This document shows, piece by piece, positions 1 through 64,000 of a stretch of DNA of 64,000 nt. Positions within the stretch are counted from its first letter, which is position 1. The number at the start of each line of letters is the position of its first letter. Below the pieces are notes generated by a model. That model ran no database searches and was not told the origin of the DNA. It saw only the letters and a list, made by a program, of their open reading frames with translations. Origin of the DNA: an uncultured bacterium (GTDB lineage Bacteria; Planctomycetota; UBA1135; UBA2386); contig CALFZH010000042.1 of the NCBI GenBank assembly GCA_937952215.1, forward strand, positions 43,840-107,839. Direction: 5' to 3'. A program made the translations under genes and the position numbers.

Positions 1-2568
1 GTTGGCGATGTTGGCGATGTCGAAGACGCGGAAGCCGTTCGGCCCGTCGGCGACGAACAAGTACTCGCCGCGAACCTGCGCCGTGCGCGCCGCGGTCGCC
101 GAGTGCGAGTGTGTCTCCGTGAGCTGCTCGCCGTTCGCCACGTGCGCGGCGTGCTCGCGTGGATAGGTCGTGCGGTGGAAGTCGCTGCCGATGACCGGCT
201 GCGGTTCCCAGCCGTCGGTCACGCGCACGGCCGTCACCGAGTCGGTCGTGGCAAGATGCACGAACGAGCCGACGAAGTCGGTCGCGTGCGTGCCGAGGTT
301 GAAGCGCGACGCCAGCGTGGCGTTGTTGTCGTCGGCCTTGGACACGTGGCAGCTGGTGCACTGCTGACCGTGCTCGGAGCTGACCGTGTGCGGCACGTAG
401 GGCGAGAACGCCGTGCCGCTGTGGCCGGAGGCGGCGATCGTCGCCTGCTGGTGCGTGACGATGGCGCGGTTCTCGTTCTCGGCGGTGGCGATCGGCGCCG
501 ACGCGGAACGCACCGGCGAGATCCTGTTGCCCTTGACGGTGCCGTTGATGCCGAGCATCAGGCTGTCGGAGCGCAGGCCCTGCGAGTAGTAGCCGACGTC
601 GACCGTGGTCGGTTCGGGGAAGAAGTGGGTGAACTCCTTGCGGCGGTTGGTCTTGCCGGCCAGGTGGCAGCCCGAGCAGCTGATCGCCCACGACGTGTGG
701 CACGTGTAGCAGGTCATGCGCTGGTCGCAGTGCGCGTACTGTTCGGGCGACAGGCTCGCATCGCCGTAGCGTTCGCCGCCCTTCTGCAGCGTCTTCGCGA
801 TCGCCGCCTTCTCGTTGTAGGTCTTCGAGTTCGGATCGATGACGTCGGCGACCTGCGGAACCTGCCACTCCTTGTCCGGATCGAGCTTGCTGCGCTGCAT
901 CAGCCGGTCGCCCGCCTGCGGCGAGCGGCCGACGACTTCGGCGCCGGCGGCGTCGACCCAGCGGAACTGGTTGCCGCGCGCGGCGCGCGCGAGCTGCAGG
1001 TTGTTGCCGCCCGACGGGTTCGAGGTGACCAGCTTGGCCCGTTCGCCGACCGTGCCGTGGCAGTCGGTGCAGTAGATCTCGACCGGGTTGATCATCTCGC
1101 CGTACAGCTTGCCGTCGCCATGCACGTCCTGCTGCGTGTGGCAGTCGATGCAGTGCATGCCGGCGCTGAAGTGGTGGTCGGCGAGGTGCACGGCCTTCTG
1201 TTCCCAGTCGGGGTCGTCGAACGGCACCACCTTGCCGTCGCGGCCGATCAGCTGGCCTTCGAGGTCGCGCTTGTAGACCTTGCGGAACGACCAGCCCGAG
1301 CGGTGCTGCGTCGAGAACTTCAGGTGCTTGCTGTCGGCGTTGGCGATGGTGTGCGCCTGGTCGAGTTCCCTGCCGGCGAGCGGCCGGCCATCGGCGTGGT
1401 ACATCGACTTGCCGTCGGTTTCGCCGTCCCACCACATCAGGCCGGCGTAGTTGTCGACGGCGCCGCTACCCTGGTGGTTGTGGCAGGTGATGCACTGGCT
1501 GTTCGGGATGCGCGTCGTGAACTGGTGGTGGATCGGATGCCCGGGTTCGTCGCGCGGGATCGTCGGGTCGGGGTTGTCCGCCGCGGTCTTGCCGAGGAAG
1601 CCGTGGGCGACGAACTGGCCGGCCATCAGCGGATCGGCGTCGTTGGCGTAGACGACGTGGCAGCCCGTGCAGCCGCTCGAACGGAACTCGCCGCTGTAGT
1701 CGTTGGTGCCGAGGAACCACAGATACGGGTCGTTGAGCCGCGTCTTGTGGAGCACGAAGTGCGCGAAGTCGACCCGATTGCGCGTGCCCAGGCCGCGTTG
1801 CCCGGGACGTCCGCGCTCGGCCGCCCGGAAGATGTTGCCCGGCTGGCTCATGTTGTAGCGCGGCACCGGCAGCAGCGACGGCAGCACGCCGCGCGCCTTC
1901 TCTTCGGCGGTCGGCGCCGGCTCGGCGGTGACCGACGCCGACTCGCCGTTCGGCATGTAGAACTCGCCGAGGACGTAGTTCTTGTACGGCAGCACGCCGT
2001 TGTTGTAGGTGCCCGAGCCAGGCACCATCGCACTGTGCGCCATGATGCTCGACATCACGCGCTGCGTGATGTCCTGGTGGCAGTTGGCGGTGCCGCACGT
2101 CATCTGCGCGACGCGCAGGTCACCGGGGTTGATGAAGCGCACGAACTCGAGCTTCTCCTTGTTGAGGAGTGCATAGCTGTTCTCGGGATTGCGGCTGCCC
2201 TGCCACTCGTCGGGGAACGCCGGCGCCACGTGCGCCGCCTTCATCACCGCCAGGTAGTCGGCCGGGAACGGCCGTGTCACTGCCCCGCCGTCCCAGCGCG
2301 CGGTCGGGTCGCCGCCGTGGCAGTCGGCGCAGCCGATCGCGGGAACGTTGCGCGGATGCATGTTCGCGCTGTGGATGCCGGTGTGGCAGGACTGGCAGCC
2401 CGCGCTGGCGATGGCCTGGCGATCGCCGGAGGTGCGCAGCAAGTCGCTCGGGGGCTCCCAGCTGCCGAGGCCGGTCGAGGTGTCGCGCGCCGCCCATGTG
2501 GCGCAGCCGACGGTCGCCGCGAACACGGCGAGCAGAAGCAGGGGAATGCGCTGGCGAGAGAGGATCAT
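1..2568 (-). CDS. Multiheme c-type cytochrome, probable lipoprotein (10 heme-binding motifs visible); 3'-partial, runs off the window as an LVIVD-like beta-propeller repeat begins
   Basis: Absent from the ORF track because it is open-ended. Hand translation of the minus strand from ATG 2568-2566 (GAGG 7 nt upstream) gives MILSRQRIPLLLLAVFAATVGCATW..., a signal peptide with a Cys. Motifs seen: CQSCH, CADCH, CGTANCH (CX4CH), CTGCH, CITCH, CIDCH, CTDCH, CYTCH, CSGCH, CTSCH. The frame is open to position 1 and ends ...RGEYLFVADGPNGFRVFDIANIAN. Confidence 0.85.
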   Translation of the reverse strand, partial: MILSRQRIPLLLLAVFAATVGCATWAARDTSTGLGSWEPPSDLLRTSGDRQAIASAGCQSCHTGIHSANMHPRNVPAIGCADCHGGDPTARWDGGAVTRPFPADYLAVMKAAHVAPAFPDEWQGSRNPENSYALLNKEKLEFVRFINPGDLRVAQMTCGTANCHQDITQRVMSSIMAHSAMVPGSGTYNNGVLPYKNYVLGEFYMPNGESASVTAEPAPTAEEKARGVLPSLLPVPRYNMSQPGNIFRAAERGRPGQRGLGTRNRVDFAHFVLHKTRLNDPYLWFLGTNDYSGEFRSSGCTGCHVVYANDADPLMAGQFVAHGFLGKTAADNPDPTIPRDEPGHPIHHQFTTRIPNSQCITCHNHQGSGAVDNYAGLMWWDGETDGKSMYHADGRPLAGRELDQAHTIANADSKHLKFSTQHRSGWSFRKVYKRDLEGQLIGRDGKVVPFDDPDWEQKAVHLADHHFSAGMHCIDCHTQQDVHGDGKLYGEMINPVEIYCTDCHGTVGERAKLVTSNPSGGNNLQLARAARGNQFRWVDAAGAEVVGRSPQAGDRLMQRSKLDPDKEWQVPQVADVIDPNSKTYNEKAAIAKTLQKGGERYGDASLSPEQYAHCDQRMTCYTCHTSWAISCSGCHLAGKTNRRKEFTHFFPEPTTVDVGYYSQGLRSDSLMLGINGTVKGNRISPVRSASAPIATAENENRAIVTHQQATIAASGHSGTAFSPYVPHTVSSEHGQQCTSCHVSKADDNNATLASRFNLGTHATDFVGSFVHLATTDSVTAVRVTDGWEPQPVIGSDFHRTTYPREHAAHVANGEQLTETHSHSATAARTAQVRGEYLFVADGPNGFRVFDIANIAN

Positions 2569-2576
2569 GGCGCGCC

Positions 2577-4229
2577 TCAGAGAACGATGGTGGCGTTGAC
2601 GAAGAACCCGACGAGCAGGTCGTCGCTGACCAGCTGGTCGAGGCCGCCGGTCGGGACCAGGGCCTGCAGCACCGGCGTGATGACGACGTTGTCGACGCCG
2701 AAGGGTCGGTAGCGCGCACCGACGCTGAGGTCGATGCCGATGCCGCGTGACAGCGACTGCCCGAACGTCGCCTCGAGCACGGCCGTGTCCGCGAACTGCA
2801 GGTAGCTCGCGTTGCCGACCACGCTCCAGTAGTTCGACAGCTCGGCTTCGACACCTGCGTGCAGGATGGCGAGACCGGGATTGACCGAGTTGGGGCCGGC
2901 GGCGGCCTTGCCGCGCAGGTTCGGATAGAAGCTGTTGGCGTTCGAAATCAGCGTGCCATCGACGGCGATCGCCTGGCGGTGGAAGAAGCCGAGCTGGCCG
3001 CCAGCGAACTGCGGGTTGTCGAACACACTGTCGAAGCCGTTGCCGTCACCGTCGGTCGGATCGTCGTCGCCCGATGCGTACAGCGCGCTGAACACGTAGC
3101 GGCGCCAGCTGTCGGGGATGCCGACTTCGACGGCGGCGAGGTGCGCCGAGGTCGACACCGAGCGGCCGGCGAATGCGTTCTGCTCGTCGTCGCCGAACAT
3201 CAAGTAGAGAGCGTGCGCGAAGTCGACCTTGCCGAGGCGGCCGTCGCCGAGGAAGCCGAGATAGTAGGCGTCGATCGTCGCGCCCTGCGTGTCGTGCACC
3301 CACTGCGTGGTGAGTTGCACCTCGTAGCCCATGCTCAGCATGTCTTCGAGGAACACGTTGGCGGCGAAGAAGGTCTGGTCACGCGACTCGGTGCCGCGCG
3401 AGAGGTTGCTCTCGGGGTCCTTCTCGACGAGGTCGAAGAAGGCGAGTTGGTAGTCGATGCGGGACTCGCACAACGAGCCGAACAACTGCGCGCCGTCGTT
3501 CTGGTCGACGAAGATGAAGTTGCGGAAGTCGCTGGCGAACGCCTGGCGGCCGACGCGCAGCGAGGCGAAGTCGAAGTAGGGATCCAGTTCCCACAGCAGG
3601 GCCTCGGCGAACAGCTCCTGCATGGCGAAGTCGGTCTGCGTGACGCCGCCGCCGATGTCGTCGGCATCGCGCGTGTCGAAGGCGCCGGTCGCGCGCACGC
3701 GCCACGTCGGCGGGCGGAACACCGTGTCGCCGTGGAACAGCTCGAACGACAGGAAGTTGGTCGTGCGCTTCTCCAACGCGTCGGGTGCGTTCGCCTTCTC
3801 GCGCGACTCGAAGGTGTTGGTGCTGACGACGTCGGTGACGAAGAACAGGTGCTCGCCGGAGATCGGCCGGTCACCCTTCAGCGGGTTGACGTTGTAGACG
3901 TCGAGCAGGCCACCGCCGCGCAGGAGCGGGTACTCGCCCGTGCCGTCGGAGAAGAGCAGCGGATTCCATCCCCGCCGCCGGCCGTAGCGATCGAACGGCT
4001 CGAGATCGAGGTAGCGGCTCTGCACCGGCTGGTAGCGAACCCGCGGCGTCGCCCCGGGTTGCTGCGCGTCAGGTTGCGTGATCGTCTTCGGGGGCGTCGT
4101 CGGCGGCGGCACCCGCCGCGGACCTTCGACGGGGTCCTGCGCCGCGGCAGCGACAGTCAGCGCGGCGGCCGCGAGCAATTGCGGCACCCGAGCGAAGAAG
4201 AAGGCGTGCTGCCGACAGCGCGGCGACAC
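2577..4229 (-). CDS. Putative outer-membrane beta-barrel (porin-like) protein
   Basis: This is the 3' part of track ORF 2577..5105. Start reassigned to an in-frame GTG at 4229, giving MSPRCRQHAFFFARVPQLLAAAALTVAAAAQDP (signal peptide). The remainder has alternating amphipathic strands and is rich in aromatics, Gly, Asp and Asn (YEVQLTTQWVHD, AYYLGFLGDGRLG, SVGARYRPF). The upstream 290 codons of the track ORF are Arg/Pro/Ala junk. The stop lies 8 nt before the cytochrome start. Confidence 0.7.
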   Translation of the reverse strand: MSPRCRQHAFFFARVPQLLAAAALTVAAAAQDPVEGPRRVPPPTTPPKTITQPDAQQPGATPRVRYQPVQSRYLDLEPFDRYGRRRGWNPLLFSDGTGEYPLLRGGGLLDVYNVNPLKGDRPISGEHLFFVTDVVSTNTFESREKANAPDALEKRTTNFLSFELFHGDTVFRPPTWRVRATGAFDTRDADDIGGGVTQTDFAMQELFAEALLWELDPYFDFASLRVGRQAFASDFRNFIFVDQNDGAQLFGSLCESRIDYQLAFFDLVEKDPESNLSRGTESRDQTFFAANVFLEDMLSMGYEVQLTTQWVHDTQGATIDAYYLGFLGDGRLGKVDFAHALYLMFGDDEQNAFAGRSVSTSAHLAAVEVGIPDSWRRYVFSALYASGDDDPTDGDGNGFDSVFDNPQFAGGQLGFFHRQAIAVDGTLISNANSFYPNLRGKAAAGPNSVNPGLAILHAGVEAELSNYWSVVGNASYLQFADTAVLEATFGQSLSRGIGIDLSVGARYRPFGVDNVVITPVLQALVPTGGLDQLVSDDLLVGFFVNATIVL

Positions 4230-4396
4230 GAATCCGCGGTGTGGCGCGGGCGAGAGGTGGGCGAGCAAGAACAACCTCCGGGCACGAGAGCTGAGCGACG
4301 CGGCATGGTGCAGACGTGCTTGTCGCGGCGCAATGGGGGGGGCCGTAGTATCGTGACATCGCGCGGCGCCTCGCTCGCCGATCGCGAGCGCTGCCC

Positions 4397-6358
4397 ATGT
4401 TCGTTCGCCTGATCCTGATGTTGGCCTGTTGCGCGACAGGAGTCCTGTCGTGGCCAGCGGCAGCGCCGGGAGATCTCCTTGCGACCGGCGCGGAGTGGCC
4501 GCAGGAGCCGCGATCGGGGGGGGGTCTCGTGTTTCGGCACGGCTCGCATCTGGCGCCGGATTGGCAACAGACCCCGGCGGATCGCCAGTGGGAAACGCAC
4601 TGCAGCGTCTGCCACGAACGCGACGAGAATCGCGCGTCCGGCTTCGTCGACGCGGCGACGAAATGCGCGCAGTGTCACCACAACGATCCGGACAAGCGTG
4701 GCGGCGATCGTCGCCGCTTGGAGTTCGAAGGCGGTCGGCGACCGGGCGCGTTGGCGTTCGATCATGCGTCGCCGACCCACCGGCAGCGCGATTGCATCGA
4801 GTGCCACACGCCGAACGTCGGCCCGCGCGGTGACTTTCCGTATCCCGACGTGCTGTTCTCGCTGCCTGCCGACCTGCGCGCGTGCCAGTCGTGCCATCAG
4901 CATGGCGCGAAGGACCCTGCCGCCGGCAAGCAGACCCAGTTCGATCGGGCGGCCGGAGTCGGGGGCGCGCCGGCGGCGTGGGCGGCGGCGACGACGTGCG
5001 CGCATTGCCACGTCGCCGGGGCGCCGGTCGCGCGCGCTGCACATCAGCGGGCGACGCTGCGCCCGTTCCAGCACGCGTCGCACCTGCCCGCCGATCCGGC
5101 GGCACAGGCTGCCGCGTGCGCGACCTGCCATCAGGTGAATGCAGAGGGTCGCCTCGGCCTCGCCGATCGTGACCAGAAGGTGTGTGCGAAGTGCCACGCT
5201 GCTGCGGACGCCGCGACCACGACCGGCCTCGCCGCCGACCTGCAGGTCGAGCGCATGCCGAGCACGTTCACGCACAGCACCAAGGGGCACCAGCAGGCGT
5301 GCGACGTCTGCCACCCGCGGGGCCAACAGGGCGCCGAACCGATGGTGCAGCGGCTCTACAAGGACTGCACGACGAGCTGTCACTCGGACTGGCGCATTCC
5401 TCGCCACGGATCGTTCGGCTGTGACCAGTGCCACGCCACGACGCCGACGCTCGGACAGAAGGACGCCGGCGACATCGCGATCACGACCGTCGAACGCACC
5501 TTCGGGGCCGCGCGATTCCAGTTTCAGAGTCCGCAACACGTCGGCATCACGGCGGGCGCGGGCGGCACGCACCCGAACATGGCCGGGCGCGAGTGCCGCG
5601 AGTGCCATCGCAGCACGCCGGCCGCGCTGCAGCAGCGCACCGAGCCGCGCGCGTTCGACCATGCGTCCCATCTGCCGAAGGGACTTGCCGGCGTCACCAA
5701 GTCGGAGTGCACCGCCTGCCACGTGCACGTCGTCGAGACATCGTCGCCCGAGCTGCTTGCCCCGTTCCGCAGCGATTCCCTGCGCGAGCGGCGCACGTGC
5801 ACGTCGGAGTGCCATCGATGCGAAGCGATCGGCATCGAGGAGGTGCGCCGGGCCCTCCCGGTGCCGAAGTTCGACCACAAGCGGCACGAGCAGCACGAGT
5901 GCGTCGTCTGCCACGTGCGCGACGGGAAGATCACCTCCGGCCGCGACGCTCTGCTGCAAGGCGGTCTCGGCCTCGCGTGCAGTCAGTGCCACGGTCATCG
6001 TGACCCGGAGAAGGCCCGGATCACCGGCGGCTACGACGCGACGCCGCAGAGCCCTGCCTGCTCCAACTGCCACCTGCCGCGGGAAGCGCCGCAGTTCGGG
6101 CGCGCGGCAGAGCGTCAGCAGCGCGACGTGTTGCTCGCCGGCGCACTGCAGTTCCACGCCAAGGGCGGTGATTGTCGCTACTGCCACGAACTGAACGCAC
6201 CCGATCGGCGCAGTGGCACCCCGCTGCGGATCGTCGCCCATCGCACGCTGCACGAGGCGCACGTGGTGCCCGGGGCGGACGGCCGGCCAGGCAATCTGCC
6301 AACGGTTTCGGTGGCGCCGACGTGCCGTTCGTGCCACGCGTGGGAACCGCGTCGCTGA
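4397..6358 (+). CDS. Multiheme c-type cytochrome (18 heme-binding motifs)
   Basis: Track ORF of 653 aa. N-terminal signal MFVRLILMLACCATGVLSWPAAAP. There are 16 CXXCH motifs (CSVCH, CAQCH, CIECH, CQSCH, CAHCH, CATCH, CAKCH, CDVCH, CDQCH, CRECH, CTACH, CVVCH, CSQCH, CSNCH, CRYCH, CRSCH) plus 2 CX3CH motifs (CTTSCH, CTSECH). Confidence 0.9.
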   Translation: MFVRLILMLACCATGVLSWPAAAPGDLLATGAEWPQEPRSGGGLVFRHGSHLAPDWQQTPADRQWETHCSVCHERDENRASGFVDAATKCAQCHHNDPDKRGGDRRRLEFEGGRRPGALAFDHASPTHRQRDCIECHTPNVGPRGDFPYPDVLFSLPADLRACQSCHQHGAKDPAAGKQTQFDRAAGVGGAPAAWAAATTCAHCHVAGAPVARAAHQRATLRPFQHASHLPADPAAQAAACATCHQVNAEGRLGLADRDQKVCAKCHAAADAATTTGLAADLQVERMPSTFTHSTKGHQQACDVCHPRGQQGAEPMVQRLYKDCTTSCHSDWRIPRHGSFGCDQCHATTPTLGQKDAGDIAITTVERTFGAARFQFQSPQHVGITAGAGGTHPNMAGRECRECHRSTPAALQQRTEPRAFDHASHLPKGLAGVTKSECTACHVHVVETSSPELLAPFRSDSLRERRTCTSECHRCEAIGIEEVRRALPVPKFDHKRHEQHECVVCHVRDGKITSGRDALLQGGLGLACSQCHGHRDPEKARITGGYDATPQSPACSNCHLPREAPQFGRAAERQQRDVLLAGALQFHAKGGDCRYCHELNAPDRRSGTPLRIVAHRTLHEAHVVPGADGRPGNLPTVSVAPTCRSCHAWEPRR

Positions 6359-6445
6359 GATCCGACGACGGGACGCGGGACGTGCTGCTGCGGGAGGACC
6401 GTGCGCGTTGGTTGCGCGGGTCGGGCGCGGGCCAAGTTCGCGGCG

Positions 6446-7027
6446 CTACGGGCGCGGTGCTTGGGCCTCGCGATGACCGTCGGTGGCGCTCAGCGACGGC
6501 TCCGGCGTGTATTCCCCGGCGCGGAACTTCGCGACCGTCTCGCGAACGGAGTCGCGGTGCTTCTGCTCGTACGGTCCGCACTCCTCGCTCCGCGGCGCGC
6601 GATACTCGGTCTTGGCGAGGCTGGCCTGCAGTTCCGCGAGCACGTCGACGTCCTCCTTGCGCACCGGCGTGAAGCCCACGGCGCTGGTCCAGGCGCCGAC
6701 CCGCGGTGTGACCCAGACGTAGTAGGTGTTGCCGGCCGTCAGCACGGCGGCGAAACCCTTGTAGCTCTGCGCCTTGGCGACGAAGAAGTGCTCCCCTGGC
6801 GCGCATCGATACTCGATCGTGCTGCCGTGTTCGGCGAAGCCCACCAGCTTGTCGCCGTCCCAGATCGGGTACTCGAGGCCGCCGGCGATGAAGCGGGATG
6901 GTCGACAGAACACGACCTTCGCCTCCTCGGGTCCGGGTGGTCCCATCGGCGGCACGGTCTGCATGTAGCTCGTGCACGAGCACATGAAGGGAAGCAGCCA
7001 CATCGCGCCGAGCTTCGGGATCCTCAT
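6446..7027 (-). CDS. Small lipoprotein, function unknown (DUF2846-like by memory)
   Basis: 3' part of track ORF 6446..7456. The internal ATG at 7027 gives MRIPKLGAMWLLPFMCSCTSYMQ, a signal with lipobox-like Cys. The upstream part of the track ORF is low-complexity junk. Confidence 0.7.
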   Translation of the reverse strand: MRIPKLGAMWLLPFMCSCTSYMQTVPPMGPPGPEEAKVVFCRPSRFIAGGLEYPIWDGDKLVGFAEHGSTIEYRCAPGEHFFVAKAQSYKGFAAVLTAGNTYYVWVTPRVGAWTSAVGFTPVRKEDVDVLAELQASLAKTEYRAPRSEECGPYEQKHRDSVRETVAKFRAGEYTPEPSLSATDGHREAQAPRP

Positions 7028-7103
7028 GGCGCCATGGTGCCCTGGCCCGGCGTCGCTGTCACCCGATGAGGAGTCGCGCGCCGGAGCGCGGAGCACGTGG
7101 GAA

Positions 7104-7277
7104 GTGCTTTGCATTCTCGAACTACGCTTCGTGCGCGGCGAACCGACTGCGCCGCGCCTGCTGGTGCACCACCCCGATGTCATCCACCTCGGTGCCGCGA
7201 CGCGCACGCAGGGCACGGCCCGCGAACTCGCGATCGTCGATCCGTGGGGCAACGCGTTGACACTGAGCAGCGAGTGA
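7104..7277 (+). pseudogene. Possible C-terminal remnant of a VOC/glyoxalase-family protein
   Basis: The tail of track ORF 6972..7277 reads ...HLGAATRTQGTARELAIVDPWGNALTLSSE, which resembles the last beta-strands of glyoxalase/bleomycin-resistance folds (DPxGNxhxL). Only about 57 codons are present, less than one full domain. Confidence 0.25.
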
Positions 7278-7476
7278 CGACGCATGCAGGGATCGCGCAC
7301 GGTGCCGGGCCAGCGGCCGTTTCCTGAGGATCGCGCGGGCGAAGAAGAACATCGCCTCGCTCGGCGCTCACCACCCGCCGACGAAGACGATCTGATTCCT
7401 GCCCTGGCCTGACTGCCCACCGCTACCTGCCAAGAACGAGTTTGCCGTCGCTCCACCGGGAGCGTTCACTTCTGCC

Positions 7477-8124
7477 ATGAGCGACGCGAAGAAGACCACG
7501 CTCCAGCTGATTCTCTGGCCTTCGATCCTGACGCTGCTCGTCAACGTCGGGCGCGTGGTTGGCCAGAAGCAGGGCTGGATCACCACCGCGTCGGGTGGCG
7601 GGTTCGCCTGGTTCGGCATCACCTGGCTTGGCTTCCTGTTCGGCGCCTGGTTCGCCTACCGGCTGCGGCGCTCGGGTTCCACGCCGCGGCGGGCCTTCTG
7701 GTGGCCCTTGCTGTCGCTCCTGGCGGTCCTTGGCGTCGCCGTGTGGCAGTTCAGTGGCATCGATCGCGCGGACACCAGCGAGGCCGCGATGGAGCCGCTG
7801 CGGAACGCCGTGCTGTCCGTTACCGCAATCGCGTTGGCGATGGCGCTCGTGCAGTTCGCGGTCTGGCCACGATTGGCATGGACCCTGCTCGCCTATGCCG
7901 TGCCCGCCCGCCTGACGGTGCTCGCGTTGACGTGGCTGGCGAAGAGCCAGGGCTGGGACAGCCACTACACGAAGTTCGGGCCCGCCGGCATCGAGCGCGA
8001 AATGGCCGAGACGATGCAGAGCGCAGCCGTTGCCCAACTCGGCTTCTGGGTGCCGTTGACGATCATCGTCGGCACCTTGGTCGGCTGCTTGCTCGCGGGT
8101 CGTCCGGCAAAGAAACCGAGCTGA
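7477..8124 (+). CDS. Integral membrane protein, function unknown
   Basis: Track ORF of 215 aa with several hydrophobic helices (LILWPSILTLLVNV, FAWFGITWLGFLFGAWFAY, WWPLLSLLAVLGVAVW, VLSVTAIALAMALVQFAVW, LGFWVPLTIIVGTLVGCLL). High GC3. Confidence 0.8.
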   Translation: MSDAKKTTLQLILWPSILTLLVNVGRVVGQKQGWITTASGGGFAWFGITWLGFLFGAWFAYRLRRSGSTPRRAFWWPLLSLLAVLGVAVWQFSGIDRADTSEAAMEPLRNAVLSVTAIALAMALVQFAVWPRLAWTLLAYAVPARLTVLALTWLAKSQGWDSHYTKFGPAGIEREMAETMQSAAVAQLGFWVPLTIIVGTLVGCLLAGRPAKKPS

Positions 8125-8544
8125 GTCAGCGTGGCCGGAGCCACAACCCGCGCATGCGCCGCCCGGTCGCCGCATGTCTCTGCGCCCTGGCCAGACGCGG
8201 GGCGTGCTTGGGCGGGAGGATCGTGGGGTGGGTTCTCGGTTGGTCCGTGACCGCAAGCTCCTCTTGCCTACTCCCGAACGTGTGCAGGCAGGCCGTGCAG
8301 CGGGACCGCTGTACGGGCTTCGTTTGCAACTCGGCTGCGAGTAGCCGAAGCGGATGCAGGCGCGGGCTTGGCTGCAGGTGGTTCGAGCAGACCTGTCCGC
8401 TGGGCGCGAACGTGGTGGGGATGGGCCCCCAACGGGCTGGCCCGACCGGCTGGACGGGGGGGGGCGCAGGAGGGACGATGACGAGGTGGGTTCCGGGTCG
8501 TCCGGGACCCCAGCTCCCTCTTCCCACTCCCGCAGAGGAGCACC

Positions 8545-10884
8545 ATGGGCCAGATCTCCATGCCGGTCGTCGTCGCGGTGGCAGTCGCCATCGCTGTCCC
8601 CCTGACCACCGTGTTGGCGCCAGCGCTGGTCGTCGCCACCGACGTGCAGTTACCGGGCACGCAACCTCTCGGCGTCAGCACCCTGCCGCTACCCTCGCAG
8701 TGCGACAACTGCCACAGCGGCTTCGACCCGATCAGCGAACCCGATCGGCCGTGGCGCGGCAGCATGATGGCGCATGCCGGACGCGATCCGGTGTTCTGGG
8801 CGACCATGGCGATTGCCGAGCAGGACTTCCCCGGGAGCGGCAACTTCTGCCTGCGTTGCCATACGCCGCGGGGGTGGCTGGAGGGAAGAGTCGACGCCGC
8901 CAGCAACGGCTCGCAACTGACCGCAGCAGATGCGAATGGCGTCGAATGCGGTATCTGCCATCAGCTGACGAACCCCGACCGCAGCGAGCACATCGGGCAG
9001 CAGGTGGCTCCGTACCTCGCTCATGACGGCGGCACACCGCCGACCGGGTTCTACGGCAGCGGCATGATGGTGCTGCTGGGCGGCAACACGCGCCTCGGAC
9101 CCTATGCACAGGCCAACGCTGCGCCGCATGCCTATGCGCAGTCTCACTTCCATCGCGACTCAGCTCTGTGCGGCACCTGCCATGATGTTTCGAACCCGGT
9201 GGTCGGCGACCTTGCCCACAATCACGGCTCGCTTGACCCACTCCCGGCAGGCTCGTTCAGCGGCGTCCCCGGCTCGCCGGTGACCACCAAGGCGGCGTTC
9301 CTCAACCAGCCGTACAGCTATGGCGTTGTCGAACGTACGTTCAGTGAGCACCAGTCCAGCGCCTTCGCGAATCTGCGCGTCCGCGACTACGACACGCTGC
9401 CCGACGAGCTGAAGCGCGGCATCCTCGCCAAGGCACGAGGCCAGGCACTGCTGGCCGGCACGCAAGGCGATCACGCCGACGGTGCGCCGCGACTGTTCTC
9501 CTGCCAGACCTGCCACATGCTGCCGGTCGTCGGCAAGGGTGCCAAACAGGCCCAAGCGCCGGTGCGGACCGACCTGGGCACACACGACCTGACGGGTGGC
9601 AACACCTGGGTTCCGGACCTGATCCAGTGGTTCGACCAGAACGGCTTGCTCCGACTCGGCGGCGGACTGTCCACGCTGGAGCGGCAGGCGCTCGATGCCG
9701 GCAAGCTGCGGGCCCGAGCGATGCTCAAGCTGGCTGCGGCTCTGGATATCGACGGCGACAACCTGCGGGTCGTCAACCTGACCGGCCACAAGCTGTTCAC
9801 CGGCTATCCCGAAGGCAGGCGGATGTGGCTTCGCACAACGTGGCTCGATCGCTTTGGGGGCTTGGTCCGTGTCGACGGTGCCTATGGTCCGCTGGCGGTG
9901 AACGTGCAGGGCACACCGCATGTGGTCGAGACCCTGCTCGATCCGGGTGATCCCAACCTGCGCCTCTACGAAGCCAAGCTCGGCATCACCCAGCAGTGGG
10001 CCAGCCAGCTGTTGGGTTTGGGGGTTCCGGGCTCCTTGCCGCTCGGCTACGACCGTACCACTGGCACAGTCCAGGGAACTCTCGGCGCGCTGGCCGCGGC
10101 ACCGCCGGGCACCACCGTGTCGACCTTCCACTTCGTGCTCAACAACACGGTGGTGCAGGACAACCGGATCCCGCCCTACGGCATGCGCTACGACGACGCG
10201 CGGCCGCGCAATGCCGTGCCGACGCCGATCGGCCAGTATGGCGCGCCCGGTCCCGGTGGGACCTACGCGCATTGGGACACCGTGGCCCTTGCACCGCCGC
10301 CCGGCGCGGTCCGTGCCGAGTTCGAACTGCTCTACCAGGCGAGCAGCTGGGAGTACATCCAGTTCCTGCTGCTGGCGAACACCCAGCAGGATCCGTTCCT
10401 CGCGATGACGGGGCAGAACCTGTTCAACGGCTGGCGCCAGACAGGCATGTCGGCCCCCGAGCGGATGGCGACGGCGAGTTGGTGCCGCCTGCCCGGCACC
10501 GGCGACGACTTGTATCTGCGCAGCGGTCGGGCCGGCGAGCCACTCGACGCCAACTGCGCCAAGACGATCGCCGGCGGACAGACCTTGCGACTCGAAATCG
10601 GCAGCTCCGGAGGCACCTTCGTCGGCGGGCTGGCCGCGTTTGCACTGCAGGTCTTCCCGCCATCCGGCCCGTGGCCGACGGAGCTGCTGCCGGGAGTCCA
10701 ACTCGACCGCGCCGACATCCTTGTCGCGGTGGCCGCCCTTCCAGCAGCCGGCGCCACGCTCGACATCCCGGTCCCGGCAGCCGTGAGCGACCTCATGGTG
10801 CGAGCACAGGGACTGGTGGTCTCGGAACTGACGCTCAGTGGCTTCCTCGGCACGTCACCGGCGCACGACTTCTTCGTGCCTTGA
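8545..10884 (+). CDS. Pentaheme c-type cytochrome domain protein with a large heme-free C-terminal region
   Basis: Track ORF of 779 aa. Signal or TM segment MGQISMPVVVAVAVAIAVPLTTVLAPALVVA. CDNCH, CLRCH, CGICH, CGTCH and CQTCH all fall within the first ~325 aa. The remaining ~450 aa have no CXXCH. Confidence 0.85.
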   Translation: MGQISMPVVVAVAVAIAVPLTTVLAPALVVATDVQLPGTQPLGVSTLPLPSQCDNCHSGFDPISEPDRPWRGSMMAHAGRDPVFWATMAIAEQDFPGSGNFCLRCHTPRGWLEGRVDAASNGSQLTAADANGVECGICHQLTNPDRSEHIGQQVAPYLAHDGGTPPTGFYGSGMMVLLGGNTRLGPYAQANAAPHAYAQSHFHRDSALCGTCHDVSNPVVGDLAHNHGSLDPLPAGSFSGVPGSPVTTKAAFLNQPYSYGVVERTFSEHQSSAFANLRVRDYDTLPDELKRGILAKARGQALLAGTQGDHADGAPRLFSCQTCHMLPVVGKGAKQAQAPVRTDLGTHDLTGGNTWVPDLIQWFDQNGLLRLGGGLSTLERQALDAGKLRARAMLKLAAALDIDGDNLRVVNLTGHKLFTGYPEGRRMWLRTTWLDRFGGLVRVDGAYGPLAVNVQGTPHVVETLLDPGDPNLRLYEAKLGITQQWASQLLGLGVPGSLPLGYDRTTGTVQGTLGALAAAPPGTTVSTFHFVLNNTVVQDNRIPPYGMRYDDARPRNAVPTPIGQYGAPGPGGTYAHWDTVALAPPPGAVRAEFELLYQASSWEYIQFLLLANTQQDPFLAMTGQNLFNGWRQTGMSAPERMATASWCRLPGTGDDLYLRSGRAGEPLDANCAKTIAGGQTLRLEIGSSGGTFVGGLAAFALQVFPPSGPWPTELLPGVQLDRADILVAVAALPAAGATLDIPVPAAVSDLMVRAQGLVVSELTLSGFLGTSPAHDFFVP

Positions 10885-10943
10885 GTGCGCCGGCGACGCG
10901 GCCGCCGGCCTCGTGGTGCATCCGTGACGGACGCCGTGCGAAC

Positions 10944-11351
10944 ATGGCCACGATGGCCGGCACGTTCACGTTGCTCTACGACTCGCTGTGCCCGATCTGC
11001 CGGCGCGAAGTCCACTGGCTGAAACGGCGTGATCGCGACGGTCGGTTGTCGACGATCGACATCGCCGCCCCCGGCTTCGACCCGGCTCCGCTCGGGTTGT
11101 CGGCTGAACGCGTGGTCGCGCGCCTGCACGGCATCCAGGCCGACGGCACCGTCGTCGAGGGCATGGCGGCGATGCGCGGCGCGTGGCGGGCGGTCGGGCT
11201 CGGCTGGCTGATCGCGCCGACCGGCTGGCCGCTGCTGCGCTACCTGTACGATGGCCTGTATGTCGTGTTCGCGCGCTACCGCGTGCCGCTCGGTCGCCTG
11301 TTCGGCCGGCGCGCGGCGAGCTGCGACACGGACCGCTGCGCGAGCCGTTGA
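10944..11351 (+). CDS. Thiol-disulfide oxidoreductase, DCC family (DUF393-like)
   Basis: Tail of track ORF 9996..11351 from the ATG at 10944: MATMAGTFTLLYDSLCPICRREVHWLKRRD... The N-terminal YDxxCxxC motif followed by W is typical of DCC proteins, and the C-terminal end is hydrophobic. Confidence 0.75.
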   Translation: MATMAGTFTLLYDSLCPICRREVHWLKRRDRDGRLSTIDIAAPGFDPAPLGLSAERVVARLHGIQADGTVVEGMAAMRGAWRAVGLGWLIAPTGWPLLRYLYDGLYVVFARYRVPLGRLFGRRAASCDTDRCASR

Positions 11352-11444
11352 GCGAACGTCACGGCACTGCCTGGCGCGCAGCCAGCGCGGCCGCTTGGGG
11401 ACGATGCGGCTGTCACTGGTAGTGCCCGGTTCGGGCGCGCCGGC

Positions 11445-11960
11445 TCAGCGCGCGCCGCCCGCCAGCGGTTCCTTCGCCGCGATGCCGGCGGTGTACTTCG
11501 CGTACAGAAACACGTTGGCCTTCAGGTTGCCGAGCTGCGCTCGGATCAGCGGCTCGACGTGGGCCCAATCGAGGCCACCGACGCCGGTCGCGAGCCGCGG
11601 CAATGCGACACTGCCGATCTTCTCGGCCTCGATCAGCTTCTTCAGTTCGTGCAGCGCGTGGTTGACGTGCTCGGTCTTGGCGCGGCCGGGGTGACCGCCG
11701 ACGCGGGCGGGCGGATCCTGCGTCATCAGGTTGGCGATGCGCACCTTCTGGCCCTTGCCGTCGACGCCCTGCCACAGCCACAACGAGCCCGGCTTCGGGT
11801 TGTTCTGGTGGCAGAAGTTCCGGAAGTCCTTGTGCATGCCCGGGAACCGCTCCCGCAGGGCGAGGGCGAGTCCGGACTTCCAATCGTCGTTGGGGGCAAC
11901 GCCGTGGGCGAGCAACTCGGCCTTGCTGAGGAGAAGGTCACCTTCGAGAGAGTGAATCAT
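11445..11960 (-). CDS. Macro domain protein (ADP-ribose binding/hydrolase family)
   Basis: Track ORF of 171 aa. Contains LLAHGVAPNDDWKSGLALALRERFP and GSVALPRLATGVGGLDW, which resemble the conserved macro-domain loops (xGxGlA and iPriGcGlgGl). Confidence 0.75.
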   Translation of the reverse strand: MIHSLEGDLLLSKAELLAHGVAPNDDWKSGLALALRERFPGMHKDFRNFCHQNNPKPGSLWLWQGVDGKGQKVRIANLMTQDPPARVGGHPGRAKTEHVNHALHELKKLIEAEKIGSVALPRLATGVGGLDWAHVEPLIRAQLGNLKANVFLYAKYTAGIAAKEPLAGGAR

Positions 11961-12032
11961 GGACCGCGCATCTTCGCATGCGCCGCACGTGGCAGCACTC
12001 TTACTGATGCGAAGGGCTGGGCCGGCTCAGAA

Positions 12033-13832
12033 CTACGGTACGCGCACCAGCAGCCGATGCCCTGGACCGACGCACGCGAAGAACCGGCCGTCCGGCGAGA
12101 AACCGTGGCAGTAGCGCGCGGGTCGCTCGTGCGCCTGGCCCAGGGTCCGCGCGGTGCCGCGCGTAACGGTGATGGCTCCGGCCACCGCACCGTGCGCCGT
12201 CCGGTCGCGGCGCTGCGACAACATCAGACCCACCGCGACCTGATCCCAAGGCAGCAACTCGCCGTCACCATCCCAGCGTTGCCGCCGCGCCTGCGGCTCG
12301 GCGACCAGAGCGTGCGGCGTCGCTTGCCAGGTGCCGGTTGGCGTACGCGTCCAGAGGGTCTCCGTTTGGTTCTGGTTCTCGCTTTCGGCCAGGAGGGGCG
12401 TCCAGCGCACCAGGCAGCGCTCGGGGCCGCGGCCGCCGAGCAACCAACCGGCGGGTGGCGTGGTGACGGCCGAGAACTGGTTGCCTGCCGCGTCGCGCCC
12501 ACGCTCCGAAGTCGCCCCACAGACCGTCTCCCGCTGCGGCGGCACGTTGCCGACGGGAAACGTCCAACGTTCGACCGCGGCGCCGAGGAAGCCCACGAAG
12601 ACCGATCGATCCCCAGCCGGTTCGAGCGCCACCGGCAGGCCGGGCTCACCATCGATCGCGTGGACCACCGCCGGTGCGATGGAGGCCCCTGGCACGGCGT
12701 CGCCGCACAGGAACACTTCGATCGCTTTGCCGCGGGCGACCAGCAATGTCGTCGCGTCGAGGAAGTGCAGCGCTGCGGTGCGATCGATCGCGCCCTGCAG
12801 GTCGGTCGCCAGCGACGGATCCTCGCGCTGCAGATCGCGCAGTTCGACCACACCGCGGGCGCCCGGCATCGCGACGAAGCGCCCGTCCGGCGAGAACGCC
12901 AGGGCGGTTCCCTCGTCGTCGTAGCCTAGGAACGCAGCTGCTCCGTGGGCTGCGAAGTCCGAATGTGGCCCACGCGCCGCGCCGAGCAGTTCGAGTTCGA
13001 TGCGCGGCCCCGGTTGCTCCGCCTGCTGTGCCGACAGTCGCACGATGCCGGCGGCGGCTGCCGTCGGCCCGTGCGGGACCGCGATCGCCGCGGAGCAGCG
13101 CACCAGCAGGGAGTCGTTCAAGTACAGATCGAAGGGCAGGTTGAACACCGGCCGGGGACCGGCGTCGCCAGCCGGCGCGGTCGCCGCCGCCCACGGCGTC
13201 GCCTGCGCGAAACCGGGCTCGAGCACGAGACTGCGCCGCCACAGCAAGCGGATGTCGAGTGGCACGCTGGCGACCTCGCCGAGCAGCCGCTTCAGGATCG
13301 GATCCGAACTGAGCAGGTTGCAGATCTCGAGCAGCTGCAGCGTCGCGACCGCCACCGGCAACGGATCGTTGCGCTGCTGTGCGAGCACACCGGCGGTGAA
13401 GCTCGACTCGAGGATCGCGTCGAAGGTGTCGATGCGCGAGCGCTGCAGTTCGGTGCCGGCGGCATCGGTCAGCAGCAGCCGCAGGCCCATCTTCCGCGTC
13501 GGGCGCGACGCCAGGCGTCGTTCCGGTTCCTTCTGCCGCACGAGGATCAGGTGCGTGTCCAGCCTGGGGTCGTCGCGGTCCACCTCGAGCTGCAACAGGC
13601 GCCGGGTCACGCGTTCGCCGTCGTGCAAGGTCACGCCGTAGAGCAGCCGGTCACCGTGCCGCAGGCCCCGTTCCCCGCCGAGGTCGAAGCCCGGCAGCAG
13701 CGACGTTGCGCCCGGAAAAGCCGTTGGTGGGCTCGTCGCCGCGAGCACCACCGCGGGCACGTCCTCCGGCCGCACTGCGCGGCAGGCGCCGAATGCCATC
13801 AACACCAGGAGCGACCAGCGCGTGCTGTGCAC
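12033..13832 (-). CDS. Large hypothetical exported protein with beta-propeller-like C-terminal half
   Basis: Track ORF 12033..13904. The in-frame GTG at 13832 gives VHSTRWSLLVLMAFGACRA (signal-like). The C-terminal half contains FSPDGRFVA and FSPDGRFFA motifs typical of WD40/TolB-type blades. The N-terminal half has no motif I recognise. Confidence 0.7.
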   Translation of the reverse strand: MHSTRWSLLVLMAFGACRAVRPEDVPAVVLAATSPPTAFPGATSLLPGFDLGGERGLRHGDRLLYGVTLHDGERVTRRLLQLEVDRDDPRLDTHLILVRQKEPERRLASRPTRKMGLRLLLTDAAGTELQRSRIDTFDAILESSFTAGVLAQQRNDPLPVAVATLQLLEICNLLSSDPILKRLLGEVASVPLDIRLLWRRSLVLEPGFAQATPWAAATAPAGDAGPRPVFNLPFDLYLNDSLLVRCSAAIAVPHGPTAAAAGIVRLSAQQAEQPGPRIELELLGAARGPHSDFAAHGAAAFLGYDDEGTALAFSPDGRFVAMPGARGVVELRDLQREDPSLATDLQGAIDRTAALHFLDATTLLVARGKAIEVFLCGDAVPGASIAPAVVHAIDGEPGLPVALEPAGDRSVFVGFLGAAVERWTFPVGNVPPQRETVCGATSERGRDAAGNQFSAVTTPPAGWLLGGRGPERCLVRWTPLLAESENQNQTETLWTRTPTGTWQATPHALVAEPQARRQRWDGDGELLPWDQVAVGLMLSQRRDRTAHGAVAGAITVTRGTARTLGQAHERPARYCHGFSPDGRFFACVGPGHRLLVRVP

Positions 13833-14039
13833 CGGCGCAGGATACTCCGGCGAGATCGGGGCCGGCCACGATCGGCGCGCATCGCATTCGCGACCGCGTT
13901 GCACTCTGCGGTGGCTGCTGAGCGTTGGCGTTCCGCGCCCAGGTTGCGCTGGTCGTCAGCGGTACTCGTTGGCGCCGTACTGGCAGCAGGCCGGAACGCA
14001 GGCATCGACGCGGACGAGCCACTGCCCGACAATCGGCGC

Positions 14040-14273
14040 ATGGATCGCAACCGGATGTTCGCCCTGGGGACGTGGATTCCCGCGGCGTTTTGCTTCGTGC
14101 TTGCCGTGCTGCAGTTCGTGTACTCGTTGACGGCGTCCGGCATCTCCACGGCCTTCTTGTTCTTCCTGCCGATGTGCTTCGTCTTTGCCGGCATGGAGAA
14201 CCTCGCGCTGCATCGCCGCCTGGTGGCGCTCGAGGCCCGGTTGCCACCGAGTGCGCCTCAGCAGCCGAGCTGA
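14040..14273 (+). CDS. Small membrane protein (77 aa), function unknown
   Basis: Tail of track ORF 12945..14273 from the ATG at 14040: MDRNRMFALGTWIPAAFCFVLAVLQFVYSLTASGISTAFLFFLPMCFVFAGM..., giving two hydrophobic helices. Confidence 0.55.
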   Translation: MDRNRMFALGTWIPAAFCFVLAVLQFVYSLTASGISTAFLFFLPMCFVFAGMENLALHRRLVALEARLPPSAPQQPS

Positions 14274-14409
14274 CGGCGCTCGTGCATCAGGGGTTCGCGC
14301 GCCGCGAGCTGCGTTCGAATCCCTCTCCCTCCGCCGTGCTTTCGACCCGAACGGCACGCAGAGGCGTCGGTGGCCCGAGGCCGCGCGTGCTCGCCTGTGC
14401 CGCAGCCGA

Positions 14410-16662
14410 CTACGGCCTCACGTGCAGGAACAGCGGCTCGGTCACTTCCGCGCACCCCGCAGGCGTCAACATCGCTCCCTGGATCACCAGGGTCACAGGA
14501 GTCAGCAGTGGCGGGAACGGCACGTAGACCCTGAGTGGGTCGCCGAACGCGATCACAGCCGCAAACGCAGATGCCGGGCCGATGTAGTAGGGCACTGGCG
14601 AGCAGAACATTGGCGGCAGGCCGACGGGAAACGGCCGCGGCACGAGCGCGAAGTCGAAGAACGTCGCCGCGATTTGGGGTGGTGGTTGGATGGGCACATC
14701 GAAAGCAACCTGCAACGGCAGCGGGCTGGCGCCGACGGCCGGCATCTGCTCGACGACCATGGAGTAGCCGGACGTACCCAGCACTGCCTCGCCGAGGTGC
14801 TGCTCGATGTCGAGGGTGCGGTCGATCGCCGCAGCGGTGTTCGTCGTGCCGCCGAACATCAGCGTTCGGCCGGTCGCGACGTGGAACGTGGCCGCTGCGT
14901 TGCTCGTCGGCGACGGCAATACCCCGAACGATGGCTGCCAGGAGTCCCCGTCCCATTCCCAGCGGGCATCGAACCGGTTGGACGTGTTCGGATCGATGCC
15001 GCCGTCCAGGATCGTGCGTCGCTTGATCGGGTCGTAGACCATCGTTGCTTGCACACGCATCTCCGGTGCGAACGGGTGGTAGACATAGGTCCACTGATAG
15101 GTGTTGAGGTTGAACTCCTCGGTGCCAGGCACCAGGACGCCCTGAGCGTCTCGCCCCCCGTAGACGACCAGCCGATTGCGATCGGGATCGAACGCCATGG
15201 CATGTCCTTCCCGAAACGTCGGGGCCGGGTACGAGCCGAGCCAATGGGGGTTGGCATTGGAGTACTGGTAGGCATAGAGCTCGGCCGACGCCGGTTGGGC
15301 GCCGGCGATGCCCCCGCGAAGCCACACCAACCCGTTGTTGTCGGCCGCGGCTGCGGCGTTGCGACGGAAGAGCACATTCCATCCCAAGGTGGGGTTGGGC
15401 CGCTGCGTCCACGTTCCGGCAATGAAGGTCCAGTAGTCCGTCAGCAACGTGCCGTTGGTGGCGATGCCCCCGAAGAGGAACACTTCGCCCGGGGCCGGCG
15501 AGACCATGACTCCGCCAAAGCGAGGCGGCGGTGAAGCCCCTGCCAACTGCTCCCAGCGCTGGCCATCGAACTGCCAGGTGTCCCCGAGAGCCGTGCCGGC
15601 GGCGGAGCGACCGCCGAACATCAGTGGGCCGTTCACACCATCGTCAACGAGCATCGCCTGGCTGCGTGCCGGCGGCGTGACGGTCGACTCGGTCTGCACA
15701 CTCCAGTCCGAGCCGTCGAACACCCAGATGTCCTGCCTCGTGACGAACGTGTTGTCGCGACCGCCGAACAGCACGCACTGCTGACGGGCTTCGTCGTAGA
15801 CCAACGTTGCGCCATCACGGGCCGGGGGACTCGTGAGAGTCGAGACCGTCGTCCACTGCACACCGTCCCATTCCAGCGTCTCCGCGATCACTGCACCGCT
15901 GACTCTGCCGCCGAAAGCGACCACCTTCTGGCGGGCCGAGTCGAAGGCGAGAGCTCGCCCGGTAGCGAACGTCGCGGGGGCTGTAGTCGGGGTCCACACG
16001 GAGTTGGCCCAGGTGAAGGCCCCCATGTCCGTCAGCAGCAAGGGGCCGCGCGCGGGATGGAAGACGAACCCGCCGAAGTGGTCGCCGGCCGCCGGCAGTG
16101 GAATCGGTTGCCAGGTCTGGAACGGCGCCATCGTCCATGCCGTCACAGCCGGCGGACTGGTCTGCTCGAACACCAGAACGGCCTCGTTCGCGTTGGCGTC
16201 GTAGACCATCGCCTTGCGCATGACCCCGACGCTGCTCGGAACCGGCACACCCGCTGGCTGCGCCGGGAACCAGCTGCCGTCGCGGATCAGCGTGCCGACT
16301 TCCGGGCTCCACGCGAACGCCGTGGGCACGCTGTCGGGTTGCGGGTAGGGCATCGGGCAGATGGCCGGGTTGCCGGAAGTGCCTGGGCCGCCTGGGTAGG
16401 GACCGGTGATACCCTGATCCCCGGGAAACAGGACACCCCCGCGCCCGTGCCATTCCGCGACGCCGTTCTGGCTGCTGATCACGATGCGGTTGGTTTGGCG
16501 ATCGAAGTACCCGCCGCCGGGCACCCAATCGACGCCAGGAGCCCGACCCCGCTGAAAGCCAACGTTCCACTGTGCGGTCGCAACGTCGGCGCTGGCGATC
16601 GCCGCTGCCAACGCAAGGGCCAGCCCGGAAGCCGAGGGGATGTGATCGCGGAGGTTGGTCAT
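14410..16662 (-). CDS. Secreted Kelch-like repeat beta-propeller protein with shared C-terminal module
   Basis: Track ORF of 750 aa. Signal GLALALAAAIASADVATAQ. Repeated units of the type ALAFDSARQKVVAFGG, TLVYDEARQQCVLFGG, AMAFDPDRNRLVVYGG and W-x-W/F-DG. C-terminal module ends ...VPFPPLLTPVTLVIQGAML...LFLHVRP. Confidence 0.85.
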   Translation of the reverse strand: MTNLRDHIPSASGLALALAAAIASADVATAQWNVGFQRGRAPGVDWVPGGGYFDRQTNRIVISSQNGVAEWHGRGGVLFPGDQGITGPYPGGPGTSGNPAICPMPYPQPDSVPTAFAWSPEVGTLIRDGSWFPAQPAGVPVPSSVGVMRKAMVYDANANEAVLVFEQTSPPAVTAWTMAPFQTWQPIPLPAAGDHFGGFVFHPARGPLLLTDMGAFTWANSVWTPTTAPATFATGRALAFDSARQKVVAFGGRVSGAVIAETLEWDGVQWTTVSTLTSPPARDGATLVYDEARQQCVLFGGRDNTFVTRQDIWVFDGSDWSVQTESTVTPPARSQAMLVDDGVNGPLMFGGRSAAGTALGDTWQFDGQRWEQLAGASPPPRFGGVMVSPAPGEVFLFGGIATNGTLLTDYWTFIAGTWTQRPNPTLGWNVLFRRNAAAAADNNGLVWLRGGIAGAQPASAELYAYQYSNANPHWLGSYPAPTFREGHAMAFDPDRNRLVVYGGRDAQGVLVPGTEEFNLNTYQWTYVYHPFAPEMRVQATMVYDPIKRRTILDGGIDPNTSNRFDARWEWDGDSWQPSFGVLPSPTSNAAATFHVATGRTLMFGGTTNTAAAIDRTLDIEQHLGEAVLGTSGYSMVVEQMPAVGASPLPLQVAFDVPIQPPPQIAATFFDFALVPRPFPVGLPPMFCSPVPYYIGPASAFAAVIAFGDPLRVYVPFPPLLTPVTLVIQGAMLTPAGCAEVTEPLFLHVRP

Positions 16663-16931
16663 GCCGGGTGTAGTGCGGAAACCGCGCCGGCCATGCGCAG
16701 GAATTCGGAAGGCGCATCAGGAACTCGTGGGGGGTAGCTGCGACTTCGTCGGGCTTCCACGAGCGAACGGCGATGCGGTCTGGCGTGCCGGCGGACCGCG
16801 GCGTCGGGCGCCGATGGCTCCCGCCACGTGCTCCCGCTCAGGGACAGAACCGATCGGGATCTGCGCGCCATCCTCGATCGCCGCCTCGCGCCGTCGCCGA
16901 GCGGCGTCGCATCAGCACGCAGCGGCGCGGA

Positions 16932-17519
16932 TCACTCTCGGTCGAGGATCGCCGACAGCGCAACCAACGAGCGCGACAGCAGCGTGCGCACCGCATTCTC
17001 GGTGCGTCCCAAGATCCTGGCGACCTCGGGGATCGGGAGTTCCCCGAGGCGGGCCAGCGCGATGACCTCGTGCTGCTCGGGCTTGAGTTGGTCCAGCGCC
17101 CGATAGAGCGCCTCGCCCGCCTCGCTGCCGATCGCCACGCGGCTCGGCGAAGCCAGCCCTGCACGAGGGTCGACGATGCCCTCCATTTCTGCCGACTCGC
17201 GATCGTGTTGGCGCTTCTTCGTGCGCTGGCTGCGGAGGCGCATGCGCACCTTGTTGACGGCGGCGGTGAACAGCCAGCTACGGAAGCGCGCCTCCCCCTG
17301 CCAGGTGAAGTCCGGCCCGGCCTGCAGCAGTTCACGGCAGGTCGACTGCACGAGGTCGGCGACCGACTCGTTGAGCCGCTGCTCGGCATCGATCTTCGCC
17401 CGCAGGAACGCGTGCAGCCGCGGCAGGTAGAGCACCAGCATCCGGTCGATGCTCACGGCGTCGCCGCGCGACGCCGATTCGGCCAAGGCTCGATCTGCGC
17501 TGTCGTTGGTCTCGGTCAC
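16932..17519 (-). CDS. ECF-type RNA polymerase sigma-70 factor
   Basis: 3' part of track ORF 16932..17810 from the GTG at 17519 (VTETNDSADRALAE...). Region 2-like sequence DLVQSTCRELL...FRSWLFTAAVNKVRMRLR. Region 4 HTH LKPEQHEVIALARLGELPIPEVARILGRTENAVRTLLSRSL. Confidence 0.85.
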   Translation of the reverse strand: MTETNDSADRALAESASRGDAVSIDRMLVLYLPRLHAFLRAKIDAEQRLNESVADLVQSTCRELLQAGPDFTWQGEARFRSWLFTAAVNKVRMRLRSQRTKKRQHDRESAEMEGIVDPRAGLASPSRVAIGSEAGEALYRALDQLKPEQHEVIALARLGELPIPEVARILGRTENAVRTLLSRSLVALSAILDRE

Positions 17520-17614
17520 CGCGGGTTGCTTCGCCGAAAATCCGGCCGCACGCCCGCAAGACCCGGGCGCGGCCGGCACTGTACCATCCAGACTCCCGCC
17601 TCGCTGGCCGCCGG

Positions 17615-20600
17615 ATGCGGGTCCATGCTGCCATGAACACGCCGGACGCCCTGCTCGCCGACCTGTTCGCTCGTCCCGACGACGAGTGGCGCGCCGGTCT
17701 CGAGCAGCTCTGCCGCGAGCATCCCGAATGCGAGCCCGAGCTGCGGCGCCGGTTCTCGCGTCTCGAACAAGCCGGCGTGGCCATGCCGATCGAGAACAAG
17801 GCGCAAGCACTCCAGGATGCGCCCGAACACTTCGGCCCCTACCGCCTGCTGCGGCGGCTCGGCGGCGGCGGCATGGGCGTCGTGTGGCTCGCCGAGCACG
17901 AAACGCTGCACCGCGAAGTCGCGATCAAGATGATCCGACCCGAGCGGTTGTGGTTCGACAACGCGCGCGAGCGCTTCCAGCGTGAAGTGGAAGCGGTCGC
18001 CCGGCTCCGTCACCACGGCTGCGTGCAGATCCATCAGGTCGGGGACGTCGACGGCCTGCCCTACTTCGCGATGGAGTACGTGGCCGGCGCCAGTTGCGAC
18101 CAGCTCACGGCGGCCCTGCGCGCCACCGGCAAGCCGCCGCACGAGCTCACGGGCGCCGACCTCATGGTGGCCTTGCGTGCCCACCGCGGCTCCGTCGAGA
18201 GCGAGTCCTCGGAGCTGTTCGCCGGCAGCTGGGTGCGCGTCGCGGTCCGCATCGCGCTGGCGGCGGCCGAAGCCCTGGCGCACGCCCACGCGCGTGGCGT
18301 CGTGCACCGCGATCTCAAGCTCGGCAACCTGATGGTGAGTCCCGAAGGACGCGTGGTCCTGATCGACTTCGGGCTCGCCGTCGCGGAGGGCACGTCTCCA
18401 CTGACCAGCGCTGGAGCGCTGCTCGGGTCGCTGCCGTACATGGCGCCCGAACAACTCCGCGCAGAGGCGGCCGTCATCGGCGAGCGTACCGACGTCTACG
18501 CCCTCGGCGTCTGTCTCTACGAGCTGTTGGCGCTGACCGGACCGTTCGCGGCGCGGAACGAATCGGGCTTGCGCAGCGACATCCTGGCCGGCAACGCCGT
18601 GCCGCTGCGCGCGCACAACGCCGCCGTCGCCAGCGACCTCCAGGTCGTGGTCGCCCGCGCGATGCACGTCGATGCCGAACGCCGCTACGAGTCGGCGTCC
18701 CACTTCGCGGCGGATCTGGCGGCGGTGCTGCAAGATCGCCCGGTGCAGGCGCGTCGGGATGCGCTGCCGGCGCGGCTCATGCGCTGGGGCCGCCGCCGGC
18801 CGGCGCTGGCGACGGCGGCCCTGCTGTCGCTGCTCGCGTTGCTGATCGTGCCGACGGCGTTCTCCCTGGCGATCGCCGGGCAGCGCGACCGCGCACTGGC
18901 CGCAGAGCAACTGGCGCGGCAGCGCGAGTACGGGGCGAACATCGCGGCGGCCAGCGATGCAATGTTGGTGGGCAACGGCGAAGAGGCGCGCCTGCGGCTG
19001 GAGGCCTGCGCGCCGGAGCTGCGCGACTTCGAGTGGCGATACCTGAACCTGTCGCAGGACGACAGCCTGGCGACGATCCGGGTCGGCACCCGGCCGGTTT
19101 CGGCGGTGGCGGTCGTACCCGACGGTGGGTTGTTGGCCGCGGGCAGCGACGATGGCCGCGTGTGTGTCGCCGCGGTCGACGGCAGCGGCACCGTGCGCGA
19201 GGTGGTGGCAGCCGGCGGACCGGGCATCACTGCCATCGGCTTTGGTGTCGGGGCCGCGGAGTTGTTCGTGGTCGATGCCGCCGCGACGTTGCGCGTATTC
19301 GAGGTGGCAACGGGCGACCTCCGCCGCGAACGCGCTGCCTCGCAACCGCACGAGGCACTGTGGCTGCCCAACCCAGTGACCCACGTCGTCAGCGACGGCG
19401 GCGGCGCGCGACTGCAGTTGCTCGACGCGACGACGCTTGCAGCGTCACCACCGGTCGGCCTGTCGCTGCAGGACGGCGTCACCGTTCGCAACTACGGGAT
19501 CGATGACAACGAGATCGTGTCCGGCACCAGCCGTGGCGCGGCGATCTGGAACCTGGTCGACGGCAGCATCGCGGCCTCGCTGGTGACCATGCAACCAACG
19601 GTGGTGCTCGGCGCGAGTGTGGGATTGCAGAGCGTGCTGCTCGAGTCCGACGGCATCCCGACTCTGTGGCATCGAACCGAGCAGAAGGCCGTGCCGGCAG
19701 CCATCGACTTGCGTGGTCGCCCGCCGCTCACGACGTTGTTCGTCGACGAGGGGCGCCACATCGTGCTGCCGTTCGCCGACGGCGACATCCATGTGTACGA
19801 CGTGGCGCAGTCGCGCACGGTGCGCACGATGCATGGTCACCAAGGGGCCCTGACCGCGGCGGCGGCGGTTCCGCATTCCGCGTCCTTCGTCACCGGCGGC
19901 GAGGACGGCACGGTGCGGCGGTGGGACTGCCGAGTGCACAACGGGCAACTCGAGCTGCTCGGGTATGGATACGGTCGTTCCTTGGCGATCGGCGAAACCG
20001 GGCACCTGCTGACCGGTGGCGAGGATGCGGTCGTACGCGCAACCGACGTCGCCACGGGTGCGCCCATCTGGTGGGGAGACAGCCAGCACTGGGTCAACGG
20101 TGTCGCCGTGATGCCGGGCAGCGACCTTGTCGTCTCGTCGTTTCACGAACGACTCGGGTTCTGGTCCGCCAGCGATGGCACATCGCGTGGGTGGTTGGAC
20201 CTGCCAGACAGTGGGATGGCCAGCCGACTGTTGATGCTGCCAACGCACGGCTTGCTGGCGGTCGCCTCCCGTGTGGGGCGAGTGACGCTGGTCGCGGACG
20301 AGCCTCGACGCGTGCAACGGCAACTGGACGTCCACCAGGACTTGATCACGGACCTGGCGTTCGATGCGGCACGATCACGGCTGTGGACCTGCGGGCACGA
20401 TGGCAAGCTGCAGTGGTTCGCAATCGACGGCGCCGATGCCCCGGTGGTCGTCGATACGATCGATGGCAAGTTCGAGTCGATGGCTCTCGCTGGCGACACG
20501 ATCTACACGAGCGAGGCGAGTGCCGACGGTCGCCGGGGCAGCCTCTGTGAACGGGACGCGGCGACCGGCGAAATCCGACGGCGGCGGGCAGTCGCCGAAA

Positions 20601-21412
20601 TCGCGACGGTCGTGCGGGTGCTCAACGACCGGCGCCTGTTCGTGGGCACACAACACGGACACCTCGCGTTCTGGGACCGAGTGGCCTTCGCATCGGTGCT
20701 CGATCAGGTGAAGTTCTCGATGCCCGTGCGCAACCTGGTCGTTGCGCCGGACGCCACGTGGGTGGCGGCGATCGCGAAGTCAGGGGCCCCACTGATCCTG
20801 CGCGGGGACGACTCGGCACCGCGCGACGCCGAGTTGGTCCGCCGGCGCGTGAGCATCGAACGGGCCCGGGCGCGTACCGTCGAAGCGATGCAGTGCCATT
20901 GGCCGCCTCGCGCCGCCCGCTCCTTGCGTGCCAACGCAACGTTGTCGACCGCCGAACAGGAGTTGGCGTTGACGCTGCTGCCGCCGCTTGGCTCTTGGAC
21001 CGTCGGCGCAGCCGGGCGTCGGCTCTTCACGGCGCCCATGACGTCAGCGGCGCGCGATGCCCTGCGCCCGCAGTTCGAAGCCATCGCCGAGGGATTCGCC
21101 GCCCTCGGGGATGCGTCCACGCTGTGGTTGCGATGCGCATACGCGCTTGCCGCAGTGCGCATGCAGCAGCCTCGAGCGGCTCTCGACGCCTTGGCACCGG
21201 TACGGATCGACCCGAAGGTCGGCCCCGACCACGAGGAGGGCTTCTTCCTGCAGGACGTGACCTTCGTGCGCAGTCTTGCCCACCTGCAGTTGGGCGATCG
21301 CGCTGCTGCAGTCGTCGAACGCGAGCGACTGGCGGAGCTCATCCGTGGCGAGTTCGCCAAGGACGAGCGTGCGCACCTGTTCCTGAGCGAGCTCGACGCC
21401 GAGCTGCGCTGA
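17615..21412 (+). CDS. Ser/Thr protein kinase with TM segment and large WD40/beta-propeller-like plus helical C-terminal region
   Basis: Track ORF of 1265 aa (alternative ATG at 17633, MNTPDALL). Kinase motifs: GGGGMGVVWLAEH, VAIKMI, HRDLKLGNLMV, DFGLA, PYMAPE. TM helix ALATAALLSLLALLIVPTAF. The rest has repeated beta-strand-rich blades. Confidence 0.9.
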   Translation: MRVHAAMNTPDALLADLFARPDDEWRAGLEQLCREHPECEPELRRRFSRLEQAGVAMPIENKAQALQDAPEHFGPYRLLRRLGGGGMGVVWLAEHETLHREVAIKMIRPERLWFDNARERFQREVEAVARLRHHGCVQIHQVGDVDGLPYFAMEYVAGASCDQLTAALRATGKPPHELTGADLMVALRAHRGSVESESSELFAGSWVRVAVRIALAAAEALAHAHARGVVHRDLKLGNLMVSPEGRVVLIDFGLAVAEGTSPLTSAGALLGSLPYMAPEQLRAEAAVIGERTDVYALGVCLYELLALTGPFAARNESGLRSDILAGNAVPLRAHNAAVASDLQVVVARAMHVDAERRYESASHFAADLAAVLQDRPVQARRDALPARLMRWGRRRPALATAALLSLLALLIVPTAFSLAIAGQRDRALAAEQLARQREYGANIAAASDAMLVGNGEEARLRLEACAPELRDFEWRYLNLSQDDSLATIRVGTRPVSAVAVVPDGGLLAAGSDDGRVCVAAVDGSGTVREVVAAGGPGITAIGFGVGAAELFVVDAAATLRVFEVATGDLRRERAASQPHEALWLPNPVTHVVSDGGGARLQLLDATTLAASPPVGLSLQDGVTVRNYGIDDNEIVSGTSRGAAIWNLVDGSIAASLVTMQPTVVLGASVGLQSVLLESDGIPTLWHRTEQKAVPAAIDLRGRPPLTTLFVDEGRHIVLPFADGDIHVYDVAQSRTVRTMHGHQGALTAAAAVPHSASFVTGGEDGTVRRWDCRVHNGQLELLGYGYGRSLAIGETGHLLTGGEDAVVRATDVATGAPIWWGDSQHWVNGVAVMPGSDLVVSSFHERLGFWSASDGTSRGWLDLPDSGMASRLLMLPTHGLLAVASRVGRVTLVADEPRRVQRQLDVHQDLITDLAFDAARSRLWTCGHDGKLQWFAIDGADAPVVVDTIDGKFESMALAGDTIYTSEASADGRRGSLCERDAATGEIRRRRAVAEIATVVRVLNDRRLFVGTQHGHLAFWDRVAFASVLDQVKFSMPVRNLVVAPDATWVAAIAKSGAPLILRGDDSAPRDAELVRRRVSIERARARTVEAMQCHWPPRAARSLRANATLSTAEQELALTLLPPLGSWTVGAAGRRLFTAPMTSAARDALRPQFEAIAEGFAALGDASTLWLRCAYALAAVRMQQPRAALDALAPVRIDPKVGPDHEEGFFLQDVTFVRSLAHLQLGDRAAAVVERERLAELIRGEFAKDERAHLFLSELDAELR

Positions 21413-21517
21413 GACAGCGCGCCGGCCCGGAACCGAGGCCGGCACGATGCGGCACCAACCCGAAGCTCGATCGGGTCGAAGTCGTGGAGTTGCCGACCTG
21501 CAGCGGCCGCAGCCCCG

Positions 21518-21709
21518 ATGCGATGGCTGCTGGCCTTCCTGATCGTCGCTGCGCTGCTCCGCGGACAGCAGGGATGGTCGCGGCGCACCGGGCTCGGGCG
21601 GCTGCGGGGCGACTTCCACTTCCGGCCGGGAGGCCGTGGGTGGTATGTGTCCCTGGCCCGCAGCCTGGTGCTGCGCCTGAGTGCAGCCGGAGTGGGCCTG
21701 CGGATCTGA
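21518..21709 (+). CDS. Small membrane protein, DUF2905-like
   Basis: Track ORF of 63 aa: MRWLLAFLIVAALL...GLGRLRGDFHFRPGGRGWYVSLARSLVLRLSAAGVGL. This resembles the LGRLPGDI...FYFPL signature of DUF2905, recalled from memory. Confidence 0.5.
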   Translation: MRWLLAFLIVAALLRGQQGWSRRTGLGRLRGDFHFRPGGRGWYVSLARSLVLRLSAAGVGLRI

Positions 21710-21712
21710 CCC

Positions 21713-21883
21713 GTGATCGACGTCGTCGTCCTGTTCTTCCTGCTCGGCCTTGGCGCGGGGCTGCTGCGTTCGGAGCTCAAGCTGCCGGCGGCGCTCGCTC
21801 ATGTTCGCGAGCGCTGGTACGACAACTACGCGATGGTCGCCTTCCTTCACGAAGTGGAAGTGCTCCGCCCCGACAAGTTCTGA
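21713..21883 (+). pseudogene. N-terminal fragment of a sodium-dependent bicarbonate-transport-family (Sbt_1/DUF897-like) permease
   Basis: Hand translation from the GTG at 21713: VIDVVVLFFLLGLGAGLLRSELKLPAAL then AHVRERWYDNYAMVAFLHEVEVLRPDKF and a stop. The first ~28 aa match the conserved N-terminus of that ~320-aa permease family as I recall it. The remainder is unrelated and the ORF has only 56 codons. Confidence 0.4.
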
Positions 21884-21946
21884 CAGCAGCGGTCTTCGTG
21901 CGTGCTCGCTGACGGCGCGATCGCCCACACGGCCGTAGGGCCTATC

Positions 21947-22603
21947 TCATTGCGCGGTGAAGCCGCCGTCGACGGTGATCGTCTGGCCAGTGACGAACGA
22001 CGCCTGCGACGAGCTCAGCCACAGCACGGTGTCGGCGATCTCCTCCGGCTTGCCGACGCGGCCGATCGGGTGCAGCGACGCCAGGAAGTCGCGCGGCACC
22101 GGCTCGGTGAAGCGGTCGAACATCGGCGTCTCGATCGCGGCCGGCGCCACCGCGTTGACGCGGATGCCGAGCTTCGCGTACTCGAGCGCGGCGTTCTTGG
22201 CCAGGCCGATCACCGCGTGCTTGCTGGCGCAGTAGGGGCCGGCACCGGGCATGCCGACCAGGCCCGCGATCGAGCTGGTGTTGACGATCGAGCCGCCGCC
22301 GCCCTTCAGCATCGCCGGGATCTCGTGCTTCATGCTCAGGTAGACGCCCTTTACGTTGATCGCGAACACGCGATCGAAGTCGGCGTCGTCCTGTTCGTGC
22401 GTCGGCTTGATGACCGAACTCTCGATGCCGGCGTTGTTGAAGGCGATGTCGAGGCGGCCGTAGGCGCGCAGCGTCGCTTCGACCAGATTCTTGACGTCGG
22501 CCTCCTTGGCGACGTCGGCGCGCACGAACAGGCCGGAACCCCCGGCGCGTTCGATCAGCGCGACGTCGACGCGCGCGACGACATCTACAACCCGCGTGCT
22601 GTG
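21947..22603 (-). pseudogene. 5'-truncated short-chain dehydrogenase/reductase (SDR)
   Basis: Track ORF 21947..22525 (192 aa) has NNAG, the catalytic S...YCASK and the C-terminal VDGG. The N-terminal Rossmann TGxxxGxG motif is missing. The in-frame extension upstream reads HSTRVVDVVARVDVALIERAGGSGLF and hits a stop at 22604-22606. No ATG/GTG/TTG lies between that stop and 22525. Confidence 0.65.
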
Positions 22604-22751
22604 CTACGAACAACGGATCGGTGCCCGTCCGTTCGACTCGAAGACGGTTGCGTGGCGCAGTCCAGGCCATCTACCATGCGCCGGCCACCTCTTGTGGAGG
22701 ACAATGCACTCGACACCTCGCACTCTTCGAGTATTCAAGAAGTAGAGCCAC

Positions 22752-23498
22752 ATGGCGAACTTCCTTCCTCTCAAGAAGTACATGTTCTTCTGCCTCGACA
22801 AGATGCTCGCGGCATACCCGATGTCATCCCCATTTCTCGACATTGGATGTGGCGTTGGCGACGTCAGTCGGCACCTTGCCACGAAGGGCTGGAGCGGAAA
22901 GGCGATAGACTATTCCCCGCAGGCAGTGGAGCGGGCGCGGGCCAGCCTCGCCGCCTACCCGAATGTCCATGTGGAGCAGAAGGCGCTCGACGCCGAAGTC
23001 GGCCAGTATTCCACGATCATGATGTGGGATGTCATCGAGCACATCGAAGATGACGTCACCGCCTTCAAGAAGGTCGGCACCCTGCTCACTCCCGGTGGAT
23101 ACCTCTGCATAGCCGTTCCCAGCAACCAGATCGAATGGCGTTGGGACGACGATTTCTACGGCCACTATCGCCGCTACAGCCTCGAAGAAGCGCGCCGCAA
23201 GGGTTTGGAGTCTGGCCTCGAGCTCGTCGAAGCCTGGGATTTCACCTACCCGGTCTTCTGGCTCATGCGCCGTCTCTATACCCGCGTGAAGAGCGCCCCG
23301 GCACAACCCGAAGACAGCAAGGACTCTCGCACCCAGGCCAGCTCCACGGTCAACGCCTGGGACGTTCCCCTGCTCTCAGCGTTGCTCAACGCCAGCACCT
23401 TCTTGTGGATGCCAATCTACTGGCTGCAGTTCCACGTCTTCCGTCGCCAGGTGCGGCGCGGGCATGAGATGTTCGTGCTGTATCGAAAGCCTCTATGA
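22752..23498 (+). CDS. Class I SAM-dependent methyltransferase
   Basis: Track ORF of 248 aa with motif I LDIGCGVGDVSRHL and post-I/II WDVIEHIED...LTPGGYLCIAVP. Codon usage is visibly more A/T-ending than in its neighbours. Confidence 0.85.
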   Translation: MANFLPLKKYMFFCLDKMLAAYPMSSPFLDIGCGVGDVSRHLATKGWSGKAIDYSPQAVERARASLAAYPNVHVEQKALDAEVGQYSTIMMWDVIEHIEDDVTAFKKVGTLLTPGGYLCIAVPSNQIEWRWDDDFYGHYRRYSLEEARRKGLESGLELVEAWDFTYPVFWLMRRLYTRVKSAPAQPEDSKDSRTQASSTVNAWDVPLLSALLNASTFLWMPIYWLQFHVFRRQVRRGHEMFVLYRKPL

Positions 23499-23584
23499 GA
23501 GGCTGCTCGAGTTCCGCCTCGCGACACAACGTCAATGCCTCGTAGCAGGGGCGCCGCCTGTCCGACTTCGTGAGCCGGGGTGCG

Positions 23585-25966
23585 CTACCTGGCCAATGGC
23601 ACTTCGAGCCGCTGCGTACTCACCCACTGCGTCATGGTCGTCGGGAGGTGGAATGCCTGGCAGTAGAGCGTGAAGTTCGACAGGTACTCGGGCAGCGGAA
23701 TCACGGTGGTGAGCGGCAGCCACGAGAAGCCGCTCATTTCCACGATCGCGATGTGGTCGGGTCCATCGATCGGGACGAGCAGCGAGCAGCCGTCCTGGAC
23801 GAAGGAGACACCCTGGAACACGAACTGGGTCGGCGCGAGGCCGAGAACCAGCACGGCTGGGCCGGTCGAGACCATCCCGACGAAACTGCCACTGGTGCCG
23901 ATTCGCTGGGGCCCATACCAATCGATGCTCGCGGAGCTGCACGATGCACCCGTCGTCATCACGGGTGCAGCAACGGGGAACTCGAACTGGTCGAAAGTCA
24001 CGTAGTTGGGCCCGGAGTTGCCGTTCTTCGCGTACGCGATCGCGAACCTCCGGTTGAACAGGCGGCTGACGCCGCCACCGATGGCGGTGTCACTGCCCGC
24101 CGGAGCGAACACCGTCTCCGCCTGCAGCTGCTGTCCGCGGTAGCCAGTGGAACGGAAGTACAGGTTCTCCGTCACCGTGCTGCGGAACGTCAGTCCCCAC
24201 GTGCGCGAGTATCCTTCGACAGCGAGGCCGGTGAGTTGCAGCCGGGCATCGGCATTGCTCTGCAGCACCACCGTCCCGTTCGGTTCGGATGGCACGCCAT
24301 TGATCCACCGCAGCCGCACGGTGCGAATCTGGTGACCGTTGCTGCCGGTCGGCTTGCCCGGCTGCTGGGCCAGGGTCGACGTCGTGAATGCGACGAGCAA
24401 CTCCCCGTCGACGCCGTCGATCTGCGGCGCCAGCTTGTGATCCGGGGAGCCGCTGTCGACGAAGTGCGCTGCCGACACGGCTCCCGTCTGGCTGACGTCC
24501 CGCACCGCGACACGCCAAGCGTTGTTCGTGCCGAACGTCGAGTACGACTGGTAGGCAACCTTCCAGCCCCAGAGGTCGGTTCGCTTGTTCGTTCGCGGCC
24601 GCTCGAGGTCGGTGCCGGCGATGTCGGCGATCTGGAACGGTGTCGTCACGGTTCCGGTCACGGCGTCCAAGTAACAGCCGAAGATGTCGGACGACGTGGA
24701 TTCCGCGAAGGCGCCCCCTCCATTCGGTTCCTGCTGCCAGACCAGCAACGGCAAGCCGCCGGACAGCGTCCAACCGGTGCCACCGACATCGACCCGCCAG
24801 GCGTTGTCGGGCGCCGCGATGAAGATCACGCTGGTGCTGGTGGTGGTGTCGAACCGGTCATGGCTGTGACAACGCACGGCGCGTGAGCCCGAAGCGAAGG
24901 TCCGGTCGAAGGCGATGATGCCGTACCGGTTGCCCTCGTCGTACTCGCCGGCCGGCCCGCGAGTCGACCACGAGGCCGTCACGTCGACGAACGGAACGCT
25001 CCCCAGTGCGCCCGAGGAGGACCATCGCTGCACATACAGATCGGAGTCGCTGGCCGAAGCAGCGACGCAGTAGGCGATCCAGACTTGGTCACCACTCACT
25101 TCGTTGTCGCAGAACGAGTCGACCTCAGTGCGTGTCGACCCGAAGATCGACGCACCCGGTCCGAGCAGCGGGTCGACCACGACGGGGAACGTCGCGCTCG
25201 CAAGCCACTCCCCATCGAGCCGCAGCACGATCGTCCCATCGGCGTAGCTGGTGGTCATCGGCCGCGTCTTGCCCTTCGCGTCGACGGCCGTTGCGGCCCC
25301 ATAGGTGACGATCGGGCGGCCCGCGGCGTCGTGGAACACGATCGCCTGATGCGCCGCGCTGGCCGCGGCCGCGTGCAGTTCCGTCGCGACCGCACCGCGC
25401 ACCTCGAGGTCGCCGGAAGCCATCGGCCGCTGGCGGATCACGAACGTCTGCTCGATTCCTTCGACGCGGATGTCGTACGCTTCGACGACGCCGCCGTGGT
25501 CATACTCGGCGCGCCACTCGGTCCAGGCGAGGCGGCTTGGCTCGGTGGCCAGTTCCTGGAAGCCGACGCGCACCGACTGCGTCTGCCAGCGGAGAGGCAG
25601 ATTGTGCGGGTAGTCCATGCCGAGCAGGGGCACGTAGGTTGGGCCGTCGTGGAACGACGCCTTGTAGCGCGACCCGGCAGCCCAGATGCCGTAGCTGGAG
25701 CCGCCGTCTGGCTCCGCAGTGTGGATCGGCACACGCACGTCGGTCGCCGGCTGTCCCGGCTGGAACTGGGTGCTGACGGAGGCGTGCGTCGGCTCCTCTT
25801 GGGCGACTGCCGTGGTGATCGCCAGCAACGCGGGGGCGACGAAGCGCCAGATGGGAGGGCGAGGAACGAGTCCCGGGTCTCTGCAGGGGGCATGGTCCCC
25901 AGGACATCCGCGTTGCGGCGTGCGTGTGACGCCAAGCCTCCGCTTGTTCCGCTCTTCGTACGGCAC
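23585..25966 (-). CDS. Large secreted repeat protein with shared C-terminal module
   Basis: Track ORF 23585..26146. A hydrophobic signal-like segment IWRFVAPALLAITTAVAQE is present. The nearest in-frame canonical start is the GTG at 25966, so the start is uncertain. The body is beta-rich and repetitive. C-terminal module: ...QDGCSLLVP...PLPEYLSNFTLYCQAFHL... Confidence 0.75.
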   Translation of the reverse strand: MPYEERNKRRLGVTRTPQRGCPGDHAPCRDPGLVPRPPIWRFVAPALLAITTAVAQEEPTHASVSTQFQPGQPATDVRVPIHTAEPDGGSSYGIWAAGSRYKASFHDGPTYVPLLGMDYPHNLPLRWQTQSVRVGFQELATEPSRLAWTEWRAEYDHGGVVEAYDIRVEGIEQTFVIRQRPMASGDLEVRGAVATELHAAAASAAHQAIVFHDAAGRPIVTYGAATAVDAKGKTRPMTTSYADGTIVLRLDGEWLASATFPVVVDPLLGPGASIFGSTRTEVDSFCDNEVSGDQVWIAYCVAASASDSDLYVQRWSSSGALGSVPFVDVTASWSTRGPAGEYDEGNRYGIIAFDRTFASGSRAVRCHSHDRFDTTTSTSVIFIAAPDNAWRVDVGGTGWTLSGGLPLLVWQQEPNGGGAFAESTSSDIFGCYLDAVTGTVTTPFQIADIAGTDLERPRTNKRTDLWGWKVAYQSYSTFGTNNAWRVAVRDVSQTGAVSAAHFVDSGSPDHKLAPQIDGVDGELLVAFTTSTLAQQPGKPTGSNGHQIRTVRLRWINGVPSEPNGTVVLQSNADARLQLTGLAVEGYSRTWGLTFRSTVTENLYFRSTGYRGQQLQAETVFAPAGSDTAIGGGVSRLFNRRFAIAYAKNGNSGPNYVTFDQFEFPVAAPVMTTGASCSSASIDWYGPQRIGTSGSFVGMVSTGPAVLVLGLAPTQFVFQGVSFVQDGCSLLVPIDGPDHIAIVEMSGFSWLPLTTVIPLPEYLSNFTLYCQAFHLPTTMTQWVSTQRLEVPLAR

Positions 25967-26149
25967 CGTCGTAGCGCGGAGCCAACGCGCCTTCGTCGCG
26001 GTGGCTACACGCCGTAGTCGCGATGCCCTCGACGTAGCTGTCGCAAACGCGCACAGCGTGGCGTTCCGATCGCGCACACACCTTCGAAATAGCCGCCCCG
26101 GCACGGGGGTTGGATCGATGGGGGAAGTACACGGACTTCGAGGCAATCC

Positions 26150-28825
26150 ATGTCCACGCGCCCTCTAGTGACCCTCACGTTGGCTCTCGCGCCGCTTGCG
26201 GCGCAGGGCATTCAGGTCGAGCCGGCCCAACTGCTGCCCGGCGACCAGACCGTCGGTCCGGCCACCGCCGACCAACGCGCGCCGGTGATGGCGACCGGCG
26301 GTGGCACCACGCTGGTCGTCTGGGACGATCTGCGCGGCGGGGACCGCGACGTGTTCGCAACGCGCCTCGACCCGAACGGCGCGCCGCTCGACCCGGTGCC
26401 GATCGCGATCGCGCATGGCAGCGCCGACCAGACCGCGCCGCAGGTGGCCTGGAACGGCACGCACTTCCTCGTCGCCTGGCTGAGCCAGGAGTCCTCGGCC
26501 GGTTGGTATCGCAACGAGCCGCGTGCGGTGCGAATCACCCCGCAGGGCAGCATCGTCGACACCACCCCGATCGCGCTACCGGTCGAAGCCGACACGCTCG
26601 TGTTGGCCAGCGATGGCGCCGAATGGCTGCTCGCCAGCACCGGCACCGCCGCCGGCAACTCCGGCATCCGCGGCTGGCGCATCGCGGGCAGCGGCGCGCT
26701 GCTGACGCCGGCCGGGCCGACGCTGATCCCGGCCACCTACTTCCTCTACTTCAACGTGGGCCTCGCGTGGGCCAACAGCACGTGGCTCGTGATCTGGTCG
26801 CAGAACGACGACGTCGTCGGCCGACGCTTCGACGCCAACCTGCAGCCGCTCGACGCGGCACCGGTGGCGTTGCGCGCGACGCCGCGCATCGAGGCGCAAC
26901 CTCACCTCGCCAGCAACGGCACGCAGTTCTTGATCACGACGTGGGACCAGGACACCTACTGGAGCCAGGGTGTGAGCTGCGTGCGGTTCACGTCGGCGCT
27001 GACGCCGCTCGACACGACTCCGATCGCGGTCGGCGCGCAGGCCGCCTACCTGCCCGGCGCGCGCGCCGCGTGGGACGGCAGCCAGTGGGTCGTCGGCTGG
27101 CTGGCCTTTCCGTCGATGCGCGTCGCGAGCGTCGCGAGCAATGGCGCGGTGCTCGACCCGGGCGGCCAGCTCGTCGAACCGAACGCAACCGCGTCGATCT
27201 ACACGCCGGCCATCGCCGGCCGGAATGGCGGCGGCGCGCAGGTCGTGTGGCAGGATCTGCGCAACAACACCACCGCCGACCTCTACGGCGCGACGTTGAC
27301 CGGGGCGGGCGGTCTCGGGCCCGTGCAACCAGTTGCACTCGGCACGCCCGACCAGCAGACGCCGTCGATCGCCGGCGGCGATCGCGGCCATGTCGTCGTG
27401 TTCCGAACCGGCAACTCGGCGAACAGCGTGATCGGAGCGCAGCGCTACGATGCATTTGGCGCGCCGATCGACCCGCAGCCGATCGTGGTCGGTACGGCGA
27501 CGGCAACCAGCCGCCCCGCTGTGGCCTTCGATGGCACTCGCTGGCTGATCTGCTGGAACCAGGCCAACACGGTGGTCGGTTGTCGCATGGCCACCGATGG
27601 CACGTTGCTCGACGCGGCGCCGTTCGTGGTGCTGCCGGGCGTGAGCACGGCGTTCGGCGCACCCGATGTCGCCGCCAACAACGGAGTGTTCCTGGTCACC
27701 GCGGTGCGGCCGTCGACCTACCCGCAGTTCCAGTACCCGTGGGGCCGTCGGGTGCGCGGCAGCGACGGCCTGATGCTCGATGCGGGTCCCCTGCTGCTCG
27801 GCAGTTCGTTCGCGGTGAGGCCGCGGGTCAGCGCGCTCGGCGCTGGCTTCGTCGTCGTCTACGAGCAGCACTGGTCGCACAACCAGACCAGCAGCACGAT
27901 CGCGCGCACGCTGGTCGACCCGAACGGTGGCGTCGGCGCAACCGGCGGCGTTGCAATCGCGACCTCGTCGGCGTGGGGTGCGGTCGATGTCGCCAGCGAC
28001 GGCACCACCGCGCTGATTGTGTGGGCCAGCGGCTCGAACCACGTCAACGAAGACGTCTTCGCCCAGCGCATGGACCAGAACGGCAACATGCTGGGAGCGC
28101 CGGTGAACCTCACCGCGGCGGCCGCCAGTGGGCAGTCGTATCCGGCGGTGAGCCACGACGGCGAGCACTTCCTGGTCGCCTTCGAGACGCTGCAGAACAA
28201 CGTGTTCTTCGACCGCGCGCCCGACGTCGCCGCGGTGCGAGTGCGCACCGACGGCACCGTCGTCGACGCGCAGCCGCAGCTGCTGTTCACGGGCCTCGGC
28301 CAGGATCGCGCTCCGGCACTCGGCGAACCCGTCGAGGGCCACCTGCTGGTCGCGGTGCATCGGTTCGTCGCCGACGGCGTCTACGCGAGCAATCGAGTGT
28401 CGCTGCGCGTGTGGGGACCGTCGGGCCTCTTGCGCTTCGGCACCGGCACCCCGGGCTGTGACGGCGCGGTGCGCTGCCACGGCAACTCGGCGCCGCGCGT
28501 CGGCAACATCGGGTTCGCGCTGATCGGTGACCGCCTTGCCGCGCTGGAGCCGACGATCGTGCTGTTCGCCCCCGGCGCCGATGTGGCCGGCAGCGACCCG
28601 TTCGGCATCGGCGTCCTGCTGCACGTGAACCCGGCCGGATTGATGATCCTGTCGACGACCGCCGACGTCCGTGGTGTCGCGATCCAGCCGCTGGTGATTC
28701 CGCCGGTGCCGACCTTGGCTGGCATCGTCCTCCACTCGCAGATGGCGGCCATCTACACCGCCTGCCTGCCGAGCCCGCTCGGGCTCGGCACGTCCAACGG
28801 CGTCACGTTGACGGTCCGACCGTGA
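26150..28825 (+). CDS. Large secreted repeat protein (~10-11 units of ~65-70 aa) with shared C-terminal module
   Basis: Track ORF of 891 aa. Signal MSTRPLVTLTLALAPLAAQG. Recurring unit ending in motifs such as QTAPQVAWNGTHFLVAWL, SRPAVAFDGTRWLICWNQ, QSYPAVSHDGEHFLVAFE, preceded by R-x-D-x-x-G-x-x-LD. C-terminal module starts FGTGTPGCDG... and ends ...TSNGVTLTVRP. Confidence 0.85.
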   Translation: MSTRPLVTLTLALAPLAAQGIQVEPAQLLPGDQTVGPATADQRAPVMATGGGTTLVVWDDLRGGDRDVFATRLDPNGAPLDPVPIAIAHGSADQTAPQVAWNGTHFLVAWLSQESSAGWYRNEPRAVRITPQGSIVDTTPIALPVEADTLVLASDGAEWLLASTGTAAGNSGIRGWRIAGSGALLTPAGPTLIPATYFLYFNVGLAWANSTWLVIWSQNDDVVGRRFDANLQPLDAAPVALRATPRIEAQPHLASNGTQFLITTWDQDTYWSQGVSCVRFTSALTPLDTTPIAVGAQAAYLPGARAAWDGSQWVVGWLAFPSMRVASVASNGAVLDPGGQLVEPNATASIYTPAIAGRNGGGAQVVWQDLRNNTTADLYGATLTGAGGLGPVQPVALGTPDQQTPSIAGGDRGHVVVFRTGNSANSVIGAQRYDAFGAPIDPQPIVVGTATATSRPAVAFDGTRWLICWNQANTVVGCRMATDGTLLDAAPFVVLPGVSTAFGAPDVAANNGVFLVTAVRPSTYPQFQYPWGRRVRGSDGLMLDAGPLLLGSSFAVRPRVSALGAGFVVVYEQHWSHNQTSSTIARTLVDPNGGVGATGGVAIATSSAWGAVDVASDGTTALIVWASGSNHVNEDVFAQRMDQNGNMLGAPVNLTAAAASGQSYPAVSHDGEHFLVAFETLQNNVFFDRAPDVAAVRVRTDGTVVDAQPQLLFTGLGQDRAPALGEPVEGHLLVAVHRFVADGVYASNRVSLRVWGPSGLLRFGTGTPGCDGAVRCHGNSAPRVGNIGFALIGDRLAALEPTIVLFAPGADVAGSDPFGIGVLLHVNPAGLMILSTTADVRGVAIQPLVIPPVPTLAGIVLHSQMAAIYTACLPSPLGLGTSNGVTLTVRP

Positions 28826-29054
28826 TTCCAGGAGTCGCGGCTCGGCATCAGGTCGCGGCCACGCCCGGCCACAGCTCCATCGTGAACACCCGATCCGGAG
28901 TATCGTGGGTGGGTTACGCGGGGCCCGTGACCGCAGCTTCTTCTTCCCGCTCCCGCGCGGCCGATCGCTCGGACGGCCAGTCGCGCGCGTGGGCTGTTGC
29001 CGACCTCGCTGGCCAGCTCGTGCGCATGGGCTGACCTTCGCGCGCAGAGCGTGG

Positions 29055-30635
29055 TCAGTCCCCAAGCCGACGCGCCGAGGCGAAGGGGCCGGGCGCATCC
29101 CAGAAGGAGCCTTGCTCGTACATGTAGCGCAGCTGTTGGTAGCGCGCGAAGGCCTCCATGATCGGCAGCGTCGCCTGCGGGTTCTTCGGCAGCACCTTCA
29201 TGACGCGTGACCACATGTCGCGCGAGGGTTCGTCGAGCTTGGGGATGTCGGCGATCAGGGCCAACGTGTCGCGGTCGACCGAACGCAGTGCCGAATTCCG
29301 TTGCGTCGTGCGCGGCGGTGCGTGCGGGTACTCGAGGGCAGCGACGTAGTCCACGATGCGCTGGCCGAAGTTCGCCGGGTGGTAGAGGCTGTTGGCGAGC
29401 CCGCGAATGCCCTGCGTGAGTTCCTCGCGCGTCATGCGCTGCGGCACGACGTTCGAGTTCCACGGGTGACCGGGCACTTCGTAGGCGTCGACGAGGCGGC
29501 CGGTGCGCTCGAGCCGCGCGTGCAGCGGCGTGGCGTGTGGGGCCGCCAACGCCGAGAGCGTCAGGATCGGCACGGCCGACGCCATGGCGAACTCGAACTG
29601 CTGCGCGAAGATGCTGGTCTCGTCTTCGTCGAAGCCGCAGATCATCCCGGCCGTCACGCCGATGCCGTTCGCCAGGAAGCGCCGAACCTGGTCGACGATG
29701 GTGGGGTTCTCTTGGTGCGGATTGCGCAGCTTGAGGTTCTGCACCTTGCGCGCGCCGACCAGGCTCGCTGCGTTCGTCGTTTCGATCCCGATGAAGCAGT
29801 GTGTCAGCCCGGCCAACGCGGCGAGGCGCAGCACTTCGTCGTCGCGCGCGGCGTCGATCGACAGTTGCGTCGAGAGCGACATGCGACCGTCGGTCCGGCG
29901 GTCGTTCCAGTCGGCAACCGCTGCGAACATCTCCTTGACCCACCTGCGGTTGGCAGTCGTGTTGTCGTCGGCGAGCAGCACGCTGCGATAGCCGTGCGCG
30001 TAGACGACATCCAACTCGGCGACGATGCGTTCGATCGGCTTGTGCCGCTGCGTGCGGCCGACGTACTGGATCACGTCGCAGAACTCACACAGGAACGGAC
30101 AGCCGCGCGAGGTCTGGACGGTGGCCGTCAGGACCCGCGGGTTGTACTTGGCGTACAGGTCCCACCGCGGAATGGGGGAAAGCGCGAGGTCCGGCTTGCC
30201 GCCGACGTATTCCGGCTTCGGCGCGCCCCGGCGCAAGTCGTCGAAGAGCTCGGGCGCGATCTCCTCGATCTCGTTCCGCACGAGCACGTCGCAGTGCGGT
30301 CGCACGACTTCGGGGCAGAGCGACGCGTGTGGGCCGCCGATCAGGACCGTCTTGCCGCGTCGACGAAACTCGGCCGCGATGGCCTTCGTGCGGCCCCATT
30401 GACTGATCTTGCCCGTGATGCCGACGAAGTCGACGTCGAGGTCGAAGTCGACCGGCTCGAGGTGCTCGTCACAGATCTCGACGTGCATGTCGCGCGGCAC
30501 CATCGCCGCGAGCGTGGGCACCACGAGGTCGGCCAGGAACACGGCCGGCTCGTAACCACGGCCGGCGTAGACCTCGGCGCCGTAGTAGGTCGGGAAGTCC
30601 GCGGCCGGATTGACGAGGTAGATCGAACGTGTCAC
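29055..30635 (-). CDS. B12-binding-domain radical SAM protein
   Basis: Track ORF of 526 aa. The N-terminal ~140 aa are Rossmann-like and resemble a B12-binding domain (VGITGKISQWGRTKAIAAEFRRRGKTVLIGGPHAS). Radical SAM cluster motif SRGCPFLCEFCDV (CxxxCxxC). Long helical C-terminal extension. Confidence 0.85.
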   Translation of the reverse strand: MTRSIYLVNPAADFPTYYGAEVYAGRGYEPAVFLADLVVPTLAAMVPRDMHVEICDEHLEPVDFDLDVDFVGITGKISQWGRTKAIAAEFRRRGKTVLIGGPHASLCPEVVRPHCDVLVRNEIEEIAPELFDDLRRGAPKPEYVGGKPDLALSPIPRWDLYAKYNPRVLTATVQTSRGCPFLCEFCDVIQYVGRTQRHKPIERIVAELDVVYAHGYRSVLLADDNTTANRRWVKEMFAAVADWNDRRTDGRMSLSTQLSIDAARDDEVLRLAALAGLTHCFIGIETTNAASLVGARKVQNLKLRNPHQENPTIVDQVRRFLANGIGVTAGMICGFDEDETSIFAQQFEFAMASAVPILTLSALAAPHATPLHARLERTGRLVDAYEVPGHPWNSNVVPQRMTREELTQGIRGLANSLYHPANFGQRIVDYVAALEYPHAPPRTTQRNSALRSVDRDTLALIADIPKLDEPSRDMWSRVMKVLPKNPQATLPIMEAFARYQQLRYMYEQGSFWDAPGPFASARRLGD

Positions 30636-31325
30636 GACGCGGTCTTCGGGTTGGATGCTCGACGTCGGAGTGCACTCATGGCGCGCGCCCGGCGGTCTGG
30701 AAACCGCAGTCAGCGGGTCTGGGCGGTGAATGTCGGGATCGCGCTTGCCGAGGCGGCGAGTGCGTGCCGTCGATCAGCCTGGTTCGTTCGTGGGTGTTGC
30801 CGTCCTTGCCGCCGCTTGCCGAGTGATCGTAGCAGTGGTTCCGTGACCGCGGGGAGGTCGTGGCGGGGAGCGTTGTGTCCCTAGGGAGGAGAAACGGTGG
30901 GGACGGGCGCGAAACAGGCTCTTCCAACCGGGATGGACGGGGGGCTGGTGGCGGGGGCAGGATGGCGCTGGCGGGTTCCGGGTGGGCCGGGACCGCATCT
31001 TCTTCCTGCGTCCCATCGCCGTGTCCGGATCGCTGCGACGGCGCGGCAGGTCGCCCGACCGACTGGCGAATCGTGCGACTCCTGCCAGTCCGCGGGACCA
31101 AGTGATGACCGCGGACCGATCGGCCCGGCAGCGGCGTCGCCTGCGGCATCCACTGGGCGTGTCGGGCCTCGTCGAGCGCATCGCCCTCGTGGAAGTCGAG
31201 CCAGCTCGTGCCCGTTCTCTTCGGCGTGCCGCCGGGCCGGAACTCGCCACGTCGAACGGCGTCGGCTCGCCCCCTTGCACCCTTGCCCGTTCGCGCGGGC
31301 ATCGCCCCAATCGTCCGGAGAACCC

Positions 31326-31790
31326 ATGAAGCCGCCTGTCTTGTCCGTCGCCTTGCTGTCGCTGCTGTGCTGCTGCCAACATGTGCCGCCCGCGCCGGCA
31401 GAGGCCCCTGCCGCGCCCGGCGACGCCGCCGTGTTGCCGGCGGATTCGACCCGCATCTCGTTCCCTGGCGCAGATCGCATCGAGGTGACGTTTGCGCCGC
31501 ACGCCGACTTCGAGGCCGCGAACGTGCGGCGTACCGCCGTCACCGATCCCGCCGCGATCGCTGCGTGGCTGCAGGAGCTGGCCGAATTGCCGCGCAAGGG
31601 CGTCCTGTTCATCACCTTCGCCGACGGCACGCGCGAGTATCGCGTGGAGTTCTGGGCCAAGGGCGAGCGCCTGGGCTCACTGCGCATCAAAGGCGAGTTC
31701 CTGGATGCGCCGGCGAGCGAGGGCTGGGACTTCTACGCGGGCCAGGATCGCGCCTTCGTCAAGCTGGTGGAGCGTCTATTCGCAGGGTGA
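31326..31790 (+). CDS. Lipoprotein, function unknown
   Basis: Tail of track ORF 30897..31790 from the ATG at 31326: MKPPVLSVALLSLLCCCQHVPP (signal plus lipobox-like Cys), followed by a small globular domain. Confidence 0.65.
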   Translation: MKPPVLSVALLSLLCCCQHVPPAPAEAPAAPGDAAVLPADSTRISFPGADRIEVTFAPHADFEAANVRRTAVTDPAAIAAWLQELAELPRKGVLFITFADGTREYRVEFWAKGERLGSLRIKGEFLDAPASEGWDFYAGQDRAFVKLVERLFAG

Positions 31791-32004
31791 GTCGCAAACT
31801 GCTCCGCATCGGGGGTGATCTCGTACGGGACATTGCCTGCTCGAGCTGACCGGCGCCTGCGCGCTTGCTCGGCACGCCATGGGATGCGCGTCAGTGACGA
31901 CCAGTAGCACGGTCCGCAACGACGCGGCCAGGCCCGCTCCCGAGACCGAACGGCAGCCGGTGGACGGGCTCGCGCGTCGCTCCACGCTGTTCTACGTTCG
32001 GTGC

Positions 32005-33498
32005 ATGAAGCACTGCCTCGCCACCGCCGTGGTCACCGTCTGCGTCGGGTCGGCCTTCGCCAACGCGCAGGAACCGGAGTTCGAAGCGGGATCTACGGTT
32101 GCCGAGCGCGTCCGCAGCGGCGGTTGGTTCGAGATGTCGAAGTGGCGGCGCGGCGCCGACGGGGCGCTCGAGATGCACTACTTCGCCGACATCGGCGGCA
32201 TCATCCCCGGCCAGGAGCTCCGATTCGCGCCGCTGCTCGGTGAAGACCTCGAGCGCGGGCTCGACAACGGCGGCGCGATCGGCTTCCTGTCGATGTTCTG
32301 CCACGGCCCGGGCGATCTGCTCGGCATGACCGACGCGGAGTTCCACTTCGGTGCGCTCGGCATCGAGGCAACCGACATCGGTCTGCGGCAGTTCCTCGCC
32401 ACGCCCAAGCCTCCGTTCGATGGCGCGCGCGGGCGAGCCGAACTGCTCGACCGCCTGCTCGCGATCGACGTGCTGGTGCGCCGCGGCGTCAAGGGCGCGA
32501 TCGCCGAGCTGACCTCATTGGCCGTTGAGCCGACCCTGCCTGCGGTGCTGCGCGAGCGCGCCGCGCGCGGCCTCGCAGTCCTGCGCAGCAATGCGGATCC
32601 ACTGACGCGCATCCGCCTGTCCGCCGAGACGCTGCAGCTGCCTGCGGCGTTCGATGGTTGTGTGATGATCGACCATGCGCGCCTGCCGGACCTGAGTTGG
32701 CTCACGCCACTCGGTCGGCGTCTTGGCGCGCTGGTGACCGCGAACGCCATCGCCATGGCCGGCGGCTTGATCTCCCCTGCCACGAACAACGGCGCCCAGA
32801 GCATGTGCGACATCGTCAGCGAACTGCCGTTCGGCCTCGTGCATCGCTACGGCAACGCGCGCCTCGACCACTCGTGTGTCGTCGTCTCGGCGAAGGCCGA
32901 TCAGGAGATGCCGGTGGCGCTCACCTGGCAGGCGGCGGGTGCGTTCGAGGCCGAAGGCTGGCAGGACGTGAAGGCCCCGGCAGGCGCGCGCGACAACAAC
33001 CCGCTGTTCGCCGGCACGCTGCAGGTCGCGGCGGATCGGGTGTTCGCGAGCACCGACGGCAGTGCCGGCAAGCCGCGCCCGTCGCTCGTCGAGAAGTACC
33101 AGTTGCTGCGCGACGATGGCCTGGCGGTGCGCGCCGTGGTGCCGGGCAACAGCAAGCTGTGGCCGGCACTCGCGTTCCTGGCGATGCCGCCGGCCGAAGG
33201 CGGGGAGCTGCGCATCGCGTTCGGTGACCCGGCGGTGATCACCGTGCTGATCGAGGCGCGCGACGAGGATGCCGCGGACGCCTGGGTCAAGAAGGGCAAG
33301 GAACTGCTGGCTCAGGCCAAGACGATGCTCGAGCAGGAACCCGGGCCGCTCGAGGCGAGCCCCGAATTGAAGGCGCTGGCCGACGCGGTGTTGGCGGCGA
33401 GCTTCAGCACCAGGGAAGCCACGGCCTTCGCGACGATCGAAGTGAAGGGCATGACGCCGGCCAAGGTGAAGGCGATCGCCGAAGCGCTTGCTCCGTAG
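32005..33498 (+). CDS. Hypothetical secreted protein
   Basis: Track ORF 31879..33498. The in-frame ATG at 32005 gives MKHCLATAVVTVCVGSAFANAQEP (signal peptide). The rest is non-repetitive and plausibly globular, with no motif I recognise. Confidence 0.7.
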   Translation: MKHCLATAVVTVCVGSAFANAQEPEFEAGSTVAERVRSGGWFEMSKWRRGADGALEMHYFADIGGIIPGQELRFAPLLGEDLERGLDNGGAIGFLSMFCHGPGDLLGMTDAEFHFGALGIEATDIGLRQFLATPKPPFDGARGRAELLDRLLAIDVLVRRGVKGAIAELTSLAVEPTLPAVLRERAARGLAVLRSNADPLTRIRLSAETLQLPAAFDGCVMIDHARLPDLSWLTPLGRRLGALVTANAIAMAGGLISPATNNGAQSMCDIVSELPFGLVHRYGNARLDHSCVVVSAKADQEMPVALTWQAAGAFEAEGWQDVKAPAGARDNNPLFAGTLQVAADRVFASTDGSAGKPRPSLVEKYQLLRDDGLAVRAVVPGNSKLWPALAFLAMPPAEGGELRIAFGDPAVITVLIEARDEDAADAWVKKGKELLAQAKTMLEQEPGPLEASPELKALADAVLAASFSTREATAFATIEVKGMTPAKVKAIAEALAP

Positions 33499-33546
33499 CG
33501 ATCACCAGAAGTCCAGCAGCTCCTGCGGCAGCCGGTAGCGCGACCT

Positions 33547-34575
33547 TCACACGAGGTCGCAGTCCCCGAGCGTGAAGAACCAGCGGTCGCGGAAGTAGAT
33601 GGTGTCGTAGACCGCCGACAGGATCGCCACGAACCACGGGGTGCCGCGTACGCGATACCCGTGTTCCTGCATCCGCAGGAACCGCGGGTCCATGTGGTTC
33701 CAGACGCTGCACACCATTCCCGTGCCGTCTTCCATGGCCCGCGACTCCGCTGCCGCCAGCAAACACGTCATGGCTTCGTGGTCGTCCGGCCCGACGAGCC
33801 AGTCGACCACGTAGCTCGTGTGCGGCCGCAGCAGGTCGCCGACGCCGTACACCGCGATTGCACGTAGCGCGCCGCTGTGGCGCTCGCGGCACTCGTACAG
33901 CACATAGCGGCGCTCCCAGTGGTCGGCATAACGCCAGTTGAGGTAGCGATGGTCGCGAACGGTGGTCACGCCGAGTTCCGGCTCGAGCTGCGCGAAGAGC
34001 TGATCGACGTCGGCGCCGAAGCGCCCGACCGTCGTCACGCACAACGAGGCCGGACAGGGCCGCACTGCCGCGCCCGGGGCAAGTTCGCGAAACGTCACGT
34101 CCCAGTCGCGCGCGATCTGCCAGCCGAGGTGGCGAGAGCCGCTGCGCCAGCCAACACCCGGCAGCCCGTAGATCAGCGGGGCCTGGTCGTCGTTCGTGCC
34201 GAGCCAGCGTTCGAGGAAGGCCTGGCCCAGGCGCGCGAAGAGGCCGGGCTCGCCGCCGTGGCGCAGCCACTCGGGCCGCACGCAGTGGTCCACCGCCTGC
34301 GTCGCGAACGTTCGCCGACCGCCCAGCGTGATCGCGACCGGCAGCGAGGCGTAGACGCCGACCACGCCTTGGTCGCGATGCACGGCCAGCATCTGCTGCA
34401 CGCGCTGCGCCGGGTTCTCGAGAAACTTCCAGCGCCAGAGCTGCGGCGTGCGCGGTGCCGTCGCGTGCGCGCCCGACGCGAACACGCGGTTGTGGCAGGC
34501 CAGCACCCCGGCTTCGTCGCCGGGCTCGAAGGCCCGGATCGCGATCTCGCCCTGGCAGTCGATCGGAGTCGTCAT
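33547..34575 (-). CDS. GNAT-family N-acetyltransferase (two-domain, ~342 aa)
   Basis: 3' part of track ORF 33547..34905 from the ATG at 34575: MTTPIDCQGEIAIRAFEPGDEAGVLACHNRVF...QAVDHCVRPEWLRHGGEPGLFARLGQAFLE. This resembles the acetyl-CoA-binding core of GNATs. Confidence 0.65.
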   Translation of the reverse strand: MTTPIDCQGEIAIRAFEPGDEAGVLACHNRVFASGAHATAPRTPQLWRWKFLENPAQRVQQMLAVHRDQGVVGVYASLPVAITLGGRRTFATQAVDHCVRPEWLRHGGEPGLFARLGQAFLERWLGTNDDQAPLIYGLPGVGWRSGSRHLGWQIARDWDVTFRELAPGAAVRPCPASLCVTTVGRFGADVDQLFAQLEPELGVTTVRDHRYLNWRYADHWERRYVLYECRERHSGALRAIAVYGVGDLLRPHTSYVVDWLVGPDDHEAMTCLLAAAESRAMEDGTGMVCSVWNHMDPRFLRMQEHGYRVRGTPWFVAILSAVYDTIYFRDRWFFTLGDCDLV

Positions 34576-34793
34576 GCGTTCGACGAAAGGTGTGCCGCCA
34601 GCGTGTCGAGGTCCGGAATGTTGGCGTGGCGGCGGTTCGTCGGCCGTGGCGTCAGCGGCTCGACACCGCCAAGTGCGGAGAGGGGGAGCGAGGCATGAGA
34701 CGTAGCTGCCACCGGAGAGAATGGCAATGCACGTGCCGCGAGTTACCCGACCCGGGTTGCGGCGAGCGGAGGTTGCTGGGTCACCCTGCTCGC

Positions 34794-35132
34794 ATGCGTT
34801 GGCCCGAGGCGATGTTCGAGTTCGTCGTTCTCGACGCTCGCGCCAACGTGCCCGCACGCGTGATCGCCGACGGCTTGGGCCCGGTGCTGGGCGTCGCCGA
34901 TCCATCCTTCTCGTTCCTGCCCGCGTGCAGTTGCGTGCAGCACGCTTCGCTCGAAGTGGTCCACGTCGGCAGCGCCTACACCTGGCAGGTGCCGATGGTG
35001 CCGTCGGCCGTCGGCTTCGAGTGCTACACCCAGGGTGTGCAGGTCGAGGTCCCCGGGTCGACCCTGCCGTGCGACGTCGGCGCCGGCTTCCGCTTCGGCC
35101 TGACCGACGGCTACAAGATCCGCTTCTGGTAG
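34794..35132 (+). CDS. Orphan copy of the shared C-terminal module (112 aa, no signal peptide)
   Basis: Tail of track ORF 34455..35132 from the ATG at 34794: MRWPEAMFEFVVLDARANVP...LPACSCVQHA...QVPMVPSAVGFECYTQGVQ...GYKIRFW. It aligns by eye to the C-terminal modules of the giant secreted proteins. It may be a fragment. Confidence 0.5.
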   Translation: MRWPEAMFEFVVLDARANVPARVIADGLGPVLGVADPSFSFLPACSCVQHASLEVVHVGSAYTWQVPMVPSAVGFECYTQGVQVEVPGSTLPCDVGAGFRFGLTDGYKIRFW

Positions 35133-35241
35133 CGAACGGAGCGCGCCGCCAGTGAGCCGCCGCCCTTGGCGCGGCGGCTCGCTGAGACGGCGCACACCTC
35201 AGGCATCGACGAACCCACTCTCGCCGTTCGCTGGGCTACTC

Positions 35242-35502
35242 CTAGCCGCCCGTCGTGCCCTTGGAAGCCGGCGCCTGTTCCTTCGATGCGGGCGGGGTCG
35301 CCTTCGGCTCGGGTAGCGTGCACTCGAGCCGCGTCTTGGCGTAGGCGACGACGAGACGCAGTTCGCCGTTCGCCAAGGTCGCTTCCCGCAGCTCGAGCGC
35401 TTCGAGGGGCTCGCGGCCGGGAGGAGGGCCGATGTGGTCCCAGATGGTCCGGGACCGCGGCTCGAGCCATCTACACCCGGCGCGGCGTTCAAGCGAGGCC
35501 AC
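35242..35502 (-). CDS. Small hypothetical protein (start uncertain)
   Basis: Track ORF of 86 aa. From IWDHIGPPPGREPLEALELREATLANGELRLVVAYAKTRLECTLPEPK... nearly all third codon positions are G/C, which is a strong coding signal for this genome. No recognisable motif. Confidence 0.4.
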   Translation of the reverse strand: MASLERRAGCRWLEPRSRTIWDHIGPPPGREPLEALELREATLANGELRLVVAYAKTRLECTLPEPKATPPASKEQAPASKGTTGG

Positions 35503-35535
35503 CGCGGGTCGATTCCCGCGGTGGCCGCGAACGCA

Positions 35536-37242
35536 TCAGTAGCTGCGGTCGCCGACGATCAGGCGAGCCCAGTTGCCCCACTGGGCCTCGGGGACGCTGA
35601 TGTTGACCTCGACCGCCTGCTCAAACAGGATGGCGCCGCGCAGCGAGCGGGTGGCCGGGAGGAACAGGTTCCACTCGAAGACACCAGCCGTCTCGAATCC
35701 CCAGATGACACCGGCGCCGGCACCCAGGTCCATGTTGATGAAGCAGCTGGGTCCGAGGGCGAACGGCCCAGGAGTGGTGTTCAGCGGGCAGAGCGTGGCG
35801 TAGCTGTGGAGGAAGACGCCGATCGTCCCCGGATCGAGGCCGGTGATGCGGCGCGAGAACACCTGGCCCTTCGTCGGGACCTCGTTGGCGTTGGTACGCG
35901 TGATGGTCGGGAACGGCGCGACGCCGCAGGACCCGTTGGCCGCGAAGATGCTGTAGACAGCGGCCGCGTACGGAGCGGGCAGGAGGTCGCTGACTTCGAG
36001 CGCGTAGTCACCCGTCTGGGCGGCAGTGGTGCCCGGGCTGACGACCTCGAGGTAGTAGGTCCCCGGCGCGAAGAACGAGAACGCGCCGCGGGCGTGGCTG
36101 GTCGGCGAGAGGATGTTGCCGGTAGTGACCGACGTCGGCGTGCCGAGCAGGTTGGTGCACGTGTCGAGCTGGACCAACCGGATGGTCGAGTCCAGCAGCG
36201 GCGTGCCGCTGGGGCCGCCGGCGAGCTGACGGGTCTGGAACAGCACCGTGTAGCCACCCGCCGGGATGACGAACGGGCCCCAGAAGTCGTTCGGGTCCGT
36301 GCCCGTGCTGTTGGTGACGTGGCCGGTGCCCGTCTGGCCGAAGGTCAGGGCCGTAGCCGTGCCGAACGTGCCGTTCGTGTTGGCGCCGACTGCGTCGGGC
36401 TCAGCGACGAGGCCGGCGGTGTTCAGCGGCAGGTGCTTGACTTCCAGCCGGTAGTTGCCGAGCGGCACCGGGTTGTAGCTCGGCGCCGCCGAGCGGGCGA
36501 CCACGCCGACGTAGTAGGTGCCGGCCGGCCAGACGCGGATCTGGCTGTTGCGGAAGGTGAACGATCCGCTGTCGATGGCGTTCGTGCCGAGCGTTCCGGT
36601 CGGCAAGAGCAGGGCGCCCGCGGCGTCATAGAACTGGATGCGGTGCTGGGAGGTCCAGGGGGTGTTGCCCTCGGTGACCTGGAACCAGAGTCCCGTGTCC
36701 TGCGTCAAGACGATGCGGTAGAGGTCGATGTCGCCCGCAGCGCCACGGTTTCCGTCGACCTGCTCGTCGGCGCCGAGCGTGTAGACGCCAGCGTCCCCGA
36801 TCAGATCGTTCGGCTCGACTTCAACCGACGTGAACCCCTTCAGCGGGTTCGCTCGCGACACGTCGAGAGCGTAGGCGCCCGCGGTGGTCGCCGAGAAGCC
36901 GAACACTCTGAGGAAGTAGCTGCCCGCCGCGAGGTTGATCGTGATGTCGCTCTGGAGGGAGCGCGAGTCGTCGTTGCCGGCGAGGATCGTGGTGCCGTCC
37001 GAAGCGATGAGCTCGAGCCTGGTGTCGGTGGTGCCGTTGATCGTGAAACGGTGCTGGCCACCCGGCGACGTGATCGAGAACCAGTCCGAGTCGCCAGCGG
37101 TCAGGGCGCCGCGGACCTCGTCACCGAGGGAGACGGCATTGGCCGTGCCAAACGTGTCGTTGGTCTCAGTCTCTGTGACGATGTTCTGAGCGAGCACCGG
37201 GGCGCTCAGTAGAAGAAGCGACGAGTAGGTGAGGAAACGCAT
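35536..37242 (-). CDS. Secreted protein with ~4 pre-peptidase-C-terminal (PPC)-like domains and shared C-terminal module
   Basis: Track ORF of 568 aa. Signal MRFLTYSSLLLLSAPVLAQ. Repeats begin ETNDTFGTANAVSLGDEVRGAL..DSDWFSI, EPNDLIGDAGVYTLG...DIDLYRI, NGTFGTATALTFG...DPNDFWGPF and end G-x-Y-x-L-x-V. C-terminal module: ...GPSCFINMD...FLPATRSLRGAILFEQAVE... Confidence 0.85.
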   Translation of the reverse strand: MRFLTYSSLLLLSAPVLAQNIVTETETNDTFGTANAVSLGDEVRGALTAGDSDWFSITSPGGQHRFTINGTTDTRLELIASDGTTILAGNDDSRSLQSDITINLAAGSYFLRVFGFSATTAGAYALDVSRANPLKGFTSVEVEPNDLIGDAGVYTLGADEQVDGNRGAAGDIDLYRIVLTQDTGLWFQVTEGNTPWTSQHRIQFYDAAGALLLPTGTLGTNAIDSGSFTFRNSQIRVWPAGTYYVGVVARSAAPSYNPVPLGNYRLEVKHLPLNTAGLVAEPDAVGANTNGTFGTATALTFGQTGTGHVTNSTGTDPNDFWGPFVIPAGGYTVLFQTRQLAGGPSGTPLLDSTIRLVQLDTCTNLLGTPTSVTTGNILSPTSHARGAFSFFAPGTYYLEVVSPGTTAAQTGDYALEVSDLLPAPYAAAVYSIFAANGSCGVAPFPTITRTNANEVPTKGQVFSRRITGLDPGTIGVFLHSYATLCPLNTTPGPFALGPSCFINMDLGAGAGVIWGFETAGVFEWNLFLPATRSLRGAILFEQAVEVNISVPEAQWGNWARLIVGDRSY

Positions 37243-37533
37243 TGCTAGCTATCCAGAAGTTGTGGAACAGGGAACCATGGTCCGGCTGCACGTTGCAGCC
37301 GGGGCCTGCGACGCAACGACGTCGCGAGCAGTAGACGAATGTAGCTGGTTCGACGGTTCCTTGCTTCGCGAAAGCGAACGTGCTGCAGACGTTTTCAAGC
37401 AGTCGGCGAGGCCGCGGTGCCAACGGCGTTTCGCCCTTGCGGTGCTGCGCATGGTGGAGCCACGCGCACCGCAATGCCACCGCCGCGAGTGCTCGCGCCA
37501 CGGAGCGTGTCGTGCGAAGAGGTGACGCCGAAC

Positions 37534-37851
37534 GCGTGCGTACGGCTCGCGCGCGTGCACCGCGATGACACCGGCCACGACGACGTGGTCGCGTCTTCGT
37601 GCAAGGGCCGCGGCTGCTGCGCGTCGCGCGGAGCGGCGCGCATGGTGGACACCGCAGCGTGGCGGTGCGATGCGATGATCCCCGAGATGTCGGTGCGTTC
37701 TCGAGTGCTGTCGCTGCCGAATCGAGCGCGCACGCAGCGCATGTGCGACGCGCCGTCGTGTGCGCTCGTGCGTTCGGTGCTCATGCGCACGGTGTCGGGC
37801 GTGTGCGAGCGAACGGCGGCGCGAGCGCGTCGCAACCGCGGCACGTGGCGA
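37534..37851 (+). mobile_element. Degenerate remnant of an IS91-family transposase (N-terminal zinc-binding region only)
   Basis: The first ~145 codons of track ORF 37417..40095 read ACVRLARVHRDDTGHDDVVASSCKGRGCCASRGAARMVDTAAWRCDAMIPEMSVRSRVLSLPNRARTQRM.... This matches the conserved IS91-family pattern as I recall it (FxRVRCxxCGHexLvAFSCKgRGFCPSCGaRRMxxTAAhLvDxViPxvPvRQWVLSxP). Three of the four zinc-ligand Cys are substituted. The remnant ends at the stop of the neighbouring kinase gene. Confidence 0.65.
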
Positions 37852-40800
37852 CTACTTGCCGAGTGCGTCGAGTCGCGCCTGCCACTGCGCGATCTCGGCT
37901 GCGCGCGCCGGGGACGAGTCGATCTTCGCCCACGCCGTGTGCAGATCGACGTGAGCCTGGGCGCAGGCGCGCGCCTCGCGCCCCTGCGTCTGCTTCGCCT
38001 CGGTGAGCAGGTTCCAGGCCTCGGCCAGCGTCGCCTCGGCCGCCGTGAAGTCTGCGGTGGTGGTGGCCAGCCCGGCCATCGCCCGACCGCGGCGCACCAG
38101 GAAGATCGGCAGGCTCGAGGTCGAACGGGCGGCAGCGAGGCGACGCATCGCGCCGTCGATCGGCTCGAGCAGGGCGAGTGCGTCCGCGTGGCGACCCTGC
38201 AGGTTGCGCAGATGCGCCAGCGAGATCCGTGTGACGAGCGTACCCGGATGTTCGGCGCCCTGCGTGCTCGTCTGCCGTTCGAGGGCCGGGCGCAGCATGT
38301 TCTCGGCGTCGTCGTAGCGCTGCAGCGTCATCAACACCGAGCCGAGGTTGTTCATGCCCTGCAGGGTGTACTGGTGGCTGTCGCCGAGCTTCGCCGCAAG
38401 GCGCGTCACGGCCTCGCGCAGTACCGGCTCCGCTTCGGCGTGGCGGTTGGACAGGTACAGCATCATCCCGAGGTTGTTGATCGAGGTGAGCGTCGCCGGG
38501 TGGTCGTCGCCGAGCAGGCGCCGGCGTCGTTCGAGCACGTCGCGCATCAACGGCTCAGCGGCGTCGTACTGTCGCCGGCTCAGCAGCAGGTTGGCGAGGT
38601 TGTTGCCCGAGCTCAGCGTCTCCGGATGGTCCGGGCCGCGCAGCCGCAGGCGCAGTTCGAGCGCTTCGCGGAGGAACGGCTCGGCTTCGTCGAGGCGCCC
38701 CTGCTCCTGCAGCAGCAGGCCGAGGTTGTTCATCGGCACCAGGGTGTTGAGGTGTTCGCGGCCGTAACGCCGCAGCCGTACCGCGAGCGCTTCGCGGAAC
38801 AGCGGCTCGGCGTCGCCCGGGCGGCCGAGGTCCTTCAGCAGCTGGCCGAGGTTGTTCAGCGAGCGCAGCGTGTCCGGGTGTTCTTCGCCGTGAAGGCGTC
38901 GGTACACCTCGAGTTGCTGGCGCAGCAACGGCTCGGCCGCCGCGAGCTTGCCGACATCCTGCAGCACGATCGCCAGGTTGTTGCCGGTGCCGAGCGTGTC
39001 GGGATGGTCGCTGCCCAGCGTCGCGCGGTACCCATCGTAGGCCTCCTGCAGCATCGGCTCCGCCTCGTCGAGCCTGCCGAGTTCGCCGAGCAGGTAGCCG
39101 AGGTTCTTCTGCACGGCCAGCGTGCGCTCGTGCGTCCTGCCATACACCTGCTGCGTCTTCGCCAGCGCCTCGCGATACCACGGCTCGGCCTCGGCGAACT
39201 GGCCCTGGCTGCGCATGGCCAACGCGGTGTTGTTGATCGCGCGCAGCGTGAACGGCGCCAGCTCGCCAAGCGTGCGCCGCGCCGTCGCCAGCGCCTCGTC
39301 GACGAGTGCGCGTTCGGCCGCCGCGTCGCCGCGGTCGTGCTGCAAGAGCGCCAGATCTTCGATCGCCAGCAGGGTGCCGAGATGGTCGTTGCCCAACTCG
39401 GTGCGCAGGGTCGCCAACGCAGTGCTCATCAGCGGCAGCGCGTCGTCGTACATGCCCAACCCCCGATAGAGGTTGGCCAACACCTGCCGCATCGAGGCCG
39501 CAAGCGTCGGCTGTTCGGCGAACGTGCGCTCGACCGCCGCCGTCGCGGGGCGCAGGATCGTGTGGTCGATCACCGTGCGGGCGAGGTCGGTGGCATTGAG
39601 GCGCTGCCAGCCATCCCGCCACTCCGTCACCATGCGTTCGCGTACGGGCGGCGGCAGTTCGGCCTTCGCCATCGCCGCGTCGAACTTCGCCAGCACCTCG
39701 TCGGTCAGCTGCATGCCGGCGCGGGTGACGTCGACCTGTTCGAGCATCGATCCCTGGAAATCGACGACCAGCTGCAGTTCGGCGGCGCGCTTCTGCGTGG
39801 CCGTCTCGGCGAGGCCGGCGCGCCGAGCCTCTGCGCTGGCGATGCTCGCCTGCCACGCGAACGCGACCACCCCGGCCACGAGCGATGCCGCGAGCAGGCT
39901 CCCCGCGACGACCGGGCCGCGGTGCCGACGCACGAACTTGCGCAGCCGGTAGGCGCGGCTCGGCGGGGCCGCGACCACCGGGTCGCCGGCGAGATGGCGG
40001 GCGATGTCGGCGGCGAGGCTGTCGGCGGTGCCGTAACGACGGGCGCGGTCCTTCTCGAGCGCCATCATCACGATCCAATCCAGGTCGCCGCGTAGCAGCA
40101 GGCCGAGGCGTCTCGGCTCCACTCGCCGGTGCGCGGCGATGTTCGCCAACAACTCGTGCGACTCACTCAGGCGGGTCGACGGGCGCGGCGGGTCGACTTC
40201 GCGGATCAGCCGCTGGACCTCGCCGAGCATCGCATCCTGCAGGGTCCGGCGATCGAACGGGGTGCTGCCGGTGAGCAGTTCGTACAGCAGCACGCCGAGC
40301 GAGTAGACGTCGGTGCGCGTGTCGATGTCGAGCGAGCCCGCCGCCTGTTCGGGGCTCATGTACTGCAGCGTGCCGATGACCTGCTGGTGTTCGGTGAACA
40401 GCGTCTTGTCGGTCAGCTTCTGCGAGGTCGCCTTGGCGATGCCGAAGTCGATCACCTTGGCCACCGCGCGGCCGTCCTGCGTGGCGACCAGCACGTTCGA
40501 TGGCTTGAGGTCGCGATGGATGATGCCCTTGCCGTGCGCGTGCTGCACCGCATGGCACACCTGCACGAACAGGGCGAGGCGCTCGTCGATCGTCAGCCGG
40601 TTCTTGTCGCAGTACTCGACGATCGGTGCGCCCTTCACCAGGTCCATCACGAAGTAGGGGCGGCCCGTGGCGGTGGCACCGGCATCGAGCACGCGCGCGA
40701 TGTTCGGATGGTCCATCAAGGCGAGGGCCTGACGTTCCTGTTCGAACCGCGCGATCACCTGGCGCGTGTCCATGCCGAGCTTGACGATCTTGAGGGCAAC

Positions 40801-41121
40801 CCTGCGCGCGACCGGTTGCTCCTGCTCGGCGAGGAACACCACACCGAAGCCGCCCTCGCCGATCTGCTGCAGCAGCTTGTAGGGGCCGATGCGCGTGCCC
40901 GGGCCTTCGCCGGCGGCCGCACTCGGCGGCGCGATGGTGGGGCCGAGGCCGGTCGGGCCCGCGAGGAACTGCTCGTCGTCGGCGGCCGCCAGCATCGCCA
41001 GCACGCGCTGCTGCAGCGCCGAGTCGTCGGCGCAGGCCTCGGCGAGGAACCGAGCGCGCTCGGCGGCGGGTACGTCGAGGGCGCGGTCGAACAACTGGCG
41101 AAGTCGCTGGTTGCCGGTCAT
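37852..41121 (-). CDS. Ser/Thr protein kinase with TM segment and TPR-repeat C-terminal region
   Basis: Track ORF of 1089 aa. Kinase motifs GEGGFGVVFLAEQ, VALKIV, HRDLKPSNVLV, DFGIA, YMSPEQ. TM helix VVAGSLLAASLVAGVVAFAW. About 10 or more TPR-like units of 42 aa (LGxxHPDTLxSxNNLAxLLxxxGxxxEAEPLxRxAL). Confidence 0.9.
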   Translation of the reverse strand: MTGNQRLRQLFDRALDVPAAERARFLAEACADDSALQQRVLAMLAAADDEQFLAGPTGLGPTIAPPSAAAGEGPGTRIGPYKLLQQIGEGGFGVVFLAEQEQPVARRVALKIVKLGMDTRQVIARFEQERQALALMDHPNIARVLDAGATATGRPYFVMDLVKGAPIVEYCDKNRLTIDERLALFVQVCHAVQHAHGKGIIHRDLKPSNVLVATQDGRAVAKVIDFGIAKATSQKLTDKTLFTEHQQVIGTLQYMSPEQAAGSLDIDTRTDVYSLGVLLYELLTGSTPFDRRTLQDAMLGEVQRLIREVDPPRPSTRLSESHELLANIAAHRRVEPRRLGLLLRGDLDWIVMMALEKDRARRYGTADSLAADIARHLAGDPVVAAPPSRAYRLRKFVRRHRGPVVAGSLLAASLVAGVVAFAWQASIASAEARRAGLAETATQKRAAELQLVVDFQGSMLEQVDVTRAGMQLTDEVLAKFDAAMAKAELPPPVRERMVTEWRDGWQRLNATDLARTVIDHTILRPATAAVERTFAEQPTLAASMRQVLANLYRGLGMYDDALPLMSTALATLRTELGNDHLGTLLAIEDLALLQHDRGDAAAERALVDEALATARRTLGELAPFTLRAINNTALAMRSQGQFAEAEPWYREALAKTQQVYGRTHERTLAVQKNLGYLLGELGRLDEAEPMLQEAYDGYRATLGSDHPDTLGTGNNLAIVLQDVGKLAAAEPLLRQQLEVYRRLHGEEHPDTLRSLNNLGQLLKDLGRPGDAEPLFREALAVRLRRYGREHLNTLVPMNNLGLLLQEQGRLDEAEPFLREALELRLRLRGPDHPETLSSGNNLANLLLSRRQYDAAEPLMRDVLERRRRLLGDDHPATLTSINNLGMMLYLSNRHAEAEPVLREAVTRLAAKLGDSHQYTLQGMNNLGSVLMTLQRYDDAENMLRPALERQTSTQGAEHPGTLVTRISLAHLRNLQGRHADALALLEPIDGAMRRLAAARSTSSLPIFLVRRGRAMAGLATTTADFTAAEATLAEAWNLLTEAKQTQGREARACAQAHVDLHTAWAKIDSSPARAAEIAQWQARLDALGK

Positions 41122-41338
41122 GGGGCGAACGGTGACGAGAACAGCGTGCGATCGCCATGCTGCGGATCACGTTTCCGGGATTCGTCCATCGAGCTGCCGC
41201 CGACGACCGTGTCCGTCGTGAGTGCCTCGAACGGGTCGCTGCGGTGGGCGAGCCGACGTGTCCGCTGGTGGTCGTTCTCGCCGAAGGGCGTTCTCGATCA
41301 GCCTCTGGGGCAAGCGCGCTCCCCGCGCCTGCCGCACT

Positions 41339-43774
41339 TCACCGCTGCGCGAGGTCGATGCGACCCTCGACGTCCTTGTAGTCGGGACCGATCGTGAACT
41401 CGGCTGCGCCCTGCAGTCCGTCGTCGGTGGAGTACTCGATGCGCCAGGTTCCCGGCTTTGCCGCTATCACCACGGGGTAGGGCCGGATGTCGTTCTCATA
41501 CTCGCCGTTGCGTTCGACGAGCAGCGTGCCGTCACTGCCGGTCACGCGATAGCGCCACGTCTTGCTGCCCTGGTGCCCGCTCGGCCACCACACGCCGAGT
41601 CGGGCCAGTGCGCAGCGGCGCACTTCGACGGTCGCGGTGCCCGTGACGCCAGCCTGCACCGTCGCTTTCGTCTTGCGGTACTCGAGGCCGGAGCCGAAGC
41701 ACGAGACTTCGTACTCCCCGGGGGTCAGGTTCTCGGCGAGGTACTCGGTGGCGTTGCGGAGGGTGATGATCGACGAGCCGGTACCCGGGTCGCCGTCGCG
41801 GCGAAGCACGATCTTCGGCTCGAGGTTCGCTGCGTTCGCGTCGCGATCGATGGTGATGCGCAGAGCGCCGCCTGGTTCGGTGACCAGCACGCCCGCATCG
41901 ACCGTGGCGGCAGCGACCACCTCGAACCAGTCCGACACCGCGAGCACCGAGGTGCCTTCGACGAGCGACACGCGACAGCGTCCTGGCTCGATGTCCTTGA
42001 TGCGGAACGCACCGTCCTTGATCTCCGCGCCCTCGCGCCAGGAGGCGTTGCCGATGTGCAGCGTGACCGTGGCGGCGCGTGGATTGCGGATGCGGCCGCC
42101 GCGGTCGTCGATGCGGCCCGTGACCACGCCGGGCTCGACCTTGGCCGGTTTGTCGAAGTCGGCGCGTATCTCGACCTTGCCCTGGTCGGGCACCAGACCG
42201 CCGCGGCTGATGAAGCCAGCGCCGCCGGTCGGGAGCCACACCTGGACACGCAGCGAGTACGTCGATGCCTCGAGGCAGCAGAAGCGGAAGCCGGCATCCC
42301 GATTCGTGTCGAAGGTCTGCGAGGCGCCCGATCGCTCGTCCGTGAGCGTCACGAACAGGTCCGGGAACGGGAACCCGTCGCGGTAGAGCACGATGCCGCT
42401 GATGGTGCGGCCTTCGTCGAGCACGGGGTTCCATTCCGTGTCGCTGCCGGGCGCGATCTCGAGAACCTGCTGCGCCGAGACCAGCGTCTTGGCGGTGCCG
42501 GAGGTGCGGTCGCGCTGTTCCTGCGCGAACACGTGCGCGGTGCCCGGCGTGATGCCTTCGAGGCGGTAGTTGCCCTCGGCATCGCTGTGCGTGCCGAGGT
42601 GTCCGAACTCCACGTCGAAGTCGATCTGGCCACCGGCCAGGAAGTCCGTTTCCGGCGCGCGATCGTAGGCGCGGATCGTGGCTCCGGCGCTCGGCTTGCC
42701 GTCGCCATCGGTGACGCGGCCATGGATCGTGCCCGCGACCTGCAGTGCGACCTCGATCGTCGTCGGCGCATCCGCCGCGATCGTCACCTCGGATCGCCAG
42801 AACCCGAAACCCGCAGCGCGTGCGGACACCGGCTGCTTGCCGGTCTCGAGCCCGTCGATGGCGAAGCGGCCATCGGCATCGGTCCTTGCGTGACGACCGG
42901 TCCATTGGGCGATGAGCTTGCCGCCGCGGTGCTCGAGGTGCTTCGGGAAGACCCCGGCGACGACGATCGCTCCGGCGATCGGCGCACCGGCGCTGTCGCA
43001 CACGCGGCCCATCAAGCTGCCGCCGGACGGAGTCAGCTGCAGTGTGATCTCGGTCGAAGGCTTCGACGTGTCGATGGAGCCGAGGTCGATTAGTGGCGAG
43101 GGACCGAAGCCCGCGGCGATCGCGCCCAGCGAGGCGCTCGTCGGCGCGTGCGGCAGCTCGAAGGTGCCGTTGGCGTCGGCGGTGGCGATCGATCGGCCGT
43201 TCCACCACGACTGGCCTGCGGTCTGCTGCCAGATCGTCGCTCCGGCGACCGCGCGGCCGGTCGGATCGACCACCTTGCCGCGCACGTTCCCTCCAGCCTT
43301 CAACTGGAAGCGATACTCGTTGTCGCCCGGTGCGATCTCGACCGTTGCGCTGTCGCCGCGATCCGCCCTGACCTGCAGCTTGCCGAGCGGGACCTCGGTG
43401 AAGAGCACGACACCGTTGGCGTCGGTCAAGCCCTGCGCGAACGGCTCGAACGACTGCGCGTAGCCGCGGTGGCGAAGGAAGACGCCGACGTCGGCAGCCG
43501 GCTGCGAATCGGGCCAGAGTGCGAGGACTCGCAGCGTGGCCTTCTGGGCGGTGGTCTTCGTCTCGTCCGGACTCGTTGGCGCCGCGATGCGCGACGCTTC
43601 GGGACTAGGACGATCGGATCCAGCGATGAGCGTGCCGGTGCCGGGCGCGCCGGTCGGTGCCGTGGAATCAGGAACGGGTGCTGGCTCGCCCAGGCCGAAG
43701 CCCTGCAGCAGCCAGAATGCGGCGACGGCGAGGAGGACGAGCAACGCGCAGACGATCGAGCGTTTCGCGGACAT
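41339..43774 (-). CDS. Single-pass membrane protein with multiple carboxypeptidase-regulatory-like (CarboxypepD_reg) domains
   Basis: Track ORF of 811 aa. N-terminal TM MSAKRSIVCALLVLLAVAAFWLL. Repeated units of the type VRGKVVDPTGRAVAGATIW...ADANGTFEL, LMGRVCDSAGAPIAGAIVV...TDADGRFAIDGL, IHGRVTDGDGKPSAGATIRA...SDAEGNYRLEGI. Confidence 0.85.
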   Translation of the reverse strand: MSAKRSIVCALLVLLAVAAFWLLQGFGLGEPAPVPDSTAPTGAPGTGTLIAGSDRPSPEASRIAAPTSPDETKTTAQKATLRVLALWPDSQPAADVGVFLRHRGYAQSFEPFAQGLTDANGVVLFTEVPLGKLQVRADRGDSATVEIAPGDNEYRFQLKAGGNVRGKVVDPTGRAVAGATIWQQTAGQSWWNGRSIATADANGTFELPHAPTSASLGAIAAGFGPSPLIDLGSIDTSKPSTEITLQLTPSGGSLMGRVCDSAGAPIAGAIVVAGVFPKHLEHRGGKLIAQWTGRHARTDADGRFAIDGLETGKQPVSARAAGFGFWRSEVTIAADAPTTIEVALQVAGTIHGRVTDGDGKPSAGATIRAYDRAPETDFLAGGQIDFDVEFGHLGTHSDAEGNYRLEGITPGTAHVFAQEQRDRTSGTAKTLVSAQQVLEIAPGSDTEWNPVLDEGRTISGIVLYRDGFPFPDLFVTLTDERSGASQTFDTNRDAGFRFCCLEASTYSLRVQVWLPTGGAGFISRGGLVPDQGKVEIRADFDKPAKVEPGVVTGRIDDRGGRIRNPRAATVTLHIGNASWREGAEIKDGAFRIKDIEPGRCRVSLVEGTSVLAVSDWFEVVAAATVDAGVLVTEPGGALRITIDRDANAANLEPKIVLRRDGDPGTGSSIITLRNATEYLAENLTPGEYEVSCFGSGLEYRKTKATVQAGVTGTATVEVRRCALARLGVWWPSGHQGSKTWRYRVTGSDGTLLVERNGEYENDIRPYPVVIAAKPGTWRIEYSTDDGLQGAAEFTIGPDYKDVEGRIDLAQR

Positions 43775-43797
43775 GAAGCCTCCGACGGCGGCGCAGG

Positions 43798-43909
43798 CTA
43801 CGCGCTGCCTTGGCTGGATGCTGCTGCCGGTCGGGGGGGAGGGCGCACGGTGCCGACCGGCACTTCGAGGCTGCGCGCGATGTCGATCGGACGCAGCCCA
43901 TGCACGCCC
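43798..43909 (-). pseudogene. Remnant of an ECF sigma factor (region 4.2 HTH only)
   Basis: The last codons of track ORF 43798..44430 read EGVHGLRPIDIARSLEVPVGTVRPPPRP... and then stop. GLxxxEIAxxLxVPxGTV is the region 4.2 helix-turn-helix signature. No region 2 lies upstream, where the lipoprotein gene ends at 43910. The homology breaks at a G7 tract. Confidence 0.55.
43833..43839. repeat. G7 (C7 on the coding strand) homopolymer tract at the break point of the sigma remnant
   Basis: The sequence tcggggggga was read directly at 43831-43840. Adding one G would join the remnant frame to the frame of the downstream 811-aa ORF (hand check). Confidence 0.8.
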
Positions 43910-44725
43910 TCAGAGGAAGACCGCGAAGCCCGCGAGCAGAAACGCCAGGAAGTCGAAGTGCTCGTCCTCGGCCAACGGGTAGGCGGTGACTTGCCAGCCG
44001 TCGATGGTTCGCGCGCTCGCGGAACCAACCGCCTGACGTTCGCAGAAAGCGCGCCAACTGGGCGGCAGCGGCAAGCGGTGGGCGACGGCGAGCTGCGTCG
44101 GGGTGCGTTGCACCCAGGTGACCAACGGCTGATCGGGCACGGGCCGCCCCCAGTACGTGCGATCTGCGGGTCGCGGTTGCACGGCGACGGCATGCGTGGC
44201 GCTGCCGGGCACCAGTTCCATCTCCGGGAATGGTGCGAGCAGATCCGCCAGACGCGTGCGACGTTGCATGGCCGTCTCCAGCAAGGGCCGGTCGAAGGAG
44301 TAGACGAAGAAGCGGTCCTCGACCCATGCGAACCACATCGCCTCGTCGGTGCGCATGTCCGAGATGTGGTCCCGCCACAGCGGGGCTCCGGCGACGACGG
44401 CGTCCGGCCTGCGGTCCTGCCGACCCACATCGATCGGCTGCGTGCCGGGCCGGTACTCGACTACGACGACCCCGTGGAAGCGGCCGACGCCGATATCCTC
44501 GGGTGGCTCGAACCGGGCGGCCGCCAGCGCCCAGCGAATGCGTCCATCGGTCGGTTCCTCTGGCAGCTGGTAGGGTGCGGCGGAAAAGGCGACGCTCTCG
44601 AGATCGACCGGGAGGAACCGTGCGGCGTCGGCGAACGGTTCGAGCATGGACGGCGGGGGCGCAGTGCACGCCGCTGCCAGCGCGAAGGCCAGCGGGACGA
44701 GCGACGGTTGCCGTTGGTGACGCAC
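43910..44725 (-). CDS. Lipoprotein, function unknown
   Basis: Track ORF of 271 aa: MRHQRQPSLVPLAFALAAACTAPPP (signal plus lipobox LAAAC). The body is globular and the C-terminal tail is hydrophobic (FDFLAFLLAGFAVFL). Confidence 0.75.
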   Translation of the reverse strand: MRHQRQPSLVPLAFALAAACTAPPPSMLEPFADAARFLPVDLESVAFSAAPYQLPEEPTDGRIRWALAAARFEPPEDIGVGRFHGVVVVEYRPGTQPIDVGRQDRRPDAVVAGAPLWRDHISDMRTDEAMWFAWVEDRFFVYSFDRPLLETAMQRRTRLADLLAPFPEMELVPGSATHAVAVQPRPADRTYWGRPVPDQPLVTWVQRTPTQLAVAHRLPLPPSWRAFCERQAVGSASARTIDGWQVTAYPLAEDEHFDFLAFLLAGFAVFL

Positions 44726-44816
44726 TGCGGGGCCTCGGCGCGAACACGGCGATCGTATCGAAGCCAGTTGGCACGGGCTCGGATCGACCGCCGGCGGATC
44801 GCCCCCAGCGGTCGTC

Positions 44817-47618
44817 TCATCGCCGCGGGTGCAGGTGGATCTCCGTGATCGCCGCCTTGGCGGCGGCGGCGATCGCGGCGTCGCCGTCCTGCGTCCACTC
44901 GATCAGGAACGGCAGCGCTTCGGGCATGCCGAGCGCGCCGAGCGAACGGATCGCCAGCAGCCGTTGCTCGTTCGGCGCGCCGGGTTTGCCCTGCAGCAGC
45001 AGCTTCTCGGCGGCGGATGCCGGGGACGCGTCCATGCCCTTCAGCACGCGGTCCCAGTGCGCCTGCTGTTCGTGGAAGAAGCGGATGCGCTGCAGTGCGT
45101 CGGCGGCCGCGGTGCGCACGCTCTCGTTGCCGTCGCGCAGCAGATCGATCAACCCCGGCACCGCTTCCTTGTCGACCAGCGCGCCGCAGCCCTTCGCGGC
45201 TTCCTCGCGTACGTCCGCATCCGGATCGCGCAGGAACGTCCGCAGCAGGTCGCCGTGCCCGGCGATGCGACGGTCGCCGATCGAGGCGGCAAGGCTCTCG
45301 CGAACAACGGCGTGGCGGTTGGAGCCATGGCGAGCGGGATCCAGGTTGATGCGGGCATTCTCCAAGGCACGCAGAGCCTCGCTTGCGACGGAAGCGTGCT
45401 CGCTGTCGAGGAGCGCTACGACCCGATCTTGCACATCCGGCAGGTCTCCGGGATTGAGGCGATCCAGCACGGCGACCTGCACGTTTCGCGCTGCTGCGAG
45501 CTGGGTGGCTGTCCAGTCGCGCAGCGCCCCAGTGGGGTTGCCGGCGCGGCGCCGCAGCACCACGTCGATCCACTGCTTGAGAGTGCTGGTCCGCTCGGCC
45601 GAGTTGGCGTGATGGCTGAGCAAGCGAACCAGTTCGCCGAGAACGTGGTCGGGGATCGCATCGACCGAGAACTCGCGCACGTTCCACGCCGCCGCATGCC
45701 ATGGTTTCGCCAGCATCAAGCGCAGCATGCGCAGCACGTCTTCGGTGGCGAACCCGTGCGGCGGATCCGGATTCTCGTAGAGCACGTACTGGCGCGGCGA
45801 CACCGAGGGGCCCGAGGCAGTGGCCCAGGGATGCCGGACCGGCGGGAAGTACGGGAATCGCCCCGCCACGAGATCGAGGGCCTGCTCGTCGTGCATCGCC
45901 AGCAGTGCCAGCATCAGCGCCGATCGTTCCGAGTCGCCGACGTCCTTCTCGATCACCATCTCGCGCATCGCGGCACGGACCGGCTCGCTCGGCGAGCGCT
46001 TCGCGACGCGCGCGAGGAGCCGCGCCATCGCGCTGCCACGCTGCGGGTCGGCGCGCCAGTGCGCGACGATGTGCGACCCTGCATCGGGATGGCCGGTGTT
46101 GGCCATCAGCGTCACGATCACATCCTCGGAGCCTGCTCTCCCCTGCTGTCGGCATTCCTCCTGCCACGCAGCCGCCCGCTGCGCCAAAGGCGCGAACAGC
46201 GCTTCGGGCAGCTCGTCGACCGCGAGCATCGCGTCGAGCAGGGTCGCCCGGTCGGGGAACCTGGTCAGGCGATCGAAGGTGGCGAACACCGCTTCCGCGT
46301 TGGCGGCCGTGACCTTGCCGTAGAGCATCGCCACGGGGCTTCCCGAATGTGGTGGGTGCGGGAGCGCCGGCAACAGCGGCAACAGGTCCGGGACGATCGA
46401 CGCATCGAGCTTCTGCGCGCAGCGCCACATGTGGTCCAGCAGCCAGCCGAAGTTCGAACTGCCGGGATCCAGCGCGCGCGCGGTCGCGAGCAACTGCGGC
46501 CACAGTCGTCGGATGGCGGTCAGATCGTTCTCGCGTCCCTGTTGGCCGAAGAAGACCGACGGTGGCGGCGAATTCCCGTGCATGCCCGCCAGGTGCTTCA
46601 GCAGCAGCTCGACGCCTTCGATCGAGTCTTGCGACACGCGCGAACCGAGGAACGCGAGCGCCACGTGCGCGGCTTCCGGGTCGGTGGACTGCAGCGACTC
46701 GCGCGCGATGCCGTGCAGCTGGGACAGCGGTTCGCGAGGCATCGGCGTCGGACTCTGCGCCAGCAGTCGCAGCACGGTGGCACGAACTCCTCCGGAGCGA
46801 GTCGCGGCCATGCTGACGAGCAGGGCGGGGTCGACGCGATGCCACAGACCGTTGCTGCGGAGCAACTGCGTCACCAGTTGCTCGTCCCGTTCGTCCCGCG
46901 CGAACTGCACCGCGAGCTCGAGCATGGCCGTGGACTTTGCGCTGCCTGCATTCCGGTAGAGTGGTTCGAGGCCATGGGGCGGTGCCGTTCGCACGAGTTC
47001 CCGCAGGTGAGCCGCGGCCTGCTCCCCGCCGACGGCCCACAGGAAGGCTGCGAGGCCCGCGATCGCGTTCGCCCTTTGCGGGTCGTGCTCCCCGGATGCG
47101 AGGGTTCGAGCCAGGGCGGCTGCTACTTCCGGGACCGCGGCGACGCCGATCCACAACAACTGCTCCGCATCCTCGGGCGTCACGCCTGGCAGCGGGCCTT
47201 GCGTCGGCGTGTGGTCCAGTGTCCGCGTCAGGATCCGCTTCACCAGCTCCCGCGCTCTCGCGCGCAGCTCTGCTTCGCGCGCGACGTCCTGGGGCGGCGC
47301 CGTGATGTCGTCGAGCGTCACGGAAGCGCCTTGGCCACCGCCGATCTTCGCCATCACCTGCTTCGCCTCGTCGCGGCGCCCGAGCCGCATCAGCAACTCG
47401 GCGAGCCGGAGCGTCGCCAGTTCGCGCGCGTCCGCCGACAACGTCGTCCCGGCCAGGGCCTCGCGGTAGAGCCGCTCGGCCTTGGCGAGATCCCGCTCCT
47501 GTTCCTCCACGGCGACGATCGGCGCGATCTCCTCCGACGGCTTCTTCTGCTGCGCCACGAGGCCAGACCCGGCAACCGCCAATCCCGCGAACATCGACAC
47601 CAGAACGTGGGTTCTCAT
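44817..47618 (-). CDS. HEAT-repeat protein (secreted or periplasmic)
   Basis: Track ORF 44817..47678. The internal ATG at 47618 gives MRTHVLVSMFAGLAVAGSGLVAQQ (signal). All-helical repeats. The C-terminal units DPDADVREEAAKGCGALVDKEAVPGLIDLLRDGNESVRTAAADALQRI and ...IRSLGALGMPEALPFLIEWTQDGD are typical HEAT/PBS-lyase repeats. Confidence 0.8.
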   Translation of the reverse strand: MRTHVLVSMFAGLAVAGSGLVAQQKKPSEEIAPIVAVEEQERDLAKAERLYREALAGTTLSADARELATLRLAELLMRLGRRDEAKQVMAKIGGGQGASVTLDDITAPPQDVAREAELRARARELVKRILTRTLDHTPTQGPLPGVTPEDAEQLLWIGVAAVPEVAAALARTLASGEHDPQRANAIAGLAAFLWAVGGEQAAAHLRELVRTAPPHGLEPLYRNAGSAKSTAMLELAVQFARDERDEQLVTQLLRSNGLWHRVDPALLVSMAATRSGGVRATVLRLLAQSPTPMPREPLSQLHGIARESLQSTDPEAAHVALAFLGSRVSQDSIEGVELLLKHLAGMHGNSPPPSVFFGQQGRENDLTAIRRLWPQLLATARALDPGSSNFGWLLDHMWRCAQKLDASIVPDLLPLLPALPHPPHSGSPVAMLYGKVTAANAEAVFATFDRLTRFPDRATLLDAMLAVDELPEALFAPLAQRAAAWQEECRQQGRAGSEDVIVTLMANTGHPDAGSHIVAHWRADPQRGSAMARLLARVAKRSPSEPVRAAMREMVIEKDVGDSERSALMLALLAMHDEQALDLVAGRFPYFPPVRHPWATASGPSVSPRQYVLYENPDPPHGFATEDVLRMLRLMLAKPWHAAAWNVREFSVDAIPDHVLGELVRLLSHHANSAERTSTLKQWIDVVLRRRAGNPTGALRDWTATQLAAARNVQVAVLDRLNPGDLPDVQDRVVALLDSEHASVASEALRALENARINLDPARHGSNRHAVVRESLAASIGDRRIAGHGDLLRTFLRDPDADVREEAAKGCGALVDKEAVPGLIDLLRDGNESVRTAAADALQRIRFFHEQQAHWDRVLKGMDASPASAAEKLLLQGKPGAPNEQRLLAIRSLGALGMPEALPFLIEWTQDGDAAIAAAAKAAITEIHLHPRR

Positions 47619-47685
47619 GGCTTCATCAGAGGGACGACCACGCCGCGCCCGGTCCGCGCGTGATGGAATCGCTGTCAAGCAACGG

Positions 47686-48384
47686 TCAAGCCTCCGGCTG
47701 TTCGACCAGCCGGTAGCCGACGCCGTGGACCGTCAGCAGGAACTGCGGCCGTCGGCAGTCGGCCTCGACCTTCTGCCGCAGGTTGAGCATGTGGGTGTCG
47801 ATGGTGCGATCGCCGACGAACGGCGAGCCGCCCCAGACCTCGCGCAAGAACTCGGCGCGCGGCACCGCCCGCCCCGCGCGCTGCCGCAGCAGGCGCAGCA
47901 TCGCCGCTTCCTTCGGCGACAGGGTGTGGGTCGTGCCGCCGCTCACCACCGTGAACGCGGCGAGGTCGACGCGCACCGCACCCAAGGTGAACTGCTCGAT
48001 CAGGGCCGCATCCGGGCGTTCGCGGCGGCGCAGCATCGCCTTCACCCGCGCCAGCAGTTCGCGCAGCGAGAACGGCTTGGTCACGTAGTCGTCGGCGCCG
48101 AGTTCGAGCCCGAGCACCTTGTCGCCCTCTTCGCCGCGCGCGGTCAGCAACAGCACCGGCGTGTCGCCGTCGCGCGCCCGCAGTTCGCGCAGCAGCTCGA
48201 GACCACTCGGCCCCGGCAGCATCACGTCGAGCACCACCAGGTCGAACCGCTGCGCGCGCAGCACCGCCCGCGCCTCGTGGCCGTCCGCCGCCGTGATGAC
48301 GGTGTGGCTCTCGCCGGTCAGCGCATCGTGCAGGCCGATGCGCAGCGTGCGATCGTCTTCGACCAGCAGGATGCGGCCGCTCAC
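47686..48384 (-). CDS. OmpR-family response regulator
   Basis: 3' part of track ORF 47686..49575 from the GTG at 48384: VSGRILLVEDD...DLVVLDVMLPGPSG...LLLTARGEEGDKVLGLELGADDYVTKPF (receiver), then LSPKEAAMLRLL...DRTIDTHMLNLRQKVE...VHGVGYRL (winged helix). Confidence 0.9.
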   Translation of the reverse strand: MSGRILLVEDDRTLRIGLHDALTGESHTVITAADGHEARAVLRAQRFDLVVLDVMLPGPSGLELLRELRARDGDTPVLLLTARGEEGDKVLGLELGADDYVTKPFSLRELLARVKAMLRRRERPDAALIEQFTLGAVRVDLAAFTVVSGGTTHTLSPKEAAMLRLLRQRAGRAVPRAEFLREVWGGSPFVGDRTIDTHMLNLRQKVEADCRRPQFLLTVHGVGYRLVEQPEA

Positions 48385-50141
48385 GTGGTCGTCTCCATGG
48401 GCAGGAAGAACGTGAAGCACACGCCCGGGCCGCCGTCCAGCGGGTCGGTCGCGACCAGGTCGCCGCCGAGCCGGCGTGCGATCGACCGCGCGAGGTAGAG
48501 CCCGATGCCGATGCCGGGCGTGCCGCCGTGCGCGTGCGCCGCGCCGCGCACGAACCGATCGAAGATGCGTTCGCGTTCGGCCGCCGGCACACCGGGCCCA
48601 CGATCGCGGACGTCGATCGCGGCGCGGTCGCCGTCGCGGCGTGTGGTGATCTCGATCGGCCCGCCGGCACCGCCGTACTTGCGCGCGTTGTCGAGCACCG
48701 CGACCAGCGCCTGCACCAGCGCGCTGCGATCGGCGCGCACCATGGCGCCAGCAGCGGCGCCGCGCCGGATGCCGCCGCCCTCGTGCTCGAACACCGGAGC
48801 CAGCATGGCCACGGTCTCGTCGACGACCTCGTCGACGGCGACGCTGCGCAGTTCGTAGGAACGTTCGCCGCGTTCGAGCCGCCCGAGGTCGAGCACGTTC
48901 TCGATCAGCATCGACAGCCGACCGGCCTCGCCGGCGAGCATGCGGTAGTAGTCGGCTTCGCGGCCGCGCGCGCGACCGTCGACGAGCATCTCGCCGAGCA
49001 GCCGGATCGCGGCGAGCGGCGTCTTCAGTTCGTGCGTGACCGTGGTGAGGAACTCCGACTGCGTGCGCACGGCGGCGACTTCGGCGCGCGCGGCCCGCAG
49101 CTGCAGTCGGATCGCACCGACGAACGCGATCACCAGCAGGAGCAGGAGTCCGCCGACCGCCGCTGGCTGCAGCCAGGGCGAGCCGCGCACCGGCATGTCG
49201 ATGCCGGCAACGCCCGGCAGCCCGACGAACGTCGTGTTGGCGGCGTCGGCGAGCGCGAACGACCACGGCAGGGGCAGCTCGGGCAGCGCCGACTCGCGGC
49301 CGGCGGCGGTGATCGCGGCGACGAACTCGGCGGACGTGACGGCGGCGAGATCGTGACCACCTCCATCGCGGGCCTGCCACCACAGCAGCCGCTCGGGGGT
49401 CAGTGGGCGCATGCCAGCTTCCGTGCCAGGGCGGTCGGTTCGCCACGCCGTCGCCAGGGCGACCAGCCGCTCGCGGCGTTGCACGACGGTCTGGTGTTGG
49501 TCGCGCCACGCCGTCGATGCCGGCAGGCTCGCGAACAGGTCCGGCGGCAGGAACGGCGCCAACTGCGCGGCCCACGGCGGTGGGGAGTCCGACGCCACGA
49601 GACGCAGCGTGCCCGCCACGACCCGCGCGAGATCGGGCCGCCTCAGGTCGGCGGGTGCGAGGGCAGCGAGTCGTTCGTCGAGTTCAGTCCGCAGCACGCG
49701 CAGTCGATCCGGGTCGCCGGCGCGCAACGCGTGCCATGCCGCCGCCAGCACGACCTGGCAACGCGTCGCGACCGCCAACGGAGCGGCGAGCAGTTCGTCG
49801 TAGGCCGTACGCGTGGCCGCTGCGTCGCCCGCCACGAATTCGCTGCGCGTCGCCCGCTCGAGTCGATCGGCGACCACGGCGTCGGCATCCACTGCGGACG
49901 GCTCTTGCTGCAGCCAGCCGACGTCGTCGATCTGCAGCGTGCCGTCGCCGAGAGCCACGGCCCGGGTTGCGGCTGGCAGCGTCGCGAAGGCGACGCGCGA
50001 CGCCGGGGCGCGCTGCAGGATGCGCTCCGCGACGGCATGCGCCCGCGCGGCTTCGGCCTCGCGCAGCCCTTCTTCGAGGCGCCCCGATTGCCACAGCAGC
50101 CACGCCAGCACGGCGACGATGCCGCTGCCGGCGAGCAGCAA
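48381..50141 (-). CDS. Sensor histidine kinase
   Basis: Track ORF of 586 aa with a TTG start. N-terminal TM, a ~300-aa periplasmic-like region and a second TM (AAVGGLLLLLVIAFVGAI). H-box FLTTVTHELKTPLAAI, N-box LDNARKYG, G-boxes DRGPGVP and GIGIGLYLAR. The stop overlaps the response-regulator start (GTGA). Confidence 0.9.
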   Translation of the reverse strand: MLLAGSGIVAVLAWLLWQSGRLEEGLREAEAARAHAVAERILQRAPASRVAFATLPAATRAVALGDGTLQIDDVGWLQQEPSAVDADAVVADRLERATRSEFVAGDAAATRTAYDELLAAPLAVATRCQVVLAAAWHALRAGDPDRLRVLRTELDERLAALAPADLRRPDLARVVAGTLRLVASDSPPPWAAQLAPFLPPDLFASLPASTAWRDQHQTVVQRRERLVALATAWRTDRPGTEAGMRPLTPERLLWWQARDGGGHDLAAVTSAEFVAAITAAGRESALPELPLPWSFALADAANTTFVGLPGVAGIDMPVRGSPWLQPAAVGGLLLLLVIAFVGAIRLQLRAARAEVAAVRTQSEFLTTVTHELKTPLAAIRLLGEMLVDGRARGREADYYRMLAGEAGRLSMLIENVLDLGRLERGERSYELRSVAVDEVVDETVAMLAPVFEHEGGGIRRGAAAGAMVRADRSALVQALVAVLDNARKYGGAGGPIEITTRRDGDRAAIDVRDRGPGVPAAERERIFDRFVRGAAHAHGGTPGIGIGLYLARSIARRLGGDLVATDPLDGGPGVCFTFFLPMETTT

Positions 50142-50293
50142 CGGCAGCGGGCGACGCGCGCGAGGAAAGGGGCGGAGCGAGGCGATGGCGACACGCTAGT
50201 CAGGGCCGTCCCGGCCTGGTCAAGAAACGGTCAAGCCGCGGGCGACCTGCACATCGTTGCATCCTGCGCGCGCCCCGCGGGGTGCTACGGTGC

Positions 50294-52651
50294 ATGGCTC
50301 GCATGGCCCCTTCGCCGAGTATCGCCCGCGAACTGGTCGCGCACAGCCAGGCGCTGCGGCGGCTGGCCCGCGACCTCGTCGGCAGCTCCGACGCCGACGA
50401 CCTCGTGCAGGACACGGCTGTGCGCGCGCTGCGTTCGCCGCCGGCGGTCCCGGACGGGCTGTTCGCATGGCTGGGCACGGTCATGCGCCGACTCGCCGCC
50501 AATCGCCGCCGCGGCGACCTCCGGCGGCGCCGGCGCGAGGCGGCGAACGGGCCGGCGGCGAGCGGTCCGGCCGCCGACGAAGAGCCCGCACGCTGCGACC
50601 TCGCGCGCGCCGTCAGCGAGGCAGTGTTCTCGCTGCCGGAGCCGTACCAGACCGCGCTCGTACAGCGCTACTTCCAGGACCTGTCGCCGGCGGCGATCGC
50701 CGCGCGCACGGCGGTGCCGCTGGCGACCGTGAAGAGCCGACTGCAGCGCGGGCTCGAACATCTGCGGGCGACGCTCGCACGCCGCGACGGGCGTGACTGG
50801 CGCCTAGCCCTCGTCCCCGCGATCGGCCTGCCGGGGCGAGGCCAGTGGCTGTGGCCGTTCTCGGTGAGCCTGATGTCCACTTCCGGCAAGGTGATCGTCG
50901 TGGTTGCGGCGTCGGCACTGGCGGCGTTGGCCCTGTGGATGCCGCGCACCGAGCCGCCGCCGCCCGCGATCGCCGCCGACGCAGTCACGGGCAGCGTCGC
51001 CGCCGTCGCGGCCGCGGGCCCCACGCTGCTGCCCGCGCGCGAGGCTGTTGGCGTGGAGGAGTCTGTAGGACTCGCCGAGTTGGCGCAGCCGTTCGCGTTC
51101 GAGCTGCACTGCCGCGTCGTCGACGACAGTGGCTTGGCGATCGGCGGTGCCAAGGTGGCGATCGCGCCGCGCGCCTGTGCGCTCGCGACGTGGCCGGTGG
51201 CGACCGACAACGACGGTCGCGTCGTGCTGGCGTGGCGCGCGCGCGCGCGCCGGCTCGTCATGACCGTGGGGCTCGAACACGGCGGCTCGCGCACGTCGCT
51301 GCAGCGGCTCGAGGTCGCGGCCGGCGAACCCGCGCACGTGCACTTCGTCGCCGGACAGTCGCCGCTGCCGGCCAGCGTGCATGTCGACGAGTCCGGGCGT
51401 CAGGTGGTGTCGATGCCGGACTGCAGCCAGGGGCGCACCGACTGCATGGCCTGCCACGACACGTGGAAGGGCGCCGACCTGTTCGGCGCGTGCGCTGACG
51501 TGCGCGCCGGGCTGCATCCCGACGCGCTGTTCGGCGAACGGGGCCAACCGCTCATGCTCGGGCTCCACGTGAACTCCGCCGGGCCGGAGATGGAGATCGA
51601 GTTCACGGATTCGGTCGCGACCGGAACCAACGAAGCGCGTCGGCCGCAGCGGCACATCAGTGGCCGCGTGTTCGGCGCCGACGGGCGCCCGGTGCCGGGC
51701 GCGCGCCTCGAGATCCACCGCCCGGACTTCTTCGGCGGCGGCACGCGCACGCGGCCGGATGGCAGCTTCCGCTTTGCGTGGCCGGTGCCCGGCGATGGCC
51801 GTGTGTGGGTGCGTGCAGGCGGCGGTCCCGAGGGGCTGGCGACGATGGTGCTCGATGTCGGCGACGACCTGCCGATCCACGGCGACCTGCACCTGCAGAC
51901 GGGGCGCGTGCTGCGCGGCCGCGCGGTCGGCACTGCCGGTCAGGCGCTGAGCGGCGCGCGCGTCGAGTACGTCGCTGCGCCGGGCCAGGACGGCGACGTC
52001 GCGACGGTCGGTCCCGACGGCGCGTTCGCGTTCGCCAACCTGCCGCCGGGGCCTGGGCACCTGCTCTTGTGGGGCGTGCGCGGCGAACGGCTGCCGATCG
52101 CCGAACTCGGGCCGGTGCTGGCGGACGGCAGCGACGTGCTGTTCGACCTGCGCACCGCCGCACCGGTGGACGGCTCGCTGCGGCTCGTCGTGCAGAGCCA
52201 TGACGGCGGCGAGGCCGTCGATGCGGAGGTGTTCGTCTGGCAACTCGCGACGCGCCGCGGCTCGGTGGTCGAGCGTGGCAAGGACGGCGCGTTCCACACG
52301 CACGGCCTCGCCGCCGGCTTCTATCGCATCGAGGTGACAGCACTCGGCGGCGGCGTCCACGATCTCGGCGAGCATTGGCTCGACGGCCGCGGTCTCGTCG
52401 AACTCGCCCCGTTCACGTTCCCCGCGCCGGCGAAGCTCGTCGTCGAGCACGATGGCCTCGAGGTTCTCGAGCTGCTGCAGCCGCGCGCGGACATCGACGT
52501 GCGGGCCCACCTCGTCTCGGGCTTCCGCGGCACGGTGCTGCTGCCGGCGGGGCCTTGGCTGGTGCTCGCCAAGGGGGTCGGTGATGGCGTGCGCCGGGCC
52601 GAGGTCGAGCTTCGCGCCGGGGAGACGGAGGTGTTGCGGTTCGAGCGGTGA
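50294..52651 (+). CDS. ECF sigma factor fused in frame to a TM helix and an extracytoplasmic region with carboxypeptidase-regulatory-like domains and one CXXCH motif
   Basis: Inside track ORF 49403..52651, which has no stop anywhere between the domains. Start at ATG 50294 or 50303. Sigma region 2: DADDLVQDTAVRAL...FAWLGTVMRRLAANRRR. Region 4: LPEPYQTALVQRYFQDLSPAAIAARTAVPLATVKSRLQRGLEHL. TM: GKVIVVVAASALAALALWM. Then CMACH at 51443-51457, and ISGRVFGADGRPVPGARLEI...RPDGSFRF and LRGRAVGTAGQALSGARVEY...GPDGAFAFANL. Confidence 0.8.
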   Translation: MARMAPSPSIARELVAHSQALRRLARDLVGSSDADDLVQDTAVRALRSPPAVPDGLFAWLGTVMRRLAANRRRGDLRRRRREAANGPAASGPAADEEPARCDLARAVSEAVFSLPEPYQTALVQRYFQDLSPAAIAARTAVPLATVKSRLQRGLEHLRATLARRDGRDWRLALVPAIGLPGRGQWLWPFSVSLMSTSGKVIVVVAASALAALALWMPRTEPPPPAIAADAVTGSVAAVAAAGPTLLPAREAVGVEESVGLAELAQPFAFELHCRVVDDSGLAIGGAKVAIAPRACALATWPVATDNDGRVVLAWRARARRLVMTVGLEHGGSRTSLQRLEVAAGEPAHVHFVAGQSPLPASVHVDESGRQVVSMPDCSQGRTDCMACHDTWKGADLFGACADVRAGLHPDALFGERGQPLMLGLHVNSAGPEMEIEFTDSVATGTNEARRPQRHISGRVFGADGRPVPGARLEIHRPDFFGGGTRTRPDGSFRFAWPVPGDGRVWVRAGGGPEGLATMVLDVGDDLPIHGDLHLQTGRVLRGRAVGTAGQALSGARVEYVAAPGQDGDVATVGPDGAFAFANLPPGPGHLLLWGVRGERLPIAELGPVLADGSDVLFDLRTAAPVDGSLRLVVQSHDGGEAVDAEVFVWQLATRRGSVVERGKDGAFHTHGLAAGFYRIEVTALGGGVHDLGEHWLDGRGLVELAPFTFPAPAKLVVEHDGLEVLELLQPRADIDVRAHLVSGFRGTVLLPAGPWLVLAKGVGDGVRRAEVELRAGETEVLRFER

Positions 52652-52755
52652 GCGAGTGCGGCGCTGCCGCCCATCCCGCGACGACGAGTCCCATACGAAG
52701 CGCCGCATCGCAGCCCTACCCCGGACCGGGCAGAGACCGAGTAAGTTGTCCCGCG

Positions 52756-55236
52756 ATGACCGGATGCCGCTTCGTTTCGTCCCTGCTGCTCTTCGCCGGC
52801 CATCTGCTGCGGCCGTGCGATGCGCAATGCTCGACGTCGTGGCTCGCGGGCTCGGCGCTGACCGGCGTCTCGGACACGGTGGTCGCCTGTTCGCTGTGGG
52901 ATCCGGACGGTGCCGGCCCTGCCGGGCCGCGCCTCGTCGTCGGTGGTGAGTTCGCGGTCGCCGGCGCGACGACGTCGGGTCTCGTCGCGGCGTTCGATCC
53001 GACGACCGGTGTCTGGTCGGGTTTCGGCGCCGGCCTCACGCCGCTCGCGGACTACTCGGCAGTGCGCGCGTTCGCCACGCTGCCGACCGGCGAGCTCGTC
53101 GTCGGCGGTCACTTCGCTGGCTACATCCGGCGATGGAACGGCAGCGCGTGGACCAACCTTGGCGCGGCCCCGTTCTCGAACTGGGTGATGGCCCTCGCCG
53201 TGGCGAGCAACGGCGATCTGTTCGCCGGCGGCACCGGGACTGGCGTCTGGCGATTCAGCGGCACGACGTGGTCGACGACGACCTCGGGCTACACCAACGG
53301 CGTGCACGTGCTGACCACGCTGGCGAACGGCAACGTCGTCGCAGCCGGGTACGTGAACACGTCCGGCGACAGCATCGTGCGTCGCTGGAACGGCACGACG
53401 TGGACCGCACTCGGCGGCATCTTCGACGACTTCATCGACACGATCGTCGAGCTGCCCAACGGCGACCTCGTGGCGGGCGGCAGGTTCATGAGTGTCGGTG
53501 GCGTCGCTGCGTACGGCGTCGCCCGCTGGAACGGCAGCACGTGGTCGGCGATGGGCAACGGCTTGCACGTCCGCAGCGCGGTCAGCGGCGAAGTCACGGG
53601 GCTCGTGCCCCAAGCCAACGGCGACGTGATCGCGGTCGGCACGTTCACGCGATCGGGTTCGACCGTGCTCAGCAACATCGCGCACTGGAACGGCAGCGTG
53701 TGGTCGCCGTACGCGACCGCGATGCCGAACTACGCGACGTGCGCGCTCACGCTGCCCGGCGGCGACCTCGTGGTCGGCGGTCCGTTCGTCGCGATCGGCA
53801 GCACGAACGTCTACGGCATCGGTCGGTGGAACGGCAGCGCGTGGAGCCCGCTCGGCAGCGGCGCCAACGGTGAGGTCCGCTCGGTCGCGGAGCTGGAGAA
53901 CGGCGACGTGGTCGTCGGCGGCACGTTCACGCAGATCGGCGGCGTGGCGTGCAACCGCATCGCCCGCTGGAACGGCACGACGTGGTCCCCGCTCGGCTCG
54001 GGCGCGGACGGGGCGGTCCAGGCGCTGCTGGCGCTGCCCGGCGGCGAGGTCGTCGCCGGCGGATGGTTCGGGACGATGGGTGGTGTCACCGCGAGCCGCA
54101 TCGCCCGTTGGAACGGATCGACGTGGAGCGCCGTCGGTACGGGCATGAACGACGCCGTCATGGCGCTCGCGCGCCTGCCCAACGGCGAGATCGTCGCCGG
54201 CGGGTACTTCACGACCGCGGGCGGCGCTGGCGCCAGCCATGTCGCGCGGTGGAATGGTGCGTCCTGGCAGCCGCTCGGCACGGGCTTCGGCGGCGGTCTG
54301 CCGTTCCAGTCCGTGCGCACGCTGCTGGTGCTGCCGGACGGCTCGCTCGCCGCTGGCGGCTTGTTCACGACCGCCGGCGGCGTGCCGGCGAATCGCGTTG
54401 CTCGATGGGACGGGGCCACGTGGTCGCCGTTCGGTAGCGGGTTCGCGGCTGGCGTGGTGAACGCACTCGCCATCAACGGGGCGGGCCAGCTGCACGCCGC
54501 CGCCAGCTTTTTCTCGCCGCAGCGCGTCGCCCGGTGGGACGGCAGCACGTGGTCCACGATCGGCGGCGACGTGCTCGGCGACGCCGACGCGATCGTCTGC
54601 CTGCCCGACGGCGACGTCGCCGTCGGCGGCTTCTTCCAGACGGCGGGCGGCGTGCCGGTCCGCAATCTCGCGCGCTGGAACGGCACCACCTGGTCGTCGC
54701 CGCAGAACGGCATCGACAACCGCGTGCTGGCCCTCGCCATGGGGCAGAACCAACTCATCGCCGGCGGCGCGTTCGCGCGCACGGGGGCCGTCGCTTCGGC
54801 GTCGTTCGGCCGCCTCGCAACGACCTGCCCGACCAGCGTCACGTCGCTGCCGACGGCGTGCCTCGGCCCGGCCGGCCCGGTCGTCGCGACCGCCGATTCG
54901 CGGCCGTGGATCGGCGCGAGTCTGCGCACGCACGCGACGGGGTTCGCTCCCGGTACGTTCGCGGTCGTCGTGGGTGGCACCTCGCTGCAGAACGTGCTGC
55001 TCAGCACCCTGACCCCGACCGGCGGTGCCGGCTGCGAGCTGTTCCCCGCTCCCGACGCGCTGGCCGCGGTGGCCACGGTTGGGGGCACCGCGTCGTTCGC
55101 ACTGTCCATACCCGACAACCTGGGGCTGGTCGGCGCGCCGGTCTGGCTCCAGTACCTGCAGGTCGAGCTGCCCGGCGGGGTGTGGACCGGAACGACGGGT
55201 TCGAACGGCCTGGCGTTCACCGCCGGCGCCTTCTAG
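52756..55236 (+). CDS. Secreted beta-propeller-type tandem-repeat protein (12-13 units of ~47-52 aa) with shared C-terminal module
   Basis: Track ORF 52648..55236. The ATG at 52756 gives MTGCRFVSSLLLFAGHLLRPCDAQ (signal). The repeat core ARWNG(S/T)xWSxLGxG...V.AL..LPNGDLVAGGxFTxxGGVxAxxI recurs 12-13 times. C-terminal module: ...GAGCELFPA...SIPDNLGLVGAPVWLQYLQ...SNGLAFTAGAF. Confidence 0.85.
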   Translation: MTGCRFVSSLLLFAGHLLRPCDAQCSTSWLAGSALTGVSDTVVACSLWDPDGAGPAGPRLVVGGEFAVAGATTSGLVAAFDPTTGVWSGFGAGLTPLADYSAVRAFATLPTGELVVGGHFAGYIRRWNGSAWTNLGAAPFSNWVMALAVASNGDLFAGGTGTGVWRFSGTTWSTTTSGYTNGVHVLTTLANGNVVAAGYVNTSGDSIVRRWNGTTWTALGGIFDDFIDTIVELPNGDLVAGGRFMSVGGVAAYGVARWNGSTWSAMGNGLHVRSAVSGEVTGLVPQANGDVIAVGTFTRSGSTVLSNIAHWNGSVWSPYATAMPNYATCALTLPGGDLVVGGPFVAIGSTNVYGIGRWNGSAWSPLGSGANGEVRSVAELENGDVVVGGTFTQIGGVACNRIARWNGTTWSPLGSGADGAVQALLALPGGEVVAGGWFGTMGGVTASRIARWNGSTWSAVGTGMNDAVMALARLPNGEIVAGGYFTTAGGAGASHVARWNGASWQPLGTGFGGGLPFQSVRTLLVLPDGSLAAGGLFTTAGGVPANRVARWDGATWSPFGSGFAAGVVNALAINGAGQLHAAASFFSPQRVARWDGSTWSTIGGDVLGDADAIVCLPDGDVAVGGFFQTAGGVPVRNLARWNGTTWSSPQNGIDNRVLALAMGQNQLIAGGAFARTGAVASASFGRLATTCPTSVTSLPTACLGPAGPVVATADSRPWIGASLRTHATGFAPGTFAVVVGGTSLQNVLLSTLTPTGGAGCELFPAPDALAAVATVGGTASFALSIPDNLGLVGAPVWLQYLQVELPGGVWTGTTGSNGLAFTAGAF
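53128..54710 (+). repeat. Imperfect tandem coding repeat, period ~140-158 bp
   Basis: The CGNTGGAACGG/CGNTGGGACGG (RWNG/RWDG) core recurs at about 53131, 53383, 53525, 53683, 53825, 53965, 54107, 54247, 54400, 54533 and 54672. One degenerate unit lies between the first two. Confidence 0.8.
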
Positions 55237-55305
55237 GCCGGCGTGGTCGGTCTGGATTTTGGTGCCGTCAGCGTGCGCTGGCAGCGGTTCGGCCCTTCCC
55301 AGGGC

Positions 55306-55830
55306 ATGAGCACCAAGACCCTCGCGTTCCTCCTGACCGCCGGCGCGGCGATGGCCCAGACCACGGGCGTGCCCGGCATCAACGACCTGACGGTGAACTG
55401 GGCAGGCTCGGGCACCACGTCGTGCACCTCGATGTGCTTCCCGAACGGCAACGTGGCGCTCAACTTCGACGTCTCGGCGCCCGTCGGCGCAGTCGCGGTG
55501 TTGCTGTTCAGCTTCTGCCCGTGCACGACGTGCTCGCTGCCCGGCCCTGCCAACACCTGCCTGCCGACGATCCCGGCGACGGCGTGCGGCGGCAGCAACC
55601 AGTCGCTCGACCTCGACATGAGCCCGCCGTGCGGGATCACGGTGTCGATTCCGGTCACCGTCAACTCGGCTGGCACGCTCGGGACGACGGTGAACATCCC
55701 GCCGATCGCCGGCATACCGTGCACGACGCCGCTCGCCGTGCAGGCAGTCGTCATCGATCCGTGCGGCGCGGGCCTGTTCGCGGTCCCCGGCCCGTTCGTG
55801 ATGACGCAGAGCTACACGCTCTGGTTCTGA
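55306..55830 (+). CDS. Small Cys-rich secreted protein consisting essentially of the shared module
   Basis: Tail of track ORF 55243..55830 from the ATG at 55306: MSTKTLAFLLTAGAAMAQTTG (signal). Ten Cys. Ends ...NIPPIAGIPCTTPLAVQAVV...TQSYTLWF. Confidence 0.7.
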   Translation: MSTKTLAFLLTAGAAMAQTTGVPGINDLTVNWAGSGTTSCTSMCFPNGNVALNFDVSAPVGAVAVLLFSFCPCTTCSLPGPANTCLPTIPATACGGSNQSLDLDMSPPCGITVSIPVTVNSAGTLGTTVNIPPIAGIPCTTPLAVQAVVIDPCGAGLFAVPGPFVMTQSYTLWF

Positions 55831-55931
55831 ACCCCGCCCTCGCTCGAGACCGAGCGAGCGCCGCGCCGGCGATGGCGAACGTCGGCCGAGTCTGTTCAGG
55901 TCGCGGCCGCGCCTGGGTCGAAAGTCGACTC

Positions 55932-56318
55932 ATGCCTGCAACTGCGACGTCGTCCCGGCCGTGGAGTGTCCGCTTCGCGCTCTTCGTCAGCACGATGGCC
56001 GCCGCGGTCCTCACCTGGGTCTGCGCGGTTCGCGCCTACCCGTTCGTCCCCGCGCATGAGACGCTCGAGTTCGAGATGCCCCTCGCCTATGCCTGGGCAG
56101 CGGATCTCGGTGGCCTGCTCCGCGATCCCGCCCGACAACCGATCCTCGCCGGCATCTTCCTTGGCGTGTTGTTGGCCTGCGCGCGGTTGGTTCCGCAGCG
56201 CCTCCGTGCCCGGTTCGCCTGGAGCCTTGCCGTTCTCCTGATGCTGGTCACCGCGGTGCTCTGGATCGGCGTGGAAGTCCATCTCGCCAACCTGAACCGG
56301 GCACTGGCGGGTGGTTAG
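55932..56318 (+). CDS. Membrane protein, function unknown
   Basis: Tail of track ORF 54534..56318 from the ATG at 55932. Three or four hydrophobic helices (FALFVSTMAAAVLTWVCAV, ILAGIFLGVLLACARLV, WSLAVLLMLVTAVLWIGV). Confidence 0.6.
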   Translation: MPATATSSRPWSVRFALFVSTMAAAVLTWVCAVRAYPFVPAHETLEFEMPLAYAWAADLGGLLRDPARQPILAGIFLGVLLACARLVPQRLRARFAWSLAVLLMLVTAVLWIGVEVHLANLNRALAGG

Positions 56319-56397
56319 AACGTCGGCGCGGTGACCGGCACGTCGGCGACGGTGCCGACGGCGGCTTCGCCTGCCCGACAAACCAGGCGGCTGTTGC

Positions 56398-57345
56398 CTA
56401 GCCAGCGGTCGTTGCGCTCCTGGCATCGAGCCTCGCGCGAACCTCCGCGATCTTGGCGCGCTCGACCGTCATCCACGTGCCGAAGATCGCGCCGCCGATG
56501 CCGAGGAGCGATCCGCCGATGCCGCCGATGAGACCCCACGTGCTCCCTGCCAATGGGAACCAGGCCTGCAGGACGCTGAACGCCCCGACACAGCAGGGAA
56601 GCACGACGCCGGTGCCCCAGAAGAGACCGAGCACGCGCTTGCGGCGTTGCTGCGCGTAGAGATCGGCCAGTTCCGACGAGCCCGCTGCGTCCATGGGTTC
56701 GGGCTCGGAGAGGGTGCGACGGAGACCGCGAGGCAGGATGGCGAGGAGGAACCCGACCACCGAACCGAAGACGACGAGCGACAGCAGCCAACGCGACCGC
56801 TCGGCTTCCGCGTAGGCGACGCGAGCAGCCTCGGGGTCGACGGCCGCGTCGCCTGGATGCGCGCCTGCGCCGAAGGGCAGGAGTCCGCGTACAGCGATCG
56901 CCGCGAGGACCAGGGCGAACAGCGTGATCGGCACTGCCCACATGGCGCGGGTCACGGGGCTCTTGCGTTCGCGGTTCACGAGCGACGCCGTGCGCACCCC
57001 GCCCGATGCGGAACCACCGCCGACCGTCCAGCCCCAGTACGGGTTCTTCGCCGCGATCGCTGGCATCGCGAGGAAGAACCACAGCGGGAAGAACCACGGC
57101 CACCAGAAGTTCGCGAGGATCAACGCGAAGGGGAACCGGGGTCCGGTCACCACCAGGCCGACCCAGATCGCCAGCAGGAACGCGGTGCTCATCGCGAGGG
57201 TCAGCAGCAGCCCGCGCGCCTTGATCCGCACCGAGTCGTCCGCGGGTCGGCTCGGGACGAGCGCCGCGAACACGAGCGGGAAGAGGAGCATCACCGGAAC
57301 GAAGACCAGCATGATCACGCGGCCGAGGGTGGAGGGATCCGACAT
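56398..57345 (-). CDS. Polytopic membrane protein, function unknown
   Basis: Track ORF of 315 aa with 7 or more hydrophobic helices. It sits immediately downstream of the GntR-type regulator (33-nt gap). Confidence 0.8.
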   Translation of the reverse strand: MSDPSTLGRVIMLVFVPVMLLFPLVFAALVPSRPADDSVRIKARGLLLTLAMSTAFLLAIWVGLVVTGPRFPFALILANFWWPWFFPLWFFLAMPAIAAKNPYWGWTVGGGSASGGVRTASLVNRERKSPVTRAMWAVPITLFALVLAAIAVRGLLPFGAGAHPGDAAVDPEAARVAYAEAERSRWLLSLVVFGSVVGFLLAILPRGLRRTLSEPEPMDAAGSSELADLYAQQRRKRVLGLFWGTGVVLPCCVGAFSVLQAWFPLAGSTWGLIGGIGGSLLGIGGAIFGTWMTVERAKIAEVRARLDARSATTAG

Positions 57346-57378
57346 GGTGGGTCTCCTGGAGTGGTTCTTGGGGTCGGG

Positions 57379-57768
57379 CTACGTCTGCTTCCACAGGCGG
57401 TCGATCTGGCGGCTGACGATCGACTCGACGATCTCGCGGGAGAGCCCCGCGATCTTGGCGTCGTCGAGGGCGGCGGCGATGCCGGCTTCGATGCGCTTGC
57501 GTTCCTCGGCCTTCGGCCCGGAGGCCCGCTCGACCGTCGCGATCACGACCGTGCCGCGACCGCGCACCGAGGCGAACAGCCCGGCGTCCGTGAGCTCGCG
57601 ATAGGCGCGGGCGACGGTGTTCAGGTTGATGCCGAGGTCGGCGGCGAGTTGCCGGACTGGGGGCAGCTCATCGCCCTCGGCCAGCCTTCCCGCGGCGATC
57701 AGGCCGCGCAAGCCGGCCACGATCTGGTCGTTGATCGGCGTCGGGCTGGCGAGCGAGATCGTGAGCAC
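57379..57768 (-). CDS. GntR-family transcriptional regulator (short, YtrA-like)
   Basis: Track ORF of 129 aa. Winged-HTH signature LPPVRQLAADLGINLNTVARAYRELTDAGL...RGRGTVV. Confidence 0.85.
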   Translation of the reverse strand: MLTISLASPTPINDQIVAGLRGLIAAGRLAEGDELPPVRQLAADLGINLNTVARAYRELTDAGLFASVRGRGTVVIATVERASGPKAEERKRIEAGIAAALDDAKIAGLSREIVESIVSRQIDRLWKQT

Positions 57769-57910
57769 GCGGCCAATTGTATCGAACTATGATACTTTGG
57801 CAAGGGGCCCGGCGCCGCCACGGGGGCGGGGCCGTCGGGTGCGGGGACCGGCGGCTACTCCCGAGGCAGGCGCCTGCATCCGCAATCGCCCGAGCAGCGA
57901 AGCTGCGCCC

Positions 57911-58705
57911 GTGACGAGCAACACCGTAGATCCACAGCCGTCTGGGCAGGATTCGTCGTTGGCCGGCGACGCATTCGTCGTGATCGGAGGCAGCGGCGAC
58001 ATCGGCGGCGAGGTCGTCCGCCGGTTGTCGGCTCGCGGTGCCCGTGTGCTGGTCGCTGGCCGCGATCCCAAGCGTCTCGCCGCCGCCGCCCGGCCCCACG
58101 CACGCGGTGCGACGATGGTGGTCGACGCCACGTCGTTCGAGGCGGTCGAGGAATGTCTGCGCCGAGGCCAGGAGTTGGGTGAAGGTCGCTTGGCCGGCGT
58201 CGCGCTCTGCGTGGGTTCGATCCTGCTCAAGCCCGCCCACACGACCAGCGCCGAGGAGTGGCAGCAGGTGATCGCGACCAACCTGACGAGCGCGTTTGCC
58301 GTCGTGCGCGCGGCCGCCAAGACCATGCGCACCGGTGGCTCGGTGGTGCTCTGTTCGTCGGCCGCCGCCAGCGTCGGGCTCGCCAACCACGAAGCGATCG
58401 CCGCCGTGAAAGCCGGGATCGAAGGCCTCGTGCGCGCCGCGGCGGCAACCAGTGCTGGTCGCGGGTTGCGCTGCAACGCCGTGGCGCCGGGCCTCGTGCG
58501 CACGCGGCTGTCGGCTGCCATCACCGGCAACGCCCGCGCCCTGGCTGCATCCGAGCGCATGCACCCGTTGGGTCGCCTCGGCGAAGCGCGCGACATCGCC
58601 GCGGCGATCACGTGGCTGCTCGGCCCGGAGAGTGGCTGGGTGACCGGCGAGATCCTGCACGTCGATGGGGGCCTCGCGCAGGTGCGACCGGTCGAGCGCG
58701 CCTGA
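57911..58705 (+). CDS. SDR-family oxidoreductase, atypical active-site region
   Basis: Tail of track ORF 57617..58705 from the GTG at 57911. Cofactor motif VIGGSGDIGGEVVRRL. The C-terminal part is typical (HPLGRLGEARDIAAAITWLLGPESGWVTGEILHVDGG). The expected N-Y-x-x-x-K reads ANHEAIAAVKAG. Confidence 0.75.
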   Translation: MTSNTVDPQPSGQDSSLAGDAFVVIGGSGDIGGEVVRRLSARGARVLVAGRDPKRLAAAARPHARGATMVVDATSFEAVEECLRRGQELGEGRLAGVALCVGSILLKPAHTTSAEEWQQVIATNLTSAFAVVRAAAKTMRTGGSVVLCSSAAASVGLANHEAIAAVKAGIEGLVRAAAATSAGRGLRCNAVAPGLVRTRLSAAITGNARALAASERMHPLGRLGEARDIAAAITWLLGPESGWVTGEILHVDGGLAQVRPVERA

Positions 58706-58737
58706 GCAGGATCACGACGACGCGGTCGTGCGCATCG

Positions 58738-59166
58738 TCAGTCCAGCAACAGGACGCTGGCAACCACCCCACGCAGTGTCCAGGCAACCGTGCGCAGCCA
58801 GTTGGTCGCGACCAATCGGCGGATCGTCGCTCGGTCGAAAGCCTGCAGCAGCTGCGCGTGGTAGGGCCCCTGCAGCACGAACGTCGACGTCCACACGACC
58901 AGCACGAGCACGAGACCCAGCGTGGCCCATGCCGACCATTGTGGTGGGGCCTGCCACCACAGCCAGACGGCGAGCAGGAGTTCGGCGACCATCGGTGGCA
59001 ACACGACGAACGTCACCCGCCGGCAGTGCGCCCGTTCGTAGGCGGCGAACTGCGCGTCGCCCACGGCGGGCAGCAACGGGTAGTGCACGATCTGCACGAA
59101 CCAGATCAGGCCGCACATGAACAGCGTCGGCAGCGCGTGCAGCACGATGAGCAACGACCAGTTCAT
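58738..59166 (-). CDS. Membrane protein, function unknown
   Basis: Tail of track ORF 58738..59913 from the ATG at 59166: MNWSLLIVLHALPTLFMCGLIWFVQIVHYPL... Four hydrophobic helices. Confidence 0.65.
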   Translation of the reverse strand: MNWSLLIVLHALPTLFMCGLIWFVQIVHYPLLPAVGDAQFAAYERAHCRRVTFVVLPPMVAELLLAVWLWWQAPPQWSAWATLGLVLVLVVWTSTFVLQGPYHAQLLQAFDRATIRRLVATNWLRTVAWTLRGVVASVLLLD

Positions 59167-59570
59167 CGCTGCTGGCGATGGTGAGCGCGGGCGGCGAGCA
59201 GCAGCGCCCCGAACGGCACCCACCAGATCACGTCGTTGCCGAGGATCAGCCAGCCGCAGTGCCACGGCAGTTCGCCGCGCCACGCTGCATCGAGGAAGCC
59301 GATCGGGCCGAGCACCTTGCCGCAGAGCCCGACGAGCACGATCGGCCAGTGCCGCAGCGGGGCGAACGCCGCGATGGCGTAGCCGATGCCGTAGACGCCG
59401 ACGATCATGCCGATGCACTGCCACAACGAGGGGTGGTTGGGCGCGGGCAGGTCGGCCCACTCGAACCAGACGCGCGGAAACAAGACGACCAGCGCGCCGA
59501 ACACGAGGTTGTAGGCAGCCGCAGCCAGCAGCACTGGCTTGGCCCAACCCGGTCCTCGGTCGACGTTCAT
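59163..59570 (-). CDS. Membrane protein, function unknown
   Basis: Tail of track ORF 59163..59864 from the ATG at 59570: MNVDRGPGWAKPVLLAAAAYNLVFGALVVLF... Four helices. The stop overlaps the next start (ATGA at 59163-59166). Confidence 0.65.
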   Translation of the reverse strand: MNVDRGPGWAKPVLLAAAAYNLVFGALVVLFPRVWFEWADLPAPNHPSLWQCIGMIVGVYGIGYAIAAFAPLRHWPIVLVGLCGKVLGPIGFLDAAWRGELPWHCGWLILGNDVIWWVPFGALLLAARAHHRQQR

Positions 59571-59705
59571 GCGCGGCGTTTCGCCGGCGCGGTCGCGCCG
59601 GATGCAACCCGCTGCCTGCGCGGTTCTGGCCGGCGGCGTGCGGCCAGCAGGTCCGGCCCACGCCGAAACCGCATCCAGATGCCAGCCGGCCGCGAAGTGG
59701 CGGGC

Positions 59706-59930
59706 ATGTTCGCCTGGCTTCGTCGCCGCCGTCTCGCCCGGGAGCGCCAGCGCCTCGAGCGTCTCCATCTGCAGCTGCTGGAGGCCGCGCGCGATCTGCA
59801 GCGCAACGGCGACATCCAGGCGTTCGCCGCCAAGACCGCGGAGGCCGCCGCTGTCGAGCAGCAACTCGACGCCTTGCTCGCCGCGAGTGACGCCGGCAAC
59901 CCCGGTCCCGCATCAGCGCCCCGCGCCTGA
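59706..59930 (+). CDS. Small helical protein, Lacal_2735-like (by memory)
   Basis: Tail of track ORF 59178..59930 from the ATG at 59706: MFAWLRRRRLARERQRLERLHLQLLEAARDLQRNGDIQAFAAKTAEAAAVEQQLDALL. This pattern resembles the small MFxWxKKK...L...EA...AEA family. Confidence 0.45.
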   Translation: MFAWLRRRRLARERQRLERLHLQLLEAARDLQRNGDIQAFAAKTAEAAAVEQQLDALLAASDAGNPGPASAPRA

Positions 59931-60067
59931 GCCAGCGGGGCGAAGGGGCGGTGCGGTCGCGAAGCGGACGCGCCGGCTACGGTCCACGTGGTCCGCTCGA
60001 AGGGGTCACTCATGGGCCCGGTTGCACGATGTCGAGGGTCCGAGGCAGGGGCCTTCGGCCGATCCGA

Positions 60068-60589
60068 TCACCAGAATCGCCACCACGGCTTCTTGCTCTG
60101 CCCAAGAGTCGCACTGCGGGGCTTTCGGTTCGGCCACGGGGTGGTGAAGACGTCCTGGTCTTCGCGCAACGGCGGGAACGCGGTGTCCACCTTCTCAGCC
60201 CCGAAACGATCCGCGAGGCGAACCCATTCGTCGCGCGGCAGGACCGCGAAGGCCAGGGTGTCCGAGCCGTCCGAGGCAGCGACCAGGCGGACCTCGTAGT
60301 CCGGTGTCAGCACGCGGTTCAGCGCCATCAGCGTGAGATGACGGTCATGCAAGGACTTGGTGAGCGGCACCGGCATCCGGCGTTCGCCGAACGTGATGGT
60401 CAGGTCTTCGTCCTCGCCTTCTTCGCAGGCCAGGCGACCAGACTCGAGCACGGTCTCGCACGCGTCGACGATCTCGGATTCGAAGCAGCGCCAATCCACC
60501 CAGAACACCGCCCCTTCGTCGTCGAGCAGCTTCTGCCGATCGGCTGCGTTCGTGCTCTGGAGATGATGCTCGATGGCGGTTGGGTTCAT
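60068..60589 (-). CDS. Hypothetical cytoplasmic protein
   Basis: 3' part of track ORF 60068..60775 from the internal Met (MNPTAIEHHLQSTNAADRQKLLDDEGAVFWVDWRCFESEIVDACE...). Acidic and globular. The start coordinate was derived from residue counts in the track. Confidence 0.6.
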   Translation of the reverse strand: MNPTAIEHHLQSTNAADRQKLLDDEGAVFWVDWRCFESEIVDACETVLESGRLACEEGEDEDLTITFGERRMPVPLTKSLHDRHLTLMALNRVLTPDYEVRLVAASDGSDTLAFAVLPRDEWVRLADRFGAEKVDTAFPPLREDQDVFTTPWPNRKPRSATLGQSKKPWWRFW

Positions 60590-60773
60590 GACGGGAGGTC
60601 TCGGGCGCGAACGGCGTGCGATTGTCGCCCCGCGCGCGCCGTGCACAAGTTCAGGCATCGGTGGCATTGGCGCCACGCGCAGCGGGAGGGTGGGTGATGC
60701 AGAAGAACCCGACATGCGTTCTCCCGACGCAACTGCATGCATCCGCAACCGACCGAGCCGCGAACGCGGGGGC

Positions 60774-60980
60774 ATGAAAGCGCACGCAACGACAGCCGAC
60801 CTCCAGATCGCTCAGGCAACCAATCGGGCCCGTGCCCTGGTGGTGGTCGGTGCGTTCCTCTCCTTCCTCTTCTCCGTGACCCTCTGGTTCAGCGGCATGC
60901 GTGAGGAGGGGCTGTTCGTCGGCCTCTGGGTCCCCTCGATCCTCGGCCTCGGAACCCTGCTGATGCCCGGCAAGAGGTGA
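60774..60980 (+). CDS. Small membrane protein (68 aa)
   Basis: Tail of track ORF 60573..60980: MKAHATTADLQIAQATNRARALVVVGAFLSFLFSVTLWFSGMREEGLFVGLWVPSILGLGTLLM. Two helices. Confidence 0.5.
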   Translation: MKAHATTADLQIAQATNRARALVVVGAFLSFLFSVTLWFSGMREEGLFVGLWVPSILGLGTLLMPGKR

Positions 60981-60984
60981 TGCG

Positions 60985-61161
60985 ATGGCCGACTACTACA
61001 TCTTCGGATTCGGCCTGGTCGTCACCCTGATCGTGGGCTCGGGGTTGACCGCGATGATCCTCGCGCACCATCGCCTGCTCGAACAAGAGCAGCGGGACGC
61101 TGACGCGAAGGCGGAAGGCAACCCTGTGCCGGTCGTCGCCGACGACCGCACGCGCCGCTGA
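60985..61161 (+). CDS. Very small membrane protein (58 aa), below the ORF-track size cutoff
   Basis: Hand translation: MADYYIFGFGLVVTLIVGSGLTAMILAHHRLLEQEQRDADAKAEGNPVPVVADDRTRR. Starts 4 nt after the previous stop. One TM helix. Confidence 0.45.
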   Translation: MADYYIFGFGLVVTLIVGSGLTAMILAHHRLLEQEQRDADAKAEGNPVPVVADDRTRR

Positions 61162-61345
61162 ACGATGGGGCGCTCCCGGTTCGCCTCGGCGTTTGCCGAC
61201 CGTCAGACCGACCCGGCTGCACTCTCCACCCGGCCCACTTTCTGCGCTTGCACCGGCAGGGCGGTAGCGTTCGTCCACTTCCTCGGGCTGGTAGCTACGC
61301 TCCCTCGCCGCTGCCATGCGTGGCAATCCGCAGGAGTCCAGGCCG

Positions 61346-63442
61346 ATGCATCTCCGTCCCGTCGATTCCGCGTTTGCAGCAGCCCTGCTGCTCGGCTCCG
61401 TCACCGCGCAGAGCTACCAGCTGCACGGACCGACGCTCTTGCCCGCGCGCGTCGAAGCGCTCGCCTTCGATCCGGCGAGCGGTCGCCTCGCCGCGGCGAT
61501 GCGCAAGTCGGTCACCGTGTCGGTGCCTGCGGGCAGCCAGGAGCTGCACTTGCGCATCGGCACGCGCTGGCAGCGCGTCGACGAAGGGCTGTCCTGGATC
61601 CGGTTCCTGGTTGCCGACCGGCAACGTGGTCGGCTCGTCGGCATCGGTAACTCGCCCACGCAAGCGAATGCCGTCCATGCAGTCGAGTGGGACGGCACAT
61701 CGTGGACGCCGCCCGCTCCGCTGCAGCTGACGCAGAGCCCGAACGACATCCTCGCGTGCTACCACGAAGGCCTCGGCAAGGTCGTGTTCGTCGAGCCGAT
61801 GACGCGCACGATGACGTGGGATGGCAGCCAATGGCAGCAGCTCGGCACGGCGGTGCCGCCGCTGGGGACCGCCGATGGCGCGCTCGTCTACGACCGCGCG
61901 CGTTCCGTCGTCGTTCTGTGCACCCAGGGTCAGATCTGGGAGTTCGACACGGTGAGCTGGCAGCAGCGCAACGTCCCGGCGCCGCCCGTCGGCAACGACT
62001 TCGCGTTCGCCTACGACGAAGCGCGCCAGCGCTGTGTGCTGTTCGGTGGCCCCGCTTGGCCACAGGGAACCTGGGAGTACGACGGCACGCGTTGGCGCGC
62101 GTGCACTCCCACGCAGGTGCCGCCATGGCGGGCCCGGGCGTCGATGACGTTCGATCCCGCGCGTCAGCGACTCGTCATGCTGGGCGGAATCGCGGTCAAC
62201 CCCGTGACGCAGGTCGGTCTCTGGCACAACGACGAATGGGAGTGGGACGGGCGGGATTGGCTGCCGGTGCAGCAGGACCGGCGGCCACCGGACGACGGCG
62301 ACGTCGCCATGGTCGAAGAACCGGTGCACGGCGGAGTGCTGCTGACGACCACGGCGTGGACTTCCGGCGGCACCCGTATGTGGCGCTGGACGGGAGCCGA
62401 TTGGCAGGGACTCAGGCCCGGCGCCGCGCATCCGACGACGGTCAACGCCATGTGCAGCGATCCCTCGCGCGGCGCCATCTGGTGCTTCGACAGCGGGCTC
62501 GGCGCGAGGACCTGGCGTTTCGACGGCGTGACCTGGAAGCAGCTCGCACCCACGACGTCACCGGTCGCGCGCAGCGGTTCGGCGATGGCCTTCGATCGCG
62601 TGCGCAACGTCGCCGTGTTGTTCGGTGGCGACAACTACTTCACCACCTTCGACGACACCTGGGAGTGGGACGGGCTGACGTGGACGCTGCGCAACCCCGC
62701 GCACCGGCCGCCAGCACGCCAGCTGCACAGCATGGCCTTCGATCCAGTCAGCGGCCGCATCCTGATGAACGGCGGCACCAGCGGCCCGCAGTCGACCTGG
62801 GCATGGGATGGAACCGACTGGACCGACACCGGTCAGTTCAACTACGCCATCTATGGCAGTGCGGCGCGCATGGTCGAGTTCCGTGCGCTGAACCGAGTTC
62901 TGCTGTGGAACGGCGCTGGCTTGACCGCCGAGTGGGATGGCACGGCGTGGATTCCGTGGACGACGCTGATGCCCGCAGCGCTGCGGTCGGGGCGATTCCT
63001 CAAAGGCGCGTCGTTCGACGACACCCTCGTGGTGTTCGACGGTGCGCACACGTGGGTCCTGTCGCCGTTCGCCGCCTCTACGACCAGCTACGGTGCCGGG
63101 TGCGGTGCCGCGACGTCGCCGCGCCTCGCCGCCGGGGGCTCGCCGACGCCAGGGGCCAGGGACTTCGGTTTGTTGGTCGACCGCGCCGAGGCCAACGGGC
63201 TGTCGCTGCTGCTGGCTTCGACGGCGCCCGACAACGTGCCGGTGCTCGGGTGCACGTTGCTGCTGTTCCAGCCGATCCAGATCAGCGTGGCGGCGATCAA
63301 TGCCGGCGGCGCCGCGGCGCACGATCTCTGGCTGCCCGCGGGCAACGCACTGCGGGGGCTCGCGATCGACTGGCAGGCGGTCACGGTCGGCAGCAACGGC
63401 CTCGCGTTCACGCAGGGCGTGGAGACGGTGCTCGGTTACTGA
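61346..63442 (+). CDS. Secreted Kelch-like repeat beta-propeller protein with shared C-terminal module
   Basis: Track ORF 61316..63442. The ATG at 61346 gives MHLRPVDSAFAAALLLGSVTAQ (signal). Repeats ALVYDRARSVVVL, AFAYDEARQRCVLFGG, SMTFDPARQRLVMLGG, AMAFDRVRNVAVLFGG, SMAFDPVSGRILMNGG with W-E-(W/Y)-DG. C-terminal module SYGAGCG...VLGCTLLLF...WLPAGNALRGLAIDWQAVT...SNGLAFTQGVETVLGY. Confidence 0.85.
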   Translation: MHLRPVDSAFAAALLLGSVTAQSYQLHGPTLLPARVEALAFDPASGRLAAAMRKSVTVSVPAGSQELHLRIGTRWQRVDEGLSWIRFLVADRQRGRLVGIGNSPTQANAVHAVEWDGTSWTPPAPLQLTQSPNDILACYHEGLGKVVFVEPMTRTMTWDGSQWQQLGTAVPPLGTADGALVYDRARSVVVLCTQGQIWEFDTVSWQQRNVPAPPVGNDFAFAYDEARQRCVLFGGPAWPQGTWEYDGTRWRACTPTQVPPWRARASMTFDPARQRLVMLGGIAVNPVTQVGLWHNDEWEWDGRDWLPVQQDRRPPDDGDVAMVEEPVHGGVLLTTTAWTSGGTRMWRWTGADWQGLRPGAAHPTTVNAMCSDPSRGAIWCFDSGLGARTWRFDGVTWKQLAPTTSPVARSGSAMAFDRVRNVAVLFGGDNYFTTFDDTWEWDGLTWTLRNPAHRPPARQLHSMAFDPVSGRILMNGGTSGPQSTWAWDGTDWTDTGQFNYAIYGSAARMVEFRALNRVLLWNGAGLTAEWDGTAWIPWTTLMPAALRSGRFLKGASFDDTLVVFDGAHTWVLSPFAASTTSYGAGCGAATSPRLAAGGSPTPGARDFGLLVDRAEANGLSLLLASTAPDNVPVLGCTLLLFQPIQISVAAINAGGAAAHDLWLPAGNALRGLAIDWQAVTVGSNGLAFTQGVETVLGY

Positions 63443-63670
63443 CGGCGGCAGCGTTCCGCCCCGCGAGACGGCGACGTCGCGGCGCAGGGGGCGCGAGACA
63501 GTCCGTGGTCGACCGGGCCGTCGTGTGTTTCCCGCGCTCGATCCCGGCGCGTCCGCCGATCACGCGCGAGCGTGACACAGGTATTCGGGTGGACCTGCAG
63601 CCGCCGTCGAGCGGCGCGGAATCTGCGGAATCCGGGAACTCTCCGGGCGGCACCAGCACATCGCGACACC

Positions 63671-64000
63671 ATGACTCACGCCCCCGTGTTGCGCCCGGCT
63701 GTGGTCGGCGGCTGCCTCGCCAGCCTGATGGTGGCCTTGCCCGCCCAGGATCCCGACCGCAAGGCGTCGCTGGCGCGCGCCGCATCCGAACTGCCGCCGT
63801 CGACTCCAGCCGCATCGCAGGGCGGCGACCGGCCGACGCTGCGCCTGATCGACGTCAGCCTCAACCTGATGACCGCGGTCGGCACCTCGACCGAACGCGA
63901 CGGCGTGCTCGCCGACCTCAAGGGTGGCGCACACGACGCCAAGAAGCGCGGCTTCACGCTGCAGCAGGCCGAGCTGTCGCTGGTCGGCGCCGTCGACCCG
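63671..64000 (+). CDS. Exported protein, possibly an outer-membrane beta-barrel/porin-like family; 3'-partial at the window edge
   Basis: Not in the track because it is open-ended. Hand translation from the ATG at 63671: MTHAPVLRPAVVGGCLASLMVALPAQDP...TLRLIDVSLNLMTAVGTSTERDGVLADLKGGAHDAKKRGFTLQQAELSLVGAVDP. It has a signal peptide and stays open for 110 codons to the window end. Confidence 0.6.
   Translation, partial: MTHAPVLRPAVVGGCLASLMVALPAQDPDRKASLARAASELPPSTPAASQGGDRPTLRLIDVSLNLMTAVGTSTERDGVLADLKGGAHDAKKRGFTLQQAELSLVGAVDP

Follow-up and report, generated by a model that had tools for sequence, protein, structure and literature searches.

An AlgE-like outer-membrane barrel encoded with a decaheme cytochrome-propeller protein: a candidate redox module in hundreds of mostly aerobic bacterial species

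Introduction

The electron conduits of the outer membrane known so far were found in a few model organisms that respire metals or oxidise iron. At one end of a 64,000-nucleotide stretch of DNA from an uncultured planctomycete (the window), a gene for a predicted outer-membrane beta-barrel lies between genes for two multiheme cytochromes. The original prediction, made from the sequence alone, took these genes for a porin-cytochrome-like trio and suggested that they might encode a distinct type of conduit. Here, we ask which of these genes form a conserved unit, what kind of barrel and cytochrome they encode and in which way the products could move electrons across the outer membrane.

Results

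Gene organisation at the locus

The barrel gene and the gene of the decaheme cytochrome follow each other on the same strand (Table 1), with the 8-nt gap that had been predicted. The call of the barrel gene at 2577-4229 was right as to gene, strand and gap, but not as to the start: the GTG at 4229 is not the start codon, which is instead a TTG at 4268, 13 codons further upstream and six nucleotides past a GGAGG at 4275-4279, inside the intergenic region. The barrel is therefore 563 residues long and the divergent intergenic region measures 128 bp instead of the 167 bp initially given. No sigma-70-type promoter match was found in these 128 bp.

Table 1. Features of the locus, in window coordinates
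Feature	Position	Strand	Details	Basis
Decaheme cytochrome-propeller gene	1..2568	-	N-terminal 856 of 1204 aa; rest cut by window edge	translation, motif count
Start of seven-bladed LVIVD propeller	1..114	-		LVIVD match at residues 828-855
Beta-sandwich domain flanked by the ninth and tenth heme motifs	400..669	-	mature residues 613-702	DSSP of AF2 model
Signal peptide with lipobox (…AATVG-C22)	2503..2568	-		PROSITE lipobox pattern
8-nt spacer, barrel stop codon to cytochrome ATG	2569..2576	-		sequence
Outer-membrane beta-barrel gene	2577..4268	-	563 aa	AF2, Foldseek, start-site inspection
Long conserved acidic insert, strands 13-14	2874..3074	-	residues 399-465	high pLDDT, conservation
N-terminal extension of barrel	3849..4037	-	residues about 78-140	family consensus motif DPYNxNxLKGDRPI
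Divergent intergenic region	4269..4396		128 bp	sequence
18-heme cytochrome gene	4397..6358	+	653 aa	motif count, Pfam

Conservation and hosts of the pair

Co-conservation of a barrel gene with a multiheme cytochrome gene, the mark of a porin-cytochrome complex in the generic sense, is observed here on a broad scale. The barrel gene lies directly upstream of the cytochrome gene in 76 of 81 non-redundant loci from many phyla; three of the five exceptions have no upstream DNA, which leaves 76 of 78 assessable loci, and the cytochrome gene stands without an adjoining barrel gene only at L006 and L080. In the reverse direction, three of three distant barrel homologues have such a cytochrome encoded immediately downstream. 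Over 74 loci, the median of the estimated gap between the two genes is 7 nt, and overlaps of -4 and -1 are frequent. The original prediction had named an unrelated barrel family without co-conservation as grounds for giving up the idea; the fold is indeed AlgE-like (see below), yet the two genes stay together.

The cytochrome family comprises more than 6205 protein clusters and the hosts of the pair at least 591 GTDB species, among them Spectribacter (a marine aerobic heterotroph), soil Acidobacteriota and Planctomycetota; the pair is also present in MAGs assigned to Nitrosomonas, Methylobacter and Rhodoferax. These four genera are aerobes or microaerophiles, and neither Spectribacter-type aerobic heterotrophs nor Nitrosomonas and Methylobacter are known as metal respirers. 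The pair recurs in hundreds of mostly aerobic species. Cultured carriers include the type strains Spectribacter hydrogenoxidans W335 and S. acetivorans P385, both held in culture collections, and a Fontimonas strain.

The decaheme cytochrome-propeller protein

The ten heme motifs, the lipoprotein signal and the LVIVD-like propeller that had been predicted for this protein are all borne out. The C-terminal part missing from the window, whose recovery had been recommended, is supplied by a full-length protein of 1204 aa (P0001) that is 100% identical to the window fragment and ends in the LVIVD propeller. The fragment, which holds the heme domain, the beta-sandwich domain and the first propeller blade, scores below the cut-off of LVIVD (PF08309; 17.7 against 20.2 bits), while P0001 reaches 89.2 bits with at least three repeat stretches. 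In the AF2 model of P0001 (pLDDT 88.7, pTM 0.91), we counted seven blades on the strand list.

The heme motifs are nine CxxCH and one CxxxxCH, where we estimate a chance expectation for CxxCH of about 0.001 per 650 aa, and all ten are invariant in alignments of 20 and of 96 homologues. A further 12 His are invariant or nearly so in the alignments of homologues and suffice in number for bis-His ligation of every heme; if all are ligated in this way, the hemes would form an electron-transfer chain and not a catalytic site. Conserved Cys or His residues are absent from the propeller, and no catalytic heme or metal site is evident among the conserved residues of the protein.

The N-terminus, MILSRQRIPLLLLAVFAATVGC, matches the lipobox pattern of PROSITE, residue 22 being the lipobox Cys. 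The lipobox is kept in P0001-P0016 except for one fragment, and its form I/VGC-A/S-TW is common to the Planctomycetota clade at 58-100% identity; the wider family mostly lacks it and has ordinary signal peptides instead. Judging from this comparison, the lipobox is a trait of the Planctomycetota clade and not of the wider family.

Across phyla, the cytochromes share 42-49% identity over about 1200 aa. The fusion of a cytochrome to a propeller, which had been remarked on as unusual, is real: named homologues are all called ‘hypothetical protein’ or ‘LVIVD repeat-containing protein’, and full-text literature searches found no description of it. For the heme domain, Foldseek yielded no known fold, its list being taken up mainly by matches to the propeller, and a profile search with the propeller gave weak matches to YncE/BtuG2. 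There was no match at E up to 0.1 to the MtrC/OmcA pentaheme model PF22113. Among curated families, ExtM (NCBIfam NF040943; E 4e-24) alone matches the heme domain significantly, at 82-85 bits against an equivalog cut-off of 800, and there are weak matches to ExtN and ExtO; a score of a tenth of the cut-off indicates a distant relation.

The outer-membrane barrel

The AF2 model of the barrel has a pLDDT of 84.7 and, by our own count on the DSSP strand list, about 18 transmembrane strands; a short 19th strand at 131-137 probably lies outside the barrel proper. By Foldseek, the fold is of the 18-strand AlgE type. AlgE is the best PDB match (E 1.6e-15; TM 0.63-0.70 normalised to the target), followed by the OprD/Occ channels, and the top 50 PDB matches comprise AlgE, Occ/OprD and general porins, with MtrB absent. 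Sequence identity to the AlgE and OprD structures (3RBH, 4AFK, 2Y0L and others) is 12-13%.

The HMM searches that had been recommended gave 20.0 bits (E 3e-4) against Pfam Alginate_exp (PF13372), below its cut-off of 25.2, and a few homologues (P0136, P0141 and P0234) carry precomputed matches to this family. Neither the MtrB/PioB models (PF11854, TIGR03509) of Pfam and NCBIfam nor the curated NCBIfam porin models matched the barrel at E up to 0.1. We therefore agree with the initial impression that the barrel is not MtrB-like and reject membership of the MtrB class, in which MtrB itself has 26 strands.

The insert between strands 13 and 14 (L7) has a net charge of -5 here and a family median of -3. 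Counting strands back from the C-terminus would make it an extracellular loop, which probably folds into the pore. In the N-terminal extension, R85, Y125, N128, K131, G132, D133 and P135 are near-invariant, and its pLDDT in the monomer model is low (about 48-75); this segment may be periplasmic and is a candidate for docking the cytochrome. A crude estimate, with strand phase set by hydrophobicity, gives 11 K/R against 21 D/E facing the lumen. As modelled, the barrel is probably too narrow to sheath the decaheme-propeller cytochrome, and its strand number together with the long conserved loop makes it unlikely to surround a cytochrome in the way that MtrB sheaths MtrA. Geobacter porin-cytochrome barrels, however, are predicted to have about 18-22 strands, so a small barrel alone does not exclude a sheath.

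The 18-heme cytochrome

As predicted, the divergent gene at 4397-6358 encodes 18 heme motifs (16 CxxCH and two CxxxCH, the latter also present in the L085 homologue), one per about 36 aa. The product is a secreted, wire-type protein that matches the MtrC/MtrF-like pentaheme domain PF22113 (53.2 bits, cut-off 30) and Pfam Cytochrome_C7 (58 bits). Homologues are encoded divergently next to the pair in L005, L085 and L086, but the family counts only six detected proteins, all from a small Planctomycetota subclade. All three genes of the ‘trio’ are present, but the term overstates the conserved unit: broad co-conservation is limited to the barrel and the decaheme-propeller protein, and the 18-heme protein is not a general third component. 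In L086, also from Planctomycetota, the gene of its homologue is co-operonic with genes for a transmembrane protein, a cNMP/Fer4 protein and an FHA-cytochrome, divergent from the pair. The 18-heme cytochrome takes the position that is held elsewhere by an HbpS-like lipoprotein.

A longer operon in other lineages

In most other lineages, the pair stands at the end of a longer operon that is conserved in many loci. Its products are an NAD(P)H flavoprotein that also carries FeS and cyclic-nucleotide-binding domains, a protein with five transmembrane helices, an FHA-decaheme cytochrome and the HbpS-like lipoprotein. The five-helix protein has two diheme-b-like His pairs with a 14-residue spacing on its transmembrane helices. 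The NAD(P)H module occurs in two non-homologous forms, Pyr_redox in Proteobacteria and NuoF plus HoxU/NuoG-like proteins in Acidobacteria, both joined to the same cNMP-ferredoxin part. None of the NAD(P)H, transmembrane, FHA or HbpS-like genes lies within the 64-kb window, and it is through relatives that the operon may be linked to the source organism.

Discussion

A possible mechanism

The reading that we consider most plausible, and put forward tentatively, is that the barrel and the decaheme-propeller protein are an obligate two-protein outer-membrane redox module at the distal end of a trans-envelope electron path. From the gene content, the synteny, the folds and the conserved motifs we infer that the two proteins form a complex with the role of a conduit, and the same features suggest its topology, the direction of the electrons and the role of the pore. 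The ten hemes, possibly all bis-His, would act as the electron-transfer chain, and the seven-bladed propeller, the N-terminal extension of the barrel or both would keep the cytochrome in place at the barrel mouth, a role in line with the weak YncE/BtuG2 matches of the propeller and with the conservation of the extension; that the cytochrome docks there, and at which face of the membrane, is our guess. The barrel, AlgE/OprD-like and with about 18 strands, would serve as an acidic-lined pore and not, like MtrB, as the sheath of a heme wire. Through this pore, a small redox partner from outside would gain access to the docked hemes; a metal cation or chelate, a small shuttle and an oxygen species are candidates. 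The overall logic would be that of a ‘split Cyc2’. In the source organism, the lipoprotein cytochrome may be fed or drained by the divergently encoded 18-heme wire in the periplasm. In the other lineages, where the operon adds an NAD(P)H-oxidising flavoprotein, the five-helix protein with its diheme-b-like His pairs and the FHA cytochrome, an outward direction is likely: the donor would be NAD(P)H in the cytoplasm and the acceptor would lie outside the cell, with cyclic nucleotides and phospho-threonine exerting control.

Alternative explanations

The pair could be a sheath of the Mtr/Pcc type, in which a heme-dense cytochrome (the 18-heme protein or a segment of the decaheme protein) is threaded through the barrel and a surface-exposed decaheme-propeller lipoprotein, like MtrC, reduces or oxidises minerals or electrodes on contact. 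The tight coupling of the two genes would suit such a design, as would the MtrCAB-like split between a heme-dense, non-lipoprotein wire with MtrC/MtrF pentaheme matches, whose L086 homologue weakly matches the DmsE/MtrA family, and a heme-sparse lipoprotein cytochrome with beta domains. We nevertheless think it rather unlikely: the barrel has some 18 strands against 26 in MtrB and a conserved 67-residue loop that likely folds into the lumen, its universal partner is a large globular cytochrome of 130 kDa and no wire, the 18-heme protein occurs in one clade alone, a lipobox is missing from most of the family and aerobic chemoorganotrophs are among the cultured hosts. Alternatively, electrons might flow inward, with the pore admitting Fe(II), Mn(II) or another reductant that the docked cytochrome oxidises, and with periplasmic cytochromes passing the electrons to the respiratory chain, so that the pair would belong, like Cyc2 or MtoAB, to an oxidase for lithotrophy or detoxification. 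Electron transfer from Fe(II) or Mn(II) to NAD(P)+ is uphill and opposed by the membrane potential, and other lineages have as their cytoplasmic partner an NAD(P)H-type flavoprotein/FeS module, connected via a diheme-b-like protein; we regard an inward system as unlikely, even if the acidic pore lining suggested by our crude charge estimate would suit cations and the family occurs in the aerobe Spectribacter and in MAGs of Nitrosomonas, Methylobacter and Rhodoferax. From the iron oxidiser Ferrigenium, a 2026 preprint describes an FHA-nonaheme cytochrome, a transmembrane protein and a [4Fe-4S] protein, which it proposes to act inward; if this set belongs to the same families as the proteins described here, it would also favour inward flow.

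A further possibility, improbable in our view, is that the cytochrome reduces a soluble oxyanion or metalloid in the periplasm and is served by a substrate-specific porin of its own, in parallel to ExtI and the Ext cytochromes of Geobacter, which have been implicated in the reduction of selenite and tellurite. ExtM is the sole significant curated match (85 bits, with ExtN and ExtO weak), it is encoded with the porin-like ExtI that is required for selenite and tellurite reduction (PMC5877670), and the plain signal peptides of most family members fit a periplasmic location. Yet 85 bits against a cut-off of 800 speak for a distant relation, the barrel has no curated NCBIfam porin match at E up to 0.1, the estimated net negative lumen disfavours anions and the conserved residues contain no evident catalytic heme or metal site. 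Finally, the two genes could be neighbours without a shared function, the barrel exporting a polysaccharide like AlgE, its best structural match, in line with a weak Alginate_exp hit, and the cytochrome acting independently. This is close to refuted by their adjacency in nearly all assessable loci of many phyla, with genes that overlap or nearly do so, and by the estimated negative charge of the lumen, whereas the pore of AlgE is electropositive; moreover, at the loci examined, neither gene calls nor Pfam scans showed any genes for the synthesis of alginate or another polysaccharide.

Implications

The barrel-cytochrome pair differs from known conduits in barrel family and in cytochrome architecture. 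If it is a conduit, extracellular electron exchange would be commoner and more varied in mechanism than marker-gene surveys detect. That other lineages combine the pair with an NAD(P)H/FeS/cNMP module, a diheme-b-like protein and an FHA-cytochrome suggests a regulated path by which electrons of NAD(P)H leave the cytoplasm for the outside; such a path would be new. Aerobic heterotrophs are widely reported to produce superoxide outside the cell, with stimulation by NADH, or to reduce metals, and few of the enzymes responsible are known. A more speculative idea, which we consider quite unlikely as it stands, is that the pair is the terminus of an unrecognised electron-export machine that bypasses quinones and is switched by cyclic nucleotides and Ser/Thr phosphorylation, like a regulated NADPH oxidase. 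Electrons would pass from NAD(P)H via the flavoprotein and FeS centres to the diheme-b membrane protein and the FHA-anchored decaheme cytochrome, then through a periplasmic relay (the HbpS-like lipoprotein or, here, the 18-heme wire) to the decaheme-propeller protein on its AlgE-like pore. If true, such a machine could explain the superoxide production or metal reduction of aerobic heterotrophs. We believe that the culturable carriers, the Spectribacter type strains and Fontimonas, will allow the function of the pair to be tested.

Comparison with known systems

With AlgE and the OprD/Occ channels the barrel shares its 18 strands and long loops, but it adds a conserved N-terminal extension of about 100 residues and the acidic insert of 67 residues, and its partner is a cytochrome, unlike AlgE, which goes with polysaccharide synthesis genes. 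The closest named relative of the heme domain, ExtM (GSU2935), likewise comes from a cluster with a porin-like protein, ExtI (Geobacter extHIJKLMNOPQS). ExtM, however, has 12 hemes in about 600 aa, compared with ten in 1204 aa here, and the Ext cluster has a Rieske/cytochrome b module.

Cytochrome cd1 nitrite reductase, AztD, BtuG2/YncE and BamB are the top Foldseek or profile matches to the propeller, with query-normalised TM values of 0.15-0.21 that cover the propeller region only. Cytochrome cd1 also joins a c-heme domain to a propeller, and BtuG2, of the YncE family, is a surface-exposed lipoprotein. The propeller of cd1 has eight blades, compared with the seven counted here, and none of its d1-heme or metal ligands is conserved in our propeller. 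Propeller proteins are also encoded with outer-membrane multiheme cytochromes in Desulfovibrio ferrophilus (DFE_0448-0465) and ‘Ca. Tenderia’ (UetH/I), where the NHL-repeat propellers have been proposed to stabilise cytochrome complexes. Those are separate NHL-repeat proteins in clusters of different content, whereas here an LVIVD propeller is fused to the cytochrome.

Cyc2 of iron oxidisers similarly combines a small barrel with a cytochrome, but its 16-strand barrel and its one heme belong to the same polypeptide, in contrast to two proteins, ten hemes and a propeller here, and no sequence relation between Cyc2 and the pair was detected. The pore of Cyc2 presumably gives the substrate access to the heme, as suggested here for the pair.

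MtrCAB of Shewanella, MtoAB/PioAB and the Pcc and Ext systems of Geobacter likewise have an outer-membrane barrel gene adjoining genes for multiheme c-type cytochromes. In place of the 26-strand MtrB/PioB barrel there is an AlgE/OprD-like barrel of about 18 strands, in place of an MtrA-type wire a 130-kDa decaheme protein with a beta-sandwich and a seven-bladed propeller, and in place of the quinol dehydrogenases that feed known conduits other lineages appear to use an NAD(P)H flavoprotein, FeS centres and a diheme-b-like protein; the cultured hosts of the pair, moreover, include aerobes. What the pair has in common with the porin-cytochrome conduits is, in this clade, a lipoprotein cytochrome with a heme-dense periplasmic cytochrome alongside and, likely, a role in electron transfer across the envelope.

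The barrel and cytochrome genes form a conserved pair

A barrel homologue was found directly 5′ of the decaheme-propeller cytochrome gene in 76 of 81 non-redundant loci by tblastn and de novo ORF clustering; three of the other five loci had no upstream DNA and two (L006 and L080) had no adjacent barrel. The gap between the genes was estimated at a median of 7 nt, with overlaps of -4 and -1 common, and in the window the barrel stop and the cytochrome gene are separated by 8 nt, as originally stated. In the reverse test, all three distant barrel homologues (30-33% identity), one of them from a Nitrosomonas MAG, lay directly 5′ of an LVIVD cytochrome. The conserved unit is the pair: it is widespread, its genes are inherited together and they are very probably translated together. 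Of the trio in the original prediction, only the barrel and the decaheme cytochrome are broadly co-conserved; the 18-heme cytochrome has only six detectable relatives and was found only in a Planctomycetota subclade.

The cytochrome family comprises more than 6205 protein clusters, its named members in the public protein collection all being 'hypothetical' or 'LVIVD repeat-containing', and a scan of one genome per species found a member in at least 591 GTDB species. Identity across phyla is 42-49%. Labels of the 80 best loci include Acidobacteriota, Planctomycetota, Alpha-, Beta- and Gammaproteobacteria, Bdellovibrionota, Binatia and Polyangiaceae, among others, and the cultured carriers among these loci include Spectribacter hydrogenoxidans W335, S. 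acetivorans P385 and one Fontimonas strain. Spectribacter is described as aerobic and chemoorganotrophic (PMC11165706).

Individual loci showed further variation. At L006:2825-6367, the region 5′ of the decaheme-propeller gene carries two genes for multiheme cytochromes (622 and 537 aa) on the opposite strand, and a Ser/Thr kinase gene follows farther out. In some Acidobacteriota-type loci (L011, L018, L026 and L062, about 11900-12500), a short barrel-like ORF, perhaps a fragment or else another small barrel, is located directly 3′ of the decaheme-propeller gene and is followed by FeS/cNMP-type genes. On an acidobacterial-type contig (L088:11125-14872) gene calling divides the cytochrome into a 998-aa product and a 247-aa LVIVD part; the split could be real, or could stem from a frameshift or from misassembly.

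Features of the two proteins

One gene of the pair codes for an outer-membrane barrel whose size class is that of AlgE/OprD. Gene calls and a GGAGG motif replaced the GTG start at 4229 (~550 aa) of the original prediction with a TTG (see table), so that the divergent intergenic region measures 128 bp and not 167 bp. The barrel model, built from an 88-sequence alignment, is called confident (pLDDT 84.7), and we counted 18 long strands in its DSSP list; a short extra strand (131-137) is probably outside the modelled barrel proper. The N-terminal extension of ~130 residues has low model confidence and contains a conserved motif with the family consensus DPYNxNxLKGDRPI. A well-conserved 67-residue insert (residues 399-465) is predicted by strand counting in the model to be an extracellular loop; in OprD-type channels such loops fold inward. 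By a crude estimate, 21 acidic versus 11 basic residues face the lumen, and the insert has a net charge of -5. Foldseek against the PDB ranked AlgE first (E 1.6e-15; TM 0.63-0.70, normalised to the target), followed by 18-strand OprD/Occ channels, with MtrB absent from the top 50. The barrel had been suspected not to be MtrB-like, which these ranks and the lack of a match to the Pfam and NCBIfam MtrB/PioB models support; Alginate_exp, also proposed for comparison, was the only family model to match, with a score below threshold, and a profile search against PDB sequences matched nothing.

The product of the other gene is compact and secreted, and combines ten c-hemes with a propeller. The predicted ten motifs were counted in the window fragment (nine CxxCH and one CxxxxCH), and the N-terminus, MILSRQRIPLLLLAVFAATVG-C22, matches the PROSITE lipobox pattern, which is limited to the Planctomycetota clade of this cytochrome. 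The missing 3′ end was supplied by P0001, an identical public protein of 1204 aa from contigs of bioreactor-sludge and other metagenomes. Its full length scores 89 bits for the LVIVD repeat (cut-off 20.2), which together with the modelled blades confirms the expected propeller. The model of the mature protein (96 input sequences) reached a pLDDT of 88.7 and a pTM of 0.91. Its structural matches in the PDB are restricted to the propeller (cytochrome cd1 nitrite reductase, AztD, BtuG2 and BamB), and a profile search against the PDB gave weak local matches only, one to a diheme segment in TvNiR and the other to the YncE/BtuG2 propeller. Among curated families only ExtM, from the ext cluster of Geobacter, matched significantly (85 bits versus a cut-off of 800). 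An exhaustive phmmer search with the heme domain returned the same family and many fragments, with no interpretable distinct propeller-less relative, and single-sequence PDB searches with the barrel, decaheme-propeller and 18-heme proteins returned nothing significant. In the family alignments all ten heme motifs are invariant, and twelve further His residues are invariant or nearly so.

Features of the window locus, the cytochrome model and the accessory operon
Feature	Position	Strand or basis	Details
Decaheme-propeller cytochrome fragment, 856 residues	2568 down to 1	minus	frame continues past window edge
Barrel gene, 563 aa	start TTG 4268	minus	gene callers; GGAGG six bases before start
18-heme cytochrome, 653 aa	4397-6358	plus	16 CxxCH and 2 CxxxCH motifs
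172-aa ORF	6446-6964	minus	lipobox-like N-terminus (…FMCSC); between 18-heme and membrane protein genes
215-aa multi-pass membrane protein	7477-8124	plus	between 18-heme and 5-heme genes
5-heme secreted protein, 779 aa	8545-10884	plus	5 CxxCH in first 325 residues; long C-terminal region
Cytochrome heme domain	residues 1 to about 600	model	largely helical
Cytochrome beta-sandwich	residues 613-702	model	
Cytochrome propeller	after beta-sandwich	model	seven blades by our count
Accessory operon examples	L073:3-6157; L089:2106-9000; L012:11676-17888		up- or downstream of pair
Accessory operon, product 1			cytoplasmic; Pyr_redox flavoprotein, two or three cyclic-nucleotide-binding domains, 2x[4Fe-4S] ferredoxin domain
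Product 2			5-TM protein, ~270-340 aa; two conserved His pairs, 14-residue spacing, on transmembrane helices
Product 3			cytoplasmic FHA domain and ten CxxCH motifs
Product 4			lipoprotein, ~620 aa; three HbpS-like domains
Products 5 and 6			barrel, then decaheme-propeller cytochrome
Product 7			c554-like cytochrome, some loci only

The 18-heme cytochrome and the window neighbourhood

All motifs of the predicted divergent 18-heme cytochrome were counted, and the protein matches Cytochrome_C7 and the MtrC/MtrF pentaheme domain above the Pfam cut-offs. Homologues are divergent from the pair in three Planctomycetota loci (L005, the closest relative's locus, L085 and L086), with one further weak match in L045. 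Judging from identity to one MAG (44% for the 18-heme protein, 71% for the decaheme-propeller cytochrome and 64% for the barrel), it diverges faster than the neighbouring pair.

The minus-strand operon of the window (G+C ~69%) consists of two genes, since a convergent Dioxygenase_C gene is located 3′ of the decaheme gene; a promoter and terminator scan gave no informative signal. The window's MAG comes from bioreactor sludge (PRJNA254356). The 779-aa 5-heme protein, the one further c-type cytochrome of the window, matches no Pfam family above cut-off and nothing in the PDB, and was ruled out as a fourth component as it is missing from L005. The 215-aa membrane protein has weak Pfam matches only and does not resemble the 5-TM diheme-b-like family, and the 172-aa ORF has no family match. 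Secreted Dioxygenase_C and CarboxypepD_reg proteins recur near the pair in two Planctomycetota loci (L001:13751-23600 and L086:19235-23822, beyond the window's left edge), and in L085 and L086 the pair is flanked by genes for ECF sigma factors and Ser/Thr kinases; these recurrences may be coincidence or clade-specific regulation.

An accessory operon in other lineages

In ~25 proteobacterial, bdellovibrionotal and acidobacterial loci the pair closes a collinear operon, and tblastn found none of the accessory genes in the 64-kb window. In Acidobacteria, HoxU/NuoG-like FeS domains replace the flavoprotein part of the first product, accompanied by a separate NuoF-like FMN protein, and genes for CHASE2 adenylate cyclases and Ser/Thr kinases often lie nearby. 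The spacing of the His pairs in the 5-TM product is the classic diheme-b pattern. In the Planctomycetota locus L086, an 18-heme homologue belongs to a divergent operon that also contains TM, cNMP/Fer4 and FHA-cytochrome genes, which ties the window's 18-heme gene to the same system and suggests that an 18-heme wire replaces the HbpS-like lipoprotein as periplasmic relay.

Discussion

We propose that the barrel and cytochrome form a complex, docked via the propeller and/or the conserved N-terminal extension of the barrel. The ten hemes would serve as a transfer chain, because the conserved His residues suffice for bis-His ligation and the propeller has no conserved metal ligands. A barrel of ~18 strands with its conserved 67-residue loop would leave no room for a cytochrome inside; by analogy with Cyc2, in a split arrangement, it is most likely a pore through which a small redox partner gains access, and its estimated lumen charge speaks weakly for cations or neutral species rather than oxyanions. 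We discarded a role as dedicated cytochrome translocon, since a folded 130-kDa holo-cytochrome should be too big for such a barrel. In complete systems electrons would flow outward, because identical downstream parts are found fused to two NAD(P)H modules that are unrelated to each other, and because the membrane potential favours outward movement; the regulatory domains suggest tight control.

Other readings have to be set against the access pore. That the two genes merely adjoin and have unrelated functions is hardly credible, being effectively excluded by synteny. A sheath conduit of the Mtr kind would be helped by the fact that Geobacter porins are likewise predicted to be small, but the identity of the barrel's partner and the barrel size fit it poorly and we consider it unlikely. 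Inward oxidation of Fe(II) or Mn(II) is similarly improbable: the acidic pore and the aerobic hosts agree with it, whereas the NAD(P)H module does not. The weak ExtM homology would be expected of an ExtI/ExtM-like oxyanion reductase with its own porin, a reading at odds with the estimated pore charge and, in our view, quite doubtful.

Full-text literature searches combining LVIVD with multiheme, propeller with decaheme, and alginate export or FHA with multiheme gave no description of the pair family, and the accessory operon (flavoprotein/cNMP/Fer4, 5-TM, FHA-decaheme and HbpS-like genes) is apparently uncharacterised so far. Neither a propeller nor a barrel or FHA domain is mentioned in a 2026 peat preprint that covers four gene clusters from Acidobacteriota and Verrucomicrobiota. 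A 2026 Ferrigenium preprint reports a trio of FHA-nonaheme cytochrome, TM protein and [4Fe-4S] protein, a combination called novel or unprecedented, which by its description resembles the accessory FHA, TM and FeS families. With modest probability, the complete system represents a categorically new kind of electron-export machine. With porin-cytochrome systems it shares the overall logic of a barrel combined with multiheme cytochromes, but it differs from those known in its barrel family, its cytochrome-propeller fusion, its host range and an apparently NAD(P)H-linked, cNMP- and FHA-regulated input.

Follow-up and report, generated by a model that had tools for sequence, protein, structure and literature searches.

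A recurring C-terminal domain of about 130 residues on leader-bearing, mostly beta-propeller proteins of high-GC Planctomycetota, and its tentative role in surface localisation

The window, by which we mean the whole 64-kb stretch of planctomycete DNA analysed here, has a GC content of 63-75%, derives from a bioreactor-sludge MAG (GCA_002343845.1) and contains all eight of the open reading frames that an earlier note had described as ending in one and the same module. On the plus strand, gene C (26150-28825) has a body without a Pfam family, gene E (52756-55236; 826 aa) a DUF5122/Rax2 beta-propeller body and gene F (61316-63442) a Kelch body, the latter two as identified with Pfam. On the minus strand are gene A (14410-16662), with a Kelch body, gene B (23585-26146), with a body lacking a Pfam family and an uncertain start codon, and gene D (35536-37242), with a PPC-domain body in which the Pfam PPC match is confined to residues 51-115 and leaves the tail free of PPC. 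The remaining two are mini-ORFs on the plus strand, namely G (34695-35132), a gene of 145 aa (ENA, JGI) or 106 aa (NCBI), and H (55243-55830), a 195-aa gene starting 7 nt downstream of E. The large proteins had been called giant, which does not suit their sizes of only 568-891 aa, and their bodies unrelated, which was an overstatement: BLASTP identifies the Kelch proteins A and F as homologues (3e-21), the body of E is likewise a propeller, and the bias towards propellers is heavy. The presence of several body types, with N-termini resembling Sec signal peptides, was borne out.

Comparisons within the window gave a weak signal. The best E-values among the eight tails compared pairwise were 0.014-0.1 (BLASTP), MAFFT and BLASTP on all eight were too weak to decide, with A and B misaligned, and in a leave-one-out analysis with four-sequence profiles the omitted tail ranked first each time among the non-members, out of 644 six-frame ORFs, at an E-value of only 0.003-0.6. 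Word-indexed protein searches returned no match for the F tail and one match for a 50-sequence tail alignment. By employing a profile of five window tails in an exhaustive search of 1.84 billion proteins, we found 758 protein clusters matching at E<=1e-3. A second, foreign-only profile was rebuilt from the database tails, with the window's own D, E fragment and G (P0001-P0003) excluded, and this recovered the tails of E (2.3e-40), F (4.3e-21), C (2.2e-19) and D (8e-17), followed by G (7.4e-5) and B (2.1e-3; hmmsearch), while the best non-member six-frame ORF of the window reached an E-value of about 0.1 in the database-derived profile search. The 758 clusters, together with window tails scoring between 8e-17 and 2e-40 against a profile built without them, indicate that the family is real and large. 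On this profile evidence, the tails constitute one recurring domain family of about 130 residues with no earlier annotation.

Four window copies are robust members as judged by sequence profiles, since C, D, E and F each show the motif IP-x(4-5)-L-x-G-x(5)-Q in a tail that matches the foreign-only profile over its full length and up to the stop. The canonical E tail (54823-55233) covers profile positions 1-138 and ends at the stop, and the likewise canonical F tail (63071-63439) covers positions 3-136, its nearest foreign tail being P0045 (54% identity). The C tail (28427-28822; positions 6-135) represents a subtype with shifted cysteines (PGC ... ACLPSP) and a VRP end, and relatives with the same shift are found in the alignment. 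The D tail (35539-35952, minus strand) belongs to a subtype ending in GDRSY and is closest to the foreign tail P0006, with which it shares 52% identity.

In G, B and A, the same combination of profile match and motif is seen only at the profile-profile level, and these three are probably divergent copies of the domain. The B tail (23588-23986, minus strand) aligns with the family over 105 columns, including both cysteines and the IP..Q motif (hhalign P 3.4e-5), at a score reached by none of 150 shuffles. The A tail (14413-14790, minus strand), a probable divergent subtype lacking the first cysteine and ending in LHVRP, goes undetected by itself (hhalign P 0.43; score reached by 77 of 150 shuffles). 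When A was combined into a profile with P0155, P0156, P0159 and P0160, full-length proteins with the same tail type, 95 columns aligned in register with the family (P 3.3e-5), a score exceeded by none of 120 column shuffles. Among 120 Kelch relatives of A, 33 have the canonical tail, at the C-terminus in 32 of these. Mini-ORF G matches over 94 columns (hhalign P 2.3e-5); it stands alone, without signal peptide or cargo, has a GC3 of 0.91 over 34794-35132, and is most likely a decayed remnant of a divergent copy, similarly truncated mini-ORFs being found in another carrier locus, L049. An iterated profile search of four rounds over the collected sequences did not draw in A, B, H or a further ORF at 8545-10884 at a threshold of 1e-3. 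Taken together, the foreign-only profile, hhalign and shuffle results leave four robust tails, three probable ones and one unproven, so that the claim of one module ending eight ORFs holds firmly for C, D, E and F, probably for A, B and G, and not demonstrably for H.

The landmarks that had been noticed by eye in the window reappear at the level of the family. Both cysteines are present together in 136 out of 145 tails, the proline and glutamine of the late motif IP..L.G....Q are invariant in a 50-sequence alignment with its glycine conserved to at least 90%, and the last position is occupied by F, Y, L or W in 97 of the 144 tails. The AlphaFold2 model of the E tail is an all-beta sandwich of ten strands (pLDDT 96.1, pTM 0.89), the last of which reaches the final residue; this confident prediction points to a folded domain and not a linear signal. 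The predicted fold is that of a generic Ig-like sandwich. Tails end in a beta-strand (e.g. ...SNGLAFTAGAF or ...TLTVRP), with neither a hydrophobic helix nor a basic tail. The cysteine pair, Cys14 and Cys72 in the E tail, putatively forms a disulfide, and an extracytoplasmic location would fit the coupling of the two cysteines across the tails. A third cysteine, within a TCP motif, occurs in 80 of 145 tails.

As for position, the description of the module as strictly C-terminal stood up well. Among the best 150 of the 758 matches, the domain ends within five residues of the stop in 144, and the six exceptions comprise five repeat artefacts and one read-through. In P0140, where the domain appears internal, an Arg/Pro-rich read-through sequence follows it; some 600 plausible residues lie beyond the domain in P0212. 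Each of these best 150 proteins has a single copy, and tandem copies are absent. Hydrophobic N-terminal leaders ending in AQ were recognized by eye in A, C, D, E and F, and an internal one, some 40 residues past the nearest start codon, in B. The 74 complete carriers share the N-terminal consensus M...AQ, and a crude hydrophobicity score for signal peptides was passed by 65 out of 112 proteins starting with methionine. The carriers thus appear to be Sec-exported, as judged by eye and by this crude score.

A diverse assortment of bodies precedes the domain, although propeller-type bodies make up about 85% of the complete carriers. The most common class is DUF5122/Rax2 (39), followed by Kelch (17), WD40 (6), FG-GAP (2), S51 peptidase (1) and PPC (1), and ELWxxDGT repeats constitute a further class. 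P0110 is nearly devoid of cargo, with only the domain after a lipoprotein-type signal. In orthologue pairs, conservation of the tail is close to that of the body (e.g. 55% vs 55% and 42% vs 44%), and tail subtypes track the body type and diverge at the body's rate; with tails and bodies diverging together, there is little sign of a tag being shuffled onto new cargos. Paralogues are dense, with four robust and three probable copies in the 64-kb window, four tandem genes in locus L005, and three full copies and three fragments in L049.

Every carrier with an organism name derives from a Planctomycetota MAG, all carrier loci have a GC content of 67-74%, and all the named carriers go under the annotation 'hypothetical' or 'kelch repeat-containing'. 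On present evidence, the family is restricted to a high-GC lineage of Planctomycetota. Relatives of the E propeller were analyzed in 40 genome loci, and only two of these, both in Planctomycetota MAGs, have the planctomycete tail. In Bacteroidota and Chlorobiota, the relatives have the T9SS type A domain TIGR04183 at the same position, and one relative in Phycisphaerales (L018) has a GC-type dockerin (NF041540, E 1e-5, just below the cut-off). Similar Cys-rich tails on E-propeller relatives were seen by eye in L022, L025 and L012. By analogy, the known localisation domains on homologous propellers lend circumstantial support to a localisation role for the planctomycete domain.

The domain had been reported as belonging to no named family, and our searches agree: Pfam and NCBIfam searches of the tails, a PDB sequence search and a Foldseek search against PDB gave no match, neither galactose oxidase nor any solved T9SS CTD was among the 50 Foldseek matches listed, and literature searches returned no description of the domain. 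One known system close to the planctomycete domain is the T9SS type A CTD (TIGR04183/Por_Secre_tail), which is likewise a folded beta-sandwich found in single copy at the extreme C-terminus of Sec-exported proteins, on cargos of many kinds, homologous DUF5122 propellers among them, and which likewise occurs as many divergent paralogues per genome, scattered and not clustered with the machinery. The CTD-like traits of the planctomycete domain (terminal, single-copy, sandwich, leader-bearing cargo) are an analogy and not diagnostic of homology. Homology to the T9SS type A CTD was rejected, as four bona fide CTDs compared with the family gave an hhalign P of 0.89 and NCBIfam was negative on all tails; the sole TIGR04183 match, at residues 65-114 of D, falls within the PPC region and scores 22 bits, under the cut-off of 23. 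The planctomycete domain is also longer (about 130 aa vs 70-100) and, unlike the T9SS CTD, has a conserved cysteine pair and motifs of its own (IP..L.G....Q and SNGL.L.IG.F). We know of no T9SS in the phylum Planctomycetota, and T9SS-like genes were absent from the 64-kb window and from other loci of up to 22 kb.

Other C-terminal domains resemble the family in part. The GC-type dockerin (NF041540) is likewise lineage-specific, cysteine-containing and C-terminal, and is found within the PVC group on relatives of the DUF5122 propeller, but it consists of about 65 aa with EF-hand-like repeats and occurs in Phycisphaerales, whereas the planctomycete domain is a 130-aa sandwich; homology was rejected (HH P 0.09 over 8 columns), as was remote homology to the 'FYRIR' C-terminal domain of Verrucomicrobiota. 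Sorting signals of the PEP-CTERM/exosortase and LPXTG/sortase kinds are likewise strictly C-terminal, lineage-specific and attached to varied secreted cargos. Such signals are about 25-35 residues long, with a short motif followed by a transmembrane helix and then a basic tail. Tripartite signals for exosortase, sortase or rhombosortase (PEP-CTERM, LPXTG, GlyGly-CTERM) were rejected for this 130-residue, soluble, all-beta domain, for which no NCBIfam sorting-signal match was obtained. The translocator of autotransporters (T5SS) is a 12-stranded beta-barrel of about 250-300 residues; this too was rejected for a domain of about 130 residues with a predicted ten-strand sandwich and no Pfam match.

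An unnamed domain situated almost always at the very C-terminus would probably have a role in surface targeting or anchoring. More specifically, and at slightly less than an even chance, we propose by analogy that it represents a new, lineage-specific family of C-terminal surface-localisation domains. A carrier would be composed of a signal peptide of the Sec type, in most cases with A-Q at its end, a binding-type body, mostly a beta-propeller, and one domain extending to the last residue. As its N-terminus suggests, the protein would cross the inner membrane via Sec, after which the domain may, under the oxidising conditions of the periplasm, fold as a compact beta-sandwich, a predicted fold that the putative disulfide would stabilise. 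Judging from its position and from the analogy with homologous cargos, the domain could then function as a shared address for the cell surface. In one version, like the T9SS CTD, it would be recognised by machinery for export or attachment at the outer membrane; in the other, like dockerin or SLH-type modules, it would itself hold the protein to a component of the envelope. The family would evolve through paralogue birth and death, with truncated, stand-alone remnants such as mini-ORF G left behind. The remark that no sorting machinery is visible in the window still applies, with nothing T9SS-like and no sortase-like peptidase beside its carriers, and no translocon, sortase-like peptidase or receptor was found to recur beside carriers in the window and seven other loci. 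A bolder version, which we consider rather doubtful, would have the domain label the cargo of a pathway not yet described, for outer-membrane export or surface attachment, in one lineage of high-GC Planctomycetota (UBA2386-type, possibly related to Saltatorellus). Such a pathway, a functional analogue of the T9SS CTD system with an independent origin in the PVC group, would recognise a folded, disulfide-bonded sandwich of 130 residues and serve to display many beta-propeller binding proteins on the cell surface.

The envelopes of Planctomycetota are unusual, and the transport of large proteins to the cell surface in this phylum is poorly understood. An unannotated, strictly C-terminal domain in at least 758 clusters would allow the surface or secreted proteins of one lineage to be delineated directly, and phylogenetic profiling from this set could be used to seek a partner machinery. 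A Pfam/NCBIfam model could be built at once from the present alignment. Should the domain turn out to serve in sorting, folded C-terminal domains would have been recruited as secretion addresses twice independently; as a binding module only, it would still represent a new domain family, of modest interest.

The strong skew of the cargo towards beta-propellers means that the domain could act jointly with propellers instead of serving as their address. It would then be a ligand-binding or structural accessory of the preceding propeller, e.g. a lectin-like or capping sandwich, which is terminal by ancestral architecture while localisation is decided elsewhere. An example is domain 3 of galactose oxidase (E-set, PF09118), likewise the beta-sandwich of a secreted protein, placed directly after its Kelch propeller. 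The propeller bodies of about 85% of complete carriers agree with such an accessory, as do tail subtypes that follow the body type at the body's rate of divergence and the generic Ig-like nature of the predicted fold. The invariant proline and glutamine and the conserved putative disulfide suggest a stable functional surface, and a domain that persists and functions more than a tag to be discarded. Against this, Kelch, DUF5122, FG-GAP and ELWxxDGT are separate Pfam/NCBIfam models, non-propeller bodies are also found (PPC in D and the S51 peptidase), and there are near cargo-less forms such as P0110. Unlike galactose oxidase domain 3, the planctomycete domain thus also follows non-Kelch and non-propeller bodies. 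Identity with the galactose oxidase C-terminal domain or any E-set family was rejected, with no Pfam match at E<=1 in 50 tails, and the 50 listed Foldseek matches, which do not include galactose oxidase, argue in the same direction. Accessory sandwiches are usually tolerated internally or in tandem, whereas this domain is terminal in about 99% of cases, and homologous propellers in other phyla have localisation domains at the same position. An accessory role is a real, if rather unlikely, possibility.

A pro-domain or intramolecular chaperone, which would aid folding or passage before its removal, in the way proposed for PPC, appears improbable. It would agree with a strictly C-terminal domain in single copy on proteins that appear secreted, and D, with PPC domains as well as the tail, shows such modules to be in use in this genome. 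PPC (PF04151), which carrier D has in its body, is likewise a beta-sandwich seen at the C-terminal end of secreted proteins. It is thought to aid secretion, and is found internally and in tandem. The tails show no sequence relationship to it, however, with PPC matches only in the body of D; identity with PPC was rejected, as PF04151 matched at E<=1 in 0 of 50 tails. Moreover, the cargos of the planctomycete domain are mostly non-enzymatic repeat proteins, for which we know of no pro-domains, and no conserved cleavage-site motif is visible in the alignments at the domain boundary, which also argues against removal.

Finally, a mere likeness by chance and composition, such as Ala/Gly/Pro/Leu-rich C-termini might present to the eye in a 70% GC genome, is extremely improbable for the family as a whole: despite the non-significant pairwise BLASTP comparisons, the shuffle-like score of A by itself, the matches of H and the ORF at 8545-10884 over only 37-43 columns, and six further occurrences of a relaxed form of the IP..L.G....Q motif in the six-frame translation of the window, it is excluded for C, D, E and F by their foreign-only profile E-values and contradicted by full-length C-terminal matches in the 758 database clusters, by the confident AlphaFold2 model (pLDDT 96) and by scores of A, B and G far above all shuffle controls where run, those of A in its combined profile. 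For mini-ORF H, chance remains the default reading, and membership in the family is not established by sequence comparison. This small, cysteine-rich protein with a signal-peptide-like N-terminus matches the family over just 37 columns (hhalign P 0.027; score reached by 2 of 150 shuffles), has the A-type tail P0156 as its top foreign phmmer match (E 0.015), shows no similarity to a cysteine-rich family member from L049, and gave an uninformative AlphaFold2 model from its single sequence (pLDDT 33.8). A possible further divergent copy, ORF I, which is missing from the earlier note, lies at 10588-10881 on the plus strand, at the C-terminus of the ORF at 8545-10884. The match of this tail is limited to 43 columns of the IP..Q region (hhalign P 2.8e-3), at a score reached by none of 150 shuffles, and the N-terminus of the same ORF has a weak cytochrome-c7-like match in Pfam.

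Genes in the window, which has a GC content of 63-75%, were told apart by codon-position GC. The six large ORFs (A-F) that the earlier note had taken to end in a shared module all had a GC3 of 0.82-0.90, which makes their status as genes plausible. Mini-ORF G reached 0.91 over 34794-35132 (+), with a gene call of 145 or 106 aa. The second mini-ORF, H, was placed on the plus strand by gene callers (195 aa) and has a signal-peptide-like N-terminal start. Opposite H (55243-55830, +) lies an ORF of nearly equal extent (55233-55811, -), and since GC3 is 0.93 on both, the strand of H is not assignable by codon-position GC. Using Pfam and NCBIfam, Kelch bodies were identified in A and F, a DUF5122/Rax2 propeller in E, PPC domains in D and no family in B or C; no model from either collection covered any tail. 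An identical copy of protein D occurs on bioreactor-sludge metagenome contigs and in MAG GCA_002343845.1 (contig DDSQ01000084.1).

Judged from the window sequence alone, the evidence for a shared module is thin. Pairwise BLASTP among the window tails gave a best E of 0.014, and alignment with MAFFT (A2) was convincing for the F, E, C, D and G tails but poor for A and B. When each tail was left out in turn, it was always the top non-member among 644 six-frame ORFs, in the right position, at E 0.003-0.6. The matter was settled by an exhaustive HMM search of 1.84 billion proteins, in which a profile of five window tails matched 758 representative clusters at E<=1e-3; by this sequence criterion, the shared module is real. 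Out of the best 150 of the 758, 144 had a single full-length match ending <=5 residues from the C-terminus, in agreement with the strictly C-terminal position first proposed. Five were multi-stretch repeat artefacts, and in one (P0140) the domain appeared internal, the downstream sequence being Arg/Pro/Ser-rich read-through.

Membership was assessed with a foreign-only profile of 142 tails, from which P0001-P0003 (D, an E fragment and G of the window) had been left out. It gave E values of 2.3e-40 for tail E, 4.3e-21 for F, 2.2e-19 for C, 8e-17 for D, 7.4e-5 for G and 2.1e-3 for B; the best non-member six-frame ORF reached about 0.1 with a database-derived profile still including those three. 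In profile-profile comparison with the family, G gave P 2.3e-5 over 94 columns, B 3.4e-5 over 105, H 0.027 over 37 and A alone 0.43. The tail type of A is common to four of its full-length relatives (P0155, P0156, P0159 and P0160), and the joint profile of these five aligned in register with 95 columns of the family (P 3.3e-5), a score approached by none of 120 column shuffles. Single-sequence shuffles reached the original score in 0/150 cases for B, 2/150 for H and 77/150 for A. The single-sequence AlphaFold2 (AF2) model of H had a pLDDT of 33.8. Thus, of the eight ORFs said to share the module, C, D, E and F are robust copies and A, B and G probable divergent ones, while H is unproven. An ORF absent from that list, ORF I (8545-10884, +; 779 aa), shows weak cytochrome-c7-like similarity at the N-terminus (Pfam E 2.8e-4). 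At the other end, its tail (LDIPVPAAVSDLMVRAQGLVV...DFFVP; 10588-10881) gave P 0.0028 over 43 columns with hhalign, with 0/150 shuffles reaching its score, and may be a ninth, divergent copy.

The anatomy of the domain was read from a 50-sequence family alignment (A3). It has an N-terminal G-x-G-C and a P-x-x-G, the second cysteine lies within G-C-x-L-L, and the sequence closes with S-N-G-L-x-L-T-I-G-x-F. The late motif noticed in the window proved family-wide, as I-P-x(4-5)-L-x-G-x(5)-Q with invariant P and Q. The two-cysteine landmark also held: both residues are present in 136/145 tails and are displaced jointly in the C-type subfamily, as expected for a disulfide. The ending, described as often aromatic or VRP, has F, Y, L or W as its last residue in 97/144 tails. 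With A3 as input, AF2 modelled the E tail (pLDDT 96.1, pTM 0.89) as all-beta with ten strands, the last reaching the final residue.

All carriers whose source organism is named come from Planctomycetes or Planctomycetota MAGs, one ENA contig being labelled Planctomycetota_UBA2386 (UBA2386 serves as a family name in that phylum), and all carrier loci have a GC of 67-74%. According to Pfam, the bodies of 74 complete carriers include DUF5122/Rax2 (39), Kelch (17), WD40 (6), FG-GAP (2), S51 peptidase (1) and PPC (1); one additional carrier has 14 ELWxxDGT repeats. Their aligned N-termini have the consensus M...AQ, in agreement with leaders that were recognised by eye in A and C-F; in B a hydrophobic segment lies about 40 residues beyond the nearest start codon. 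Short database matches are mostly fragments off short contigs, with only one or two true signal-plus-domain proteins, e.g. P0110.

Paralogues are dense: the 64-kb window has four robust copies and three probable ones, and locus L005 has four consecutive carrier genes. Locus L049 (22 kb) holds three full carriers and three truncated mini-ORFs, at 2148-2318 (-), 8056-8400 (+) and 15318-15572 (+). Like G (34695-35132 (+) of the window), these lie among full carriers; of the domain, the called mini-genes (56-145 aa) keep no more than the C-terminal half or two-thirds, one with a 40-residue extension beyond it. They look like remnants of rapid family gene turnover, and because G has the same character it is better seen as the outcome of decay in a birth-and-death family than as a functional stand-alone tag.

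The most informative comparison is that of tails on the same cargo. When genomes were scanned with full-length E, 40 loci in many phyla proved to share the propeller, only two of which, both in Planctomycetota MAGs, have the domain. In its position, a T9SS type A sorting domain is found in Bacteroidota and Chlorobiota relatives and a GC-type dockerin (E 1e-5, just under the model cut-off) in one from Phycisphaerales, and relatives in Verrucomicrobiota, Lentisphaerae and Kiritimatiellia have another unannotated domain. The latter, of about 100 residues and closing with '...FYRIR' or '...FYRVR' (L007, L013, L014, L016, L017, L019, L021), had no NCBIfam match in the three tested (L007, L016, L021) and could be a second such module, likewise C-terminal, lineage-specific and without annotation. 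None of these three tails showed a relationship to our domain by hhalign.

The claim that the module belongs to no named family was borne out. Searching all 50 tails against Pfam and NCBIfam at E<=1 gave scattered single chance matches only, a PDB sequence-profile search gave no match, and Foldseek against PDB listed only generic Ig-like sandwiches (best E 0.05, TM 0.45). No description was found in the literature. By these searches the family is real, large, and without a Pfam or NCBIfam model or a solved relative. In architecture it resembles the known C-terminal sorting and anchoring domains, but by the sequence and structure tests it belongs to none of them.

As to function, we tentatively favor a lineage-specific surface-localisation domain, which would serve export recognition, anchoring or both, because the domain is terminal almost without exception, occurs once per protein and contains a cysteine pair, and its carriers have signal-peptide-like leaders and span several kinds of cargo. 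Against this, no machinery was seen to recur near carriers in the window and the carrier loci examined, propellers predominate among the cargo, tails and bodies diverge together (both are about equally conserved in orthologue pairs), and P0212 runs on for about 600 residues beyond the domain. The main rival, that the domain is an accessory serving propellers in binding or structure, is somewhat unlikely. A PPC-like pro-domain is less likely still, and indeed improbable. Chance resemblance is excluded for the core copies by the database search. P0212 itself (1062 aa; domain at residues 324-461, after a Kelch body) is the sole carrier with a truly internal-looking domain; its glycine-rich continuation is plausibly real, and it could be a gene fusion through stop-codon loss.

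Directly upstream of E, CarboxypepD_reg repeats are fused to an ECF-type sigma factor with regions 2 and 4 (49403-52651, +), and in another MAG carrier P0226 has a stand-alone ECF sigma gene upstream of it (L045, 9144-9698, -); the arrangement may reflect regulatory linkage or be a coincidence. The window also encodes two very large Ser/Thr kinases (17615-21412, +, and 37852-41121, -), one with Pkinase and WD40, the other with Pkinase and about eight TPR units. These may hint at lineage, since kinase expansion is reported in phagocytotic Planctomycetota, with Saltatorellus discussed at length (PMC11032199). Lastly, the gene at 4397-6358 (+) encodes a multihaem cytochrome, matching MtrC/MtrF domain II/IV, cytochrome c7 and class III. 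The ORF next to it (1-3045, -) is long, at about 1,000 codons, and extends past the window edge; together with ORF I, these may form an extracellular electron-transfer-like cluster.

Follow-up and report, generated by a model that had tools for sequence, protein, structure and literature searches.

We analysed a window of 64,000 nucleotides (the whole stretch under study) from a contig of an uncultured planctomycete. An open reading frame on its forward strand (50294-52651, +) is translated without a stop into 785 amino acids, and these make up an ECF sigma domain, a linker of about 35 amino acids, one transmembrane (TM) helix, and about 570 extracytoplasmic residues. The extracytoplasmic part consists of five beta-sandwich domains and a Cys/His module with the motif CMACH. 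The first-pass annotation, which was made from the DNA letters alone, had described a sigma factor, a TM helix, and an extracytoplasmic region in one polypeptide, and all of these elements are present where it placed them. The features of the locus are:

50258..50288, + strand: predicted autoregulated ECF-type promoter, with -35 element TGCATCC (50258-50264) and -10 element GGGGTGCTAC (50279-50288)
50294..52651, + strand: complete coding sequence, 785 amino acids plus the stop codon; GC3 is continuous and full-length homologues are 28-56% identical
50339..50515, + strand: sigma region 2 (amino acids 16-74; Pfam PF04542, Sigma70_r2, E = 9e-8)
50609..50764, + strand: sigma region 4 (amino acids 106-157; Pfam PF08281, Sigma70_r4_2, E = 5.5e-11; pLDDT 91-96)
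50765..50884, + strand: cytoplasmic linker (amino acids 158-197, about 35 amino acids), with a conserved RRDGRDWR motif and a juxtamembrane Met194...Lys199 element
50885..50941, + strand: single Ala-rich TM helix (amino acids 198-216, GKVIVVVAASALAALALWM; Kyte-Doolittle 2.07; AlphaFold2 helix 199-214)
51077..51349, + strand: first extracytoplasmic beta-sandwich (amino acids ~262-352; AlphaFold2 strands 267-352, pLDDT 88-96)
51416..51520, + strand: Cys/His module (amino acids 375-409, PDC-x6-CMACH-x19-LHP), a candidate covalent heme-c site
51653..52648, + strand: C-terminal array of four CarboxypepD_reg-like beta-sandwiches (amino acids 454-785; PF13620; pLDDT mostly 85-96)

In the frame of the gene, GC3 is 0.85-0.93 from 50303 to 52582, versus only 0.52-0.63 upstream of the gene in the same open frame (49403-50182), so the start is near 50294 and both halves of the gene are coding, in one frame. 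The sigma-TM-beta-sandwich layout is common to 103 homologues, nearly all from Planctomycetota metagenome-assembled genomes (MAGs), and it recurs in independent MAG assemblies. Almost all of the 103 have their main hydrophobic segment near amino acids 180-230. The family members that bear CXXCH all come from uncultured MAGs. High GC makes long open frames common, so one might ask if an error in sequencing or assembly shifted the frame and merged a sigma gene with a membrane-protein gene downstream of it; we found nothing else in favor of this. GC3 is unbroken over the sigma/TM junction, more than 100 proteins from independent assemblies are fused in frame, and the residues at the junction are conserved. 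(Around the linker, W169 and K199 never vary, and the conservation of R170 and M194 is 90% or higher.) We reject a frameshift or two-gene origin, whose probability is negligible, and the reported fusion is genuine. Judged by its sequence, the protein belongs to a family of one-polypeptide ECF sigma factors that is specific to Planctomycetota.

The N-terminal domain scores above the cut-off for the NCBIfam model of ECF sigma factors (TIGR02937, sigma70-ECF; 50.4 vs. 42.9), and none of the NCBIfam subfamily or equivalog matches reaches its cut-off. It has sigma2 and sigma4 alone, without sigma1 or sigma3, as in ECF (group 4) sigma factors, and its Foldseek matches are M. tuberculosis SigL, E. 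coli sigmaE, and AlgU. The sigma2-sigma4 domain is cytoplasmic. Charges beside the TM helix are biased (+0.9 on the N side and -1.2 on the C side, n = 53), and this positive-inside bias indicates that the C-terminal part is outside the cytoplasm, as the first-pass annotation had claimed. CMACH, which is C-terminal to the single TM helix, is an exported CXXCH under this topology.

The linker between the sigma domain and the TM helix has low confidence in the AlphaFold2 model (pLDDT <50 over 181-201), and its Met-x3-4-Lys element is common throughout the wider family. The fused part had been called anti-sigma-like, but the linker is only about 35 amino acids and no Pfam family of anti-sigma domains (ZAS/zf-HC2, RskA, or FecR) matches it at E ≤ 1. 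An anti-sigma domain within the linker is thus not supported. The protein has the sigma domain, TM helix, and extension in one polypeptide that are expected of a fused sigma/anti-sigma hybrid; a recognisable anti-sigma domain is missing.

Carboxypeptidase-regulatory-like domains had also been proposed for the extracytoplasmic part, and CarboxypepD_reg (PF13620) does match well above its gathering cut-off (87.6 bits vs. 32.3), over four stretches. Foldseek relates the C-terminal array to chains of Ig-like domains in pilins, adhesins, and macroglobulins. The window also encodes a stand-alone CarboxypepD_reg protein (41339-43771), which we considered as a close paralogue and rejected, as the similarity at the level of the repeats is weak (E = 0.012).

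The key residues of the Cys/His module are C377, the CXXCH (amino acids 384-388, 51443-51457), and H408 (51515-51517). The protein has just seven cysteines (101, 273, 295, 377, 384, 387, and 400) and a single CXXCH, versus 0.0017 expected by chance per protein of the same composition. The motif also holds up in orthologues: C384, C387, and H388 are 100% conserved in the 35 members of the clade, down to about 28% identity. A third Cys lies 7-11 residues upstream of CXXCH in 34 of the 35, and 24 residues upstream in the remaining one. CXXCH is present in 28 of the 31 nearest database matches and in 0 of 72 fusions from the wider family (about 570-1300 amino acids). Paralogues in the sister branch lack CXXCH (15 loci in one comparison and 18 sequences in another). 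The sole secondary loss is in L011, which is nested within the CXXCH clade and has FRVTH instead, so that both Cys are gone together. Given this pattern of conservation, the CXXCH is not a chance motif. The clade has no conserved Met. H408, which belongs to a GLHP motif, is equally conserved in the paralogues that lack CXXCH, so it is not heme-specific, and this weakens it as a candidate for a heme-specific distal ligand.

Just upstream of the gene is a putative promoter motif, TGCATCC-N14-GGGGTGnTAC, that ends 5 nt ahead of the ATG. With the ATG so close to the -10 element, the transcript probably lacks a leader. An alignment of 13 upstream regions shows GCATCC and G-GTG-T without any change and a variable spacer. 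The window contains one copy of the motif (0.01 expected), and each of the orthologous loci that we fetched contains one copy as well, always just 5' of the family gene. The branch of CXXCH-less paralogues has the same -35 element and its own -10 element. A conserved putative promoter upstream of the family's own gene suggests autoregulation. Typical ECF promoters have AAC in the -35 and CGT in the -10 (PMC8103513), as opposed to TGCATCC and GGGTGnTA here; this makes the promoter unusual, yet it does not affect the assignment of the protein to its family. As to other regulon members, the only site in the window is the gene's own. In a scan of metagenomes, four of the 80 matches that we inspected (out of 101) were real (L093, L095, L098, and L122), and all four are 5' of family genes. 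The other inspected matches were due to chance; the contigs that carry them are unrelated, and many have a low GC content. A search for sigma70-type promoters or intrinsic terminators near the gene gave nothing informative.

The first-pass annotation had linked the sigma factor to a region with 33 heme motifs in cytochromes. The cytochromes are there, but our count of CXXCH motifs is 30; the three ORFs that contain them (1-10884) are some 39 kb away from the sigma gene. Because of this distance, and because no cytochrome family is found within 10 kb on either side of two orthologues (P0005 and P0013), we reject a functional tie to the multiheme cytochromes. The divergent two-component system (47686-50141) and the downstream beta-propeller gene (52756-55233) are not conserved beside orthologues, so we rejected them as partners too. 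Neither the window nor the orthologous loci contain a linked protease gene or a linked receptor gene.

The fusion of a sigma factor to a TM segment is not in itself novel: such hybrids are known and have been reviewed (IutY and ECF48/52/53; PMC8999054). Like IutY, an ECF243 hybrid from Pseudomonas putida, our protein has, in one polypeptide, an ECF sigma domain at the N-terminus, then a TM segment, and then a C-terminal part in the periplasm. IutY was shown experimentally to be activated by proteolysis by Prc and then RseP, which frees the sigma domain (PMC8999054). However, IutY has a FecR-type anti-sigma portion and receives its signal from a TonB-dependent siderophore receptor, whereas here we find neither a recognisable anti-sigma domain nor a linked receptor gene, and beta-sandwich repeats and the CXXCH module make up the periplasmic part. 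ECF48, ECF52, and ECF53 from Actinobacteria also combine an ECF sigma domain with one or two TM helices, followed by a long extension outside the cytoplasm. Proteolytic activation has been predicted for these groups (PMC8999054); SCO4117 controls its own gene and was proposed to be activated by proteolysis (PMC5826349, PMC8999054). These proteins differ from ours in having a ZAS-like zinc-finger domain ahead of the TM segment and a Pro-rich, carbohydrate-binding extension. Also, ECF52 is reported to be exclusive to Actinobacteria, while our protein is from Planctomycetota and contains CXXCH. Among planctomycete ECFs, big C-terminal extensions of many kinds have evolved more than once (PMC7671368, PMC5766207, PMC8999054). 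Our protein is from the same phylum as ECF01-Gob/ECF57 and the duplicated clusters of Pinto and da Fonseca 2020, but its extension has CarboxypepD_reg beta-sandwiches and not the WD40 of ECF01-Gob/ECF57. Those papers do not describe a heme motif.

Extracytoplasmic sensor domains that have a single covalently bound heme c and are joined to a cytoplasmic output are known from chemoreceptors and kinases, namely the PAS-like domains of GSU0582/GSU0935 and the heme-containing Cache (DUF3365) domains, although in our protein the heme is a candidate. Insertion of a CXXCH fragment into a Cache scaffold gave an NO sensor (2026 preprint; PMC3460858, PMC12889525), and the pairs of paralogues with and without CXXCH in our family parallel this insertion. 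Our protein differs from the PAS and Cache heme sensors in its scaffold, which is a beta-sandwich linker module, and in its output, which is a sigma factor instead of a kinase or chemoreceptor. The magnetochrome is another parallel: it is a minimal heme-c unit of 19-28 amino acids, [P/T/H]H-X5-9-CX2CH, whose upstream residue is the sixth ligand (PMC3971196). Magnetochrome proteins (MamP, MamE, MamT, and MamX) are, like ours, anchored by a single TM segment, and the spacing of our P-x-C-x6-10-CX2CH matches, in 34 of the 35 clade members. But the upstream residue is Cys instead of His, so the module does not fit the magnetochrome motif; there is one copy, not a tandem pair; and the module is absent from magnetotactic bacteria. 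In the literature that we searched, no report joins fused sigma/anti-sigma hybrids with periplasmic heme c, or anti-sigma factors with a c-type heme or CXXCH in the sense intended. Fused sigma hybrids are known and periplasmic heme-c sensor domains are known, and we did not find the combination reported.

We infer that the C-x6-10-C-x2-C-H module carries a covalent c-type heme. Heme c is attached on the extracytoplasmic side, where the module lies, and a His directly after the second Cys is a hallmark of heme c. If an organism has cytochrome c maturation, then heme is normally attached to an exported CXXCH; the window encodes an MtrC/c7-like protein with 16 CXXCH (4529-6355), which suggests that this organism has the capacity for cytochrome c maturation. 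When we compared a profile of the module to PDB, 59 of the 60 matches listed were c-type cytochromes or other covalent heme c proteins, and one was a Zn-finger protein; these matches are at the level of the motif (about 15 amino acids) and are partly circular, as any profile that is centred on CXXCH will find cytochromes. Pfam gave sub-threshold matches to Cytochrome_CBB3 in five members (the best E value for a cytochrome was 0.003) and to MCR (magnetochrome) in 2 of 25 members (E = 0.027, far below threshold), and also weak matches to PSI_Plexin-B (six members, E = 0.013), TRAF3 RING, and a Zn ribbon. The module has no recognisable cytochrome fold or family. It is poorly modelled (pLDDT of 35-68 in the full model; mean of 68 and pTM of 0.34 if modelled alone) and has no significant structural match when isolated (Foldseek, best E = 1.4), so neither a cytochrome fold nor a zinc-finger fold is supported. 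Could the module instead bind Zn, Cu, or Fe, or act as a disulfide or thiol redox switch? C377, C384, and C387 would then form a structural or sensory site with H388 or H408, and the protein, still in the same family of tethered sigma factors, would sense a metal or thiols or would just be stabilised by disulfides. With three Cys that are invariant and two His that are conserved, a Cys3His site is plausible, and the weak PSI_Plexin-B, TRAF3 RING, and Zn ribbon matches and the single Zn-finger match in PDB point the same way. There is also a precedent for Cys-rich metal-sensing extensions in ECF238 (CorE and CorE2), though those are cytoplasmic (PMC7826278). However, H388 is invariant right after the second Cys, where a Cys3His(408) site would not need it. 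Adjacent residues rarely ligate the same metal. The number of residues that separate the first Cys from CXXCH varies from 6 to 10 (and is 23 in one sequence), nearly all of the listed PDB matches are covalent heme c proteins, and an organism with multiheme cytochromes would normally attach heme to an exported CXXCH. We consider a metal or thiol site rather unlikely. About as unlikely, in our view, is a more elaborate heme scenario, in which the module is a magnetochrome-like minimal unit whose invariant upstream Cys takes the place of the usual distal His, for His/Cys ligation, and a redox- or gas-driven switch of ligand, possibly to H408, gates the proteolytic release of the sigma domain.

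By analogy to IutY, the sigma domain is probably released by proteolysis. Alternatively, it might never be released and might act while tethered to the membrane, like one-component regulators of the ToxR/CadC kind, or the heme might serve in electron transfer or structure and not in signalling. Tethered action would fit with a flexible linker (pLDDT <50, 181-201) that has no anti-sigma domain, and with the lack of a linked protease gene in the window or at orthologous loci. Yet we know of no membrane-tethered sigma factor that is active, which counts against this idea, and the Ala-rich TM helix appears typical of S2P substrates. Also, proteolysis is what activates IutY, which is the only fused ECF to be studied experimentally, and truncated IutY is active constitutively (PMC8999054). 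All of this makes a permanently tethered sigma domain or a non-signalling heme rather improbable. The gene might also have two products: if Met194 is an internal start, then a sigma-less TM sensor could modulate the fusion, for instance by competing for the protease or by forming heterodimers. The conservation of M194 (at least 90%) and of K199 (invariant) would fit, as would the Met-x3-4-Lys element of the wider family. A natural sigma-less variant, L082 (P0110), begins exactly at the equivalent of Met194 and keeps the family promoter 47 nt upstream, and P0106 and P0124 likewise begin at the equivalent Met. But the Met may instead belong to a juxtamembrane structural motif or a cleavage motif, and L083 may be an assembly artefact, as it lies directly after the 3' end of a near-identical paralogue. 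A second product seems very improbable to us.

The explanation that we prefer as a whole, with modest confidence, is a membrane-tethered ECF sigma factor with a candidate heme-c module, proteolytic release, and autoregulation. H388 would be the proximal heme ligand; the candidates for the distal ligand are H408, from the GLHP motif of the scaffold, and the invariant Cys upstream. Before release, the sigma domain would be inactive mainly because it is tethered to the membrane, and not because of an occluding anti-sigma domain. The redox or ligand state of the heme would alter the extracytoplasmic part in its conformation or stability. This would permit a first cut at site 1, after which an RseP-type protease would cut the Ala-rich TM helix within the membrane, as for IutY. 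The freed sigma domain would bind RNA polymerase and activate its own promoter (probably with a leaderless mRNA) as well as a regulon.

If this is correct, then the family has a one-component route from the redox or gas state of the periplasm to RNA polymerase, and covalent-heme sensing in the periplasm is joined to regulated sigma/anti-sigma proteolysis in one polypeptide. Heme-based sensing would be extended to the direct control of RNA polymerase. A CXXCH-less paralogue in the same genome, with its own -10 specificity, would be a natural control. Sister paralogues from the same genomes, which share the architecture but lack the motif, and whose promoters differ in the -10 element alone, could show how a sensor is born from a short cofactor-binding insert, and comparing the proteins with and without CXXCH could reveal how paralogous sigma factors are insulated from each other.

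The open frame that holds the gene studied spans 49403 to 52651. Because GC3 in this frame is low upstream (0.52-0.63 before ~50180) and then high and continuous (0.85-0.93 from 50303 to 52582), we place the gene's start near 50294 and consider both halves to be coding, in one frame. Nucleotides 50294-52651 translate into 785 amino acids without an internal stop. The sole strongly hydrophobic segment is GKVIVVVAASALAALALWM (aa 198-216), and the protein's seven cysteines include a single CXXCH, which is CMACH (aa 384-388, nt 51443-51457). The protein scores above the cut-off of TIGR02937 (sigma70-ECF; 50.4 versus 42.9) and under the respective cut-offs of all of NCBIfam's subfamily and equivalog models. 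As judged by translation, Pfam, NCBIfam, hydropathy and the cysteine count, the first-pass annotation had the coordinates and descriptions of this gene (an ECF sigma factor, a TM helix and an extracytoplasmic part with CMACH) all correct. We also built an AlphaFold2 model from a 30-sequence alignment (mean pLDDT 77).

Segments of the 785-aa protein, from Pfam and AlphaFold2
aa 16-74: Sigma70_r2 (Pfam)
aa 106-157: Sigma70_r4_2 (Pfam)
N-terminal: ECF sigma domain, confident (AlphaFold2)
aa 181-201: linker, disordered (AlphaFold2)
aa 199-214: TM helix (AlphaFold2)
aa 215-258: stretch after the TM helix, disordered (AlphaFold2)
aa 267-352: first beta-sandwich (AlphaFold2)
aa 357-449: poorly modelled segment (AlphaFold2)
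on to the C-terminus: four more beta-sandwiches (AlphaFold2)
four stretches: CarboxypepD_reg (Pfam, 87.6 bits versus a cut-off of 32.3)

In Foldseek, the N-terminus matched ECF sigma structures (M. tuberculosis SigL at 31% identity, sigmaE/RseA, and AlgU/MucA), and the C-terminus matched Ig-like or transthyretin-like domain chains of pilins, adhesins and macroglobulins. Across 53 sequences, the 15 residues on the N-terminal side of the TM helix have an average net charge of +0.9 and those on the C-terminal side (also 15) one of -1.2, which implies an N-in, C-out topology. The linker (~35 aa) holds a conserved RRDGRDWR motif and matched no anti-sigma family in Pfam at E ≤ 1, so the proposal that an anti-sigma-like part is fused to the sigma factor is not supported.

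The fusion itself is real. A search of 5.8 billion proteins found 103 homologues, and this layout is shared across them: all 103 have the sigma domain, and nearly all have CarboxypepD_reg-type domains and a main hydrophobic segment at ~aa 180-230. The named homologues are almost exclusively from Planctomycetota MAGs. Similarly, a scan of GTDB species genomes found 79 loci, nearly all of them in Planctomycetota MAGs, with several paralogues per genome. At 27 loci, we checked on the DNA that sigma domain, TM helix and extension are continuous in frame, which rules out a frameshift artefact and bears out the single polypeptide that was originally described.

Of the 31 nearest homologues, 28 have CXXCH; none of the 72 more distant fusions does, and the chance expectation is 0.0017 per protein. 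C384, C387 and H388 are at least 90% conserved in the 30-sequence alignment, and the exceptions are three divergent members that are missing the whole segment. A profile of the module (the Cys/His segment at aa 375-409) matched just 34 of 1.84 billion representative proteins. The same sigma family accounts for 27 of these, with the module at the same position; the remaining seven, all of them repetitive, comprise five proteins with many CXXCH and two with none.

In genomes, the ~780-800-aa architecture falls into two branches, with and without the motif, which we call CXXCH-plus and CXXCH-minus. The CXXCH-plus loci are L003-L010, L012 and L021; motif-free genes with this architecture are at L011, L013-L020, L022-L028 and L055, and the CXXCH-minus branch comprises 15 loci (32-36% identity). 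Both branches can occur in one MAG (L004/L023, L005/L016 and L006/L014). In a neighbour-joining tree, the CXXCH-plus proteins form one large clade, with an outlier (P0031) near the root; L011 is nested within this clade and has lost the motif, as both cysteines are replaced (FRVTH). The first-pass annotation had suggested checking CMACH in orthologues; when 35 plus and 18 minus sequences were aligned jointly, all of the plus sequences (100%) had C384, C387 and H388. A third cysteine lies 7-11 residues upstream of CXXCH in all 35 plus sequences (24 residues in one of them). Together with GLHP, this gives the signature (P-x-)C-x6-10-C-x2-C-H ... x18-19 ... G-L-H-P. H408 of GLHPxAxF is conserved with and without CXXCH (97% of plus and 100% of minus sequences), so it is a scaffold residue rather than a heme-specific one. 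We found no conserved methionine in the joint alignment.

The surroundings of the gene were part of the original argument for heme, which described a cytochrome-rich region.

Neighbours of the sigma gene and CXXCH-rich ORFs in the window
47686-50141, - strand: OmpR-type response regulator and histidine kinase (ORFs overlapping by 40 nt), divergent from the sigma gene, with a 152-nt intergenic region
52756-55236, + strand: 826-aa protein, 105 nt downstream, with an N-terminal hydrophobic segment, many 'RWNGxxWS' repeats, and Rax2 and DUF5122 beta-propeller matches; likely secreted
1-2568, - strand: CXXCH-rich ORF with 9 motifs, running off the window end
4529-6358, + strand: CXXCH-rich ORF with 16 motifs, the only one of the three to match Pfam cytochromes (c7, MtrC-like, c3)
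8545-10884, + strand: CXXCH-rich ORF with 5 motifs

This argument fails: the three CXXCH-rich ORFs (1-10884) are 39 kb from the sigma gene, and none of its window neighbours is conserved beside the orthologues P0005 and P0013. The ORFs with 9 and 5 motifs matched no Pfam family. Further upstream of the sigma gene are HEAT-repeat and CarboxypepD_reg proteins. One of the window's CarboxypepD_reg proteins (41339-43774, - strand; 811 aa) has an N-terminal hydrophobic segment and four such repeats without a sigma domain, and its similarity to the gene studied is weak and at the level of repeats only (E = 0.012). The window also encodes a second, conventional ECF sigma factor (16932-17579, - strand; Sigma70_ECF match); divergent from it is a gene for a Ser/Thr kinase of 1265 aa that carries WD40 beta-propellers (17615-21412, + strand). 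The two resemble the ECF-kinase pairs described in Planctomycetes. At 37852-41121 (- strand), a Ser/Thr protein kinase is fused to a long array of TPR repeats (1089 aa in total).

An invariant Cys-x-x-Cys-His, with the histidine directly after the second cysteine, is the defining signature of covalent heme c, which is attached outside the cytoplasmic membrane. The predicted topology places the module on that side. Also, the ORF at 4529-6358, with its 16 CXXCH and its matches to the Cytochrome_C7 and MtrC-like families, indicates that this organism makes c-type cytochromes. Against PDB sequences, the module profile matched almost only c-type cytochromes, aligned on their heme sites (for example QADCRTCHQG of the reaction-centre tetraheme subunit, E = 2e-6); these matches are short and partly circular as evidence for heme. 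Family members have weak Pfam matches to Cytochrome_CBB3 (five members), magnetochrome (two), c7 and NapC/NirT. The module shares the geometry of the magnetochrome unit ([P/T/H]H-X5-9-CX2CH, 19-28 aa, in single-TM proteins), but its upstream position is a cysteine, whereas in magnetochrome it is a histidine that provides the sixth ligand (PMC3971196).

From these sequence patterns, the module probably carries a covalent heme c; that the heme would have His/Cys axial ligation is a tentative suggestion that we rather doubt. A metal or disulfide site seems unlikely, yet it has some points in its favor. Three cysteines plus a histidine could make a metal site, and family members also match, weakly, the PSI, RING and Zn-ribbon families in Pfam. 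We also count it against heme that the module was modelled poorly, both alone (mean pLDDT 68, pTM 0.34) and within the full protein, and that Foldseek found no structural neighbour for it. However, a metal site of three cysteines and H408 would not need the invariant histidine directly after the second cysteine, which is the heme c signature.

Upstream of the CXXCH-plus genes is a bipartite element, TGCATCC-N14-GGGGTGnTAC, in which GCATCC and G-GTG-T are invariant and the spacer varies (13 sequences). It lacks the AAC/CGT hallmarks of the usual ECF promoters (PMC8103513). The gene's own form, TGCATCC-N14-GGGGTGCTAC (50258-50288), is the single copy in the 64 kb, versus 0.01 expected, and the orthologous loci each have exactly one copy, directly upstream of the family gene. 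In seven loci, the start codon lies 5 nt after the -10 element (in the window, 50279-50296 spans both); it is ATG in the window, L004, L005, L006 and L010, and GTG in L003 and L007. This fixed spacing sets the start codon at 50294 and points to a leaderless mRNA. We found no other targets in the window, in the orthologous loci, or in a metagenome-wide scan (80 loci inspected of 101 matches), where the four real loci were all upstream of family genes and the rest were chance matches. The element of the CXXCH-minus branch, TGCATCCGATC-N10-CGCGGCATGGATAC, shares the -35 TGCATCC and differs at the -10, which is GGCATGGATAC (e.g. L016:3950-4000); this branch is often found in the same MAG as the CXXCH form. 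Distinct -10 elements fit paralogue-specific autoregulation and hint at promoter insulation between the paralogues.

The domain order, topology, motif conservation and conserved upstream element of this gene are firm; for heme binding, signal, release and regulon, we infer the following. Heme c would sit on the extracytoplasmic module, and its redox or ligand state would alter the extracytoplasmic part. This would lead to site-1 cleavage, followed by RseP-type cleavage of the Ala-rich TM helix, and the freed sigma domain would activate its own promoter. As there is no anti-sigma domain, inactivity before release would come from tethering alone. The release steps follow by analogy IutY, the only fused ECF that has been studied experimentally; Prc and RseP process it, and truncation makes it constitutively active (PMC8999054).

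Alternatively, the sigma factor may act while still tethered, or translation may also start at the conserved Met194 and give a second product. Immediately ahead of the TM helix (50870-50890, aa 193-199), two hydrophobic residues are followed by Met-x3-4-Lys; within the subfamily, M194 is at least 90% conserved and K199 is invariant, and Met-x3-4-Lys at this position is common throughout the wider family. Candidate roles for this element are those of a cleavage site, of a targeting signal and of an internal start. In favor of a second product, a natural sigma-less variant (L082:314-2130; P0110, 579 aa) starts at exactly this methionine: its ATG comes 47 nt after the family promoter (TTGCATCC-N-GGGGTGATAC), and the upstream neighbour is an opposite-strand gene. 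Another sigma-less copy that begins at the pre-TM methionine (L083:1-2916; P0106) directly follows the 3' end of a near-identical family gene, which points to a tandem duplication or else to an error of assembly.

Fused sigma-TM hybrids are already known (IutY and ECF48/52/53; PMC8999054, PMC5826349), as are ECF263 sigma factors with 5-7 TM helices (PMC7826278) and the long, varied extensions of planctomycete ECFs (PMC7671368, PMC5766207, PMC8999054). Some chemoreceptors and kinases are known to have periplasmic c-heme sensors, and a 2026 preprint describes a Cache scaffold that became an NO sensor by gaining a CXXCH fragment (PMC3460858, PMC12889525). A partial literature search, with some ECF surveys outside its reach, found c-heme motifs reported for no sigma or anti-sigma protein. 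The sigma-TM architecture is thus established; what appears to be new is that a sigma factor has a cofactor-bearing sensor module. The CXXCH-bearing members are from uncultured organisms in every case. The sole cultured organism among the loci is Saltatorellus ferox Poly30 (NZ_CP036434.1; L072:3950-6630), whose protein has the wider family's sigma-TM-extension layout without CXXCH, with GCATCC-like elements upstream of the gene. S. ferox might be a model organism in which to study the general tethered-sigma mechanism by experiment.
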